Below are positions 1 to 64,000 of a DNA stretch of 64,000 nt, one piece after another. A model generated the notes under the pieces. That model saw only the letters and a list, made by a program, of their open reading frames with translations. It did not search any database and was not told where the DNA came from. Source of the DNA: Takakia lepidozioides (lineage: Eukaryota > Plantae > Bryophyta). The stretch lies in the NCBI GenBank assembly GCA_030704615.1, contig CM060733.1, positions 19,716,001-19,780,000 on the forward strand, read 5' to 3'. The number at the start of each line of letters is the position of its first letter. The stretch's first letter is position 1. A program made the position numbers and the translations under genes.

Positions 1-299
1 CAACAAGAAGAGGCTCCGCCAAATAAATCAAAAAATAAATAAAATATAAGTTAACAAAAATTAAAAAGAATGGAGTTTTAAATTGTGCCACATAGTGCAG
101 TGTGGCACTCCGCATAATGTTGCCACGTGGCTCAGCGCGAATAGGCGCAGCCAGGAAAATATGTTTTACATTTATTTTTTTTAAAAAAGAAAATGAACTA
201 TTTTCTATCGCTGGCGGCGCCCCGCGAGTCCGCCACGTGGTTCAAAGCAAAATAGGCGCCGCCCAAAAGTTATCATTAATTAATTAATTAATTAATTTT

Positions 300-1780
300 A
301 AAAAAAATAGAAAAATAAAAACCAAAACGATTTTCTATCACTGGCACATGGAGGTTCTACGCAGCGGGAAGCGGACAGGCGCCTGCTACAAAAAATAAAA
401 AATAAAAATAAAAAAGAAATATATATATATAAAGAGAAACCAAAATAATTTTCTATTGCATGACGGTGCCGTCCGATCTCGCCAAGGGGCGGGACGTGGA
501 CAGGCGCCGCCCGAAAAAGGTCAAAATAAAATAAAATAAAATAAAGAATAAACCAAACCCATGTGGCTACGACATGTGATTCTGTCACATGGCGCGACGG
601 GGACAGGGCGCCGCCATATATATATGAAGAAATCTTGGTTTGTGGATGGGACGTTGGTTGCGTCCATAATGGTGCACACATGACATACCATTATGGTGCT
701 CCATAACTATGTTTTTTCTAAAATTATGTAAGAGGGTCACCCCATATGTATACTCATTTGCAACCGCCGTCTAAACTTGGAGTGGAGAGCAAACTGGAGT
801 ATTGGCGCGAATGTCAACAACAAGTGTGCTTTCAGGTTAGTATTGGGGGTGTTGCGTACGCAACAGCTTGTAATTTGCATTGTGGATTTTTATTGTTTTG
901 TGTTATGTCGTTATACGTTATTGCAATAAGGAGAATATAAAAAAGGAAGAAAGAACATCGTCGAACATATGGGTGTAGCATGCGCAACACTCCTAGTCAA
1001 ATGAAAAATTAATAGGAGTATAAGAGTAGTTATAATTTATAAATACATAAATTAAAAAAAACCCAAAAAAAAAACCAAAACGATTTTCTATGATTGGCGC
1101 ATGGCGGTTCCACCCAGCGGGGACGCAGACAGGCGCCGCCCGAGATTAAAATTTTAAATTTTAAAATTTATAATAATAATAATAATAAACCATGTGGCTG
1201 CACCACTTGATTCTGCCACATGGCGCGACGGGACAGGCGCCGCCATATATATGAAAAGATCTTGGTTTGTGGATGGGACGTTGGCTGCGTCCATAATGAT
1301 ACACATACGACATATCATTATGGTGCGTACATTATGGTGCTCTATAATTGCGTTTTTTCTATAATTAATAGTGGTCATTCTTTTTTGGTTCCTATATAAG
1401 AGGGCCACTCCATATGTATGCTCATTTACAACCGCTGTCCAAACTTGGAGTGGAGAGCAAACTAGAGTACTGGCGCGAACGTCAACAACAAGTGTGCTTT
1501 CAGGTTAGAGTGGGGGTGTTGCATACGCAACAGCCTGTAATTTGCGTTGTGGATTTTTATTGTTTTGTATTATGTCGTTATACGTTATTGCAATAAAGAA
1601 AATATAAAAAGGGAAGAAAGAGCATCGTCGAACATATAGGTGTAGCATGCGCAACACCCCTTGTTAAATGAAAAATTAATAAGAATATAAGAGTAGTTAT
1701 AATTAATTAATTATTTATAAACAAACTCAAAACGATTCTCTATTTGGCATAAGGCAGTTCTGCGCGGCGGGATGCAGCAT
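300..1780. repeat. Tandem array of ~650-750 bp diverged units (two near-complete copies plus the start of a third), probably subterminal or internal repeats of a DNA transposon or Helitron
   Basis: Unit start AAAACGATTTTCTAT/AAAACGATTCTCTAT...TGGC recurs at ~325, ~1077 and ~1730. The block CATATGTAT..CTCATTT..AACCG...AAACTTGGAGTGGAGAGCAAACT occurs at ~742 and ~1410. ORFs 746-940 and 1414-1596 are near-identical by-products of the repeat. Confidence 0.85.
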
Positions 1781-2034
1781 AAGCCTTTTATACTGGTGGA
1801 ATGTAGGTAGGGTGGTAGGTACTATTTGATAGGTTTGTATTGTGGGTGAATGTAGGATTGACTGGACCTAAATGGACGTTACCGACACAGTTTTAGATGA
1901 CTGCAATTGATGGTGTCATCAATTGAATTTGAATTAACTCATTAAAACCAGCAAATATATATGTCATTGGATTCTTAGCTTCAATACGCACCCATAACAA
2001 CTTTCCAATCATGAATCCGATAAGAAATGACTCT

Positions 2035-2559
2035 GTATGTACGATGAATAAATATGAATCAAGACGACCTTTATAACAATGAACAAGAATACAAAATATT
2101 GGAACACGACTTGGATACTGAATTGCTGGAAACTGGATTGGAGTACCAGATACTGGAAACTGGGCTAGAGTGTTGGGAACTGGACTGAAGTACTGGGAAC
2201 TGGAAACAAGAGTAGCTTGAACTGGTGTCGGCGAGACTGAAGAGTGTCCAGTCTCGCCTCCTATATATACTGGCTACTAAGAAGCTTCCCCTATGGACGT
2301 TTCTTGCTGGAGAAGTTTTCAAGATTACACAAAGGTTTTTTTTTATTGAAAAGCTTCCTTAAACAAATGAGGTATCTTGATGGAGAAGTTTCATCCAAAG
2401 GAAGCGTCCTGAGCAGTTTTTCAAATTATTCTTGGTAATTTGGTAAACTCTCGGAAACTTGGTAAATAATGGTAAATCATGGTAACTTCCGGTAACATGA
2501 GAACTTGATAACTTCTGATATTTACTCCTGGTAAGTTCATCTGGGCTATGTCCGTGACA
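2035..2559 (-). mobile_element. 3' LTR of the Ty3/Gypsy chromovirus (outer ~85 bp missing)
   Basis: Aligns closely, with scattered substitutions and indels, to 61357-61890. Ends GTCCGTGACA (TGTCACGGAC on the minus strand). The polypurine tract AAAGGAGGGGGTGA (minus strand, 2560-2573) is immediately adjacent. Confidence 0.93.
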
Positions 2560-3169
2560 TCACCCCCTCCTTTAGCGCCGAGTTCTTCGAGGAGCGGTAA
2601 AATCTTGGACTTGCTTAGAGTTGGAGAAAATCCAAAATCCGGCGAATGGTACTTGCCAAGAATTCGGCTCTTCGTTCTTGACTCAAATGATTTATAGGTC
2701 CATGCAACCATCAATAGTGTCCAACACCTTGAACTTGGGACCACGCAGTGATTTGAGCATTCTGATTTTCGAAGCTGCCTTCAAACATGATTTCGTTGCC
2801 TTCTGGGTCCGAAGCCTCAACCTCCAACAGAATTATCAGACTTCGAGTAGGCTCCACTTGTCGTCGTACGGGGTCCAGACGAGGAAATATGCGTCGCATT
2901 GGTGGCCCATCGTCTCGAGAGCGTCGGCGTGATGTTGAAGGTCGTGAGAGTCGGAACGGCTGATCTGATAGCTGGGTAAGCGACAACTCCAATGTATCTG
3001 GTTACTGTGACTCCATACTGCCAATACAAGATGCAAGAGTGCTGGAAGTACTGGAAGTGTAGCTATATATACTGATGTGTGGTGCTCCTTCCTCCTTAGC
3101 ATGTATCAGGTACATTGAATGTGGAGTCTTCACCTTGAAGCTAACTTGGCTGACATCATCGTTGTGACA

Positions 3170-4835
3170 TCTTATTGACGTGTAGCTCGGGGCTTAGCTG
3201 GATATCGTTGATGAAACTCTTGGACTTGTGACAGAAAGTCCGTCCAATTATCTTGGTGATAATTTATTGTACAACGAAGACACTGCTCCAAAATCTGGTT
3301 ACACGTTCGGTTTGACCATCAGTGTGTGGATGATTAGTTGTAGAGAGGTTGATCTTAGTATCCAATATATGAAATAATCCCCTCCAGAAATTTGATATGA
3401 ACTGTGGTCCTCGATCAGATACGATGTCATTCGGGAGTCCATGAATACGATAGATATTATTGAGGAAGAGTCTTGCAGTTTCCTCGCCGGTAACCGTTTT
3501 ATTACATAGAATGAAATGTGTCATCTTCGTAAAACGATCTACAATAACAAGGATTGAATCGGTGGTCTAGAAAATTGGAAGGTCCGTAATAAAGTCCATA
3601 GACACGGACGACCATGGTCCCTTGGGAATGGGTAATGGTTGAATAAGGCCGTAAGGTCGATGTCGTGGTCCCTTCGCTCTAGCACACGTGTCGCAAGATT
3701 TTATAAATTCTTTCACGAGTTTCCACATCTGCGTCCACCAATAGTCCCTGGATATCAATTCCATTGTTTTATTGAAACCGAAATGTCCTACAGCCGGAAG
3801 ATCATGACATGTTTGAAGAATTCGAAGTCGTGTAGGTCCTGGGGGTACATAGAGAAGTCCCTTGAAATAAAGTAAGTCATCTTTGAATTCGAAGTCGTTT
3901 GTAACATGTGGGTTGTCTCGAGGTCGATTTAGTTGACTTCGTAGTGTCGTAGCAAATTGGTCGCTCTTCAGTGCTTCCTGAATCTCCTTTATGATCTCTA
4001 CATCGTCATAGGTGGACATGGATAATATATTCACTTGGAGATTTGCTGGTTTCAAGATGATGGATTTCTGTTGGTTAAAAGTTACATCCCCTTCTTTTGG
4101 CGCAAGATACGATCGTCGAGAAAGAGCATATGGTTTTCTTTGAAGATATCCGGGACGGTAGATAATAACAAAATCAAACCTTGCTAGTGACATACTCCAT
4201 CTCGCTTGACGTCTATTCAAAACACGAGCACTCATAAAATACTCGAGGTTTTTGTGATCGGTATAGACTGTGACCTGATGTTTAGCTCCCTCCAATAGAT
4301 GACGCCACTCCTAAAAAACATCAATAATCGCTAGAAGTTCTTTGTCATGGATTTCATAATTGATCTCCACTGCGAAAAATTTGCGAGAACAAAAACCAAC
4401 AGGATGAAGTCGGCCATTTGTACCGTATTGAGAAAATACCGCATCAAGTGCAAAGTCCGATGCATCTGCTTCCAAAAAGAATGGTTTAGATGGGTCTGCA
4501 TGTACCAGTATTGGAGCCGTTGTAAATGCCTCATTTAGCCTTTCAAATGTTTGGTGAGCCTTCTCGTCCTATACAAATTTGTCATTCCCTTGTGCGAAAA
4601 GCAGTCTTCTATTCGTCTCCTTCTTTTATTCGTACAAGGTTGTAAGCTCCTCTCAAGTCGATCTTTGTGAAAAAATTTGCTCGTCAAAGTTGTTCGAGGA
4701 GTCCGGAAATCAGCGGTAGTGGGTAACGATTTTTTATAGTGACTTTGTTGAGCCCACGATAGTCCACACACATGCGTAACGATCTGTCCTTCTTCTTCAC
4801 AAATAAGATAGGTGCTCCCGCGGGTGATTTCGAAT
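3170..4835 (-). pseudogene. Gypsy pol 3' part: RT fragment, RNase H, integrase and chromodomain tail, with internal deletions and stops
   Basis: RT: [30 protein letters not shown]. RNase H: EADASDFAL...YEIHDKELLAI and VYTDHKNLEYF. Integrase zinc finger: CHDLPAVGH...CDTC. Integrase core: SMDFITDLP and IVSDRGPQF. A deletion joins NYHQDNWTDFL directly to the chromodomain C-terminal tail VQEFHQRYPAKP. The YxDD region of RT is deleted near 4590. Confidence 0.93.
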
Positions 4836-4989
4836 CTCGGTTATCAGCGTTAGGTCACGTCAGACCTGACGCTGACGAGACCTCCGTCACGTCAGGTTCG
4901 GGAATATTCTAGTAAAAATAGTACCAGGTAAAATACTGTCACTTAAGCAGCCACGTCGCCGACACGGTGGCGGTGGTAAATACATTTTG

Positions 4990-6360
4990 CAAATTAACAA
5001 AATGAGCACGACCGCCAATTCGTTTTGTTTTTCGAAATTAAAAAAGAAATGGCGACCGCCGTATTGGCGGTCGCTTCAATTTTTATTTTTTTTAAGCAAG
5101 ATTGGCGGTCGCTTTATTTTTCGAAATAGAAAACGAAATAGTGACCGTCATATTGGCGGTTGCTTCAAATGTTTTCTTTTTAAAAGCAAGATTGGCGGTC
5201 GCACTGGCGGTCACTTTTATTTTTTGAATTAAAAAAACAAATAGCGAACGCTATGTTGGCGGTCGCTTCAATTTATTTTTAAAAAAAAACAAGATTGGCG
5301 GTCGTATTGGCGGTCGCCTATTTTTTTTTTTAAAAACAAGCGACTGCCATATTGGCGGCCGCACGGTGGCAAATACATTTTTGAAAATTAACAAAATGAA
5401 TGCGACCGCCAATTATGGCGGTCGCTTTGTTTTTCGAAATTAAAAAAGAAATAGCGACCGCCGTATTGGCGGTCGCTTCAATTTCTTTTCTTTTAAAGCA
5501 AGATTGGCGGTCGCTTTATTTTTCGAAATAGAAAAAGAAATAGCGACCACCATATTGACGGTCGCTTTATTTTTATTTTTTTTAAAAGCAAGATTGGGGG
5601 TCGCACCGGCGGTCGCTTTATTTTTTGAATTAAAAATAGAAATAGCGACCGCTATCTTCGCGATCGCTTCAATTTATTTTTAAAACAAAACAAAGATTGG
5701 CGGTCGCCTAATTTAAAAAAGAAAACAAGCGACTGCCGTATTGGCGGTCGCACAATTTTGTAAATATGTATAGAACAAGCGACCGCCATATGGCGGTCGG
5801 ATAATCTCAAAAATATATTAAAAAAACAGCGACCGCCATTGGGCGGTCGCTTAATTTAAAAAATAGATAGAAAAACAAATGACCGCCATATGGCGTCGGT
5901 AAATTTAAAATTATATATAAAAAAAACAAACGACATATGAAAATAAAAGCGACCGCCACACCGGTGGTCGCTTGTTTTAAAACAATACAATATTTGCGAC
6001 CACCAAACCGGCGGTCGCGTCAATTTTAAAATATATATTAAGTTTAAGTGACCGCCAGCCTGGAGGTCGCTTAAACTTGAAAATACAAAGATTAAAAGCG
6101 ACCACCATATTGGCGGTCGCTTTATTTTAAATATATTAACAAATGAAGCGACCGCCATACCGGCAGTCGCATTATATTTTTGAGATAAAAAACAATAGCG
6201 ACCGCCATACGGGCGGTCGCTTAAATTTAAAAATATACAAAATAGAAGTGACCGCAATATTGCACAAAATGAAAGGAAATAAAAGCGACCGCAGTAATGG
6301 CGGTCGCTTGTTTTTCATAAAAAATAAAAATAGTGACCGTAGTATTAGCGGTCGCTTAAT
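4990..6360. repeat. Left subterminal array of GCGACCGCC-N(2-6)-GGCGGTCGC palindromes separated by AT-rich spacers
   Basis: Dozens of copies are directly visible, e.g. 5452-5477 and 5829-5851. Confidence 0.95.
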
Positions 6361-6776
6361 TTCAAAATTACAACAAATATGGTTGTGCAGCTTTTTTCGG
6401 GTGGGCGCTATTGGTTCGTCATTTATTCATTTCACTTTCATTTCACTTTCATGTTTCTGGATCATATATAAGGGAGGAATGTCACCAAGCTCCTCACTTC
6501 TTTTTGCGCAAAAACTTGAGGTTGTGTTCTTTTCCATTGAACGATAGTGTAGCCCAAGAGAAGGGTGCACACTTTTTGCCGTTGTGGCTTCCACCAAAGC
6601 CACTTCAGCAGATTGTGTAGAAGCTCAACATTACAACCCACATCGACCCACTTGGGTTGCTGACAGGTGTAGAAGTGTTGAGCTATCGCATTGCACTCTA
6701 CATTCACAACAAGTTCATTTATAGATGACTATTTTTTGTTATTTGCATCGCTAAGTCCCAGGGGAGTGGATATTGG

Positions 6777-8528
6777 GTGAAGATGAGGGAGGAATGGAGC
6801 CCTTGGTATACGGTAATCCCGAACACTGTCAGTGCCACTGGTAGTGTTGAATGCAACCTATGTGGATTAAAGCTTTCTTATCGTAAGGATCGGTTGCTCG
6901 CTCACCTCGGCTATAAAGGTGTGAAGAGCGCTGGGGTGGGTTTATGCCCCAAAGCATCTATCCGGGTAAAAAGCCATTTTGCCCAGTGTGGAGATAATAT
7001 TCCAATATCTTTGAATCTGGACATGACCTCTGAGCAGAACACTCCATCTTCCCGTCAAGATGCCCCGATTAGTACCCAGGGCGACTCTTGTGAGGCTTCG
7101 GGTGTCCTTGGACAAGTGGGTTGTGCCGTAGCAACACCTGCTTCAACACCTCTTTGTACCCTACACTTCAACGGAGTAGAGGATTACGGCAGTAATCCAT
7201 GCAAGAAGGTCTTAACTTGTCTGCGAAAAGACAGTTGGATAAAAAATGGGCGCAGTTTTTCTTCGAGGCCAACATACCATTTAATGTGGCAAGGCTTCTG
7301 ACATTTGTTTCTGCCGTTAGAGCAACCTCGGAATCCAGATCCACGTACGTGCCTCCGACTTATCACAATCTCCGCACAGGATTGCTAGAAGACGCAATGA
7401 CCGAGCTTACCCAAAAGGTCAACGATAGGACGGGCGAGTGCATCAGAAAATATGGAAGCACTATATGTGCCGATGGTTGGAGTTCTGTCACAAACAGACC
7501 GTTGTTTAATGTCATGCTCGTATGTCCAGCTGGGGAACAATTCTTGGGATCGGTCGACACTAACGGCGAGAAGAAAGATGGACGTTATCAATACCAACTA
7601 TTGACGGACTTCATCGAACAGGTCGGAAGTGATAGAATCGTGCAAATATGCACAGACAATGCCGCTAACATGAGAAACACTGCAGACATGTTGTTGGCAT
7701 GTTATCCCCATATGTACTGTCAAGGTTGTGCTGCTCATATCCTTGACCTCATTTTGGAAGATTGGAAAAAAGAACAGTGGGTGAAACAACTTGTCAAGCG
7801 AGCAAAGACTGTTGTGTCGTTCATCCGCACACATCACATCCCTTTGGCAATATATAGGAGGCACGAACCCAAATACAGCCTCCGCAATCCAGGCGAAACT
7901 CGTTTTGCCACTAATTTCTTGATGGTGGATCGGTTGGTGACGGTGAAGAGCAGTCTGGAGCACACCATCATCGATCCTCAATGGGATGCGTACACACGGA
8001 CATACCGGGACTCCAGAAAAGCCAAGGCATTGGGCAAAAGTCGAAAAGTTCGAAATAGCATTCGCAGCGATGATTTTTGGAAGAAATGTGAAAACTTTGT
8101 TTATATGGTAGAGCCGGTGTTAATCGTCTTGCGGTAGTTTGATGGAAAGGAATCAGTAATGGGCAAGGCATGGTTACTAATGCAAAATCTTGAGAAGTAC
8201 GTCCAATCCTTGAGGCATCCTCCCTTCTCCTTGGAACCTGAACTTGCGGACAGTGCTGAGGATACATTTTACGACCGTCGTTCGATGGTTCGAACGGAAT
8301 TGCATTATGGGAGGGCTTTACTCAATCCATTCTTGCTCGACAATACCATGCTCCGAAACGACGCTGATGCCAAGGCCGGCCTCGTGCGAGTGCTCATGCG
8401 ATTGGCTCCGCCGAACCATGTAGAGAGAGCTATATCCGAGTACCAATGCTTCTCAGATCGTCGCGACCCTTTTGAGGACATGTCGGATCCAAAAGAGCTC
8501 AATATGTTGCAACATGAATGGTGGGATC
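6777..8528 (+). pseudogene. hAT transposase, N-terminal and catalytic part (BED-like zinc finger, DUF659 / RNase H-like DDE core), with frameshift and stop
   Basis: CNLC...LLAHL...CPK; FFEANIPFNVA; TICADGWS; IVQICTDNAANM; CAAHILDL; PGETRFATNF. Homology stops abruptly after QHEWWD. Confidence 0.93.
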
Positions 8529-10005
8529 AAAAGACGCTGCTGCTCTACAACAATCCAGAAAGGCAGTTGAGATGACACAAAAGACGGTGGATGCAGCTGT
8601 GCAGGCTCAACAAAAGGGGTTGAAGAAGAGGACTCGCAAGGAACAGCAGTTGTGACACCCAAGAAGACAAAGAAACAGAAACAAAAATAGCAGGAAGAGG
8701 GTGACGAAGAGGACTCCGATGGAAACTTTGCAACCAGCCCACCCCCCAAAACGTAGCCGAAATCCCCTGTGCCCACCGTTGTCACAAAAGGACGAGAACA
8801 TGCTTAGCAAAGAAGACACTCTTCAACCCCCGGTGGGACACCCTTTTCGAGCCGGTGGAAATGAAGAGGCCGAAAGTGGAGCCAGAAACAGTAGTTCATT
8901 GTGTCAACGAGAGTTTCTTGGCGGCTTTGGATGGACGGGCAGCCAAGTTGGCATACATCAAGACCATGGAGGGTCTCAAGGGCAGAGCACTAAGGAAGGC
9001 GGATGCCGAAGAGCCTTCCGACACCTTTGGGTTTCTGAAGACGGTCTTATTCTTTGAGAAGGTGTGTGCAGGGAAGGATTGCAGGAGGGGCGGAAAAGCC
9101 ACCAAGTGGTCTTGCGATATGATCATCTTGGATATTCCGGACATAGAGCCTGTGGAAGGACTGCAAGCTTTGCCATCTTGGAACAAGTACTCCGAGGACT
9201 TTTGGAAGAAATGATTCGGGCTCGCCCGCATGGTGTTGGCAAAAAACACGGGGGCAGGAATTGCAAAGTGGACCCGCAAGAGCGCCGTCCCAATTCTGAA
9301 GAAGAAGTGGACATGCATCAACACATTGGGCCTTCGGTCGGAAGGGAAGAAGGTAATTACGACATTGGCAATCATCCTTTCATTTTGTAAGCTATTTTGA
9401 AATGCGGTGCTGCATTTGATTTCTAATCGTTCCCCACTGTGTATGCAGACGAAGCAGTTTGATGCATACTGCTTTGTGAAGGAGAACTCGACCTTTGCTT
9501 TCCGGAAGGATGGATTGTTGGTTGACCCGAACTGCGACCCCATCGATTACGACGTCATGTTCAACAACGTTCCCACGGAACTCCTCCCTCATAGCCTCAC
9601 TTCAACGGATCCCCTGCGGTATTCACAGACTCGGAGCAGACAATTATGGAGGCATGCACTGACCTAGAGGGCAAAGTGCTGGACCTCATCTGTGGAACAG
9701 GTATGTAGATTCTTGTACTATGTTGTTCTGCAAATTCGCATTATGTTCAAATTCGTCATATCTGAAGGGTCATGTTTTAATGAGTGGATGTCATTCTAAC
9801 AGGTGCCTCAATGTGGGCTGGGCGGTTTTCCGACCGGCCCCTCTTTGCCTACGAGGAAGACACATCCGTCTGGGGATCCCATCTGGAAGGGCGTCAACGG
9901 AATGTGAAGGCTCTCATCGAAGCCAAAGATTCCTCGGATGATTCGTCGGACTCGGAGGAAGAGACAATGGACATTGATGCCGAGGAGAACCCGGAATACG
10001 AGTAA
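8529..10005 (+). pseudogene. C-terminal part of a TE-associated gene encoding a beta-class amino (N6A/N4C) DNA methyltransferase-like domain; 2 introns, degenerate
   Basis: Motif IV-like CDMIILDIPD (~9113-9142) precedes motif I-like EGKVLDLICGTG (~9667-9700), followed by ASMWAGRFSDRPLFAYEED. GT-AG introns at 9353-9448 and 9701-9802 splice in frame. Stop at 9212-9214 and a frameshift near 9665. Confidence 0.72.
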
Positions 10006-10399
10006 CTGCAAACATTGTAAGTTTGCAAAGCCTTCTGGGTGATTTTTTGTCACACGCATTTCCAGACCGTGGTTCTCATTGGTCTCGTGGGTGATTGTTA
10101 TGTGCAGGATTCCAAGATCCGAGTCGAAACCAGTGGCGCCTACATTTCTTGCCAGGGAGAATGTCTCGTTCTTTGCGAGGACCGTCTTCATGAAGAGGCC
10201 GCATTTCTGATTTGGGAAGGACGTGGTTTGAAAGATGGTGTAGTTTAGAAGCACATGGGAGAGGGGATATCAACAGCGGGGAGAATTTCCTTTATATACT
10301 CTGGAAGAGATTGTAAATGTACAGAGAGTTAATTAAAATTCTACAAATCTTGAAAATCATCATCACTATCGTCATCCTGTCCTTGACTGTCCTACTCCC

Positions 10400-10980
10400 C
10401 TTCCACCCCCTCATTGCCTTTCTCATGTCCAGTAGACAGCTCGTTGGCCAGGCTTTCAAAAATCCCATCTTCCCTTTGTGGAACTGACCATCTCACCTCC
10501 GTTGGGTCGTTCTCCTCCCTGTCTGCATCGCTCTCTTCCGCTAAATCACATATATACTTTCACACCCGTCTACCTGTCTCAGCTGCTGCCAACTCTTTCC
10601 TTATCCTTCTGTCCTCCCTATTTCCAACATTAACAGCGTTTCAGGTCCTTGATCATTTTTGTCAGGCCTATGGCTTTAGAGTCAATTCGAATAAGTCCAT
10701 GGGATTGTTGTCCAGACTCAAAGATCCTTCTGCAGCGGCTCGCTGTCCCCCCTATACCATCGGACTCTCTTGGTTACCTGACGGGAGCTCTCATAAGCTC
10801 CTTGGTCATCAAATAGGTCATGATATCTCCCTCAGCCAAGGATTCTCCTCTGTCATCTCTAACATGAAAAAAAGCTTTTCTACTGGAGCTCCGCTAGGCT
10901 GTCTCTAACGGGTAGAGCCCGCATCAGCAACCCAGTCCTTTTAGCCTCCATATGATTTCTCATTTCTGTCTGCTCCCCTG
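10400..10980 (+). mobile_element. LINE (non-LTR retrotransposon) RT C-terminal fragment
   Basis: LDHFCQAYGFRVNSNKS...KLLGHQIG, then after a frameshift WSSARLSLTGRARISNPVLLASI*F. This is typical of the plant L1 RT thumb region. Confidence 0.7.
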
Positions 10981-11926
10981 GTTCAAGCTCATGACTCCTG
11001 AGGGGTGCTAGTGCTCAAGTGTAGCTCTTGGGTCTTATTGAAAAATGCTCCTGTAGGATTTCCATAAAATCAGCTCTCCGTCTGCCCACTGGACAGGCTC
11101 ACGGAAAGTGTGGCGGCTGCGATTCAGGATCTAGAACGCCTAACCCCCCATGTTTCTTCTTCTGACAGATCTGTTCCCCCGAAACTAGGGCTTTTCTATT
11201 CTATTGGGCAAGGACTCAGTGGCTCCCCAAAGGAAGTTACCAAAGGTGTGATTACTGAGACACTGGGAAGCTAGCAAGTTCCTCATGTTTTGGCAGTCAA
11301 AGCAATGACTAAAGAACAATTGTGGCAGGAAGTCTTCTCAAATCCTTTACAGTTGTGGGACAACAGGTTTGATAAGGTGACTCCGTCTCCATCTAGGACA
11401 TGAAATAGTTGGTCAAGGAGTGCTTTTGACTGGGGCTGGCATGATGAGTTCTGTATGCTGGATTATGCTCCAGTTGCATAGATTGATGCAATTGTCACAA
11501 CAGCCCTTTCTTATCTAATGTAGGTTGTTCAAGCCTATTCTCTGTTCTTTGATTTACGCGCGGTGCTTGGTTGTTATAGATTGGTCTGTGCCAGCCTTTG
11601 TTGAAGCTACTGCTGATCAGCTGCCAACTGCTGGTTTTCACAGAAAAGTCCAAGGTTACCAGACTTCAGAGATAAGGGCAGTAGTAATGTCCTTGGGATT
11701 GAGGGTTGGTCAAACCCTCCCTGGGGCAAAGCAGAGCCATCTGCGATGCTACAAGGTTCAGCACAATTTGAAGGTTCTAATGTCGATATGCAGCATGGAT
11801 TTCCAGGACAAAAATACAGCGGGTATTCTTTTGATGACCAATGAAACAAATAGAATTGCGTAAGTGTACTCTCATAGTAGATGACTGCAGTGGTTTTGTA
11901 GCTATCGATCTGTAGCAATAAGATCC

Positions 11927-14900
11927 ATGTCCAAGAGACTGAGGTATATAATTTCAAATTTAGTGCAAAAGTTGGTCACTAAGAATTTTGCGTCCTGCAG
12001 GATGGCAGGATTAAATCAGTCACAGCGGTTTGAATCAAGCACCGTTATCACCGCTGGTTTTGAAAGAGGATCAGGAGAGGGGGTCACCAATAACTCTTTT
12101 GGCATGGGTGGGGATTTGAGGGCACTATGTAAGGCTGGACAGCTGAAAGAGGCACTGCACATTGTGAACCAACAAGGCAATTCACCAGGCTCTGACACAT
12201 ACCTCTGGCTCTTGCAGGAGTGCATTAAAATTAAAGACTTAGCAGCAGGAAAGCAGGTGCACGCCCACATTATCCAATGTGGATTCAAGCCAAACATCTA
12301 TCTGCTCAAGACCCTCGTCAACATGTATGCCAAGTGCGGCAGCATGGTGGATGCACGGCAAGTGTTTGACAGTATGCGTCGACGAGATATGTTTACATGG
12401 ACTATCATGATGGCAGGATATGCGAAGCATGGGCATCCAGAGGAGGCTTTCCAAATCTATGAGCAAATGCAGTGGGAAGGGGTGATGCCTGATAAAGTCA
12501 CATTCACTTGTGTTCTGAATGTCTGTGCCAGACTAGGAGTTCTGGAAAAGGGCAAGGAGGTCCATGCTGACATCATGCAAGCTGGAATTGTGGCAGATAT
12601 CATTTTGGAGAATACCTTTGTGGACATGTATGCCAAATGTGGGAGCATGAAGGATGCTCGTCAAGTGTTCAACCACATGGCCGAAAGGGATGTGATCTCT
12701 TGGAACACCATGATCACAGGATATGCTCAGCATGGGTGTGGTAGGGAGGCTTTTGAAATGTATGAACAAATGATACGGAAAGGGCTGCCACCTGACAAGG
12801 TAACATTCATTGGCATTCTCAATGCGTGCACCAGCCTTGGAGACCTGCAAAAGGGTAAAGAGGTCCATGCAGACCTCAGCAAAGGTGGTCTTATGCCAGA
12901 TATTATTCTGGAGACAGCCCTTACTGACATGTATGCCAAATGTGGAAGCATTCAAGATGCTCGGCAGGTATTCAACCACATGGCCAGACGAAATGTGGTC
13001 TCTTGGAATGCCATGATCGCAGGATATGCTCAGCATGGAGGCAGCATTGAGGCTTTGGAGATGTATGAGCAAATGAGATGGGAAGGGGTGAAATGCGACA
13101 AAGTCACATTCATTTGTGTTCTCAATGCATGTGCCAATTTAGCAGCCCTTGCAAAAGGTAAAGAGGTCCATGCTGACATCATCGAAGCTGGAATTGCACC
13201 AGATATCATTCTGGAAACTGCCCTTGCTGACATGTATGCCAAATGCGGGAGCATAAATGATGCACGCCATGTATTTGACAGTATGGCTAAACAAAGTGTG
13301 GTCTCATGGAATGCCATGATTACAGGCTATGCTCAGAATGAGTGTGGTAGGGAGGCTTTTGAAATGTATGAACAAATGAGACAGGATGGGCTGACTCCTA
13401 ACAGGGTGACATTTATCTGCATTCTCAATGCTTGTGCCAGCCTGGGAGCAGTGGACATGGGCGAAAAGGTCCATGCTGACATAATCACAAGTGGAATTGT
13501 GCCAGATATCATTCTCGAGAATACACTTGTTGACATGTATGCCAAATGTGGTTACTTATCAGGTGCACGTCAAATTTTTGACAATATGGGTAAACGTGAC
13601 ATTGTCACATGGAATGCAATGATCACAGGATATGTTCAACATGGGTGTGGTGTAGAGGCTTTCAAGTTGTATGATCAAATGATACAGAAAGGGGTGCTGG
13701 CCGACAGGGTCACATTTATTTGCATTCTCAATGCTTGTGCCAACCACGGAGCCCTGGAAAAGGGCAAAGAGGTCCATGCTCAGATCATCAAAGCTGGAAT
13801 TGGATCATACATACAGTTGGAGAATACTCTTGTCGACATGTATGGCAAATGCGGGAGCATAAAAGATGCACGTCAAGTGTTCGACAACATGGCTGAACGG
13901 AATGTGGTCTCATGGAGTGCGATGATCGCAGGTTACACTGAGCTTGGACGTGGTACAGAGGCTTTGGAGATGTATGAACAAATGATACGGGAAGAGGTGG
14001 CACCCAGTAAGGTCACCTTCATCTGTGTTTTAAATGCATGTGCCAGCCTGGCAGCCCTGGAAAAGGGAAAAAAGGTCCATGCTGATATCATCAAAACAGG
14101 AATAACATCATATATTAATCTGGAGAATACCCTTCTTAACATGTATGCCAAATGTGGCAGTCTACAAGATGCACGTGAAGTGTTTGACAGAATGGTGGAA
14201 CGAGATGTGGTCTCATGGAATTCGATGATCACAGGATACGGACAGCATGGGTACAGTAGGGAGGCTGTGCACCTGTTTCAACAAATGCACCAGGGAGGCT
14301 TGAAGCCAGACGGTATTACCTTTATATCTCTTCTCTGTGCTTGTAGTCATGCGGGCCTAGTGGATGAAGGTTGTCACTACTTCGATTCCATGATTCAAGA
14401 TCATGGCCTCACTCCTAAAGTGGAGCACTTTGGCTGCATGGTGGACCTTCTTGGCCGTGGAGGAAAACTGAAGGAGGCAGAGGATTTAATCAGTAAAATG
14501 CGCATTGAACCAGATGCTTCGGTGTGGGGGGCCTTGCTAGGTGCCTGCAGAATTCATGGCAATGTGGAGCTGGCAGAACGTGCAGCAACATGCCTTCTTA
14601 AGCGCGATCCACAACACGCTGCAACTTACGTCCTGCTATCAAATGTCTATGCTGCAGCTGGCAGGTGGGATGATACAGCAAAGGTTAGAAAAATGATGCA
14701 GGATAGTGGTGTGAGAAAGGAGCCAGGGTGTAGCTGCATTGAGGTGGCCAACCGGGTACATACATTTGTTGTAGGAGACAAATTGCACCCACAAATTGAC
14801 GAAATCCATGCGGAGCTCAAGAGATTGGCTTGGGAGATGAAGGAGGCTGGATACATGCCTGACACACGATTTGTTTTGCATGATGTGGATGAGGAGCACA

Positions 14901-15130
14901 AGGAGATTTCTCTTTACCACCACAGTGAGAAGCTGGCCATTGCTTTTGGGCTCATTAGCACACCCACTGGGATGCCCATCTGCATCATCAAGAACCTTCG
15001 GGTATGTGGTGATTGTCATACCGCAACCAAGTTCATCTCAAAGATTGTTGGACGAGCAATTATTGTACGGGATGCTAATCGCTTTCACCACTTCCAAGGT
15101 GGGTTTTGCTCTTGTGGGGACTACTGGTAG
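11927..15130 (+). CDS. PLS-class pentatricopeptide repeat protein with E and DYW deaminase domains (organellar C-to-U RNA editing factor)
   Basis: 1067-aa uninterrupted ORF with seven 101-aa (303-bp) PLS triplets, PG box KEPGCSCIEV, HSEKLA and CGDCH zinc ligands, and terminal CSCGDYW. The true start may be ATG 12002, after the acceptor CTGCAG at 12000. Confidence 0.97.
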   Translation: MSKRLRYIISNLVQKLVTKNFASCRMAGLNQSQRFESSTVITAGFERGSGEGVTNNSFGMGGDLRALCKAGQLKEALHIVNQQGNSPGSDTYLWLLQECIKIKDLAAGKQVHAHIIQCGFKPNIYLLKTLVNMYAKCGSMVDARQVFDSMRRRDMFTWTIMMAGYAKHGHPEEAFQIYEQMQWEGVMPDKVTFTCVLNVCARLGVLEKGKEVHADIMQAGIVADIILENTFVDMYAKCGSMKDARQVFNHMAERDVISWNTMITGYAQHGCGREAFEMYEQMIRKGLPPDKVTFIGILNACTSLGDLQKGKEVHADLSKGGLMPDIILETALTDMYAKCGSIQDARQVFNHMARRNVVSWNAMIAGYAQHGGSIEALEMYEQMRWEGVKCDKVTFICVLNACANLAALAKGKEVHADIIEAGIAPDIILETALADMYAKCGSINDARHVFDSMAKQSVVSWNAMITGYAQNECGREAFEMYEQMRQDGLTPNRVTFICILNACASLGAVDMGEKVHADIITSGIVPDIILENTLVDMYAKCGYLSGARQIFDNMGKRDIVTWNAMITGYVQHGCGVEAFKLYDQMIQKGVLADRVTFICILNACANHGALEKGKEVHAQIIKAGIGSYIQLENTLVDMYGKCGSIKDARQVFDNMAERNVVSWSAMIAGYTELGRGTEALEMYEQMIREEVAPSKVTFICVLNACASLAALEKGKKVHADIIKTGITSYINLENTLLNMYAKCGSLQDAREVFDRMVERDVVSWNSMITGYGQHGYSREAVHLFQQMHQGGLKPDGITFISLLCACSHAGLVDEGCHYFDSMIQDHGLTPKVEHFGCMVDLLGRGGKLKEAEDLISKMRIEPDASVWGALLGACRIHGNVELAERAATCLLKRDPQHAATYVLLSNVYAAAGRWDDTAKVRKMMQDSGVRKEPGCSCIEVANRVHTFVVGDKLHPQIDEIHAELKRLAWEMKEAGYMPDTRFVLHDVDEEHKEISLYHHSEKLAIAFGLISTPTGMPICIIKNLRVCGDCHTATKFISKIVGRAIIVRDANRFHHFQGGFCSCGDYW

Positions 15131-18098
15131 AACAAGCAACGTGCAAGAGAACATGTGGGCAGACAAACAGTAAACTCCATATCAGAGGAGTTGCCAAGAG
15201 GGAGTGCTTGGCATGAAATTGTTACAGGATACAAAGGTTGCCAAGAAATTGCTCAACTACGGCATCCTTAAAACATTGTCTCGGGAACTTGCAAAATGTG
15301 TATTCTTCTGACTCGCTTGTGAAGCTCCAACTCCAGCTCAAGCTCAAGCTCTTGTGAACACCCAGTCTTCTTGAAGAGCTGGAGATTCATTCCTTGGATT
15401 TTAATTGTGGTGAGGTCCAAACTTTCCACTCATAATTCAATTGAAGAATAGTATTTGCTTATGTTTGACTGATTCACACTTGTAGTTCTGTGTATGTGTC
15501 TAATAGTGCCTTCCATTTTGGTTATGTGTTCTGGTGAGATAAACCCCCGTTTGTTTGGTGTGGGATTTTAGGCGGATGATATCAGGAATTTGGTTCACAA
15601 CGATGCTTGTGAGACTTTCAAGCGGTGTGAAGATGTGGATGCTAACCCAGACGAGCTTGCATCCTAGGTCATGCTAGATCATGCAAGATCACACTACAAT
15701 GGAGAAGATCTGAAATTTGCCATTGCCATTCAAACTTCATCCACCTTCGGAACAAGGTTTGTTCAACTGAGGACATGTAGTTTCATGTTCTTCACATTTT
15801 CAACTCTGAACCTCAACTGTGAACTTTCAGGGGTCTGAAAGTTGAAAGTTGTAAGTTGAACACAACCTAGTAGATGTATATCTACATATATCCTGAAGTG
15901 CGAGTCAAAACTCCAGTGGAGGCTTGATACTAATGTGCAAATGATTCTTCAAACTTGGGTGTAGGGAGCAGAGACTAATAGAACTATCTAGTAATTGGTT
16001 CCCTCCAAAATTTCCGTCATGTAACTCGAGCTCAACTAGAGCTCTTTATGTTTTATCAAATAAAATAAATGACGAGAGCCACCAAGGTAGGGGTTTAACA
16101 CCCTCAACCTATTCTCAGACTTTCAATAGGTGAGCCATCAGGGTTGCTTGGTTGAACCCTGGGACAGAATGAGCTGCTATTTTTGGTAAGCAAAACTGAC
16201 GATGTGGGATCAGGTTTCAATGCCAAACTGCACTCTCACCAAGATCCCACAGAGGGTGTTGGTTAAATAAGGCAGCAGGGCGGTGGTCATGGAAGCTGAG
16301 ACTTGCAGACCTCTATCCCATCCACATGATTGGAGTCAGCAAAGAGAGGTGGGATATGACCCCATCATATATTGGATTCTCACTCCGTTCCATTTGTCCA
16401 ACATAATAAGTCAATTTTCAAGACCCATCAAAAGCTTGCACGATTGACTCGAGCCCTTCTCATACACTATTTCCTATTCTGTGGTGCATTTCTAACTGGT
16501 GCCAGGAACATGAATGTTCGGCAAGGAACTCCGTACTAATAGTGTCAAGCAATTGGTATGTAACATAAAACTTCCCATACACCAGTTGTAAAAGTCATCC
16601 AATTCAGCCACAATTTATTACTGCTCTGATGATGTCCGCTGCATCGTCAGTCATCCTTCCATTCACAACATCAGTAACCAGTTGTACCACGCCAAAATCA
16701 AGACATCCGACCTACAAAAACCAGTCCTATACAACATCAACTCACCCTCAGCAAAGCTATATTTGAAGCTCTGGGTTGCTATTCACAGTATCTGTGAATC
16801 AAGCTCATTGCCAAAAAGCTGCAGGGTCGTACTAGATATACACACTCAGCACTAAGACATCCTTCACTGTGTCAGAAATCTGCAGACATGAGATTGGGCA
16901 CTGCTTCCAACGGATGCTACCTTTAAAAGGTCATTGCAAATACAAAACATTTGACTAACAATGACACGGACGGAAAAAGGACATAGCCCCAGCTGTGGGA
17001 ACAGAGTGCAGTGCATCAAGTGCAAAACCATCCTCTGCACTGCACACCCGACCTCTGAACCTCTCTCTCTCTCCTGCTCTCTCACACACACATGGTCCCT
17101 GCACCTCTGCTCACCAAATTTCAAGATCTCGAGGCTGAGCCTAAGGCGTTGGCCCTTAATTGCTGGGCAGCTCACACACAGCAGATTGATGCTTGTGTGA
17201 AAAGGTTTCTGAAGGAAATACGGACAGCCCTTACTGCCTCCCCTAGACATAATACAATCTCTCCTCTCTTCTCTACCCATGTATGTTAATCTCTCCATCC
17301 CTCCAACCCTCTCCAGGAGCTAAGTAGTCATGGTCCAGTGGTGCAAATCGAACTCAGAGTACTACTTATACCCCAAATTAACTTGTAACTGAAGCCCATG
17401 CTCGTCCTCGCAGTGGCTTCCGGGCATTTCCGGATCATATCCATATTTTAGGTGATACACCTGGGATACCTTGTTCCCATGCCCATCCAACCCTAGTGGT
17501 GCACATGACTGCAAGAGATTACACTTAAAGCTAAAACAAATTCCGGGCATCCAAAACTAGCAGTGGTGGGGTTGTGAGATACTTACCTTGAATGAACAAG
17601 GTCATAACAAAATAATCGTAAACATAATATTTGAAGTGACAAACAGGAAACTTCCACTCCCTTAAACTTTTTGTCACCAACCAACATGATACGACACCCA
17701 GCAACAAGAACCACCCTGAGATAGAGTTTTACAGCATTACAGCACCAATGATGAGGATTCACCTTTCCATACTACCTTTCCAGTGCCTGGTGAGCTGACA
17801 CCGCATTTTCCAGCAGCCAGTGGAATTATTACAGTTGCATCTTGCTGAAGTGGCACCAAATCCCTCCGGTGGGCATGTTTCAAGTAATGACAAACAGAAC
17901 ATCTTCATGTGACCAAGGCAAATGCAAAAGGGAACTCTGGACCTCTCGCCATGAAAGATGCAAATCCTCCATACAACCAAGACAAACAGACAAACCTCCA
18001 ATGCTAAAGCCATGTAAACAGATGCTCACTTTAACTTCTGTAGCCAACAGGAGCTCCTTGGGCTGGTGGCCCAAATGAATTCAGCGTAGTCTGCCCTC

Positions 18099-20638
18099 CT
18101 ACAAGAGGTCCAGGCTGACTGTACCCACAATTATTTGTGGCTGGCGGACCAGACGTTGGTCCCCTAGAAGACTGCTGCTGCTGATTGTAGTTGGCATTTG
18201 GGCCAGGCGGGCCATTTGGGTGCTGGGGTGCATACCCCCCTGTGGCTCCACTGCTTTTGGGGGGGGTCTGTATGTGTAATTTGTGCCACTTGCAGGTGCT
18301 CGTTGCTGCTGATAAGCACCTGGGGTGGCACTGGAGAGAGGTCCATTGGAAGCAGGCGATGAGGCAGAAGACAATCCAGGGGCACCTGGTGGTGTCAACA
18401 TTATTGGCGCCCTAGCTAGACCATTGGGCTGCTGTGCTGCACCAGAGCTGGTGGGAACTTGTGCAACGGGTGGTCTGTAGGATGGAGGCATATTGGACAT
18501 GGGGTTATACCCACCTGTTCACAGATCAACCCCTCAAGAATCAGCTTCTGCTAATTTAGGAATTTAGGACACACAGACAAGTCTAGAAAGTTAGGATGCA
18601 GACTGCACACCCCAGAGAAATCAAACAGCAAGGTCCTCCAAGATGGAGAACAACCATGCCCTTGGGTAGACACTCAACCCAAAAGCAGTACAACCTATAT
18701 CCCGGAAAGTCTGCAAATCTCAGTGGTTCTGGACTTTTCTTCTGATCGGCGTATATGGAAGATCTTCAGTCAATGAGGGAATGGTGTGCATGGCACTAAT
18801 TTTCCTCCTAACTATGCATCCACAGTGATTGCCAACTTAGTTAACCAGTAAAGGTAAAAGTAGCACAAAATCATTATGATACTGCATTAAAAACATCTAC
18901 CTGAAGTAGGTCGAGATGGTGGGGGAAGGACAGGGGGCCGAACAGTTGGTAACAGGGGTGGTGCAGAGCCCGGAACAGGGAGGCTGGAAGGCAGCAATCC
19001 AGATCCTGGCATGGGCTTGTATTGGCCTGAGTGCAATGCTGCCAGATGTTGGTGGAATGCACCACCTACTTGCTGCTGTCTGCCCCATGCTCCTTCACCT
19101 TCTGGTCAATCAAACTCTGTGTCTGTTGCTCCTCAAGATGCTGGTAGTAGGACCGCACATTTGCCTGGCCAAGCAGCAAAATATGCATGTTTATATTGTG
19201 AAGGGACTCATCTTATCTCTACAAAATTTTCCAATTTCAGTGAGCACTTGTCAATATGGTGAGTCACTGTGTTGAAACTAGCTTTCTGGTTTTAGTTTGT
19301 CCATAAAACATACCCTTCTGCACCAAACAAGCAAGATGGACACATCAAGCCCCCCAATCATTTGCTCAAATCTGTCAAACCCATTGTTAAATATGCACAA
19401 ATATGGTAAAAAGCATCTGCCTGGTTCAGAAGATTCCTCAAGGTACAAAATCACAAAGCTGTGACACAGTATGTTTTGTATGCATGCTTCGATTGACAAA
19501 CAGGTAGGACAGTGTGCTCACATACCTTGTGCTTGTATCCTGCATTGTGCTGTTTCCACACAGACGGCTGCACCCAAACAAAACAGCACAACTTAGAACT
19601 CATCTTCAGAGATCTTTGAGGAAAGCTCTGACTTACAAAGTAAGAACCATTTCCAAAGAGCATTGCTAGACCAAACCATCATGTCTATATAAAAATCAAT
19701 TTGACATTAGGTGCCGATCAACACCTTGACAACACACTAACTGTAGTATGACTGCTTCCGTCAACTACATTTTTCAGTCCCAACCCCAAGTCAAGACTAA
19801 TTCTTGAGGATCAACTTAGGTAGGGACCCATGGCTCTTCTACAACCCAATATTGACCTGTGAAAGCAGCTAACCCATTTCCAATTGGCGACATCCAATAT
19901 GGTTATTCATCATGCCCTCTAACCAAACATCAACTTCTTACTTACCGAGTCATGAGTCAAGTATGTGTCGCAGTAGTCACACCCCTGCAACACACCCATG
20001 AGGCAAACAAGTCACTTAAAAGGCTTAATACAGCTTCCACAGCACAGGGTCATTATAAACACTTCCACTAAAAAACAATCGAATCATTGCTAGCGCAATA
20101 GCTGGGCGTAATGCATGTAGGCACATATACAGCAATGGCCTCAGCAAGAAAATGAATGCGATAAGATCACTGTGTCAGCTTATAGCTTGATCGGCACAAG
20201 ATCAAAACTGCTAAAAAGACCCTTGTACGACTGTTCACCAGACAAACGCAACGCCAACCCCGCCAACCCACCCGCTTATCAAAATTCCCTACTTAAAACA
20301 CATTCGACGAAACATATCCTAATTTTCAACCGCTCATATCGTAGCCGCTGGAAGCATACACGGAGTAATTCTAGCTCGTGCCCTCCAATATGGACTGCAG
20401 GGACATCCAATGCTGCGAGGTACGTCTATAGTAACTGAGAGCTCCTATCGACAGCAGGAACCAGCAGAAAGAAATGACGTTTGTCTAAACTCAGTTCAAG
20501 GCCCCAACTGCAAAGACCACCAACACATATGACATCCGAATCCTTCTCCATAGAATTCTTACGCTCTAGAATGAAGCTGACAGAGCTCTAAAAGACTGTT
20601 AAAAAATAGAGTGAACATCCGACGACAAACCTAGGCAT
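18099..20638 (-). pseudogene. SNRPC: U1 snRNP protein C (U1-C) homologue with frameshifts
   Basis: Exons: MPR (20638-20631), CDYCDTYLTHDS (19984-19946), PSVWKQHNAGYKHK (~19568-19527), ANVRSYYQHLEEQQTQSLIDQKVKEH (from 19164), and a Pro-rich tail to ~18100. Exon 2 is 4 nt short (YY lost), a conserved R is replaced by W, and a second frameshift follows KEH. Confidence 0.88.
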
Positions 20639-21060
20639 GATGAGTGTAACGGCGCAGCCAGAAAAGCCTCCGAGTGATATCTTCAAACTGGGTTTCAAGT
20701 TTGGGCTTGGGCACTCGGGATCTTGTTGTAAGCAATGGCTGACGTGAGAAATCCGCAGAGATTCTTGACGTAAGAGATGCTCAGCAACCCAGGCTGGTAT
20801 TGGGGACGAAGATCTCTATCCATCCACCACTACCCATCTAACGTAGGCGTCGTTTCAGTAATCATGCACTGAAGTTCATCCTTTTGTGCGCTGGGCAACC
20901 TACGTTCCTTCTTTCTTTCCTTTTCTCTCTTCCTCTGATGACTGTGGAGAAAATCCGGCCTTTGGGCAGGTGCATGTGCAGCAAATTGTCGGAGTATTAA
21001 AGCTCGGTGTTCTCAAGGACCGACATGCCCTGATAGAAGTGAATTTCCTGTAGCCTGAGA

Positions 21061-21545
21061 ATGGCGCTAAGTATACCTGTGTGTGGGCGCACAAGCTCCC
21101 TTGCATCGCTGCAGATATGCACCCACTATGCTGTGTCTCATTTCTACCATTCCCGCCTCTGCGTCCCTTACCTTTCTCTTTTCTCTACCACCACCAACGG
21201 AGCACTTAATGCGAGCATATCCAGCGACCTCGTCCGCATCCCCAGAAAGCCGTATGAGGGCAACCTCTCTCTCATCAAGCTGAGCGAACAGGTGGATAGA
21301 GCAGACAGGAAGAGGGAGAGGTTGAAGTGCAAAGTGCTCACCAAGGCTGACCCAGTTGACACTCGATCGTTTCCTTTTGCAGAGAAGAGATTCACTGGTC
21401 TCAACCTTCCAGGGAAACTGCTACAGAGACTGAAGGAGGAGAACTTGGAAGTCCCTACTGATGTTCAGGTTAGTGCTATCAGGACCCGTTGTTAGTTTTT
21501 TTGGGGGCCTGTGTCTGTGTAACAACATTTCGAATACTCTCTCTC

Positions 21546-21593
<48 letters not shown>

Positions 21594-23524
21594 CAAGAAG
21601 TTCTTTTGGGCCTTTCTGTCTTGCTCTGATATGAATGGGAGCAGGGTTTATGGCTACGGGATACGAGAAGTACGGACTGACTTCTGTACTCTTCCCTTTC
21701 CCTCTCTTATGCACTCCCGTGTTGGAGATTCTTTATGTCGGCGGGCAATGCCTGTTCAGATATTGTGCGTGTGAGGGCTATTCAGCTTAGGAAGTGGGAA
21801 CATCCCTTCATTGTGTTTTTGATCTCCTTAAAGGTTACTTGGGTCACAGGTGGCAGCAATTCCCACTTTATTGGATGGCCATGATGCTGCCCTGCAATCA
21901 TACACAGGATCTGGCAAAACCCTAGCATACCTTCTTCCTATTCTCTCAAGAATCGGGCCTCTCCGGCAGCTGCAAGATGGGGAGAAAGCACCCACTCCAG
22001 AAACCACAAACAAGGGGGGTGTAGAAGCTCTCATAGTAGTGCCTTCAAGAGAGCTTGCAATGCAGATAGTGAGAGAGGCTGAACGGATCTTGGGGCCTGC
22101 GTACAAGAAGGTTGTTCAGCAATTGATAGGTGGGGCCAACCAGAATCGGCAAGAAGATGCACTCAAGAGAAACAAGCCTCTCATTGTTGTGGGTACACCA
22201 GGAAGAATCTCAGAAATTAGTAGGGCTGGCAAGTTGCATACTCATGGCTGCCGGTTTTTGGTGCTGGATGAGGCTGACCAGCTGTTGTCGACAGAATTCC
22301 GTGTAGATATGCGCCGGATATTGGAGCATGTTGGGCAGCGTCGAACTGCAGGGGAAGAGAACAAGGAACACACTGATTTAGGGCAAGACTCACACCCCTC
22401 AGTATCATCAACACCTCCCCCTTCAACATCATCACCAGCTAATGAATGCTCATCAAAACCACCATCTTCTTCTGCAAGAGGGAGGAGACTTGAACGTCAA
22501 ACAGTTCTAGTCTCAGCAACAATGCCCCCAGGAGTCTTACGAGCAGCCGCTGTTTGGGGCCATCGTCCTCTTTTAATCCGAGCCACATCCATAATTGAGG
22601 TTGAGAAAGTAGGTCACACTCTCCCTTCTTCCCAATCAGAGGCAGGCAAAGAAGACACCCCAGTGTCTGTGGATTTGCAGGGAGCAAAAGAGAGCATGCC
22701 ACCAAATTTAGAGCATTCTTATGTAGTTGCACCTTTGCGGCACCATGTGGATATCTTGAGGAAATGCATTCATGCATTAGATGCTCAATCAGTTACAGTG
22801 TTCATGAACCATTCACGCCGCCTGAAGGACACAGAATTCAAGCTGCAGGCCAGAGGCATTTCTGCAGGTAACGTGACCTGTCTCAAGTACCAATGGGATA
22901 ATTTTGCCAGCTATTGACTTTGTTTACATGTACTCTATGCCATCTGTTGTGCAATGAGGGACTGTAATGTGAGTTAGAAATTTAGTTTCTCTCGTGGCGC
23001 AGCAAGCTCTGTATAGACTAGCTAGCATCTGGTTCAGACTAACACATACAAAACCACTTTAGTTATCCATCTGAGAGCTTAATCTGTATCATAACCATTC
23101 AATCCGAGGGTTTTTTCTAATTCATGGTTGATTCATCCTTGCGGCAACAATTTTGTGACTTTTTAAAATCACCGTGGCAGGTACTCTTCATGGTGAGTTG
23201 AACAAAATGGAGAGAGCCAACGTACTGACATCATTCAGGAACGGGAAGCTGCGTGTCTTGCTGGTGAGTGAGGTGGGCGCTCGAGGCTTGGATATTCCAA
23301 ACTGTGACCTTGTGGTCAATCTAGAATTACCAACAGATGGATCCCACTATGCACATAGGGGTGGTCGCACTGGCAGGCTGGGTCGTAAGGGTACAGTGGT
23401 GTCAGTATGTGAAGCGCCTGAAGAGTTCGTCATGAAAAAATTTGCGAGGCAGCTTGGAATTTCAATCACACCAAGGGAGCTCTTTGAAGGTAAGCTGCAG
23501 CCTTACCAACAACACTTGAGCTAA
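21061..23524 (+). CDS. RH47: DEAD-box RNA helicase 47 / ISE1 orthologue (organellar), 3 exons: 21061-21468, 21850-22867, 23181-23524
   Basis: QSYTGSGKTLAYLLP, VPSRELAMQI, GGANQNRQEDALKRNKPLIVVGTPGRISEISRAGKLHTHGCRFLVLDEAD, SAT and HRGGRTGR motifs. GT-AG introns keep the frame. Confidence 0.93.
21537..21592. repeat. (CT)n(CA)n compound microsatellite in RH47 intron 1
   Basis: Directly visible. Confidence 0.95.
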
Positions 23525-25439
23525 TATCCAATGAATGTTGTTTCAACTCCTTTGCCAGCTTGAGCTATCTACCACATTAACTTCAATCAAAACTGCCAAG
23601 GCCACATGCCATCTGCAAGTAAACAACAAATCATCACTAATAACCAAAGAAGGTGGATGGACAGTAGCTTACACCTTCCTGACGGTTGTTGGCTGGCATT
23701 GGATCGTCCTTTGCATTATGACACACTAGATAAGTCAGAGAGACACTACAGCAAAGCTCAATCTTATCCTTGCCTGTTTGATGGCTATACCACATCATAT
23801 CCCAATTGAGGGCAAGTTTTTGGAACCATCTCACTGCTTCACATAGTTTTTTCTACTTGCTTTTTTCATGCTTGTAATTTCCTCAGTGCCAGGATGCTCA
23901 GCTATTATAACCTAATGGACAATGATATATGGGATATTATAGGGCAAGATAATGGATTGGGAGATGTAAAGCTTGATTCTGCACCACCGGGTTTATTCCA
24001 CTCCTCTGCACTATGTGCTTGTAAAGGGGATGTTAGCTTGGTAAAGCGTGCCTGCTAGGAAGGAGGGATCTACACGATGAGGAGCCTAGGTATTTCACTG
24101 CATCACACATTCATCCAGCGCCGGCACTCACTCGCACACAATCTTAAGCACACTGAAAGTCCCTTAGGCTTCCCTAAAATAAAGCCAAGAGGCTAATCTT
24201 ATCAGACAGAGTGGCCACTTGTGATTGGTCAAGTGGATTACGTCTAGGTACTCAACCAGATAGGACACCACGTCATTGCTTCAGGATAAGCTAGCTGTTT
24301 AGTATAAGACAGCTTAGTCTAATAATAGATCTGCCAGCTGTCTTCATCCTTGCTTTCCTAACGGCCATCCATCCATTGATATCATCCAACTACATTCATC
24401 CTAAGGAGAATATGTAGGAAGACAGAATCTGGCCATCACAGAGACACCATAATTTAAGCATGATGGTTCTCTCTTGTCATAGATCTCTGGTGTGCATGCT
24501 TCATGGCCACCCGCATGCCAGGGACCTGGGAGAGAACCAAGACCAGGGTATAAAATGGATGTGACATTTGTAAGCAAGATTGTTTGAAAGGTGCGAACTG
24601 ATCTTTGCTACATCCTCATTGACCACCCGAGTCCCTACCGCATGCTTGTGAATATATGCTGCCTTTGCATGAACTACAATGGTGAGTTGATGGTTTAAAG
24701 TGCATCGTCACTGTTCAAAGCTCTACAGTGTCCTGATTCTCACCTTCATCCACGATTTTTGGCGCACTTTGACTGCTTCTTTAGTGGCACTTGGGTCCTC
24801 AAACACACCAAATTATGAACCCATGCATAATTAACACAATGGTACAATTACGTTGGATCCAGAGTGAGAAAGACTTGAATTTATGAAGCCGGAAAGGTCT
24901 TGCTCCATCATACTCTCAATAATCTATCACTCTCCCTCGAGACTTGCTCCATCATACTCTCAATAATCTATCACTCTCCCTCGAATGGAACGTAGCCATC
25001 CCACCAAGCTGGCAGCTCGCACAGGGCTAGGTTCTCCCCTATCGAGATTTTAGGGTGATGAACCTCAAGTCAACTGGAGACATCGTAGGAGTTTTCATAT
25101 AGGCCAGGAACAGCACACATCTGCACACCTGCATTCCAGGAAGGTGCCAAGATTCCAAAACTGGTTCTGTTATACCGACAGACTTTCTTTTTCCGTGCAG
25201 CGAGGACCAGATCAAATAATCTTCCGCTCATTCGCACTTGCAGATTTCCGTTATAGGTACCATATCTGGGACGGTTTGCATACGTACAGACAAAACTTGA
25301 GGTGAACTAACTTTGCAGATTTGAATGGACTAAACTCAGTGTTGTGTACGGTAAATTATCTTTCGAGGCATTGTTGCGTTCTCTCTCGCATTCCCATTTC
25401 CGTCAATGCCTTTTCCACCAAAGTGATGCGAGGGGATTT

Positions 25440-25870
25440 AGTGCAGAGAGGTCCTAGTAAGCATCAGCCTGGTCCTGGACAGAACGACAGCAGAGATCTT
25501 GGGAGGATATGCAGGAAAATCTGCAAGTAATTTGGACTGTTAATAACTGAACTAGGACACAAGGTGTATGACACTGGGCTGCCTGGCACAGTTGCTAGCT
25601 CTACATACTCTTCATACTATCTCCATGGTGAAATAAAACGAAAGCAAAGCTTCACGCATGTTTTGTCCTCTTTGCAAGGGCTGCAAGAGTTAAGCCTGAG
25701 GGGGTGTGGAAGACTTGAGCGGCTGCCAGAGACTCGGAAAGCTGACACGTATTCAGAAGATTATCTCAGTCTGTGCACTGCACTCAAATGCATCCCCTGC
25801 ACAATTGGCAATTTGCCAGAGTTGCAGCCTGGACCTCACAGGCTGATGGTGAAGCATTGCAACAGGCCAG
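25440..25870 (+). pseudogene. Degenerate NLR-type leucine-rich repeat remnant
   Basis: LQGLQELSLRGCGRLERLPE and LSLCTALKCIPCTIGNLPELQ fit the plant NLR LRR consensus LxxLxLxxCxxLxxLP. Upstream VLVSISLV...RDLGRI resembles the NB-ARC winged-helix end. Confidence 0.55.
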
Positions 25871-27255
25871 CAGATATAACAAAAAAATCTTCAACTACGT
25901 GTTATAAGTTAGAAGCAAAAGTATATCTTGCCCACAATGACAACCTTTAGGTGGTACCTGAGTGACAGACCTCTCAATCAGATAATTGGGAGAAAAAAAA
26001 TTAGAGGGCCTGCTCTGGCATTCACCAGTCGAAAATGCTCTCGACCTCTCTATTGGGAGCCCCACAACAGTTTCTGGGCCTTGGAACCAGTAGCAAAGCC
26101 AAGCCTACTATTACACTGAAGATGATACGCAAGGAATTCCCACGCAACAAAATGAAATGAGCAAGCCAAAATCAGAAAAAAATAAGACGGCATTCACTGG
26201 ATCTGTTCCAATATTTGCTGGGCATAAACTGAAAAGTATTTTGAAGTTGAAGAACTGGTGGAGTGATACTCATAAACATAAGGAAATCAAGATCCTCCCA
26301 GATGATTGGCACTAGGTTTGCATTTCTTTATTTATGGGGATTCTGCCAGTGGGAACCACGACCATTTCCAGGAAAGTCACGTCCAGATTGAGAAATTGTG
26401 TTTCTAAATTGTCGCTGAAGCTAGTCCAGTCTGCAAGTGAAGAAGTGACTCGATCGAAAGAACTTACTTGCTCTTGCTGTATTCAATCTCAATATGCAAG
26501 CAATCCTCTATTCCCACCTCCATCTGCCATGTGCACCCCATTTGGATGAGAACTCAGAAATCGAATGCCTAGATACAGAAAACCCAACTCAAAAGTATGT
26601 TGGGTAAAGTCAACTATACTGCACAGAACCATGGCACATCTAATCAGGCAAATCTAACTGGTGAAGCATGCCATGTGGTACCCTTAAGAGCTCAAAATTC
26701 TCACAATAGGGACCTACATAGCAACCACCAGCTCACCTTAATGCTATTGTTGATCTCTGGTGGAGACGAACGTTCCGCAGAAAGAGACAAGAGACAGAAT
26801 GACATGTAGATTTTCACCAAAGCAGGGAAAATGACATCAAGGGATTACGAAGTCCATAAATGGATCGACAATAAAGCAGGGCACCGAAGAACTCCCGTAT
26901 AAGAACCAGGCAATCATTCGCAAATACGTGGACCGAGAGCTCTACTCAAACCAAATTTTGAAGGCATTCACTCCCAGGGATTTGCGCCTGACAGCAGACA
27001 TTGCTTCACATAACTCAAGCTAAAGCACCTATTAAATCAGGCGACAAAGTTACCCTGCCAGTTGCAACAGGGAAATTCCAACCGAGAAAAGGGTAAGATG
27101 TTTCCATTACAATGACCAGAACCGAGGTCCACTTACAAAGATATTCAAGTCATTCAAGTCAAGAGATTCAAGGTTACACACACGACTAATCTAGAGCAAC
27201 AACATGGCTTTTCCAAAAACTGGGAGCGCTTAAACTCTTCACTCACCGTCTCGAA

Positions 27256-27597
27256 TTAGTTGGTAAAGAGACTCTCGTCGATATCAATGTGAATGTACTC
27301 GCCATCATCAAACGGGTCCTTCTTTTTGGGCCTCGGGGGCAAAGGGGTAACAGCCAGTCCGCTGCCCTTCGACGAGTCCTTGGGACGACAATTTCCAAAA
27401 GAACCACGGAACCTCTTTCCCTTTGCAGTCCTCTTGTCACCCCTTCCGCAAACAATTGACGGGTACCGCCCACAGACGGCCATGGAAGCAGATGAAGCTG
27501 GGGAGCATGATGCCTGCATCAGAGTGTTCTCCGCCAACACAACGGCAGATGACAACCCACAAGCTCCCGCGACCACAGCAGCTTGCAGACTAGCCAT
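27256..27597 (-). CDS. PSRP4: Plastid-specific 30S ribosomal protein S31 (PSRP4 / bTHX), intronless
   Basis: Ala/Ser-rich transit peptide followed by CGRGDKRTAKGKRFRGSFGNCRPK and PLPPRPKKKDPFDDGE. Confidence 0.93.
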   Translation of the reverse strand: MASLQAAVVAGACGLSSAVVLAENTLMQASCSPASSASMAVCGRYPSIVCGRGDKRTAKGKRFRGSFGNCRPKDSSKGSGLAVTPLPPRPKKKDPFDDGEYIHIDIDESLFTN

Positions 27598-28162
27598 TGC
27601 TGATGCTTTCCCTCCTGCCCACAAGCTGTGATGAGTAGCTTGCCCTCCGCTCACTCTGTGGCTATGGCGGACACTAGGCAGCACCCGCGAAGATAAGCCC
27701 CACTCGGTCATCTGCTTCCATGTTTGTCATCCATTTCCGTCGATGCCTTTTCCACCAAAGTGATGCGAGGGGATATACCTAGTGCAGAGAGGTCCTAGTA
27801 AGCATCAGCCTGGTCCCGCTTGGGAGGATATGCAGAAATATCTGAAAGATTGTCTGTGAGGGAACAAATGTCTACTCACGTTGCTTAACATGAAGCCATG
27901 ACTTTGCGAGAAAAGCGTGGGTCTGGGAAACTGACAAAGAAACACAAAGATACACATACAGGCATAGGAAAAGACTTCTATGCGGGCCAGGAAAGATGAG
28001 AAGCACAAAGGGTTGTGGTTCTCACCCGACCTGTGACTTCATGCAAGTTATAGTCTATGTGTGTGGCTCTTGTTTGACAGAACAATGAGGATTTGGGGTT
28101 AGCATAGAGAGGGAGTAAGGGAGATTGACAAGCTGGATGAGGAGCCTGGTGGTGCATGCACG

Positions 28163-30115
28163 GTGTGGGTTGCAGCAAAAACTATCTTCTGCTCTCCTGG
28201 GGATGGCAGCCTGCTCCGGGGTTCTCCTCAGTGCGCATGCGGACCCCATACCCAAGGCCCTGTCTTTTCGTCTCGACCATTCGAGAGCCCTTTGAAAAAT
28301 CAAGGCACCTCCACCATGATGACCGCTCCTAAAAGAGGACCAAGAGAGTGGGTTCACAAGATCTCTTCTGGCACCTGTGGCGCACATGTGAGGATGCTTT
28401 GTGAGGCAGGACAACTGAAAGAGGCTCTGAGCATTTTGAATCATGTAGGTATTTCAACAGATTTCGCTACCTATGTCTGCCTCTTGCGTAAGTGCACCAA
28501 GATGAAAGGCCTAGCAGCAGGAAAACAGGTGCATGCCCACATTATTCAATGTGGATTCAAGCCCAATGTGTTTCTACACAACACCCTTGTCAACATGTAT
28601 GTCAAGTGTGGGAGCATTGTGGATGCACACCGAGTGTTTGCCAAAATGCCTGAACGAGGTGTGGTTACGTGGAACATAATGATAGCAGGATTTACCAAGC
28701 ATGGGTATGGTAGGAATGCCTTGGAGACCTATGAGCAAATGATACAGGAGGGGGTGAAGCCTGACCAGGTCACATTCGTCTGCATTTGCAAGGCGTGTGC
28801 GAGCCTGGCAGCTCTTGGAAAGGGCACAGAGGTGCATGCTGACATCATGAAATCTGGACTTGTACCACATATGGGTGTGAACAATTCCCTCGTGGATATG
28901 TATGCCAAATGTGGGAGCATCAAGGATGCGAAGGGAGTGTTTGACAACATGGCTGAACGTGATGTGGTATCATGGAGTGTGATGATTGCAGGATATGCCC
29001 AGCATGGGTGTGGGATAGAGGCTTTGGAGACCTATGAGCAAATGATGCAGGAAGGGGTGAAGCCTGACCAGATCACGTTTGTTTGCGTTTGCAATGCATG
29101 CGCAAGCCTGGCAGCCCTGGAAAAGGGCAAAAAGGTCCATGCTGACATCGTGAAAGCTGGAATTGTACCAAATATGATTCTGAATACCACCCTCATGGAC
29201 ATGTATGCTAAATGTGGGAGCATTGAGGATGCAAAGGGAGTGTTCAACAATATGGCAGAAAGAAATGTGGTTGCATGGAGTGCGATGATCTCAGGATATG
29301 CGCAGCATGGGTATGAGATGGAGGCTTTGGAGACCTATGAGCAAATGATGCGGGAAGGGGTGAAGCCAGACCAGGTCACTTTTATTTGCGTTTGCAATGC
29401 GTGTGCGAGCCTGGCAGCCCTGGAAAAGGGCAAAGAGGTCCATACTGCCATCATGAAAGCCAGACTTGTACCAAGTATGACTCTGAACAATACCCTCATG
29501 GACATGTATGTCAAATGCGGGAGCGTTGAGGAAGCAAAGGGAGTGTTTGACAATATGGCTGCACGAAATGTGGTGTCATGGAGTGTGATGATCGCAGGAT
29601 ATGCCAAGCATGGTTGTCTTAGGGAAGCCCTGCAATTGTTTGAAGGAATGCAAAAGGACGGCTTGAAGCCGAACAGTATCACCTTTCTGTCTGTCCTCCA
29701 AGCATGTAACCATGGGGGCCTCATTGATGAAGGCAGACACTACTTCGATTCCCTGTGTCAAGATTGTGGCCTCACTCCTGCAGTGGAGCACTTTGGCTGC
29801 ATGGTGGACCTTCTTGGCCGTTCAGGGCAATTGGATGAGGCTGAGGACTTCATTAACAAAATGCCAGTCCATCCAGATGCTGTGGTGTGGAAAGCCTTGC
29901 TTGGTGCCTGCAGAATTCATGGCAATGTAGAGGTGGCTGAACGTGCAGCACAATCTATTCTTAAATGGGATCAACAGGAGCCACATCTTATGTGTTACTA
30001 GCAAATATCTATGCTGCAGCTGGCAGATGGGACGATACTGACAAGTAAGAAAAATGATGGGATTCAGGTGTCAGAATGCGCCTATGTCCTCACTGCATTG
30101 AGGTTGGCAACTGCA
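28163..30115 (+). pseudogene. Second PLS-class PPR gene, paralogue of 11927-15130, frameshifted in the E domain and lacking DYW (truncated gene or pseudogene)
   Basis: 303-bp PLS triplets. Shares LAAGKQVHAHIIQCGFKPN with the first gene. After a frameshift at ~29978 the expected SYVLLANIYAAAGRWDD...CIEVGN continues to ~30112, where homology ends. Confidence 0.85.
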
Positions 30116-32730
30116 GGCAGTTTTTGGCTAATATCACATTGTATGAACTACCAGCCCTCAGAAAAGCCATGACCGGAAACTTCTGGTTAGTTATGTGTGG
30201 CTACCTGCGTTCCTATCACCTGCCTACCCACTGTGGAATCCAAGCTCGTGACTAAGGGGTTGCAAGAGCACACACCTTGACACACCTTCCCTACTTTGTT
30301 AACTAAGGCCCCGGCTGCACCTGCCAGTTAGGAAGTCAATTAGGTTAGCTAATTGGCGTTAGCGGCACGGCGATGGCCGCACCTGCCGATTAGGAAGCCG
30401 CTTAGCTAACCAGCTATTAACTTCCGTAAACCTGTAACGGGGAGAGGGCCGAGATTTAACACCTTCTCCATGAGGTGTTAAATCTTGGTCTGCAATTAAA
30501 AATCGGGCAGCGAGGCTCCTGCCAGCCCGTTGTCACTGCTTCGTTGATCACCTTGGAAATGGTATGGATTCATGAATCCTTCTAGTCCAGTGCAGCATGA
30601 GCAAGAGAGAGCAGAAAGAATACTGGCATTTGTCATTAGATCTGATGCTCAATGCACCTGAAGGCACACAACTCTTCGTGAATGCCATGGCTTGCGCGAG
30701 TGGAGTTTGCAGAGGATGGTGACAGTACCTTGGGATGCATTGCTGCCAGGACAAGATCAAATGTCCAAACAGAGGTAAGCTTTGAGATCCAGTTCTCAGG
30801 GGATGCGCAGTGCAGGAGAACATCAGGCACCTAATGAGACACTGACCAGAATCCAAGCCCACAAGCACAACATTGGTCCCTGTTGTCACATTTTTTCCAT
30901 CTTGATCATGCTGCATGCTTGTGTTCCCTAGTTTTTGACTATGGCTTGTTTCTCTTTCCTCTGCTCCCACAGCCATCAGAGCAGCTGCAAATTGCTACTG
31001 CCAGCTGCTTCTCTCATAGAGCGACAACAATGTCAAGCTCATTATATAACTCGATCGACTGTAGGAGCTTAAGGCCTATCACATAGAGGTGAAAGGTAGA
31101 GATAATAATGGATGTACTATGGGCTCTTTCGAGTCCAAACCTTGATATTAGCCGTTAAACTCTAGACATTGCATTGGATCTCATCACCCCGAGAAACATA
31201 GACAAGGTGGTGATTACTGGGGGCAACCAGGGTATTGAGGGGTGTTGCATTGGATTTATTAACCGCAAGGTCTAGGCCGTAAACCCTAATAGTTTCCTTT
31301 AAAGACGAAAATGAGGGGAGCAAATCCAAGCTCATATCCACCTAGTAGGTTATTTGAGACCATTCCACATACCCTACTATATACCCGGCTTAACCCTATA
31401 TACCAGTACAACACTCGTATGAACAAGTAAGTTGATTTATCGGGGGACATGGCATTCCATACAAGGTGCTTGGCGCTAAAATCCTCCCCCCTGAGATGCC
31501 ATTCTCTCTAACTAAGAGATCCCCCCCCTGTTTTTTGTTTTTTTTGGTTTTTTTTTGTTTTTTCCCCCCGTTCTGTTAGAAAAAAGAACAAAAAAGAAAA
31601 GAAAAGTAAAAGAAATCCTGGCCGGGATTAAATCCCCTTTCCCTAGCCACGAAATATTACCCTGACACAGAATATTCTGTGAAATAGGGGAATATTCCGG
31701 GTACCGGACTTGACTGTATTCCGCAGACGCTGCTGCAGCACAAGTAGAGCTCCAACGGTCCGTTCCCATTTCAAACTTGATCTCTCTCGTGCTTTTCGTT
31801 TTTTCTCTGCAGCAGAGCGCCGGACATGGATTAGGGCTGCTGCCTTGTGTCCGCCTTGTGCGATGGCACATCGGTAGCCCGGGCTAGATGTAGTTTCGTG
31901 TTACGCATTGCTTTCTGCAATGGCGCTCGCGCAGGATACCCATCGCGCTTATTTTAGGACTGGTACAAGGTTACGCTGTGGCTTTACAAGAGGTATTCAC
32001 TCCCTGTCTCTTACACACTCAACTAGATCCAAAAACTCTTCCCTGTCTCTTACACACTCACCTAGATCCAAAAACTCTTAAGTGCCGTGACAGTTGATGT
32101 GAAGTAGAGACGTGCTTTCTTACATCTGAATCCATCATAGATGTATCCTTGATACTTTTCATGTCTTTTCTTCGAGTGGACTAAGAAATGCAGTTACTAA
32201 CGATTCAACCGTTGTACATGTACTGTTGAATTAAGAAGCAACTGGAAGGGGCTACTGGCTCAGTGCCCTTTTGGCGAGAGAGAGAGAGAGAGAGCGCCTT
32301 GCTTGTCCATACCCTGATTCCGTGAACCGATGCAGAAGTTGGAGCTGAATGCACTCGGTGTCTTTGTCAAGCCAAAAGTGTAACATAGCACAAATCGTAA
32401 TCATTCACGCCCTCTGCCTGATTATTCCAAGAAACACTTACCCCGCCTCTTAACCGCGGTTTCTGGCACGGACCTATTCAGGGCTTCTTAACTAAGTCTT
32501 AAGGCTCTCGATGGATGGTTACGGCCAAAACGTCTATCTGTTTGGGGTTTGTCCTCTGTCTAAGTTCCCTGTTTTTCTTCTTCTCCTCTCTCATGTAGAA
32601 CGTCATGATGTTTGACGAATTTTAGGGGCAGGGAGACACAAATCGTAGGAGGCAGGCAGCAAGATTGGATGGGCAAGGATACAACGTTATCTGCGGATGG
32701 CTTGATGGCTTGAGAGCGCCGTTGGACGTT

Positions 32731-35700
32731 ATGATGGAGAAGGAGAACTTAGTGCCCAGCAGGGTTCACAGGCCAGAACTTGGGTCAGGTGGAGTAGGTC
32801 CATTACGAGCGAAGAGTAAGACTGGCAGTGACCACAGGTCAACCTCGGTTTTGAAGGAGTCCCACCAGCAAAACCAGGTAACTTTCTGTTCCTGGTTATC
32901 CTATGTTGCAGACATATACACTGTTTCTGCATGTCCCTTCGCGGGCAATGTGTTTGCCATATTTCATGTTGCCCTGTGTGTCTTAATATTTGGTGTCTTC
33001 ATACTTGTCACACCTGTAATTTAGGCATCTGAATAGGACACAGCTTGGTGATAATAAGCCACGAACCGTGCCATAAATTAGGATTATTACCAGCAGAAGT
33101 GCCCATGCCTTGTCATTGTATCTTCTCATACTGCTGGATCCTGCATAGTGCCCTGCTTTTACCAACGCACTAGCCCATGTGCTCAAACACAGCTTTACTT
33201 CGTTTGTGCAGGGAGCTACGTCAGTGCCAGCAAGCAAGGCAAGCCTAGGAGCTCTTGAAAAGGACAGAGTCAACTTAGTCTCTTCAGATCTTTCCAAGGG
33301 AAGGACAACACTTGGAAAACTGGACACATTCAAAGAAAGACTGGGACAACTAAAAAGTGCCAGCGGACAGAAGCACCTATCCCACAAATATGTACAAACA
33401 CATGAACCGTCCTCAGTGCCGGACTTGGGAAGTCGGGGATTCACAGCAAGCACGGCTAGTGGGAGCAAGCTTGAAATTTATTGTGATGTTCACTTACTCA
33501 GCTCTAGTCCACGAGGCCTGACTATAGACAGGTTGAGAGATGAGAGTCAGAGGCGCTTGCGGGAACCACCCTCCATGAATTCAAATGGGTCGGTCTTGCC
33601 CCACTCATTGTCTGTAGGTTCGAATGGATGTGAGAGAGGCAGTGGATTTGGGTCTCATGTGAAGGCATTATCTTCATCAAAATTTTCTCGAAGCAGCAAT
33701 GGCACACCATACAAAAAGGGGCCTCCTCCTCCAGAGGATGATGATGCCATAGGTCAGTTATTCATGTCCCAATCAACTACTCTCACAAACCTCCTACTAT
33801 CAGTAACTTATTGACCACATAGGGTGCAATACCTAGGTTGAAGCAAAGCTCATTCAAGTATTGGATGCATATTCCCTTCCTGATGTGAACTTTGTTACAA
33901 GCAGCTAGCATCTTTCTCACAGAGGAGCGAAGGCAAGACAACAGAAACGGAATGCGAGATGACACAAATGAGAGACAACATGATGGGGTCAATTTGAGCC
34001 TGTTTGAAGTCAGGAAAAACATGCCAAATGGAGAAGAAGGGAGTGAGGTTAGTCCTGCAAACCTCAGTGGGGGAAACATGACGACTGTGACTCTACATAC
34101 AGGCATGTTTGGAAAAGCAGTGAATGATACTAATGAAAGCTCCCACATCACTGGCAACAGCAGCAGTGGGAGTAGCAGTGGCGCTTGGCCTGTACTGGAT
34201 GAAGGAAATGTGGAAGAGACAGTTCGGAATCAACATCCTTCTCTCCCCAGTGTCGTGGTGGAGGAATCTAGTTCTGGTATTGGAGCTCCCGCTGTGGCCG
34301 TTACGTGCCCCAAGCTTTACAAGCGTGTTAAGCCTAAATTTTCTGGTAAGCTAGCAGGATAGGCACCCCCCTTTTCATTAGTCCATGTACAGGACCATTG
34401 TTTATAACTCTTCGTCTGCCATGGGTTGAGAATGTTGGGATGCTGTCGATGGGTGCTTCGTCTCCATGTGAACGAGAGAATGTACCCATAAGCTGTTGTT
34501 TGTGTGAGGGAGGGACGGAGGGACGGAGGGAGGGAGGGGGAGCAAGGGCGAGAGAGGGCGAGAGAGGGAGCGAGTCCTTGAAGAGGTGGAAAAGAGACCC
34601 AATTAATGTGTTAACAAAGGAGAGTACCATTGCTTTGCCTATTCTGTTGGTGCAGGCCCTGCAAGACGAGTATTGAGGGAAAATAAGGATGCAACCAGCC
34701 AAGGGTCAGAAGTGTTAGTGGACAACAACAAGATGAATCCTGAGAGCATCCAAGGCTCTTTGGCCTGCAACATAAATGAAGATGGTAATGGTAACGGTGA
34801 TTTTTCAGTTGATCCTAGGAAGCGAAAAGCTGAGGGGGAGCCTTCCGGTGGGGATACCTCTCTGCTTTTAACAGGGGAACCTTCTCCTGGGAACTCCTCT
34901 CTACTTTGGACAGATGATGGTGTGGCAGGTGCCAATTATAGCCCTTGCAGTAGGGGCCTGGACAACCCGTTGGACAAGCAAAAGAAACTTACGAACCTCC
35001 AAGGGCATGAGAGAGGGCAAGACAATGCTGGGAGAAAGATCGGGAGTAGGATTAGTCCAGAGGTATACACTAATGGGGGTCTGGTAACTCCAGAGCTTGT
35101 GGATGCGGCATTGTACTCTGAAGGGCAGAAGAAAGGGTCTAGTAGACATGATGGAGAACCATGCGTATCAAGGACATCAAGAGAATCTGTAGCACTCGCT
35201 AACTCTTCTCCTGCTTTGGCCAAGCTACAGACACACATGGAGGGCATGCGTCTACATTATGGTGCCTCAGTAAGAGTCCTCTCTCTATTTCTACTATGTT
35301 TGGTCCACCCTCTTTGTATCATAAGCTCTTTAAGCATCCAGTTGATGTCACAAAGTATCGTTGTTTCCTTCTCACCCATGGGTCCTCATGGCCTTTTGTG
35401 GATGTTACGAACTTTGTCTCTTTCTTCTCTTCTCACGAGACTTCCTCTTGAATTCCAATATTCCATGGAAGAGTAATCATACTGGAAGTTTGCGCGTGAA
35501 GCCTTGTTCTTAGGCTCTTTATGTTTGCTTGCACATCGGACTTAGTATTAGGTTGCAAGCTGATTGTTCTCCGTTTGTGCAGGAAACTGGGTCAGCTTCT
35601 GCGGCTCCCAAGCCCTTTATGGTCTCTTCAAGCACGGATGGCTTGAAAGCAAAAGATGAAGATAGCCTGCTTGCAAGGGGATCAACCACTGTTGAGGAAG

Positions 35701-38230
35701 CCCCCAAAAATCCTGGTGTTGACAGCCCCTCTAACTCCCTTGGTTCCATATCCTTTTTAGAGAGGACTGCACAGGGGACAACTGCTCCATCGAAACAATC
35801 CTCAAAAGGACTAACTTATAGCCCCCCCCCTCTTGTATCTTCCTCTGTTGGGCAACCTCTGCCAGCAATAATCTCGGAAACTGCTTCCTTGACTGGCTAT
35901 TCGGTTGTGACTTCTCAGACTCTTGATATTCCACAAAAGGCCTCTTCACCAGACCCCCTACCAGAATGGGATGGCAGCCCCACGGCGGTTGAATACTCAG
36001 ACACCAATGGCCAGGCAGGGGTGATGACAAGTGTTGCTTTTCCTGAACTCCCAGTGCATGGGGTAGTTCCTTCAAAGTGCAATACTGAAGTATCTGTACG
36101 CCATGGAGCAAGAGAGGAAGGGTTGGAAAAGGTAGGAGGAAAAACTACTCCTGCCTCCCTACCAGATGCGGAATTATGTGTGAGGTCCACCTCAAGGCCT
36201 GAGACTGAGAGCTTTGTGTGGGTGAACAATAAACGGTACCAAAAAATTGGAAAGATTGGCAAGGGCGGCAGCAGTGAGGTGTTCAAAGTCATTGCCTCTG
36301 ACTGCACCATATATGCGCTCAAACGAATCAACCTTAAGGGGCGTGATTATGTTGCTGCACGTGGTTTCTATCAAGAAATTGGGTACCTGCAGCGCTTGCA
36401 TGGGAAGCGTCACATTATTCAGTTGATAGACTACGAGGTAACTGCCCGCATGGCTGGTTTTGGGCTCTTGAAATTTATCAAGGTAGACGGGGTGCGCTGA
36501 AGGAACAGGAAGACATTGCACTAATAATTGGCTACGATAGTTTGAAATCAAAGATGCAAGACCCCTGGTTGGAGGGTAGGGATTAAAAGGAGCCAGGAAT
36601 GAATCAAATAGTGGGTGGTGAGGGGTGCAGAATGGATCAAGTCTGAGGACTTCTAAAGGGCAAATAATTTGATTATGATGTAATCTAGAGTTAAGAGTGA
36701 ACACAGCAACTGATGGTGTAACCGGCTGATTTGGACAGGTCACAAACAAGAGCCTGCTGGAGAAGACTATACAGGGAGGAGACATTACCATGGATGCATT
36801 TATTTACATGGTGCTTGAATATGGGGAGATTGACCTTGCATGCATGTTGTCGGCCAAGCGTAAGGAAATGCAGAGCAACCCTGAACATCAGCTTGATGAG
36901 AACTGGCTTCGACTTTATTGGCAGGTACACATCTTCACTTTTCTTCTGTCTCTCCCTCTTCTCTTCCTCTCCTATGTAGGAGATTTTCAAGCTACAGTCT
37001 ATATAAGACAATCCAGTCCTACAAGCAAGGAGTTTGATTAAACTCATGCACAGAAATTTACCATGGCGACTGCCTAGCACCAGCTTCTACAGTCCCTAAA
37101 ACTATTGGTGTTTTTTATTTTATTTTATTGTTTTGGAAAAGGGTAGCGTTTTTCTGTTTTCACTATTGTACGTCTCATCTTTGCTGTGGTGTCTCTATCC
37201 ATGGAACTGGTCATTTGTGAACTTTGTAGGCATTGGCTCAAGCCAGGTGGAATCAATCTGACCTCAAACAGCTACTGTTGGTGTTCCACAGCATATATTG
37301 GAGGCTGTACGTACAATCCATGAGGAGCGAATTGTGCACTCTGACCTGAAACCTGCCAATTTCTTATTGGTGAAAGGAGAACTGAAACTCATCGATTTTG
37401 GTATTGCGAAAGCAATCCAGAATGACACCACCAACATTGTTCGCGAATCTCAGGTACTTTTCTCTCCTTTCAACTTCTTGGATGCTCTTTGAGTACTTCT
37501 TTCAAAGATTAAGGAGAGGGATCTATCATAAGGTTTGGTTAAATTTATGATCCGAAAGTAAATGTCTGTATCCTGCAGGAAGGTAGCTCAGTTCCCATGC
37601 TTGTTGTGTTGTTTCTCAGACAGTAGGCAGAGAATTGAACACCGAATGTGAGAGCAGCAGTGAGAGAGACAGAGAGGAGATTGAGGGAGAGAAAGAGTGA
37701 TGTAGCAGAGAGAGATGGCTACAAGTCTTCAGTCAATGAAATGATAGCTTTATTTGCAGGTGGGCACATTGAACTACATGTCGCCAGAAGCATTCATGCA
37801 GAACACAAAAGATGATGATGGCACCGAGATCAAAATTGGGCGGGCGTCTGACATCTGGTCACTGGGCTGTATACTCTACCAAATGGTGTACGGCCACACG
37901 CCCTTTGCACACCTCTCCTTCTACTCTAAAATCAAGGCCATCACTAATCCTAAGCACAAGATCGATTATGCTCCGGTGTCTAACCCCTGGCTTTTAGACA
38001 TTATGAACAATTGCTTGACATGGGATCGCCGTAAGCGCCTTCGTATACCAGAGCTTTTGCAGCACCCATTTTTGCGACCAGATTTAGCCCCGCCTTTTGG
38101 GCCCATGGGGAATCCCCAGAGCAATGGCTGTTTGAATACTGAGCAGCATTTGCAGAATATCCTTAGCCAAGTGCCAGCGGATGCACTTGCAGCTGTGAGC
38201 CGACAGCTGCAGGAGCTGCTCAGGGTTTAG
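32731..38230 (+). CDS. MPS1: MPS1/TTK spindle-checkpoint kinase, 8 exons: 32731-32877, 33212-33752, ~33902-34345, 34656-35269, 35583-36437, 36739-36924, 37292-37453, 37760-38230
   Basis: [102 protein letters not shown]. All intron phases are compatible. Confidence 0.95.
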
Positions 38231-40276
38231 GGTTCATGTTTCTATTAATTTTGTTGACAACCTTGACACTAGCATGCATCCAATGACTTATGCGCAGTTG
38301 CCACCAATGGATCCAAAGAACTCGGACTTCAATTTTAGTGTACAGATATGCTTTCCACTGGTTTGTACATTAGAATATTAGTTAGACGGCCTTGGGACCT
38401 ACTGCACATTTACAAAGCATAGTATGGCTTGAACTACATGGGATTAAATAGTGAGATGATGGATCAATACAGCAGCCAAGGAGGGGGGTTTCATCTGATT
38501 CATTGCCATTTGTTTGCCCAAGCACACAACCCTGGCACATTGCAGACTAGATTGGCCTTGTAGGTATGGGGGCCCCTTCTTCAGCCACTTTCAGTTGCGG
38601 AGGGTTGATTAAGTTAATGCAGACTGACAATGGTTTTGTGAAGTTCATAGTTGCTTTGCATGCATGCAGCGCACCCAATGTATCTTGAACCTTGAAACAT
38701 TAAACTGTACATTTGGCCATGCTAATCCACCACACTCAACAAAGTATATATGTTCTTAACCGTAATGACAGACAATCTTTTGTTCAAAGACTTGCTCCTT
38801 GACAAAATGATGTTGAATATCCACATGCTTGGTCTGAGCACATGAAAGATTGGGTTTTAATCAAGGCAAGGCTACCTTGATTAGATTGCTCTTGATAGAG
38901 CTTGCATTTTTTTTTGTTGAAGTTAAACTTGTTCAAGATCCGCAACCACATTGCCTACTTCGCAGCTTGGACAGCTGTCATGTATTCAACTTTTGTAGTT
39001 GACACAACAACTATAGGTTGTTTTTTACTATTCTAGCTCAGTGTGCCACTGCCCAAAGTAAGGATATTAGCTATGGTGGACTGTCTTTAAGAAAGATTTA
39101 AAGAAAATGACTCATCCCGTAGGAAGCGTAAATTATGTCGTCACTAGGTGACGAACCAGTCTAATTTGTCCATGGGATTGAGAAGTCATATTCTTTTCCG
39201 AAGGGAAGCATATCATGTTAACATGAATTTTTTGGCCAATAGCACACCATGAAGCTAGTGCTAAAGAGGGATCCTGTGATCAGCTACTTCAGATTGATGG
39301 CATGTTCGAAGGATAGTGGACACAAACATGGTTGGTTTGTGTAAGCAATGAAAATGGTTTAGTTTTGGTTTGAATGGCTCCCAGAGGTAGTGGTTGCACC
39401 AGAGATCACGGTGACACTTGACTTTCACATTAGAAGACGATGAGTAGTACCCTAGCTTCAATATACAAACACGCAATGTACACATACACAAGTATCACTT
39501 ACATATCCATTCTTGCTTGCTTAAATACATATAGTTCAATTTTAGCTATTTCTATTTGAACTCTAGTTGACAGCTGACATTATTACTAAGGCTATTCTGA
39601 AACCAAAGTTAGAACGGTGGGGAATGCAGCTAGGGTCAAGTGAACATTGAAAGTTCAGGAAGTCAGAGTGTTGGAGTATTTGTGCACTTCAGGGTAAGTT
39701 GTGCTCCTTAAATAGCAAGTTGGACACTTATATGCACATATGTTAGTCATGGTCAACATGTAATTTTCGCCTGTTCTTAGAAAGAACAAAAGAAGATTTT
39801 GATTCTACTTAAACATTGTACATTGTACGTTAAGTTCTGGTGAGGGTAGCAGTTACTTTTGTATATATTCAAGGATAACTGTTACCTCTTATAATGTTCA
39901 CTCGCATCTCGCATCACGCATCACGTCATTTTGTGCAACCTAGGGCAAAGAGAGTGACAAATTATCATATATTTTTACATTGTCACATATCCATAGTGGA
40001 CTCACAAAAGGTTAATTAAAAAGTCAAGATAATGATAATTAAGAATAAAATGAATGAAGCATTACTTTGGCCACATTGAATCACTATACACCCTTCCTTC
40101 ATGTCCAGTGGGCAGTTTTAAGAACTTTGCCACCAAATTCTTTATTCAGCAATGTCATGGTTTTGTTTGTGATTAGTTAGAAATAGTAGTTATTTCTAAC
40201 TAATTAGGACATTATTCATTTATATTTGTATTTTGTTGGCATTGGGACTTCATTTGGTTCCATGTGCCAAGGGAGG

Positions 40277-41390
40277 TGACGAACCTCACTTGGGACGTGA
40301 GAAGGTTATCTCCACGTGAGACGTAGGCAGGCTCGTCTTCTTGTAGTCGAGCCTCCGGGGGCCTCTCTCTCGTCGCCATAGCTCTAGTACTTGAGATGGA
40401 GAGTGGGTGAGGTCTGTATGGTGGAGTCCTTTAGCAAAGGTCATATAACGTGATAAAGCGGTTTCTCCTCTTTTCACCATTTCCGTATCACTAGAAGAAG
40501 ACCTGCTTACATCTATGAGTGCAAGGTGTTAGCATAGTTAGCATTTGTATGTGGAAGAGAGCTTGATAGATAGCTCTTAAGTTACAAGATATTGCAGGGT
40601 TTGCAAAAAGAAAACCTTGTGGTATTTATGTACAAGAGGAGGTCTTCAAAGAGAGCCCCATTGAAAAGTTTGAGAGCTTGTGAAGAAGCTCTTGTTCTAC
40701 AAATGTTGTAGGGTTTGAGGAGTTCAAGAAGAGCTCGGGTATTAAGGAAGTAAACGGTGCATGTGTGCAGCATGGTTTCAGCTTGTGGGAGTCTTCAACT
40801 TCAAGCTTAGGAGAGCTATGAGTGGAGGTAGACATCCGATTTCTCTTTGGGTCAAAATAGGGTATTTGTAGAGCATGCTTTGAGTTAGGGTTTCAATCCC
40901 AAGCTTGGGAAGAACATGTCTATGAAAGTGGCAAGTGCAGGGCTGGATTAGGAGCTCCAAGAGGTGCATTATGACCATACAAGGAAGCACTATGAGTGCA
41001 TGCGATGGCTAGAAGAGGGTATGTCATAGAAAGCTCAATAGCTTGTTCTATGCTTGTTTCAATAAGTTCCATAAAGAAAGAGAGCTTGTTGTGTGGCAAA
41101 TAGCTTGCTCAGGGAGTTAGAGGCACTTTTGGTGGTCTATTGATGCTCAAGAAACCAAGAATAGCACCTCTGGTTGCTCCATAGAAGCCATAGCTCATTG
41201 CAGGCAAAGCGGCGCAAACCCTAGCTTGGGAACGCGTGTGAACTCCTTGGGAACTCAAGGGAACGCGTGATAACGCTTGGGAACTCGTAGGAACGCATGG
41301 GACCACGTGGGAAGGATTTGTGCATACATTTGTCCACTTTGTAACCACGGCTTAGAACACTTAGGCATAAGTAGGTGATCCTACCAATAC
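40277..41390 (-). mobile_element. Probable solo or partial LTR of a retrotransposon
   Basis: Begins TGACGAACCTCACTTGG and ends ...ATACA. A TATA-like CTCTACAAATACCC lies on the minus strand near 40870, with internal GGAAC(T/G)C repeats. No TSD was found. A related start, TGTCGCGCACCTCACTTCGG, occurs at 41412. Confidence 0.5.
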
Positions 41391-42311
41391 ATTTTGAACG
41401 AGACTATAGAATGTCGCGCACCTCACTTCGGTAGACTCCCCTTCAAGTCATTACTCGCTTTGATGCGCGCGCATAACTCCCAAACTGGCCGCCGGACCAA
41501 CTCGGAGCTTCGGCTGGAGGTTTACTATTTCATGAGCAGAAACCATGAGCCATGAGCCGCATGAGCTGCATGAGCGCCGAGCCGAAGTCTAAGACACACG
41601 GTTTCCATGAGCGGACTCCTCCAAATTTGGAAATGCTGCAGATTAAAAAAGTATAAAAATAATAGTTTTTTAATTCGACCTTGCCGTTTTTGGAAGTTCC
41701 AGATCCTGTACTGCGGCGAAGATATGTCGTCAGTAACAATTCCGCTCATGGTTTTTTAGATCCGCTCATGGAAATGAGTGACCGTGCAACGAGAAATCCA
41801 GTATACCACATCAAAAGGACGTCGCAAACTGACAAATAGAGTATTCTGCGGTTTTACATGCCTTAACATTGGAATGAAGCTGACCCTTCTGCCGCGATTG
41901 AACCAATAGAGTCTGCACCAATAGAGTTCACAATTCTGTCATCTTCGGGTATTTGGCGGGAAAAGTTTGCGACTCAACTAGGAAATGCGGTGCCGCATTA
42001 GGGTTCGCACGTGCGAAATTTCTGGGGGGTTCGGTGTCGGCGACGGTCAGCTCCATGAAGACTAGATGCGACTATCTTGCTATGACGAAGGCCGCAACTA
42101 CCAGTACCTACGACGTTACTTGGAAATGCGACGCCGCATTTCCTTGCCGGGGGTCGAATGAGGAAAGCAAAGTTTAGGAGAGCAGAAAAAACAGGAACCC
42201 CCCAACAAACAAAAATACAAGCACATGGAAACAGAAGTGAATGATATAGTATTATCTTAGTTCAAGCAAAACACGTTACTCGACATAAGTCGAACCTTTC
42301 TGTGGTCAAAG

Positions 42312-43330
42312 TCAGAGGTACTTGCAGCAGTACAGTTCTACTATAACTGAAACTCCGAAAAGGATGGGCGTAACATTGTGTTGTGGCCCGCAAGCCAAGC
42401 TCACTGGTCCCCTGTATCCATATTCAGAAGAATGTACACCTCTTGGGGGACTCGACCCTAGTGCATGTATGAAGTGATGAGTTGTGGAATTACACCGGAG
42501 TCTCTTTAGGTACACATAGTACAGATGCTTGCAAGGGCAGTATGATGCCCCCTTGTTTGCCATGATTTAGAAGTCGGTGCAATTGCAGGTGGGTAATTTT
42601 GAAATGGTGATGGTGTACACCTCATTGCGAACAGCTGAGCCTGTTGTGGCCATCTGATACACACGCCCGAAGCCTGGTGGGGGCACTTCTGTTGAGCTCT
42701 GGATTGTACAGTTCATCCGAAGTGCATTCCCCATCCTTGTCTCGTTCACTTTTGAGGGAGGTCGCCGCCTCTTCGGTTTCCCCTAACGGTGTGTAGGATG
42801 CTTAGAGTTGTCGCGTCCCATTGTTCTTACACTCATAGGGGTCGGTGGTGGAGGCTGTGGAAGCGGAAATGGTTGTTTGGGGACGTCAGTGCGTTGCACC
42901 ATCCGAAATCCTGCGGCAGTAAGGGCGTCGGCCTCAACCTGACTTAGATCACATCCTGGTTCCACCGGCCATACCGGGGGAGCCTCTGGCATTGGTTGTA
43001 TGCTGTACTTGGGCTTTCCACACACGCAAGTCATAATATCGTGCTTGCAGAACCAGAACTGGGTAGTTGTCACCTCCGCAAACTTTGCATGGACAAATCT
43101 TCCTGTAAAAGTAGGAGCAGGGACAACCCCATCAGGATTCCTCCTTATCATCTCTAAACAACTTTGCCGTGTATCCACTCGAATTGCGGAACACTTGCCT
43201 CAAAACACCAGCCTTGTGCGAGCAATTCTCCACTGTGACGCAGACATCCTCATAGAAATGTGGTGGGTAACTACTTGTTTCCCCCTCAATTGGTGTTGCT
43301 GATACTGCACCACAGTAGATACCTTCATAG
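42312..43330 (-). pseudogene. SWIM zinc-finger protein gene, 5'-truncated by the gypsy insertion
   Basis: VYTITISKLPTCNCTDF*...YCPCKHLYYVY matches the SWIM CxC-xn-CxH pattern. Upstream Cys-rich segments include FWFCKHDIMTCV. In-frame stops are present. Confidence 0.75.
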
Positions 43331-43334
43331 CAAC

Positions 43335-46300
43335 TCAAGCCTCCCAGTTGCAATTCTGCAACTTGCTCCCACTCTGGGTGTGCAGCAAACAGTGTAGCTT
43401 CATGCTCCTCATCAAGTCCTCCCCTCCAGTCACACTCTCTGACTCCACGAGGTCTTCTGTAGCAGGTAGTCTACTAGATTTCTTAGTGGTGACCTTTATC
43501 TTGTGCTTCCCATCATGCACAGTCGGTAACTGGGAATTCCAGTCATGGAATACCCTGGCCTATTTCAGCCATGGTCGACCCAGCAATAAGGAGTAAGCTT
43601 CCATGACATCATCCATTTTCAACACAGTCACTGTGATCTTAAAGATCATCTTCTGAATTTGAATCTTAACTCCTCTTATCAAGCCTAATGGCTCTACACT
43701 CATTTGATCTACCATTGTTACTGTGAATGGGGCTGGTTTCATGTTACTTAGACCAAGCTTCTGCCTTAATTGGTCTGTCATAATATTCACTCCTGAGCCT
43801 CCATCTATCAGTACATCAGTCAAGTTTGTGCTTCCAATTCTCAATTGGATTATGGCATAGAATCATCAAAGTCCATAACTGTTTCTCGCCCTTCAGGCTT
43901 CACATTATAACTTGTCACCTTGATGTTCAGGTCTGCGTTTGCTGTCACATGAGCAATCTGATTGATTGATTGATACAGCCTGTGTCTACAATGAGGTGCT
44001 ACAACCAATAGCTGTCCAATGGTAATCTCAGCTTTGGACTGGCATATTACTTCAGCCAAAGTCCCTTCATTACCCTGCACCAATACAGCTTCTTGCTTCA
44101 CTTCATCTTCACCCTCTTCATCTTCCCCATCAGAGTCAGAAGAGTTTGCCATAGGGCTATCAGTGTCATTGTGCATTTTCCTTATGGTATCAACCACTTC
44201 CTTGTGCAGTTCCTTCTCATCTCTCCAAGCCTCATCATCTTCAGGCACATCATTGCCATCTTCATTAACATCTTCTTCCTCATCCACTGGAGGTATTAGT
44301 TTAGCTTTGCTTCTGATAACTATCATTGTACTTACTTCCGGAACAAAATATGGCCTAACCATGTGAGCTGCCACTACTGGGCCCTCATTCACAGGAGCTC
44401 TCATCTCATTTTGGTGTCTGATCCAGAATGGACAGGCTGCTTTGCGATGAAATGAAACTGTGTTTCATGCTTTCATACATTTTGCCTTAATTGTTGTAAA
44501 CTCCCATACACTTCATCCTCAGTTTTGCTTGTCCTGAACCTATTCCAGAATGTTGTACTAAGGCCATTCCAGGTTTTGAAATGATTATTAGGAAATTTTA
44601 CATACCATTGACTTGCTTTCTTGATAAGTGAACAGGGAAATAGTCTCATCTTGGCATCATTGCCATTCTCATTGTTCACAATACACATATGCTCAAATTG
44701 GCTGATGTGTACATCAGGATCCCCTTTTCCTGCATATATTGGGAAAGGTGGTTTTGCCCGTGTTGGAGGTACCGCCATCTGTGGCCCTACACCCTGCCCT
44801 CTGACAAGTGTTGGTCCTCATGTTGATGCTGGTCCTTGAGGACCTACTGTTGTAATGGTGGAACTCCCACCAGGTATTGGCCCCTGAGCACTCCCTGCCA
44901 CTGGCCCCTCTGTACTTACAATATTCCTAGCTATAGTTGCACTACTTTCCACACTCCCTGTCCCCCCAGAGCCAGATCCAAGCTGCCCGCCTGATCCCCC
45001 TGAGCCTACACTTTTTGTTGCCCTGTGATCCAAGTGTTCCACTTGATCCAGGTCCAACAGGTTGGGATGTCCTGGTTGTAGTCTCAACCTCAACTATTGG
45101 GTCTACCTCTTCATACCCTTCATCTTCTAGTTCTTCTCTCTGTTTTCATATTCCAAGCTCTTCTCTTGGATTTCCTCTTCCTCACTCATATAACTCCACT
45201 GCAGTGGTGTTGGAGAGTCTGAACTCTCCGTTGGCTCTGCCACATTATCCTCTCTTTCTTTGTCTTGTGCTTCAGAAACTGGAGTTCCTGCTTTTGGTGT
45301 CCCATACCAACTCTGATCAAAGATTTTGTCAAATTTTTAATCCAAGGATGTACCTCAGATCTTTCCCCTTGTGGTTGATCTTTTTCCTCTACCAAATCCC
45401 TTAATCTTTCTTGTAAAGAATAAGGAGTGGCATCCAACTCTGGTTCTTCCGGTATGGGTGATGTTTCTGATCTTAATGGTGTGAGAGGTCCAGATGATTC
45501 TCCTATGTCTATTCCTCTCTCCCAAAGATATGGATAATTAGCTTTCAAATAACTTTCCCTTTTCGCTGAATATCTGTGGAGTCTAGCTTCTCTTTCATCA
45601 CTCATGTCCCATGTCTTTCATATCTTTAATGAGGCAATAACCAAAACTCTCTTCTGTAGTATCTCTCGTATATGCCTAGATTTATTTCAAGCTTCAATGC
45701 ACCCTTGGCCATACTAGAAGTCTCCGTTACCATATAACCATATGGCAAACACATCTGAAAAGTTGTTCTTGGTGTAAGTTAGATCCACAATATATCCTTA
45801 GGAATCCAATTCTTTACCAGTACAAGTTCTTCATGCATATGAGTGTAAACATTCACTTTCCGTTCCTCCCAGCTTTCAAACTCTATTCGCTTAATGGATA
45901 ACAATGCTATCACATGAACCAGTGTTGGTAACCAACTTGCTCTCCCTCTACAGGCCACTTGATAGATCTTTATCACTCATTTCTCCAGACCCCACTCTGG
46001 ATCAGCATCAAACACTCTCTTAAGAATGTTTTCCTTGCAACCGTCTGGCAATTCCAAGAACCTCTGAAAGAATGTTTGGACAATCTTTTTTTCTCGGTTC
46101 CATAGGGAATTTGATTCATATCAAATTCTTTAATTCTCCAACCACCATGATCCCACCAGATGCCTGTCACATCTGGTTGTTCTTGACCCAGTTCCCCAGT
46201 ATGGTGGCCAAATGTCAAGCGGCTTTTACTCATCCATCCCTTCGCTATCCGAGGTGGGAACTCCAAGATAGAAGAGTTGGATATCTCTAAGCACTCAGCC

Positions 46301-47330
46301 CGCTCAGAACAATCAGTCATGACCTACAACTAGTGTATCATGGAAGTGCTTCTTGTTTGTATTCTTTCTTGCCTTCATGTCAGCGAATTACCTTACTGTT
46401 TATATTTAAGCATCAGATTGCTTCAGCAATCTACCATGTTCCAATTGTTCATCCAGTCATTCCACAACTTCACTCAGGTCTCTCTACACAGTGTGAGTAT
46501 GGAACGTGTATCATATTAAGATCTATCAAGTATCAGGCCGAAGCCATGATGTCTCTAATCTGCTCTACAGTACATCTCTACAGCTTGCATTCATCAAGCA
46601 TCAACAGATCGGGTCTCCTCCATCACAGTGCTCTCCATCTCCCTGTTCAAGATCGTCCTTCTCTCCCTGATGACCAAGTCGTGATGCCCAAGAAGTGTCC
46701 TTCCCGAAGTGATCTAAGAAGTAGTGTCCCTCCATGTTGCTACTCTGCCTAATCTATCTGCAAGCTGTTCTAACCGCCTAACTAATTAACTGTCATCCAA
46801 GAAAAAAATACGTTCCCTCTGCAGATGTCGTTCCCACACAGTCGTTCCCTGCCAATGATAACCGTTCCCTATGTATGCTGTGACGGGCTGTGCCAAGCTG
46901 TATCGGGTTGTGACTGTGCCGAGCTGTGACTGGCTGTGTCAAGCTGTGACTAGCTGTGTCGGTTGTGACTGACAGCGTCAGGTTGTGTCGGGCTGTATCG
47001 TGCTGTGATAAACTGTGATAGGCTGTGTCGGGCTGTGTCGTGCTGTGATAGACTGTGATAGGCTGTGACAAGCTGTGTACGACTGTGTCAAGCTGTCAGG
47101 CTGTGTTAGGCTGTGATAAACTGTGTAAGGTCATAACTGACTGTGTGAGCCTGTCTACCACCCCTAAGGTCTGTGTCTGTCACCCCTAAGGCCTCTGTTG
47201 GTCTAAGTCTACCATCCGTAAGTCTGCACAAAAATTAAGGGTACCCCACAGAACCCGTAAAAGTGTCTAAGTCCTAGACAGCCCTCTAACAAGCATTTTC
47301 AGTGACCCTGCAAGGCACACTCTCCAGTTT
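43335..47330 (-). mobile_element. Truncated Ty3/Gypsy retrotransposon: gag and aspartic protease, with a 5' region containing (GCTGTG) repeats
   Basis: Retrotrans_gag: PFPIYAGKGDPDVHISQF...MRLFPCSLIKKASQWY. Protease: VLIDGGSGVNIM...YSLLLGRPWLK. GCTGTGA/GCTGTGT short repeats at 46877-47140. Confidence 0.85.
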
Positions 47331-47399
47331 AGTCCACTGAAGCACGAAAACAAAACTGATTGGAAACCGAAATGCGGCACCGCATTTCAGATGTGCTTG

Positions 47400-48800
47400 G
47401 GAGGGTAGGAGAATCTTTCGGGTTGAGGTCCGCCATGACATTCTTGAGCAGGGAGGGGTCTTTCACCTTCACCTTGAGGATGACACACTCCACCATGTAA
47501 TGCCAGCCAATATGCTTGGCATGGTTCTGCTTGATGTACTCCCACCAGGCAAGAAGTCGGTGGTTCCCATCCCACACAAAAAACATTTTGTCCGACATAT
47601 GGCCGAAGTCTGGATCACCCTTCAGCATTGTCTCAAATTCATCATTGTAAATGTGTCAGTGGGTATCCCATGCTAACAATTCATCCGCAGTGGGTCCTCG
47701 AGTTTTGCCGTCTTCATTCCCAATGGAAACATAGAAGGCTGTCGAACCTAGACGATACCCTTCTTGAAATGCAAACTTGAGCTTATCGACATCTCCTGGA
47801 AGAGCCTGCCTGAGAATGGGAAGGGAGACCATGCGACAGAGTGGAATTCAAAGAGTCCGCTGGAATATCTTGCTGCCCAGAACTATGCCAATGCTATTTG
47901 TTGTCTCCTCCAACATTGTATCCGCTGCTCTTTGGAATTCCTCTGGAGACATTTTTGCAGGTGGCGGTAGGGGCTGAGCAGCTGGAGCATCCCCAACTGC
48001 AGCTGTACTCTGGGAATCTTTGCGGGCAATTCTTGCATTGTAGAGGCCTCCTCCGGGCCTGCAGTATTCTGAAGTTCTTCCTCAACGGTGGTGAAGTTCT
48101 ACTGCGAACGTTGAGCAGCAACACCTTCCTCCGCTGATAGATCGATAAAATCGGTCGATCTCGTTGCCTTTGCTGCAGCAGAGATGCCCCCAACATCACC
48201 TGCCTGGAAATCAAGCAGGAACTGGGCTTCAGCTCGTGGAATCGGTTTTGCGGGAGACTGCTCCGCCCTCCCCCTGATTGTCTTCTGCTTCTTGATTCTT
48301 GCAGGTGAAGGTGTCTACTGCATTTGAATGTGCACTGCACCCTTCTGCTTCACTCTCTTGGGGGGGGGGGGGGAACGGCTTGGTCCGGTTCATAAACCAG
48401 TTCAAGGACGGGCTGCTTCTTCTTCGTCTTTGCTGGAGAAGGGCCCGACCCCTGTTGACGATTCTCCATGACCTTCAAACGTGAGTCTTTCTCTGGGGTT
48501 TTGAACTGCAAAGACTTGTCTTTCCAAGCCGCGTCCTTGAAACACACAGGGCTAGGCCCAACATGAAGACCCGTGCTCATGGATCGGCTGGGTGTGCATG
48601 CTGCAGCTAGCTCCATGGATTCTTCCTACGGCTCTTCGGATTCCTGCAATCCCTCCACCACCTCCACCTTTCGAATTAGGCATGCAAACATCTTCTGCAT
48701 TCAAGGGTCCTATCATACAGTCTAAGAATTGCACAACAAAAATGAGGGAGGGTTTCGGTGCTCGATCAACTGTGCGCATCCTGATAGCACGGAGCTCTCA
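47400..48800 (-). pseudogene. ParB/Sulfiredoxin-like domain gene, degenerate
   Basis: EGYRLGSTAFYVS...KMFFVWDGNHRLLAW matches the hhhhDGxHR motif of the ParB/Srx fold. The upstream region is charged and low-complexity, with stops and frameshifts. Confidence 0.6.
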
Positions 48801-49222
48801 CTAGGTTGTCTGTGTTGCCTGCTGTTGCGAGATGACCATCTCGTCCTGAAGACGCATCTGCTTCCTCCCCTTCGGCATTGGGCCTACGTCCAAAGTACAA
48901 CTTGCGGAGCTTGCGACGATGTCTCTTCTCTGGTGCACGAACTTCCTCCCTCTCAGGTTGGAGCATAAGAAGAACACAGACACGGAAAATGGGCGAAGAG
49001 TGCAGATGGAAAGGGCGCGAGAGGGGTGACTGAGTAGACACGACAAATGAAAATGAAACGGCGGTGATGCACCACTTGAGTTCGAAAGGCTGGGATGGAA
49101 GTATCTCCTTGTGGACTATGCGTCGTTACAAAATTCGAATCGTCAAAGGTACGCCTGCCGTCCGCCAAACAAACATCATTAACCAACGGTCAGGCCGCGC
49201 AGCCAGCATGAGTGCAAACATC

Positions 49223-49845
49223 AAAATGCGGAGCCGCATTTCCGTTGGTCCACGTGTTCACATATCATAGCATTTGCGTCCCAACGTCTCATGAGTTAGA
49301 GTGAAAACGGAAATGTGGCGCCGCATTTCCGTTAAGGCAACTTTGAGTTACATCCCGAACGGAAATGTGGTTTCATGCCTAACATGCAAAACGGAAATGC
49401 GGCGCCGCATTTCCGTTCTGGAAAGTCGGAAGGTACGACTCGGACGGAAATGCGATGCCGCATTTCAGTTGCAGTGTTTTATGATTTACAATCAGAAAGG
49501 ATATGCGGCACCGCATTTCCATTCCACTGTTACATACCTTACTTGTTGGACGGAAATGCGGCACCGCATTTCCGTTCTGGAGAGTATAAAGGTTTCCCAT
49601 GGATGGAAATGTGGTGCCGCATTTCTGTCTTACTGCTACATGCCTGAGATGCAAAACGGAAATGCGGCGCTGCATTTCAGTTCTTGAAAGTCAGAAGGTA
49701 CGACTCGGACGGAAATGCGGTGCCACATTTCAATTGCAGTGTTTCATGATTTACAATCAGAAAGCATATGCGGCACCGCATTTCCGTTCCACTATTACAT
49801 ACCTTACTTGTTGGACGGAAATGCGGCACCACATTTCCGTTTTCG
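49223..49845. repeat. Array of 22-bp palindromes GGAAATGCGGCACCGCATTTCC at exact 53-bp period (265-bp higher-order unit)
   Basis: Copies start at 49393, 49446, 49499, 49552, 49605, 49658, 49711, 49764 and 49817, with extra copies at ~49223 and 49309. Confidence 0.95.
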
Positions 49846-49869
49846 ACATAATCATCCATTTCCGTACAT

Positions 49870-50045
49870 AAATCCATTTATATCATCCATATTTGGCGAA
49901 TTCATCCCTAATTTATTTTTCATTTGGAGAAATTTGGCGATTTCATCCATGAAAAAACAGGGAATTTGTGACATAACCTTCATTTTATTTTTATTTTTTC
50001 TGAGGTCGAAATTTGGCGAAAAATCGCCAGCAAAAAAAACGCTAC
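49870..50045. mobile_element. Probable MITE fragment
   Basis: AT-rich, with repeated AATTTGGCGA and an end of GAAATTTGGCGAAAAATCGCCAGCAAAAAAAACGCT. Unrelated to its flanks. Confidence 0.45.
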
Positions 50046-50134
50046 CCTGTAGTGGATGCGTGGCTCAACCGCATGACTTGGTGGTTCCAGGTAATTCAAG
50101 GTACTTCCCCCAATTTGTTTTGCTGGAATGAATT

Positions 50135-50790
50135 TCATGAATTGCTACGTGACAATGCATGTTGAAAACGCAGGTAATGACAAATGCGAAGGAGCAAGTC
50201 ATAATGCATACAAATTCGTTTGGCTTGTATGTGAAATGGGATGGAACACAGACATTGGAAGACTACGTAACACGTTTCAGATGTGCGTACAATGACAACC
50301 TCTTTGCCAGGGAGCTGCAGACAACAAGAAGGAGCGTGGAGTTTACACATCAGGAGGGGGCGGGAAAAGCTGCAATGCGAATTGTATACAGGTGAAGCCC
50401 AGCTCCCGTTGTATGCAAAAGCTGGGTTATGAGGTTTGCCTGGGAAATGCGGCACCGCATTCGTACTTTACGTTTTCAGTTGCACTCTGCGAATACATTG
50501 GTCATAACTTGTACTCACGCATGCTGACTTTCTTGCAGGTATATAAAATATGTGCTTCTCAAGACAGGGGCCCCGACTCAAGAACCCCCGTTCTTCATGG
50601 CTTGGACCGTGGCGGGCCCAAGTTGTGTCTACACACCAGAGACGCAGAAACAATGACATGCCGCGCATCTCATTGGATGCCCGTGGTACCTGGACATGTC
50701 TAGTGGATTTGTTGACGAATCAGAGAAAGATCTACACACGAAAGCAGAGGAGAAGAGAAAGGAAAGATGTATCCCTGCTAGGCCTGAGTC
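50135..50790 (+). pseudogene. Upstream exons of an unknown TE gene, inferred to be the N-terminal part of the methyltransferase gene continuing at 8529
   Basis: Exon ...AAMRIVY, a GT-AG intron at ~50392-50538 that contains the element's palindrome, then exon RYIKYVLLK...KERCIPARPES with one TGA. The frame continues as KDAAALQQSRKAVEMTQK at 8529. Confidence 0.6.
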
Positions 50791-52042
50791 GAGCTGGAGC
50801 AAGAACATTGGCTCCCATTGCGAAGCGTATTCTTGCTCGAGTGTGCTCTGCCTCATCTTGCGAACGCAATTGGAGCAGTTACTCATTTATTCACAACAAG
50901 ATTCGCAACAGGTTGAATCCCGCGAGGGTTGACAAATTGGTGTATGTGTATATCAATTGCCGACTGCTACGTGAGAGGACAGCAGATGATGCTGCAGCAT
51001 GGTATAAGAAGAATTTGCATTCCGAAGACTCTGCTTTTGAGGCTGATTCGATGAGTGACGATACTGAGCCTCAAAGAGAATCATTTCAGAGAGAGAATCA
51101 TTTGCCTCCGATAGTGAAGATGAATCCGATGATGCTCCCGAAAATACGTATGACCCGTTTACATTCACAAAGGATAATGCTTATATCCAGCCGACCTTTG
51201 ATAACCTTCTTGAAGAAATGCGTATCGCAGATGAAGATGAAACTGCAATTGTGTCATCCCCAGAACATGGTCCTCAAAATGAAGTTGGGGTCGACCTTCG
51301 TTCCCCACTACACGCTGAAGCCACCGGTAGTGCCCCAATGGAGCTTAGGGGTGATGTATTGCCAGGACCGATCGATGTACGCAACCCTGTTCATACAAAC
51401 GATGGTGTCGAACCCATTGTACAGTCGAAGGGACGGGATCATGCCTCACCAATACGACCAGCTCCACCACAATACCAAAACCGATCCAGCTCCCCATCAA
51501 CACAACGGGCATTAAGGAGCAACAGGGTTGATCTGTTTTTCACACGCATGCATCATTCTGCTGCATTGGACCAGGTGGAAGTTGAAGCCTCGGATGAGGA
51601 CAACCTGCCACTACAATTTCACCTTAACCGACGTGTTGCGCAGCAGACCCGTGGTTCCTCACATGTCGAACCATCTAATGTCGGTCTTTCTCGGGCAGTC
51701 CCCCCTCCGATACCTCTTTCGAAACCACCTTCGATTGCGTCCCAAGTCCATAAACGACAGAGAATAGTCCAACCTTTTGTAGGCGATCGGCCCACAAACA
51801 GGTCAGATACCGTGGATGATATTCAAGACCGGAGTGGGAGTCGACCTCAGAGAGAACTAAATGTGGTTCGAGATCGTTTGCAGATTCAAAGGCCTGGATA
51901 TATGAGGTCGGATAGGGAGAACGATTCCAGCACTGATCATGGCAACGGTGGTAAAGTCGAGGGTGACCCGGATTTTCAACCCATCGGAGCATTAGGATTA
52001 GGATCTTCTTCGTCTCGCCGTCGAAGCAATAGAAGGAATTGA
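50791..52042 (+). pseudogene. hAT transposase C-terminal dimerisation domain plus long disordered tail
   Basis: AGARTLAPIAKRILARVCSASSCERNWSSYSFIHNKIRNRL...KLVYVYIN is the Dimer_Tnp_hAT signature and the segment missing after HEWWD at 8528. Confidence 0.93.
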
Positions 52043-52324
52043 AGCAAAATAGCTGTAGGCATGCATCAGCACTTTTTAGTGGACATGTTTATATTTATGT
52101 ACTGAAGTAATACCAATGTGATCATTGTCACTATGAGTATTTGTATTGTTGTTGTGTATGTGTTGGAAAATAAAAGATGTTGCCCATGTGTATACCAGCC
52201 AAAATGTCGGCCAAAGGCACCGTCACTTGCTCATGTTTGTATTCGGTGATTTGCTTGTGGAATGAAGAACAATTGTGTTATTCTTCCAACTGTGCATTCA
52301 TTTTTATTAAAATGGAGGTACTTC

Positions 52325-53730
52325 GAAGGTGGCGGTCGCTTCTACGAGGTCTGCCCTGCGTGTGGAGCGAGGAATGAGGAGGGGGGAAAGATATACATGG
52401 CGGTCGCTTTTATTTTATTTATTTTGGAAATAAAGCGACCGCCATTACTAGCGGTCGCTTTTAGTTTAATTGTTTTGGAAATGAAGCGACCGCCATTACT
52501 GGTGGTCACTTTTATTTTAATTATTTTGGAAATGAAGCGACCGCCGTTACTGGCAGTCATTTTTTTATTTTTCTGGAGCAAAATGGAGCGACCGCCATTT
52601 ATGGCGGTCGCTTTTATTTTAATTATTTTGAAAATAAAAATGGAGCGACCGCCAAGGTGGTCGCTTCTACGAAGTGTGCCCTGCGCATGGAGCGAGGAGT
52701 GAGGCGGGGGGAGGGGGGCATATAAGCTACGGCCCATTCTCCCCTCACTTCCGGTCGCTTGAAGTTTTTTTTTGTTTTTATAAATGCAGCAACCACCATT
52801 GTTGGCGGTCGTTTTTTTTCTTTTTGGCGAAATGGAGTGACCGCCATTTGTGGCGGTCGTTTTTTCTTTGTTTTTAAATGGAGCGACCGCCATGGTGGCG
52901 GTCGCTTTTACGAGGTCTGCCCTGCGCGTGGAGCGAGGAATGAGGCAGGGGGAGGGGGGGGGGGGGGGGGGGCATATAAGCCCCCAGTCATTCTCTCCTC
53001 ACTTCCATTACTGGCAGTTTTTGTTTTTACAAAATGCAGCGACCGCCATTTCTGGCGGTCGTTGTAATGGTTATTTTTTAAAATGCAGCGACCGCCGTTA
53101 TTGGCGGTCGTTTTTTTGTTTCTTGGAGGAAAATGGAGCGACCGCCATTTGTGGCGGTCGCATTTATTTTAATTATTTTGAAAATAAAATGAAACGACCG
53201 CCATTACTGACGATTGATTTTACTTAAATATTTTTTTAAATCAAGCGACCGCTATGACTGGCGGTCGCTTTTATTTTAATTGTCTTGAAAATCAAGCGAC
53301 TGCCATTGTTGGCGGTCGCTTTTATTTTAAAATGTTTTGAAAATGAAGCGACCACCTATGTTGGCGGTCGCTTATTTATTTTAAAGTTTTTGAAAATGAA
53401 GCGACTGCCTATGTTGGCGGTCGCTTATTTATTCTAAATGTTTTGAAAATGAAGCGACCGCCTATGTTGGCGGTTGCTTATTTATTTTAAATTTTTTGAA
53501 AATGAAGCGACTGTCTATGTTGGCGGTCGCTTATTTATTTTATTTCCGGATAATGGAGCGACCGCCTGTTCTGGCGGTCGCTTCTTTTTTTTTCCCTCGG
53601 AAAATGGAGCGACCGCCAGTTCTGGCGGTCGCTTATTTTTTTATTTTCCGAAAAAAAAATTCTTGGTAGTCATTTTTAGAATATTTGCCCTGCACGTGGC
53701 CCGAGGAATGGGGGGGGGGGATATAAGCCA
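52325..53730. repeat. Internal array of GCGACCGCC/GGCGGTCGC palindromes (~51-53 bp period), with 3-4 copies of a CTGCCCTGCG..TGGAGCGAGGAATGAGG..G-run..ATATAAG cassette
   Basis: Palindromes start at 53245, 53296, 53348, 53401, 53454, 53507, 53558 and 53609. The cassette occurs at ~52340, ~52665, ~52908 and, partially, ~53686. Confidence 0.92.
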
Positions 53731-54042
53731 AGGGAAGCTTATTCTCCCCTCACTTCCTCTCCACACAACTTCTGTGTGCGTGACATTTCATTATTCCACG
53801 ACACGTAGTCACGTGGAGAAGGAGGCCATTGGTTGGGTGGGGGGTATTTTTTGTCGCGATTTCTATAAGGTCGTTGCAGAATGCTCCCATAGGCCCTCCT
53901 CTGGTTTCCAGGATCATTTTATTCTACAAAATTAGCTTTTAGGAACTATTTTGACACCTACTCAAACCTACTTAACTGGGGGAGGGTTTAGAGTTACGTC
54001 TTTTTAGAAAAACCTCGTTTAGTGTTGTTTCGATTGTTGCAG

Positions 54043-55659
54043 AATGACAAAGGGTCAAGATGATGACCGTCATGGAAGAGATGACCCCAATGAACATGGA
54101 CCGCCCCCTAAGAAAATTCAAGGCAAGACTTGAATTGGGAAGTATATGGTGACCCTAGCATACTAGCAGAAGAGGGCTGGGACGATGTTCCGGAAGAGTT
54201 CCGGTGGCCGATGGCGAGATGCAAAAAATTCGTGAAATGGTACCACATCAATTGATTGTGACCTTTGGATAGGCATGACGTGCAAACCCGAAACAATTAC
54301 GCAGAGTCCATGTCTTGCACGAACTTGCATTTCCAGCATAGGGCGAATGAGGTGCATTGCACATTGTGGGGTCAACCTCTCTTAAAAGGTCAAATCCTGT
54401 ACATCTTGGCAGCCATGTTGTACGTGGAGATCATACTCTTGCGTCCAGTGAATTGACAAACTGCTAGTAGGAGGAACGCAAGGTTGCTATACGATTTGGA
54501 GTACATCCCGGACATGTTCGGAATACAACCGGTTGCACCGTTAAAGGAACAACTGGCGGAAAGAAACCAACGAATCAGGACCCTGCAGGACCGACTAGAC
54601 TGACAAACACTGCGCATAGCCGAGTTGGAAGCTACATTGCAAGACATGCCTCCAAACAATGAAGGCACTGTTGTCCACAATGATGATCGAAAAAACGTCA
54701 TGGACATGGACACGGAGTTTGCGATGCCCCATCGCAGTATTGACCTCATCATTCAGGAAATTACGGACGTTCTTGACCCTGTGGCCGATGAAACCATGGT
54801 TGAGGAACAACGAATTACGGATGGGAGAAGGAGGAAAGGAAAAGAACCAGTACTGGAAACCGGGGAATGCTCGAGGGTCGCCATTCAATCGGAGATGAAC
54901 CCGATATTAGATGTCGACCGCGTTACAAAGGAGCGGGACATTGTCATGGCAATTGCATGGCGCTTGTCCAAAACGCTGGAGATTCAGGCACGGGTCCCAT
55001 TGACTGGTGATTGGGAGAATTGGGTACAATGGGCGACCCATTTGGCCTCCAGAGAAGCACGGGTAGAGCGGGCACTGTCAGGCTTGCAACGTGTCGCACG
55101 CATGTCGAACCGTAGCGTGGATAGCATTTATGCCAACATGCAAATGTATAACGACCTCTGCATCGCATCAAGCGTGTTCGCCGGGTATACCAATTAGGCA
55201 GATGTGGATTCTATGTTCGATCGATGTGAGCACATAATTTCGGGGTCGAATAGAAGCATAAACTGGGAATTGGAGATAGAGGAATAGTGGGACACCACAA
55301 CAAGGATGACCAGCCTCATCAAACCGGCCCAGATGGAGGAGATACAATGAGGCGTTTTGCCGTCATGGATATCAAATGACACAGTTTGTTCGATGTGTAG
55401 GAATCCATACGGCCCAGAGGGATGTCATGTGCTTGGATCATGTGGACATATGTTCCATCTCATATGTCTTATCCCGCAAGCCCTGCGGACGAGCGCTTGC
55501 CCAGAATGTCGTACATCAATCCATCGCCGTTTCTATGAGTCGGTGGGCTTGGAGGATCGGATGCCCATAGATTTTGAATACAATCGACACACCCCCCTAT
55601 TGGATGGGCTACCATATACATTTCTCCACAAAAAGAGCTTCAAATGGCATACCATGTAA
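54043..55659 (+). pseudogene. hAT-borne gene with a coiled-coil region and a C-terminal RING-H2 finger (putative E3 ligase), with several stops
   Basis: CSMC...SCGHMFHLICL...ACPECR is a C3H2C3 RING. Coiled coil LKEQLAERNQRIRTLQDRLD*QTLRIAELEATLQ. Collinear ORF pieces are interrupted by stops. Confidence 0.75.
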
Positions 55660-56835
55660 CAGGTCCCAGTATAATCGAAGACGAAACCCCATTCATTCAA
55701 TGGGCGATTGAATGGTTGCCCATCCAAATGATTTTTGTTTGCTTTCAATCTTTACCACTATGTTCAACATACCATGTATCAGATCCTGAATTAATATCAG
55801 ATCAATCGAAATTCATTCAATGGCTCAACGGATGGTTGGCCATTGAAATGATTTTGGTTCGCTTTGAGACTTGGCCACTATGTTCAATGTGCCATGTAAG
55901 AGGCCCCAGAGTAATATGAGATCAATCGAAATTCGTTCGATGGGCCAACAGATGGTTGCCCATCCAAATTATTTTCGTTCGCTTTGAAACTTGGCCAGTG
56001 TGTTCAATGTACCATATGATACGTCCCAGTATAATACGAGATCAATCGAAAATCGTTCAATTGTCCAATGAGGCGTTAACTTGTCATCTGGTTTTTGTTC
56101 AATGCGAAAAAGAAATCTTGCAATGCGTGCACGACTATTGCACCCATTGAACGGATGTGGTTGAAGCCCTTTTTTTGCCCGCATGTGCTTGAACATGTGT
56201 GCCACACATGTGCGGAGACACAACAGACGAATAAATCATTTGCCTCCCCATCAACGCACTCCCCCCTCAAGTCATTCCACAATTTAATTGAATTTAAATT
56301 TATTTTAAGCCAATAAATAGGTTTGACTGCCTTTCAGTGGGGGTTTCTGGCACGTATCGATTTTGTTTTTGGCTCAATTTTGTTCTGCGGCTTTCAGCAT
56401 CCCACGACTATTCCCCTGCCAAAATTTGGACCAATCAAAAATGCCCCCAAAAAAGGTGGTCTCTTCGCTCACTATTGTAGAACTCTCTATAAAAAGTGCA
56501 TGAAGTAGAACACAAATCAAGTTTGGAACAGGGGAGAAACTGTGGATTTGGGTCCAAACGAATTTTGATTGCTCCCAAATTTGGCACGCATGTTGCATAT
56601 GGCTACATTACACGCCCCATCCAAGAACGGAATGAAAAAAAAATCGTGAGCACGCGAAACACAGTCCAACAGGTCCCAAAGCAATAGCAGCTCCAACATA
56701 ATACATTCAACGGGTGAACGGATGGTTGCCCATCCAAATCATTTTTGTTAGCTTCCAAACTTTGCCAGCACGTTTGAGACACCGTCTCACAGGTCCTCTG
56801 ATACGTCCCAGTGTAATATGAGATCAATCGAAATT
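55660..56835 (+). repeat. ~120-bp diverged tandem repeats (4 copies at 55660-56100, one more at ~56700-56835)
   Basis: GATCAATCGAAA at 55800, 55920, 56040 and 56822. ATGGTTGCCCATCCAAA recurs. Confidence 0.85.
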
Positions 56836-57563
56836 ACTTTGTGCTTTGAGAACTTTGTGGGTATGTTTGTATAAAGATCATAGATTTTGCGAAATGATTA
56901 TGAAATACGCAGGGACCAGGCGAAATTTGTTTGGAAGACGACCGTTCGTAACTTATTCGCGACTTGAAAGCACAAACACAAATAATCCGTGCAAACAATC
57001 TCAAGAATCATATGTACTGCAAGGTGTTTCATACTGCCGATGTTCATGTAGCTGAATTATTTAGGAATCGTTTTGCTACTCCCATGCCAACAACATCAGG
57101 TCCACTGCGACTGCCATATTCCGAATTCCGTATCAGCCACCACGGACATGAAACCAGGAACTTCACACAAAATCTCCAATTCATTCAATTTATGGTGGGC
57201 CATGGCTGCAGCCTGCAAGCTGGCCGGGGTGGCTGATACGTCTGTTTGAACATGACAGTCTCAGAGGACGTTGGCATGGGAATAGTAAAAAGAGTACTAC
57301 AGAATTCAGCTAGAGGAACAACAATAGCATAAAACACCTTACCGTAAATATGATTATTGACATTGGTATAAAAGAACCATTGTATCGCCATAAATCTCAT
57401 ATCTACGAGACTATGGTCTACTCCGTCATATATTCGGCTCAGGCCAATTGAATGGCTTGCCCATGAACCGAAGTACTACATGGGCTAATGTGACTATCTC
57501 ATTCTTGTTGTTGTCGTACAACCTTTGTAGCATTGAATGCCAACAACCTCCCGTAAATTGGTC

Positions 57564-58286
57564 CTAGAATATACTTTGATCATAATGAATGCCGCCATTT
57601 ATTCGTACCGCTATCTTCCCAACGGCAAAGGCCTCCGACGTCATGTCCTGGGGGGGGGGCCTGACATTCGTATTGAAAACCGATGCAAAATATTTTTCCA
57701 CCCACCATCTTTTTGCGAGTTCCCGGTCCAGCTTGTCTTGGTTTTCAAACTGGTACGGCGAGGCTTTGCGTATGCCCAATGGGGTAGCTAAGCCCCAATC
57801 ACATACCCCAATCTTGATCTCCTTGGTGCCATCTGGAAAATGCAACAAGATGTTGTCGGGGGACAAGTCGTTGTGCATGACACCGTTCTTGTGGACAACA
57901 TCCATGATGCACACCAGTGCCCATGCAAGTTTACTGCGCACTTTCCGCGTGGCGTCTTTTGCCCTGCTTTGGATCCACCTATTGAACTTCGGCTTGTCCC
58001 TGTCCGCCGTCCACTTAGCCCCTGCCAAAGCGTTTGTCATTTTCCTCTCCATATTTTGCTGAAAAATCTGAAACCCCTTCCATCCATGCCTAACATAAGC
58101 ACTCTCCAGCCTCATCATGTCTCTACCCTTGAAATAATCCACTACCACTTCTTTCACCCTATCCAAGGCATCCGGTCTCGGGTAGTCTGGCTTGTTGACC
58201 AGACTATCCCGCTCGTAGGCACGTTTTCTCTTCCTCCGCCACCCAGACGACCCCGCCCCAGAACTTGAATCCACAACCTCCGACAT
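57564..58286 (-). CDS. Protein kinase-like ORF (C-lobe only) carried by the hAT element
   Basis: VMHNDLSPDNILLHF (catalytic loop) and IGVCDWGLA (DFG equivalent). No Gly-loop or VAIK is visible, so the ORF is probably internally deleted. An NLS-like WRRKRKR is present. Confidence 0.7.
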   Translation of the reverse strand: MSEVVDSSSGAGSSGWRRKRKRAYERDSLVNKPDYPRPDALDRVKEVVVDYFKGRDMMRLESAYVRHGWKGFQIFQQNMERKMTNALAGAKWTADRDKPKFNRWIQSRAKDATRKVRSKLAWALVCIMDVVHKNGVMHNDLSPDNILLHFPDGTKEIKIGVCDWGLATPLGIRKASPYQFENQDKLDRELAKRWWVEKYFASVFNTNVRPPPQDMTSEAFAVGKIAVRINGGIHYDQSIF

Positions 58287-58869
58287 TGTATCAACCTTTG
58301 CCCACTACAGGATCCAAAACCTTAGAAAACGACAATGAACGCTTGTGGATGGTGTATTCGTAGTTTTCTACAAAAAAGCAGGCCGCCGGAGATCCGGAAA
58401 CGGCAAAATGGTGATACGATGATTGTACCGTGAACAAGTGTATGGGACTGACCAATAGAAAACCGACAAAACCTCCCCCCCCAAATAATCACAATTGCAC
58501 CTCTCGTTGGCAGTGCCAAGCAACGAAGTCCGAAAGGACTACAAGATGCCAAAGAACCGCACCACAAGAGGGGCAAAAGTGATCAGAAAAGGAGGGGGGA
58601 ATGGTTTATATAGGCGCCCACCAGCCCTCCCCCCACAAAAAAAAATGGCATTATGCTTGAAAAGGCGCGACTAGCCAGTCGCACCTCGCCACGCACACCC
58701 ACATGGGAGAGGTCAAGGGTTCAAAACCACCTCCCCTCATCCCATTTGTTTCGTTTTTCCTGACCCGTGGCACCTCGCCACGTGGTTGGCCGAGGTGCCG
58801 CTTCATGATTAAAAAGTAAAAACAAAACGCCACACGGCGGGTCCCTGGATTTCTAAGAAAAAAAAAAAC

Positions 58870-59215
58870 ACGCGACTGCCTGGCGGTCGCTATATTTATA
58901 AAAACAAGAAGAGCAACCGCCACATGGCCAATGTAGGCGGTCGCTTATTTTAAATGGGCGGTCGCTTCATTTAAAAATAAATAAATTACGGGTGACCGCC
59001 AATATGGGCGGTCGCTTCATTTAAAAATAAATAAATTACGGGTGACCGCCAATATGGGCGGTCGCTTCATTTAAAAATAAATAAATTACGGACGACCGCC
59101 AATACTGACGGTCGTTTAGTATAATATAATATTAAATTACAAAGCGACCGCCAATATGGGCGGTCGCTTTTATTAAAAATAATAAATTATATGCGACTGC
59201 CAATATAGGCAGACA
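58870..59215. repeat. Right subterminal GCGACCGCC/GGCGGTCGC array (50-bp near-perfect units)
   Basis: GGGCGGTCGCTTCATTTAAAAATAAATAAATTACGG at 58956, 59006 and 59056. Confidence 0.95.
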
Positions 59216-59411
59216 CATTTTTTTAAAAGAGTTAATAAATATTAATAATTGGCCACGTCTGTTTTACACCGTGGCTGCCATGTCATTACAAATGGTAGAA
59301 GTAAATCGTAAAAGTCAAATGTAAAAAAAATTACATGGATAAACATCCGGATTCGACGTGACGTGACGGCCGACGTGTTAGCGCCACGTCACGTCAGGAA
59401 TGATAACTAGG

Positions 59412-61215
59412 TTTCGAATGTCCAATGAAATTCTTTGATAAATTTTCATCAACGTATTCGCGTACAGCAACCAGCTCCGTCTGAGATAAATTGTAGATCG
59501 GGCCGAATGGTGGTTGAGCTCCTTCTTGCAACTCAATTGCACAATCATAAGATCAATGTTCTGGCAACATGTCAGCATTTTTCTTCTCGAAGACATCTTT
59601 GAAATCTTGATATTGAATGGATAATGTCGAAGTACCTTGGTTTGTTGTGGTTTTGAACGGAGTCGCATAAAGTGCAAATGTCGCGTCTTTCTTTGTAGCT
59701 CTCATGAAGGCTCTAGCTCCAAGAAACAGGGGTTGAACACCTTTGGTACTTTTGCATTTTTGTCTTGCCGAAATTTTTCGTGATCGCTAATCGATGTCAG
59801 GATTATGAAGTACAAACCAAGGAAGTCCAAAGATCACAGGATTCGTTGGAGACTGGATGACATTGAAAACAATCTATGATGCTTGATTTTTAAACTTCAC
59901 TTCAAGGGGTCGAGTTTCATGGTCAATATTTCTTGATGCTAACGGTCGTCCATCGATGATTTCAACAAGGGCCGAGAATTTCTTTCTTACGAGCGTTAAA
60001 TTGTGTTGCTTCGCAAAGTCTTTGTCAACAAAACACGCTGAAGTGCCCGAGTCCAAAAGCGCTTCTACGGAGATATCTCGATTTTGCATCCTGATCTTTA
60101 CTGGAACTGTAAAACAAGGTACAGGGTCTGGAGGTAGAAAGAGACATTTTTTTGGTGAGGAATTTGGGGTGTCCAGCCGCATGGTCCCTACTGTGACTGG
60201 ACATCTTCGTTTTCCGACTTCCTCGTATCGAACACTTGAATTGTGCCCCGAGCTTTGAATATTCTATTGTTGGGACAGTTTAATGCTATGTGATCATCTT
60301 CTCCGCAACAAAGGCATAATCCATTTGAGCGCCGTATTTGTTTTTCTTGTGGCGACAATGGCTTGAATCAGACAACATCAATCTGCATGTAATCATTACC
60401 GGATGTCTGATGGATCGTTGTGTTTGCTGCCGTAGTAACAGCGGCATGGTGCGTCGCGACCATCCATATTGTTTCTCTTGACGTCTTTCGAACAAACGAT
60501 TATCGCATGCAATGACTTGGGTGATGAATTCGCTCAGTGTACTCACGTTTGACATTGTCAACAACAAATCTTTTACATCCTCTTTTAGCCCACATCGAAA
60601 CTGACTAATGAGACTCTTTTCATTCCAGTCGAGGTCGCACGCAAGTTGTCGAAATTCGGCAGCATAAACGGAAGCTGGACGTGCTCCTTGTCGAAGATTT
60701 CGCATCTTTGTCTCCGCAACTCTCTCTCTATCATTCTCTCCAAACGTTGCAGTGAACTCGGACATGAACGCTTCAAAATTGTATAGTAAATGCGAATTTT
60801 TCTTTAATAGCGGTGCAAACCAAAATAGGGCAGTGCCTGATAAAAGGGTGCCCACAAATCCCACTTGAATACCTTCATCAAGGTAGCGTTGTGGATGTAG
60901 TCGTAGGAACAATCGTACTTGTTGAACAAAACCGCGAAATCTTAATCTCGTCCCATCAAATTTTTCGGGCATGTTGACCTTTGGTTCCTTTGTAATCTGT
61001 TGAAGATTTGGAGGAACTGTTGTAGTAGGATTCGTTGTAGTAGAGATTCGTAGGTTGAAGATCCATTGTTCGACTCTTTCAACTCTGAAATTTGTTGTTG
61101 CAAATTGTTGAGAGCGTTGTCAAGATCTTGAGACTGATCAGCTTGTAGTTGGGCAGTAGAGGCACGAAATTCTTGTATCTGGAGCTGAAGACTCTGCAAT
61201 GTGGCGACCATTTCC
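59412..61215 (-). pseudogene. Gypsy gag, protease and RT N-terminus (5' half of the split chromovirus)
   Basis: Gag: MPEKFDGTRLRFRGFVQQVRL...LLSGTALFWF. Protease: ALLDSGTSACFVD. RT start: REYVDENLSKNFIGHSK, which ends at the TSD. Confidence 0.93.
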
Positions 61216-61253
61216 GCAAATGTGCCTCTAATCTTAACTAATGAATGAACAAA

Positions 61254-61270
61254 CTTTAGTCTCGCCAAAC
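61254..61270 (-). promoter_or_regulatory. Self-priming primer-binding site
   Basis: Minus-strand TTGGCGAGACTAAAG is complementary (14/15) to CTTCAGTCTCGCCAA at 61540-61526, which lies 20-35 nt downstream of the LTR TATATATA (61567-61560). Confidence 0.75.
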
Positions 61271-61890
61271 TGTCAAGGACGAGAACATGACTGAACACAA
61301 ACAAGAGATCAGACTAGAGGTACAAGACTAGATAAGAAGTCAAGGTCGACGTGGCCGTATGTACGATGAGTAAATATGAATCAAGACGATCTTTATAACA
61401 ATAAACAAGAGTACAAGATATTGGAACACGACTTGAATACTGGAATGCTGGAAACTGGACTGGAGTACCAGATACTGGAAACTGGGCTAGAGTACTGGGA
61501 ACTGGAAACAATAGTAGCTTTGGTGTTGGCGAGACTGAAGAGTGTCCAGTCTCGCCTCCTATATATACTAGCTACTAAGAAGCTTCCCTAAGAAGTTTCC
61601 ACTATGGAGGTTTATTGTTGGAGAAGTTTCCAAGATTAAACAAAGGTTTCTTGATGGAAAAGCTTCCTTAAACAAAGGAGGTATCTTGATGGAGAAGTTT
61701 CCTCCAAAGGAAGCTTCCTGAGCAGTTTCCCAAGTTACTCTTGGTAATTTGGTAAACTCCCGATAACTTGGTAAGTAATAGTAAATCATGGTAGATCATG
61801 GTAAATCACGGTAAATCATGGTAACTTCCGCTAACATGGTAACTTCTGATATTTAGTCCTGGTAAGTTCTTCTGGGCTATGTCCGTGACA
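61271..61890 (-). mobile_element. 5' LTR (620 bp) of the Ty3/Gypsy chromovirus
   Basis: TGTCAAGGAC...GTCCGTGACA terminal inverted repeat (9/10). Matches 2035-2559. Confidence 0.95.
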
Positions 61891-61899
61891 ACTGCCCTT

Positions 61900-62045
61900 G
61901 TTTGATAGGTAGGTTGGTATTACTTAGTAGATTTATATTGGTTGATAGGTATGGTTTGTATTGTTTGATAAATAGGTTGGTATTGCTTGGTAGATTTATA
62001 TTGTTTGATAGGTAGGTTGGTATTACTTGTAGATTTATATTAGTT
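61900..62045. repeat. Short tandem repeat TTTGATAGGTAGGTTGGTATT
   Basis: Several copies are visible. A related tract occurs at ~1800-1845. Confidence 0.8.
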
Positions 62046-63549
62046 GTCAGCTCCACGGCGCCGAAGTCAATGCGAACTACTTGCTGCTCCGTGCGTGGGG
62101 TCGTTCTATTTCAGCTCAATGCAGAGGAAGAAGATGACCTTAAAAAGAAAAATGATATTAGGTCAAGCAACAGCCCGAACGATAGGACATTGAAAACAGA
62201 AGTGAGTAGTTCATTTCCTTGGGTTTTAGAGTCGCTTAACGAACTGCTAGCTTGTATTTTCAGCAAGCGAGTTCCTAACAGAGGGTTTCTTAGGTCAGTC
62301 CTGTAAGGGTCTCGTCTCCGTTTTCCTTACACATTCTTTCTATCTGAGCTCTCCTGATGAACTCTCGGGTTGGGGAAACGTGGTCGCCCCTCAAGTGCCT
62401 TCCGGGGTTGCTCTTGTGTGTATGAGGCGTGTGAGTTAGACGCGTCCAAATGGTAGTGCTGAGGGAGAGACTCTGGGTCGTGGTTATCGGGAAGATGTGC
62501 TCCATCGGCACCTTTTGCTGGTCCCAAGGAATCGACAAAGCATGGAGGAGCTCGAAGGAGGGGGAAAAGAAGAGCAAAGAGAACAACAAGGTTGCTGATT
62601 ATATGTTACCATTGCGATTGGGTCGAGTCATGTTCTCGGTGGCCTTGGAATACTGCCGCTTGAGCATGTATGTATAGACATACTTGGTCCGCGGAGGTGT
62701 TGTGAACTTTGTGCCGACCCGTGCGGTCGTAGCTATAGGAGTACTTGAGGAAGTAGTGTCATTTTCTTCATTTGGACATAAGTAGGTCCGCTTGGAGCCT
62801 GTTAGCGAATAGCAAAGAGCAGACAAAACTATGACATCTTTTTGTATTGCGATACACCAGAAAGCATATATATTGTGAAACTTTCCAAAACTGGTTCCAT
62901 TTGAGCAGCATGATGAGGCAATGGCCATGGTAGCAAACAGAGAGGTGGGAAAAGAGGACAAGCTGTTGAGAGACATTATAATTGGGTCCCATCAGGTCTA
63001 TAGCAGTAAGCATATATCCAGTAAGCTAAAAATGATCGAATTTGATGCACACCGACAATTGCGTCGCACGTGTCGATAAAGTTCACGTAACTATGATTTA
63101 TTACCGTAGTAGGCGCCAAATTCCCCCCTATGTTGGCTAGAAAATAGTTGAGAATTCTTCCCACAGCTTAAATCAATCGATCTCCTTGCGGTTTCAATAA
63201 ACCTGCAAGATGACCAAGTCTCTATCCAAACTAGCTCTGCCTCCGCTTACGGAAAAGCTTTGGCCTACAAGAATGATGGAAGACTATAGAGAAGGGAAGC
63301 TAAAGCAATCTCTAAGCCAAGAATGCTCTCATCCCATTACTCCCCATATCTTCATACTCACTCTTGTTCAAGCAATAGATAAGACTATCCTTAAAGAACC
63401 TCTCAAATAACTCTCACGAGCCCTCAAATTATTGCCATGAACTTCTGAAATCAGCCCTCAATCAGCCCCTCATATAGACCCACCGAGGTTCAAGAAGTTC
63501 GCAAACTTGGACTCTAAACAGTCCACCAAAAGGCCCTAGGCGCCCGCCA

Positions 63550-64000
63550 ATTAGTGGCCTCCAAGGTCTCCAACTAGCCCTCACAATGGCTCCACAAGCC
63601 TGCCCAATATGGCCTCCAAGGACCTCCAAGAGTCCTCCAAACAGCCCTTAAAAAGCTCCACAAATCTGCCAAGTATTGGCCTCCAAGGACCTCCAACAGC
63701 CTTTTAAGAAGCTCCTCAAATCTGCCAAGTATTGGTCTCGAAGGACCTCCAACAGTCCCCCAACAGCCCTTAAGAAGCTCCTCAAATCTGCCAAGTATTG
63801 GCCTCCAAGGACCTCCAATAGTTCCCCAAAGAGCTCTTAGAAAAGTTCCATAAGTCTGCCCAATATAGGCCTCCAAGGACCTCCAATCGTCCTCCAATCA
63901 GCCCTCACAAGGCTCCTTAGGCCTGCAAAACATTGGCCTCAAAGGACCCCAAATAGTCCTTCAAATAGCCCCAAGCAGGCTCCACAAGCCTGCAAGATAT
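63550..64000. repeat. ~60-70 bp diverged tandem repeats (ATTGGCCTCCAAGGACCTCCAA core), running off the window end
   Basis: The core recurs at ~63555, 63610, 63675, 63731, 63797, 63867 and 63932. Confidence 0.85.

Follow-up and report, generated by a model that had tools for sequence, protein, structure and literature searches.

Huang and Dooner, in 2008, reportedly described Ac/Ds macrotransposons of maize. Such macrotransposons, and composite insertions, have lengths of 10-28 kb and excise and reinsert (PMC9910405; PMC4270019). The same arrangement, in which two hAT ends and their 8-bp duplication bracket tens of kb of host DNA, is present in the stretch of Takakia lepidozioides DNA analysed here (64,000 nucleotides; the window). 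In maize, however, such units combine ends contributed by two elements or arise when DNA is re-replicated following reversed-ends transposition; here a single element has been split once, by an event that had nothing to do with hAT transposition, and the unit is a potentially mobile one of 54.6 kb.

Cattle colour sidedness is said to have been traced by Durkin et al. in 2012 to translocations of KIT through circular intermediates. Re-insertion of circles with the signature considered below is known in other organisms, under the term 'circle translocation theory' (10.1101/2022.06.22.497135), and passages of PMC3784456 discuss the cattle KIT circle translocation. As in the circle translocations, the ends of the insert in the T. 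lepidozioides hAT appear to be neighbours in a source sequence, the junctions are of the end-joining type without duplication, and whole genes are carried. In those cases the donor, the recipient and the circle junction have been mapped, whereas here the evidence is at the family level, from one contig, and the recipient is a transposon in a bryophyte genome.

Pack-MULEs, Helitrons and CACTA elements likewise have host coding sequence between transposon ends. Their captures are usually gene fragments that measure between some hundreds of bp and a few kb; the block here, in contrast, contains five complete genes, introns included, along with intergenic DNA and debris of other transposons. The locus also cautions that cargo between transposon ends need not equal capture.

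We lean slightly towards reading the locus as a central gene island enclosed by three layers of mobile DNA, the island having arrived on a circle that opened inside an element and was end-joined into a hAT transposon (Table 1). If this is true, a single step moved or copied a block of ordinary, intact genes into a nest of transposons, with no transposase acting on the genes, and an accident has yielded functional-looking hAT ends around essential genes. The locus would then bear on two questions, the re-insertion of circles in plant germlines and the size limit of mobile hAT-ended units; should this reading fail, it would still be a clean gene island inside three nested transposon layers.

Table 1. 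Features of the locus, by position in the window
Feature	Position	Strand	Remarks
3' LTR of Ty3/gypsy element	2035..2559	-	82% identity to 61357-61890 over 560 nt; TG..CA-type ends
gypsy interior: C-terminal RT, RNase H, integrase zinc finger	2560..4835	-	in-frame stops
left target duplication, TTTCGAAT	4828..4835	.	
left hAT part	4836..8527	+	end CTCGGTTATCA, palindrome arrays, transposase N-terminus and DUF659 core
left hAT GCGACCGCC..GGCGGTCGC palindrome arrays	5020-6380		
transposase N-terminus and DUF659 core	6789-8527	+	ends ...HEWWD
insert left extremity: distal part of high-copy palindrome-bearing (ParB/Mutator-like) element	8528..10005	+	right limit approximate
signature palindrome in left extremity	9401-9416		
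non-LTR-retrotransposon-like debris between element part and first gene	10400..11500	+	translation read by eye
intronless PPR-DYW gene, intact	11927..15130	+	1067 aa, one ORF; PPR, E, E+, DYW_deaminase domains
RH47/ISE1-type DEAD-box helicase gene, intact	21061..23521	+	exons 21061-21486, 21847-22875, 23177-23521
PSRP4 / ribosomal protein S31e (Thx-type; RPS31) ORF	27256..27711	-	PF17067, E=5.8e-15
second PLS-type PPR gene	28163..30111	+	paralogue, 73% identity to first PPR
MPS1/TTK-type kinase, kinase-domain exons	36150..38230	+	Pkinase pieces at profile positions 1-67, 105-153, 157-263
insert right extremity: proximal part of same palindrome-bearing element type	41520..50792	+	
CATGAGC subterminal cluster	41531-41764		
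right-extremity palindromes	41984, 42125, 47371, 49225-49835, 50446		53-bp phasing in 49225-49835
nested LTR-retrotransposon gag/protease fragment	43563-44817	-	
ParB-like exon	47332-47655	-	
right hAT part	50793..59411	+	possible start already at 50784: 9-nt ambiguity zone
transposase C-terminus (AGARTLAPIAKRIL...), hAT dimerisation domain	~50808-50948	+	
hAT internal palindrome arrays	52358-53660		
hAT RING-H2 gene	55351-55656	+	
hAT kinase gene	57567-58304	-	
hAT right subterminal arrays	58954-59240		
hAT right 11-bp end	59401-59411	-	
right target duplication, TTTCGAAT	59412..59419	.	
gypsy interior: gag, protease, N-terminal RT	59420..61356	-	Retrotrans_gag 60286-60972; RT N-terminus by translation
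gypsy 5' LTR	61357..61890	-	LTR pair comparison

A hAT insertion in a gypsy reverse transcriptase gene

The outermost layer has the gag, protease, RT, RNase H and integrase order of a Ty3/gypsy element together with an LTR pair. RT_RNaseH and Integrase_H2C2 domains are present at 3567-4295 on the minus strand, and RT motifs are read from 4827 downward in the minus-strand translation. The first-pass annotation reported matching LTRs on the two sides and the pair is indeed there, but the LTRs are just 82% identical; for this reason, and given the stops in its ORFs, the gypsy layer is old and dead. When the minus-strand flanks are translated separately, one reads ...REYVDENLSKNFIGHSK up to 59412 and the other provides a 38-residue continuation from 4827, and deletion of the insert plus one copy of the repeat generates an unbroken Ty3/gypsy RT. 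Contigs from other gypsy copies, nine in run X1 and one in run X5, match to 4839 and then run into AATGAAATTCTTTGACAAATTTTCATCAAT, which is the window sequence from 59424 onward. The site is, therefore, uninterrupted in paralogous gypsy copies, and both this and the restored frame bear out the nesting within the RT gene that was originally proposed.

The 8-bp direct repeat, TTTCGAAT, that bounds the 54.6-kb stretch fits nTnnnnAn, the hAT target preference. Directly adjoining it are the hAT ends, CTCGGTTATCA (4836-4846, plus strand) and CCTAGTTATCA (minus strand), 11-bp terminal inverted repeats that are complementary at 9 of 11 positions and unique in the window. The degenerate end pattern CYYRGTTATCA occurs at only two sites in the 64 kb, which are these two ends, versus 0.12 expected, and both the duplication and the ends are real features, as annotated. 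The differences between the two ends are C>T/G>A, the same transition bias that is seen when this copy is compared with contigs of its family.

This 12.3-kb hAT belongs to a multi-copy giant hAT family of this genome, with genes for a transposase, a RING-H2 protein and a kinase, in which normal copies are 12-17.6 kb in length. It has the family's gene set, type of end and palindrome arrays at the head of every gene, and the internal GCGACCGCC arrays are likewise native to the family. Domain searches identified DUF659 (E=1e-37) and Dimer_Tnp_hAT (E=1.8e-4) in the transposase and did not detect a BED finger. Unlike the rest of the family, this copy has 42.3 kb inserted in it and a private TAG stop codon at 8135-8137, where family contigs read G at 8135, and, from this stop, the copy is dead in its own right.

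A single break in the transposase ORF

The transposase ORF is cut once, directly after the WWD codons (8527/8528), and resumes at 50784-50793 with the loss of at most 9 bp of hAT sequence. In four full-length homologues (838-1024 aa), the alignment with 6789-8527 extends as far as ...HEWWD and picks up again 1-5 residues later, at 50775-50796. An intact copy from the same genome (X5 record 29, 1902 nt) reads GGGATC-TGATTGGA-GCTGGAGCAAGAACATT, with its best window match at 50785 (26/30 bases). As the 9-mer before the hAT resumption resembles both the hAT's own 9-mer (7/9) and that of the palindrome-bearing element in the insert (6/9), the exact position of the break is ambiguous. The borders of the 42.3-kb insert show neither a target duplication nor inverted ends.

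The locus was initially interpreted as a cargo-carrying hAT unit. A hAT-ended structure that encloses host genes is what is present, but the cargo is not a captured set of genes; it is one 42.3-kb block, which entered at a single point in the transposase ORF without a target duplication. The single cut, at a cost of 9 bp at most, and an insert with neither target duplication nor inverted ends rule out Pack-type capture. A two-element macrotransposon, in the maize sense, is also ruled out, with one ORF split once, an end motif that occurs only twice and internal arrays that are native to the family.

We consider it highly improbable that this structure is an assembly artefact, with hAT halves that are not 42 kb apart or an interior mis-joined at repeats such as PPR arrays and retrotransposon pieces. 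The interior does contain repeats, and none of the listed contigs and reads, the contigs being short (130-180 nt), bridges the inner junctions at 8528 or 50792. The inner breakpoints are, however, complementary within 9 nt in one ORF, and the outer breakpoints share one target duplication, so that the two halves derive from a single hAT insertion with a later split. Any mis-join would also be expected to fall inside repeats and not at hAT/non-hAT boundaries.

The history begins with an old Ty3/gypsy element. One 12.3-kb copy of the giant hAT family transposed into its RT gene, generating the 8-bp duplication, and the hAT was then broken within the transposase ORF and resealed around a 42.3-kb piece of chromosome. 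The first-pass annotation rightly left open whether the hAT jumped loaded or was loaded in place; loading in place is the simpler history. Mobilisation of the 54.6-kb unit by a transposase acting in trans, as suggested in the first-pass annotation, is structurally possible in principle. Had the 42-kb block joined the hAT at some previous location, all 54.6 kb would have been cut and pasted into the gypsy RT in this way. Consistent with such a move, the entire unit lies between the two ends and a perfect 8-bp duplication, an apparently intact copy of the family transposase is present in a contig from what is probably an RNA run (record 29), and maize has Ac-ended structures, 10-28 kb in size, that excise and reinsert (PMC9910405). 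Nevertheless, it seems quite unlikely: nothing here requires it, loading in place needs one event fewer, the unit is ~2 times the size of the largest documented mobile hAT-ended structure and well beyond the normal size of family copies, and a second loaded copy is not known.

Extremities and order of the insert

Both extremities of the insert belong to the high-copy ParB/palindrome Mutator-like family of this genome, members of which are abundant and reach 18 kb. There are 16 matches to the palindrome AATGCGGYRCCGCATT, versus 0.02 expected, located only at 9401 and at 41984-50461 of the window, and summed contig depth rises ~5-fold at roughly 8537. The sequence common to the two extremities is limited to palindromes, as complementary halves should show. 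At ~10 kb and 41.5 kb no terminal inverted repeats were found for the palindrome element, so that its extent inside the insert is uncertain. The non-LTR-like debris has no Pfam match, and the methyltransferase first annotated in the left extremity finds no Pfam or PDB support.

A 280-nt contig (X5 record 30) reads TCCCTGTTGGGCCAAAGTCGG followed by CAAAGGAAT and CTGCTGCTCTAC... The best match in the whole window for the first 21 nt is 50772-50792 (16/21), in the exact register of the junction, and the remainder matches 8528 onward (26/29). By chance, a 16/21 match occurs about once per six 64-kb windows, and the weight of this match comes from its exact position and register. The 136 upstream nt, 30 bases of which are shown, match nothing in 3600-9600 and so are not hAT, as this interval contained the left hAT part; that the run is RNA is a guess. 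The last and first bases of the insert therefore appear to adjoin in another copy of the element, as indicated at the family level by one independent contig. With one contig joining its last 21 nt to its first bases, and with this distribution of palindromes, the insert looks circularly permuted, as 'element plus genes'.

A circle could have given rise to the order within the insert, namely the distal part of a ParB/Mutator-like element, transposon debris, the gene block and the proximal part of an element of this type. It may have formed, for example, when two element copies in direct orientation on either side of the genes recombined or, alternatively, from a segment holding one element copy. 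Such a circle would have opened within the element and been ligated into the hAT break by end-joining, possibly with microhomology in the 9-nt zone at 50784-50792. The hAT would then be a passive recipient, and the product macrotransposon-like only in anatomy. Loading of a passive hAT by end-joining or recombination is suggested by block extremities that come from another transposon family and are apparently circularly permuted, and the junctions, which lack a target duplication and have lost no more than 9 bp, are those expected of circle re-insertion by end-joining.

Two other origins of the block were considered. The hAT break may have been repaired by two-ended invasion of, or template switching into, two neighbouring palindrome elements that flank the genes elsewhere, which would copy the DNA between them and result in an insertional duplication with no circle. 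Junctions without duplication, the small loss and the 9-nt zone of possible microhomology would fit such copying, and an insert that starts and ends at the same element coordinate would likewise be expected if both ends sought one short homology; such copying appears unlikely, nonetheless, as homology between hAT and element at the break is at best 6-7/9 nt and there is none at the left junction. The 42.3-kb insert as one giant Mutator-like transposon, with genes inside, that transposed into the hAT is scarcely credible. Signature palindromes and ParB-like coding are found at the extremities, and the family is abundant and large, but a 9-bp duplication and inverted repeats at the borders were looked for and are absent, the two borders appear to adjoin inside an ORF in another copy, and the entry of the genes into the element would still be unexplained.

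Genes in the block

Returning to the circle, we suggest tentatively, and with less than even confidence, that a germline circle containing a Mutator-like element and at least five intact, probably essential nuclear genes (RH47/ISE1, PSRP4, MPS1 and two PPR genes) may have re-inserted into a bryophyte transposon. A gene island would thereby have been relocated or duplicated, with the accidental formation of a 54.6-kb hAT-ended unit that could be moved by the still-intact transposase of the family. This would be a plant counterpart of the KIT circle translocations in cattle, together with a macrotransposon already assembled.

The intact genes, of which there are at least five, occupy ~27-30 kb of the insert, and the complete genes first annotated within the hAT ends, the PPR-DYW and PSRP4 ORFs and the multi-exon RH47 and MPS1 genes, were all recovered. 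No DYW domain was seen in the second PPR gene. The three exons of the RH47-like helicase span residues 1-576 of 591 without stops, with 71-73% identity to moss RH47. The MPS1-type kinase has four exons, one of which (36790-36900) was identified by eye, and every catalytic motif is present, including GxGxx[12 residues] and GTxxYMSPE; the long N-terminal ORFs that begin at ~33.2 kb probably belong to this gene.

The outer hAT insertion

The 8-mer TTTCGAAT is present at 4828-4835 and again at 59412-59419 of the window, and the ends of the hAT, CTCGGTTATCA (4836, plus strand) and CCTAGTTATCA (59411, minus strand), lie just inside its two copies. In degenerate form (CYYRGTTATCA) the end sequence is found in the window only at the two termini of this 54.6-kb unit, against 0.12 occurrences expected. 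The flanking sequences belong to a Ty3/gypsy retrotransposon that must be old, as its LTRs are only 82% identical. Minus-strand translation of the right flank gives ...LSQTELVAVREYVDENLSKNFIGHSK, with its last base at 59412; translation of the left flank from 4827 gives 38 residues, and the two form a continuous Ty3/gypsy reverse transcriptase (RT). The two flanks were translated separately, the RT frame and the exons were likewise verified one segment at a time, and only unspliced, unjoined sequences served as search queries; the sole joining of sequences was in a scripted 30-nt match count. When contigs of four public runs from the same organism were aligned on positions 3600-9600 of the window, those from other gypsy copies were found to match up to 4839 and then to continue as window 59424 onward. 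This empty site in other copies of the retrotransposon establishes the outer insertion as a genuine hAT transposition event. The unit structure claimed in the first-pass annotation, namely 8-mer repeats and hAT ends nested in a gypsy RT gene, is therefore confirmed by the repeats, the ends, the RT frame and the empty site.

Features of the nested locus, by layer (window coordinates)
Feature	Position	Strand	Layer	Remark
LTRs	2035-2559 and 61357-61890		gypsy element	
RNase H/integrase	3567-4295		gypsy element	
gag	60286-60972		gypsy element	
GCGACCGCC..GGCGGTCGC palindrome arrays	5020-6380, 52358-53660, 58954-59240		hAT	
DUF659	7199-8137		hAT	same strand as dimerisation domain
hAT dimerisation domain	within 50550-51515		hAT	same strand as DUF659, 42 kb away
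RING-H2 gene	55351-55656		hAT, right part	
Kinase gene	57567-58304		hAT, right part	
gag and aspartic-protease fragment	43563-44817	minus	nested in palindrome-bearing element	LTR retrotransposon
ParB-like exon	47332-47655	minus	palindrome-bearing element	weak support
AATGCGGYRCCGCATT palindrome array	49225-49835		palindrome-bearing element	53-bp phasing
PPR-DYW gene	11927-15130		gene island	intact
RH47/ISE1-type helicase			gene island	three exons, intact
PSRP4/S31e ORF			gene island	between insert extremities
Second PPR gene			gene island	between insert extremities
MPS1-type kinase			gene island	between insert extremities; all catalytic motifs present

The split transposase and the inner junctions

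The two hAT parts together are a single 12,311-bp element, the transposase ORF of which is split by an insert at 8528-50792. With the DUF659 piece as query, an exhaustive HMMER search identified full-length homologues of 838-1024 aa, and in tblastn these align to 6789-8527, stop at ...HEWWD and pick up again at 50775-50796, one to five residues further along. A 1902-nt contig from one of the public runs (X5, record 29) matches 7820-8528 and then runs on as TGATTGGAGCTGGAGCAAGAACATT..., a continuation for which the best match in the window is at 50785 (26/30 bases). Across the split point, an intact member of the family thus reads WWD-LIG-AGART. This contig, from what is probably an RNA run, has an uninterrupted transposase frame across the point where the window copy splits, and suggests that an intact, possibly expressed, autonomous hAT copy is present in the genome.

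In the window, hAT sequence ends at 8527/8528 and is resumed by 50793, giving an insert of 42,265 bp. The 9-mer at 50784-50792 is ambiguous: it agrees with the 9-mer of the hAT at 7/9 positions and with that of the other element at 6/9. No duplication of hAT sequence was found at either side of the insert. Neither its two borders nor the sequences at ~10 kb and at ~41.5 kb form inverted repeats with each other, apart from the palindromes and an AT-rich chance match. Given the lack of a duplication, the loss of at most 9 bp of hAT sequence and borders that are not inverted repeats, the insert was not placed by a staggered-cutting transposase. Two earlier candidates, CTGCT(G/A) as a 5-6-bp duplication and CACTA-like or Helitron-like insert borders, were dropped once the intact hAT contig had set the breakpoints. 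Among the contigs listed from the four runs, as aligned on 3600-9600, none spans the window's junction at 8528 or at 50792, and exact-protein look-ups found neither of two junction-spanning ORFs on record. The insert opens with the 9-mer CAAAAGACG (8528-8536), which is repeated 49 bp downstream, at 8577-8585.

A TAG stop at 8135 is private to this hAT copy, all family contigs having G. Within 3600-9600, 108 of the ~207 sites at which the window differs from family contigs have A/T in the window and G/C in the contigs. Such decay through C>T/G>A transitions is typical of methylated repeats and also fits the two mismatches of the hAT ends. With the end motif found only twice, a macrotransposon of two elements, with a second hAT end within the unit, was ruled out; the GCGACCGCC arrays that lie internally, at 52.3-53.7 kb, were also rejected as such an end, as they belong to the heads of the family's genes. 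Repeats with ~120-bp units, tandem or dispersed, are present inside the hAT at 55648-56068 and 56668-56797, downstream of the RING gene.

A probably permuted element around a gene island

Both extremities of the insert (8528 to about 10005, and 41520-50792) are parts of a palindrome-bearing element. Summed contig depth rises about five-fold at ~8537, which makes the left extremity a more abundant repeat than the hAT. In the window, the 16-nt palindrome AATGCGGYRCCGCATT has 16 matches, against 0.02 expected, one at 9401 and the others within 41984-50461; with the tentative ParB-like exon, it marks a high-copy Mutator-like 'ParB/methyltransferase' family. A methyltransferase proposed in the first-pass annotation at 8855-10005 gained no support from Pfam, PDB or sequence homologues, and two metagenome scans, one using the ParB exon and one a paired palindrome pattern, returned nothing related, only one chance bacterial match. 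Directly before the first signature palindromes, CATGAGC/GCTCATG is clustered at 41531-41764 (six forward, two reverse), probably as the subterminal region of the same element.

A second contig from X5 (record 30, 280 nt) matches 8537-8637 and has TCCCTGTTGGGCCAAAGTCGG CAAAGGAAT upstream. The last nine of these upstream bases are homologous to 8528-8536 (6/9; 26/29 from 8528 with the next 20 bases), and for the first 21 the best match in the window, with both strands considered, is at 50772-50792 (16/21), exactly the final 21 bases of the insert and in register with the junction. Differences from the window at several positions place this contig in another copy and not in the window locus, and as its 136 upstream bases have no placement in 3600-9600, a stretch that includes the left part of the hAT, they are not hAT sequence. 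This one short contig, its run type guessed and 30 of its upstream bases shown, indicates that in another copy of the element the end of the insert may directly precede its beginning. Beyond the palindromes, the two extremities have no sequence in common, as expected of complementary halves. To either side of the break the sequence is rich in purines and encodes basic residues, in the same frame. A circular permutation of the element plus the gene island thus describes the insert best.

Helicases of Ceratodon, Physcomitrium and Sphagnum share 71-73% identity with the one in the island, and those of liverworts 63-66%, values that suggest a moss lineage at a roughly equal distance from the three mosses; the PPR-DYW ORF was not on record in an exact-protein look-up. 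In Ceratodon and Sphagnum, both too distant to inform, the neighbours of RH47 are unrelated genes. Periodic 303-bp repeats at 12235-14372 and 28507-29735 correspond to the P-L-S triplets (101 aa) of the two PPR genes, paralogues that are ~73% identical and 16 kb apart, with no DYW domain detected in the second. An 86-bp direct repeat (93% identical; 25394-25475 and 27731-27816, 2.3 kb apart) flanks the PSRP4 gene region and may represent the termini of a small element. Between the left element part and the PPR-DYW gene, the plus-strand translation of 10400-11500 looks like the C-terminal part of an ORF2 from a non-LTR retrotransposon, with no Pfam match.

Loading and possible mobility of the unit

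The nesting at this locus is real and unusual, a gypsy retrotransposon containing a hAT that contains an apparently permuted element with a gene island. The first-pass annotation regarded the unit as structurally a giant cargo-carrying non-autonomous transposon and left open whether it jumped here loaded or was loaded in place. This interpretation is partly supported: host genes do lie inside a hAT-ended unit, but their loading points to a single event of recombination or end-joining. Circle formation, a break in the element and ligation into the hAT would be the simplest history. The circle could arise by recombination of two direct element copies flanking the genes, or as a circularised one-copy segment, then open inside the element and be joined by ligation into a break in the hAT. 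In its structure the insert resembles what has been described for translocation through circles (10.1101/2022.06.22.497135; for cattle KIT, see the discussion in PMC3784456). The same product would result from ectopic repair with two ends, or from template switching, if these engaged two neighbouring copies of the element.

Given its macrotransposon anatomy, and that Ac-ended units of 28 kb excise in maize (PMC9910405), movement of the whole unit in trans is conceivable, but loading in place is the simpler history and requires one event fewer. Maize Ac macrotransposons and composite insertions take their ends from two elements (PMC9910405, PMC4270019). The unit differs from these, as it does from Pack-type capture, in which gene fragments are captured. 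The locus combines known kinds, a macrotransposon-like anatomy and a probable circle-type insertion. Further repeats, tandem or dispersed, are present at the left (~600-bp units, 491-1732) and right (~66-bp units, 63546-63993) edges of the window.

Follow-up and report, generated by a model that had tools for sequence, protein, structure and literature searches.

A circularly permuted 42-kb block of host genes inside a hAT transposase gene of Takakia lepidozioides

Movement of chromosomal segments through circular intermediates is known, from the sources available to us, in cattle, fish, yeast and human. The cattle KIT translocation via circular intermediates (Durkin et al. 2012) and the duplication of vasa in Nile tilapia by a 28-kb circle (Fujimura et al. 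2011) are described in the accessible parts of PMC3420103 and bioRxiv 10.1101/2022.06.22.497135. Human duplications mediated by extrachromosomal circular DNA (eccDNA) have been reported (PMC7188851), as have circle insertion patterns, including balanced moves, in mammalian synteny (bioRxiv 10.1101/2022.06.22.497135). Among plants, herbicide-resistance circles are described in Amaranthus (PMC12722694) and chimeric EVD circles in Arabidopsis mutants (PMC10462705). On reintegration, the accessible text of the former, a 2025 perspective, cites animals and not plants for the germline, and that of the latter, a 2023 study, cites yeast, cattle and cancer cells and not plants. We found no bryophyte case of circle reintegration in the literature covered, which consisted mostly of titles and abstracts, with most subscription papers outside it.

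Here we describe a locus within a 64,000-nucleotide stretch of the Takakia lepidozioides genome (the window), in which a hAT transposon (4836-59411) is interrupted at 8528/50791 by a 42,262-bp block. Both of its ends fall within a single gene of another transposon family, present in high copy number and here called X, and the cargo of the block is five host plant genes.

The interrupted hAT element and its junctions

The target is a single hAT element on the plus strand (4836..59411; 12.3 kb without the block) with subterminal repeat arrays. Its transposase is split into a 5' part carrying DUF659 (6729..8528, plus strand), which contains one frameshift and one stop and terminates at junction 1, and a 3' part carrying the dimerisation domain (50791..52042, plus strand; both domains by Pfam). 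These two domains and the intact 8-bp target duplication on both flanks, TTTCGAAT, identify it as a hAT. The element is nested in a minus-strand Ty3/Gypsy element (2035..61890) with LTR matches at 2035-2559 and 61357-61890 that are 82% alike, gag and protease at 59877-61119, and RNase H and integrase at 3267-4568 (Pfam). Because the 8-bp duplications match and the Gypsy reverse-transcriptase frame picks up again across the hAT, we are dealing with one hAT and not two recombined copies; the matching duplication rules out recombination between two elements. Thus the target was opened at one point and is otherwise collinear, with the hAT continuous and both the target duplication and the Gypsy frame intact.

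Re-reading the sequence confirmed the junctions at 8528/8529 and 50790/50791, each preceded by TC, as the initial annotation had placed them. It had further proposed that joining the outsides restores the transposase and that joining the insides restores a second gene, and family copies support both joins. At the outside join, alignments of the hAT relatives P0003 and P0004 extend as far as 8527 and pick up again at 50793 after a gap of three residues, and relative P0001 reads WWD-LLG-AGA at this place. Contigs of the hAT family in the Logan sets X1, X2, X3 and X5 that start at 50784-50793 have loose 5' ends resembling window 8498-8527 (at least 2, 4+1, 1+2 and 2 contigs, respectively, among the 20 of 62 matches listed), and contig 28 of set X5 stops at 8528. 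At the inside join, contigs of family X reach 50791 and continue with letters resembling the window from 8529 on (at least 7 in X1, 2 in X3 and 1 in X5, the last with 226 loose letters; 20 of 62 listed). From the opposite side, contigs starting at 8537 carry loose ends resembling 50772-50791 (at least 1 in X5 and 2 in X2, among the 24 of 1525 matches listed). Other family copies are therefore uninterrupted from 50790 to 8529, and the ends of the insert were contiguous before insertion.

Intact family copies run across both seams, which shows the circular permutation of the block and points to its entry through a single clean reciprocal exchange. The loss of about 6 bp suggested earlier is not the whole loss, because X lost bases as well: the net figure over both parents is 9 bp, divided into 6 for the hAT and 3 for X when the cut is set at 50790/50791. 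The cut position is resolvable only to 50784-50791, where, read by eye, the window equals either parent at 6 of 8 letters. By calculation, junctions with no connection to each other would show reciprocity to within ~10 bp in both parents with a probability of ~1e-6. No target duplication accompanies insertion of the block. We rejected an insertion made by a transposon or integrase (TIR, LTR, Helitron or tyrosine recombinase), since the block ends within a coding exon of X, 9 bp were lost and no duplication is present; the mid-exon ends and lost bases likewise reject a Starship-like or other recombinase element.

Logan contigs lose rare paths through high-copy repeats. It is therefore expected that no contig among the matches listed bridges junction 1 or junction 2, and the short reads accordingly give no independent confirmation of either junction. 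At several sites the window's own allele is carried by no Logan contig, which is uninformative given that rare variants are lost from such contigs. Many changes are private to each of the two copies, and the event looks old; we regard it as a single accident that involves no new molecular system.

Host genes and a rearranged X element within the block

By Pfam, the host genes comprise a PPR-DYW protein with an open frame of 1081 amino acids (11885..15130, plus strand), a DEAD-box helicase with several exons (21060..23521, plus strand), a ribosomal protein of the S31/Thx family (27256..27600, minus strand), a second PPR protein without a DYW domain and with a frameshift near its end (28103..30160, plus strand) and a protein kinase with several exons (32730..38230, plus strand) that we take, from its motifs, to be MPS1-like. 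The suggestion of an episome finds no support in this content of intron-bearing host genes and decayed transposons. A comparison of the block's intergenic parts with 63 related loci gave no match. Over 10818-11285, ~0.5 kb of the 42 kb, no second copy at 85% or more was found in sets X1 and X3, where identical copies would collapse; summed depth equals that of a single contig (58 in X1 and 35.6 in X3). Nothing in this stretch thus points to a donor copy still in place, a finding that would have ruled inversions out.

The left end of the block holds the 3' part of the X gene (8529..10005, plus strand), which is decayed and consists of a linker and motifs that by eye resemble a methyltransferase. 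It includes, at 9399, one of the 16 sites of an X-specific palindromic motif in the window; the other 15 lie in 41982-50463, none occurs elsewhere, and 0.01 were expected. The methyltransferase label given to this gene survives only as that visual resemblance. Pfam gave no match in the short, decayed pieces from the window or in 25 pieces of relatives, and three protein searches returned nothing: no homologue of the X 3' part among 409 candidates, none in 1.84 billion representatives and no usable Atlas match. In metagenomes, 0 of 144 pattern matches were confirmed. When the motif that the relatives carry downstream of this shared exon was turned into a profile, the window's motif did not score (best 2.7 bits, elsewhere), and the likeness of the two motifs is a reading by eye.

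The remainder of X (10006..10620, no strand assigned), in which a convergent reading frame on the minus strand ends, is truncated at 10620/10621, a feature that the initial annotation overlooked. Other copies continue, with loose ends past 10620 in at least 2 contigs each of X3 and X5 (24 of 1525 listed). A contig of X3 identical to the window begins at 10591 and spans 10620/10621, with only 30 letters on its left side, and window-identical contigs together cover 10591-11378. Adjoining the truncation is a remnant that, from motifs in its translation and with no Pfam match, we take to be a 5'-truncated LINE reverse transcriptase (10621..11020, plus strand); the depth table shows no second copy of it. 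Insertion of a LINE into X at 10620 is disfavoured, as X does not pick up again after it. The cut at 10620 lies inside the range in which the closure of a circle has to lie, so that 10620/10621 is a candidate closure point, although a deletion of long standing and of the usual kind may account for it. Other candidates for the closure are two LTR-like pieces that have no target duplication.

Towards the right end of the block lies the left part of X (41520..43300, minus strand; left end provisional), with the 3' part of a SWIM-finger gene whose 5' part is missing. The middle exons of the X gene (50052..50790, plus strand) terminate at junction 2. Between them, we infer a segment of X in inverted orientation (43300..49845, minus strand; limits approximate), which contains a truncated Gypsy (LTR at ~46217-47319, gag and protease, without pol or a second LTR), a ParB-like exon (47401-47850) and a palindromic repeat array (49270-49841). 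In Atlas, a ParB-like relative is linked to DUF3723 clusters at 0.95 with low recognition, which we treat as a lead only. The arrangement suggests a 6.5-kb inversion inside X with sequence lost at both of its ends, which was likewise missed at first. This would be a further event, needed by neither a circle nor a pair of inversions, and either older than the move or part of the same episode.

Accounts of the move

The account that we consider most likely, with confidence a little better than even, is that a 42-kb piece of host chromosome was excised, circularised and re-entered the genome in the hAT transposase gene by one reciprocal exchange; this estimate also covers a circle made of the stretch between the hAT and X breaks, which gives the same product. 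Excision would have required two breaks, for which 10620 inside X and 10621 in the LINE remnant are possible positions, after which the excised piece would have closed. The circle would then have been broken in the X gene and the chromosome in the hAT, and the ends would have exchanged partners through end joining at a few bases common to both, presumably without a transposase or integrase. Loss of the donor copy would make this a move and not a duplication, and excision and re-entry were probably coupled within one cell. The fuller claim, that a circle cut from one chromosome and reshuffled by an inversion and two losses became fixed at another position in the germline of this seed-free plant, with five host genes moved unduplicated, we put forward only tentatively.

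The circular permutation proposed in the initial annotation is borne out by intact copies on both seams; a free circle does not follow from it. The identical order results, in an equal number of steps, from two inversions that overlap on one chromosome: one with its breaks in the hAT and in an X copy of opposite orientation on the right, and a second that turns junction 2 back. Working through the order also corrects the earlier expectation that inversions would betray themselves by an orientation flip inside the block: they leave the same order with no internal flip, and its absence would therefore not have favoured a circle. A flip does appear to be present, at ~43300-49845. Inversions also fit a single-copy block, and another inversion appears to be present at the locus. 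However, two separate events would be needed, as would one more junction, lying past the 13.2 kb to the right of 50791 over which hAT and Gypsy sequence is collinear, and the window contains none. Both breaks of the second inversion would have to land no more than 42 kb in total from those of the first; this favours the circle, and we regard sequential inversions as rather unlikely. Published arguments hold a circle to be a more parsimonious reading than either a pair of independent insertions or template switches that are precise (bioRxiv 10.1101/2022.06.22.497135; PMC7188851); the accessible parts of the same two sources do not treat an unduplicated block moved by two overlapping inversions.

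A single multi-break event, by local shattering and end joining or by template switching, could instead have left linear fragments caught in the hAT break with no circle ever closed. The inversion and truncation of X raise the odds of such repair, and the ~6 breaks clustered in the donor X copy suit it: those of the inversion with its losses, at ~43300 and ~49845, that of the seam, 0.9 kb off, and the one at 10620, where X is cut. At 50784-50791, moreover, the window resembles a patchwork of both parents. Against this, the hAT ends found their partners on opposite sides of a single X break, a pairing that by our own estimate random joining would produce about 1 time in 7. Only 9 bp were lost there, compared with kilobases at the other X breaks, which fits a separate clean exchange, and we hold the multi-break account to be slightly more doubtful than inversions. 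An assembly error, in which a misjoin inside the block united the junctions of a real inversion or translocation or in which the junctions are themselves chimeric joins, would explain the lack of bridging contigs, and our contiguity test of the interior reached only to 11500. However, that lack is expected of Logan contigs, the window-identical contigs cover 10591-11378 and, to our knowledge, assemblers do not usually create joins that are exactly reciprocal and lack 9 bp; we consider such an error very improbable.

Comparison with known circle-mediated moves

If true, this case, which carries genes and is resolved to the base, would bring a seed-free plant into the set of lineages in which circles return to the genome. 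It would also suggest a route by which single-copy genes change place in a plant that is likely mostly haploid, in which a plain deletion would probably be lethal. Two high-copy repeats here serve as their own reference, and a search of whole genomes for reciprocal transposon chimeras that occur in pairs could bring such moves to light with no need of an outgroup.

As far as the accessible descriptions go, the locus resembles the cattle KIT translocation in placing a gene-bearing segment at a new position in permuted order, opened away from the point of excision. However, the KIT segment is 492 kb, compared with 42 kb here, and its donor is known. Published cases rest on a known donor locus, whereas here the donor lies outside the window and it is two transposon families that reveal the permutation. 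The tilapia vasa circle is of comparable size, also carries host genes and is permuted at its new site; there the donor was retained, giving a duplication, whereas the ~0.5-kb stretch assessed here looks single-copy, which is compatible with inversions. Gene-bearing or chimeric circles occur in plants, as in Amaranthus and Arabidopsis, where, unlike here, they are free. The locus shares the abcd to cdab pattern of human and other mammalian circle insertions, although those needed a donor copy or an outgroup genome and this one is base-resolved without either, and unlike them it appears to carry an additional internal inversion.

A circularly permuted block within a hAT transposase gene

The hAT element (4836-59411) is flanked on both sides by the same 8 bases and is inserted in a Gypsy element with two LTRs alike at 82%, splitting its reverse transcriptase, whose frame resumes past the hAT. 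The matching 8 bases and the resumed frame place the sequence up to 8528 and that from 50791 onward within a single hAT insertion. The best 5 of 28 hAT relatives each align as two pieces, one on either side of the block (8529-50790; 42,262 bp); the alignments of P0003 and P0004, two relatives of the transposase, end at 8527 and restart at 50793, skipping three residues. Protein spacing alone does not prove the join, because joining the window halves gives a WW-to-L spacing of 9; of the 24 proteins in which the motif was found, 13 have a spacing of 11 and 2 a spacing of 9, and 9 were unparsed. Continuity of the hAT from the 8528 side to the 50791 side is settled by DNA of the same family. Among the matches listed, same-family contigs that start at 50784-50793 have loose 5' ends resembling window 8498-8527 in four of four sequencing runs (at most two samples; the assembly may derive from X1-X3), and at least one X5 contig stops at 8528.

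The hAT cargo after the transposase (52040-59411) includes a remnant of a RING finger at 55351-55656, a kinase-like frame on the - strand at 57567-58304 and, between them, a 120-bp tandem array (55691-56068). An internal block of the element's own subterminal repeats occupies 52398-53654.

Both block ends lie in a very abundant transposon family, X. Contigs of this family that reach 50791 go on with letters like those from 8529 onward (at least seven in run X1, at least two in X3 and at least one in X5, with 226 loose letters). From the other side, the loose ends of contigs starting at 8537 resemble 50772-50791 (at least one contig in X5 and two in X2; 17 of 20 letters match, read by eye). A palindromic motif has 15 sites in 41982-50463 and a sixteenth at 9399 (0.01 expected). 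The crossing of the seam from both sides and the shared motif indicate that 50790 and 8529 were once neighbours. The circular permutation proposed in the initial annotation is thus borne out by other family copies, which are uninterrupted over both the X seam and the hAT join.

The block is permuted and is joined to the hAT through a single clean reciprocal exchange, with collinear flanks. Nine bases are missing, summed over both parents, and the computed probability of such reciprocity by chance is about 1e-6. The cut at junction 2 (50790/50791) can be placed anywhere in 50784-50791, a short patchwork in which six of the eight letters agree with one parent and six with the other, and which may record templated repair. 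Insertion by a transposon or integrase was ruled out: target duplication is absent and both block ends are mid-exon.

Layout of X and a probable inversion within it

X (41520-50790 and 8529-10620 in the window; metagenomic loci L004-L062) is a very high-copy family that combines a ParB-like exon with a methyltransferase-like 3' part and also holds a divergent SWIM-finger gene. The ParB and SWIM labels are tentative and come from motifs. The ParB-like exon has six protein relatives (35-48% identity). The 3' part carries methyltransferase-like motifs that found no support in Pfam or protein searches; the ParB-like piece likewise had no Pfam match, and X itself was not found in the literature searched.

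We compared X with 63 related loci from metagenomes. A homolog of window exon 50540-50740 is present in 30 of these (16 distinct groups), always on the ParB strand and 1.6-2.3 kb downstream of ParB (one group has 4.2 kb). The window exon served as seed of the profile, single matches were weak (best E 1e-4) and hits were picked without regard to strand or position. The SWIM gene, found in six loci, is upstream and on the opposite strand in all six. In 20 loci the shared exon is followed, on its own strand, by a second conserved motif, whose distance is 550-614 bp in 15 cases; the window has a look-alike, which the profile does not score, at ~620 bp if measured across the seam. This layout is common to the window family and distant plant relatives, and X may be an undescribed transposon group.

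In the window, the ParB exon is on the - strand and the exons that come after it in relatives are on the + strand; flipping ~43300-49845 restores the relatives' layout. Judged from distant relatives, 43300-49845 was probably inverted within X with losses at both ends, so that the ParB-like exon would now point the opposite way to the remainder of its gene. The losses are suggested by an incomplete inner Gypsy (one LTR, gag and protease, without pol or a second LTR), by the missing exons expected between ParB and 50052, and by a SWIM gene without the 5' part found in relatives. A head-to-head pair of X copies, with larger deletions, would explain the layout less economically than an inversion. 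The initial annotation had missed this probable inversion and its losses.

Host genes and candidate closure junctions

The block carries five host genes, encoding a PPR-DYW protein, a DEAD-box helicase, ribosomal protein S31, a second PPR protein and a protein kinase; the presence of intron-bearing genes marks the window as eukaryotic, from a land plant. The kinds of genes, and the places where relatives occur, suggest a seed-free plant, probably a moss. Their permuted insertion into a transposon is real and base-resolved. The second PPR gene (28103-30160) is ~74% alike to the PPR-DYW gene (11885-15130), with a frameshift near its end and without DYW. A short duplication of the S31 upstream region (~130 bp, 90-93% alike) occupies 25394-25527 and 27731-27848. 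Exon-like pieces with proline-rich text (17760-18850, - strand) and a weak U1 zinc-finger match (19454-19678) are perhaps a sixth host gene.

X is cut at 10620, next to a LINE remnant, and other copies go on (at least two contigs each in X3 and X5). Among the matches listed, one X3 contig identical to the window begins 30 letters short of the cut and extends beyond it. This cut is the best candidate for the closure junction. Two LTR-like pieces (30170-30535 and 40227-41391) are further candidates; they have TG...CA ends but lack a matching target duplication, and, with limits drawn from sequence alone, are possible scars of ectopic recombination.

Across 10818-11285, the summed depth is the depth of a single contig in X1 (58) and X3 (35.6), near copy-specific joint depths elsewhere, and is higher in X2 (117-123). 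These values, which cover ~0.5 kb and are depths rather than copy numbers, point weakly to a block that was moved, not duplicated.

Routes to the permuted order

We consider it somewhat probable that the block travelled as a circle, which would have been excised and then have re-entered the hAT. In a formal check, this route and two overlapping inversions gave an identical final order without a flip inside the block. The internal flip that the initial annotation had expected of two inversions is thus non-discriminating, and only the donor discriminates; of its proposal of circle integration, the permuted order is borne out by seam-crossing contigs, and the circle itself is likely only. We favour the circle since its excision is coupled to its re-entry, while two inversions, which we regard as unlikely, must overlap within 42 kb. 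The reciprocal exchange is also far cleaner than the other breaks, which again favours the circle and makes a multi-break capture of linear fragments rather improbable. An assembly error would fit the finding that no contig among the matches listed bridges junction 1 (8528/8529) or junction 2; in high-copy repeats, bridges are not expected among contigs of this type, and we consider an error very improbable.

Reintegration of circles is cited for animals, yeast and cancer cells in the accessible parts of two reports (PMC12722694; PMC10462705), and no bryophyte case was found in the literature searched, mostly outside subscription journals. As far as the accessible parts of the sources describe them, the cattle KIT and tilapia vasa translocations (PMC3420103; bioRxiv 10.1101/2022.06.22.497135) and human eccDNA-type duplications (PMC7188851) work in the same way as the block. 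It likely belongs to the circle-translocation class, two of whose four features it shows, with closure as a candidate. The rearrangement is of an already known kind, with a circle likely and a history more complex than first read.
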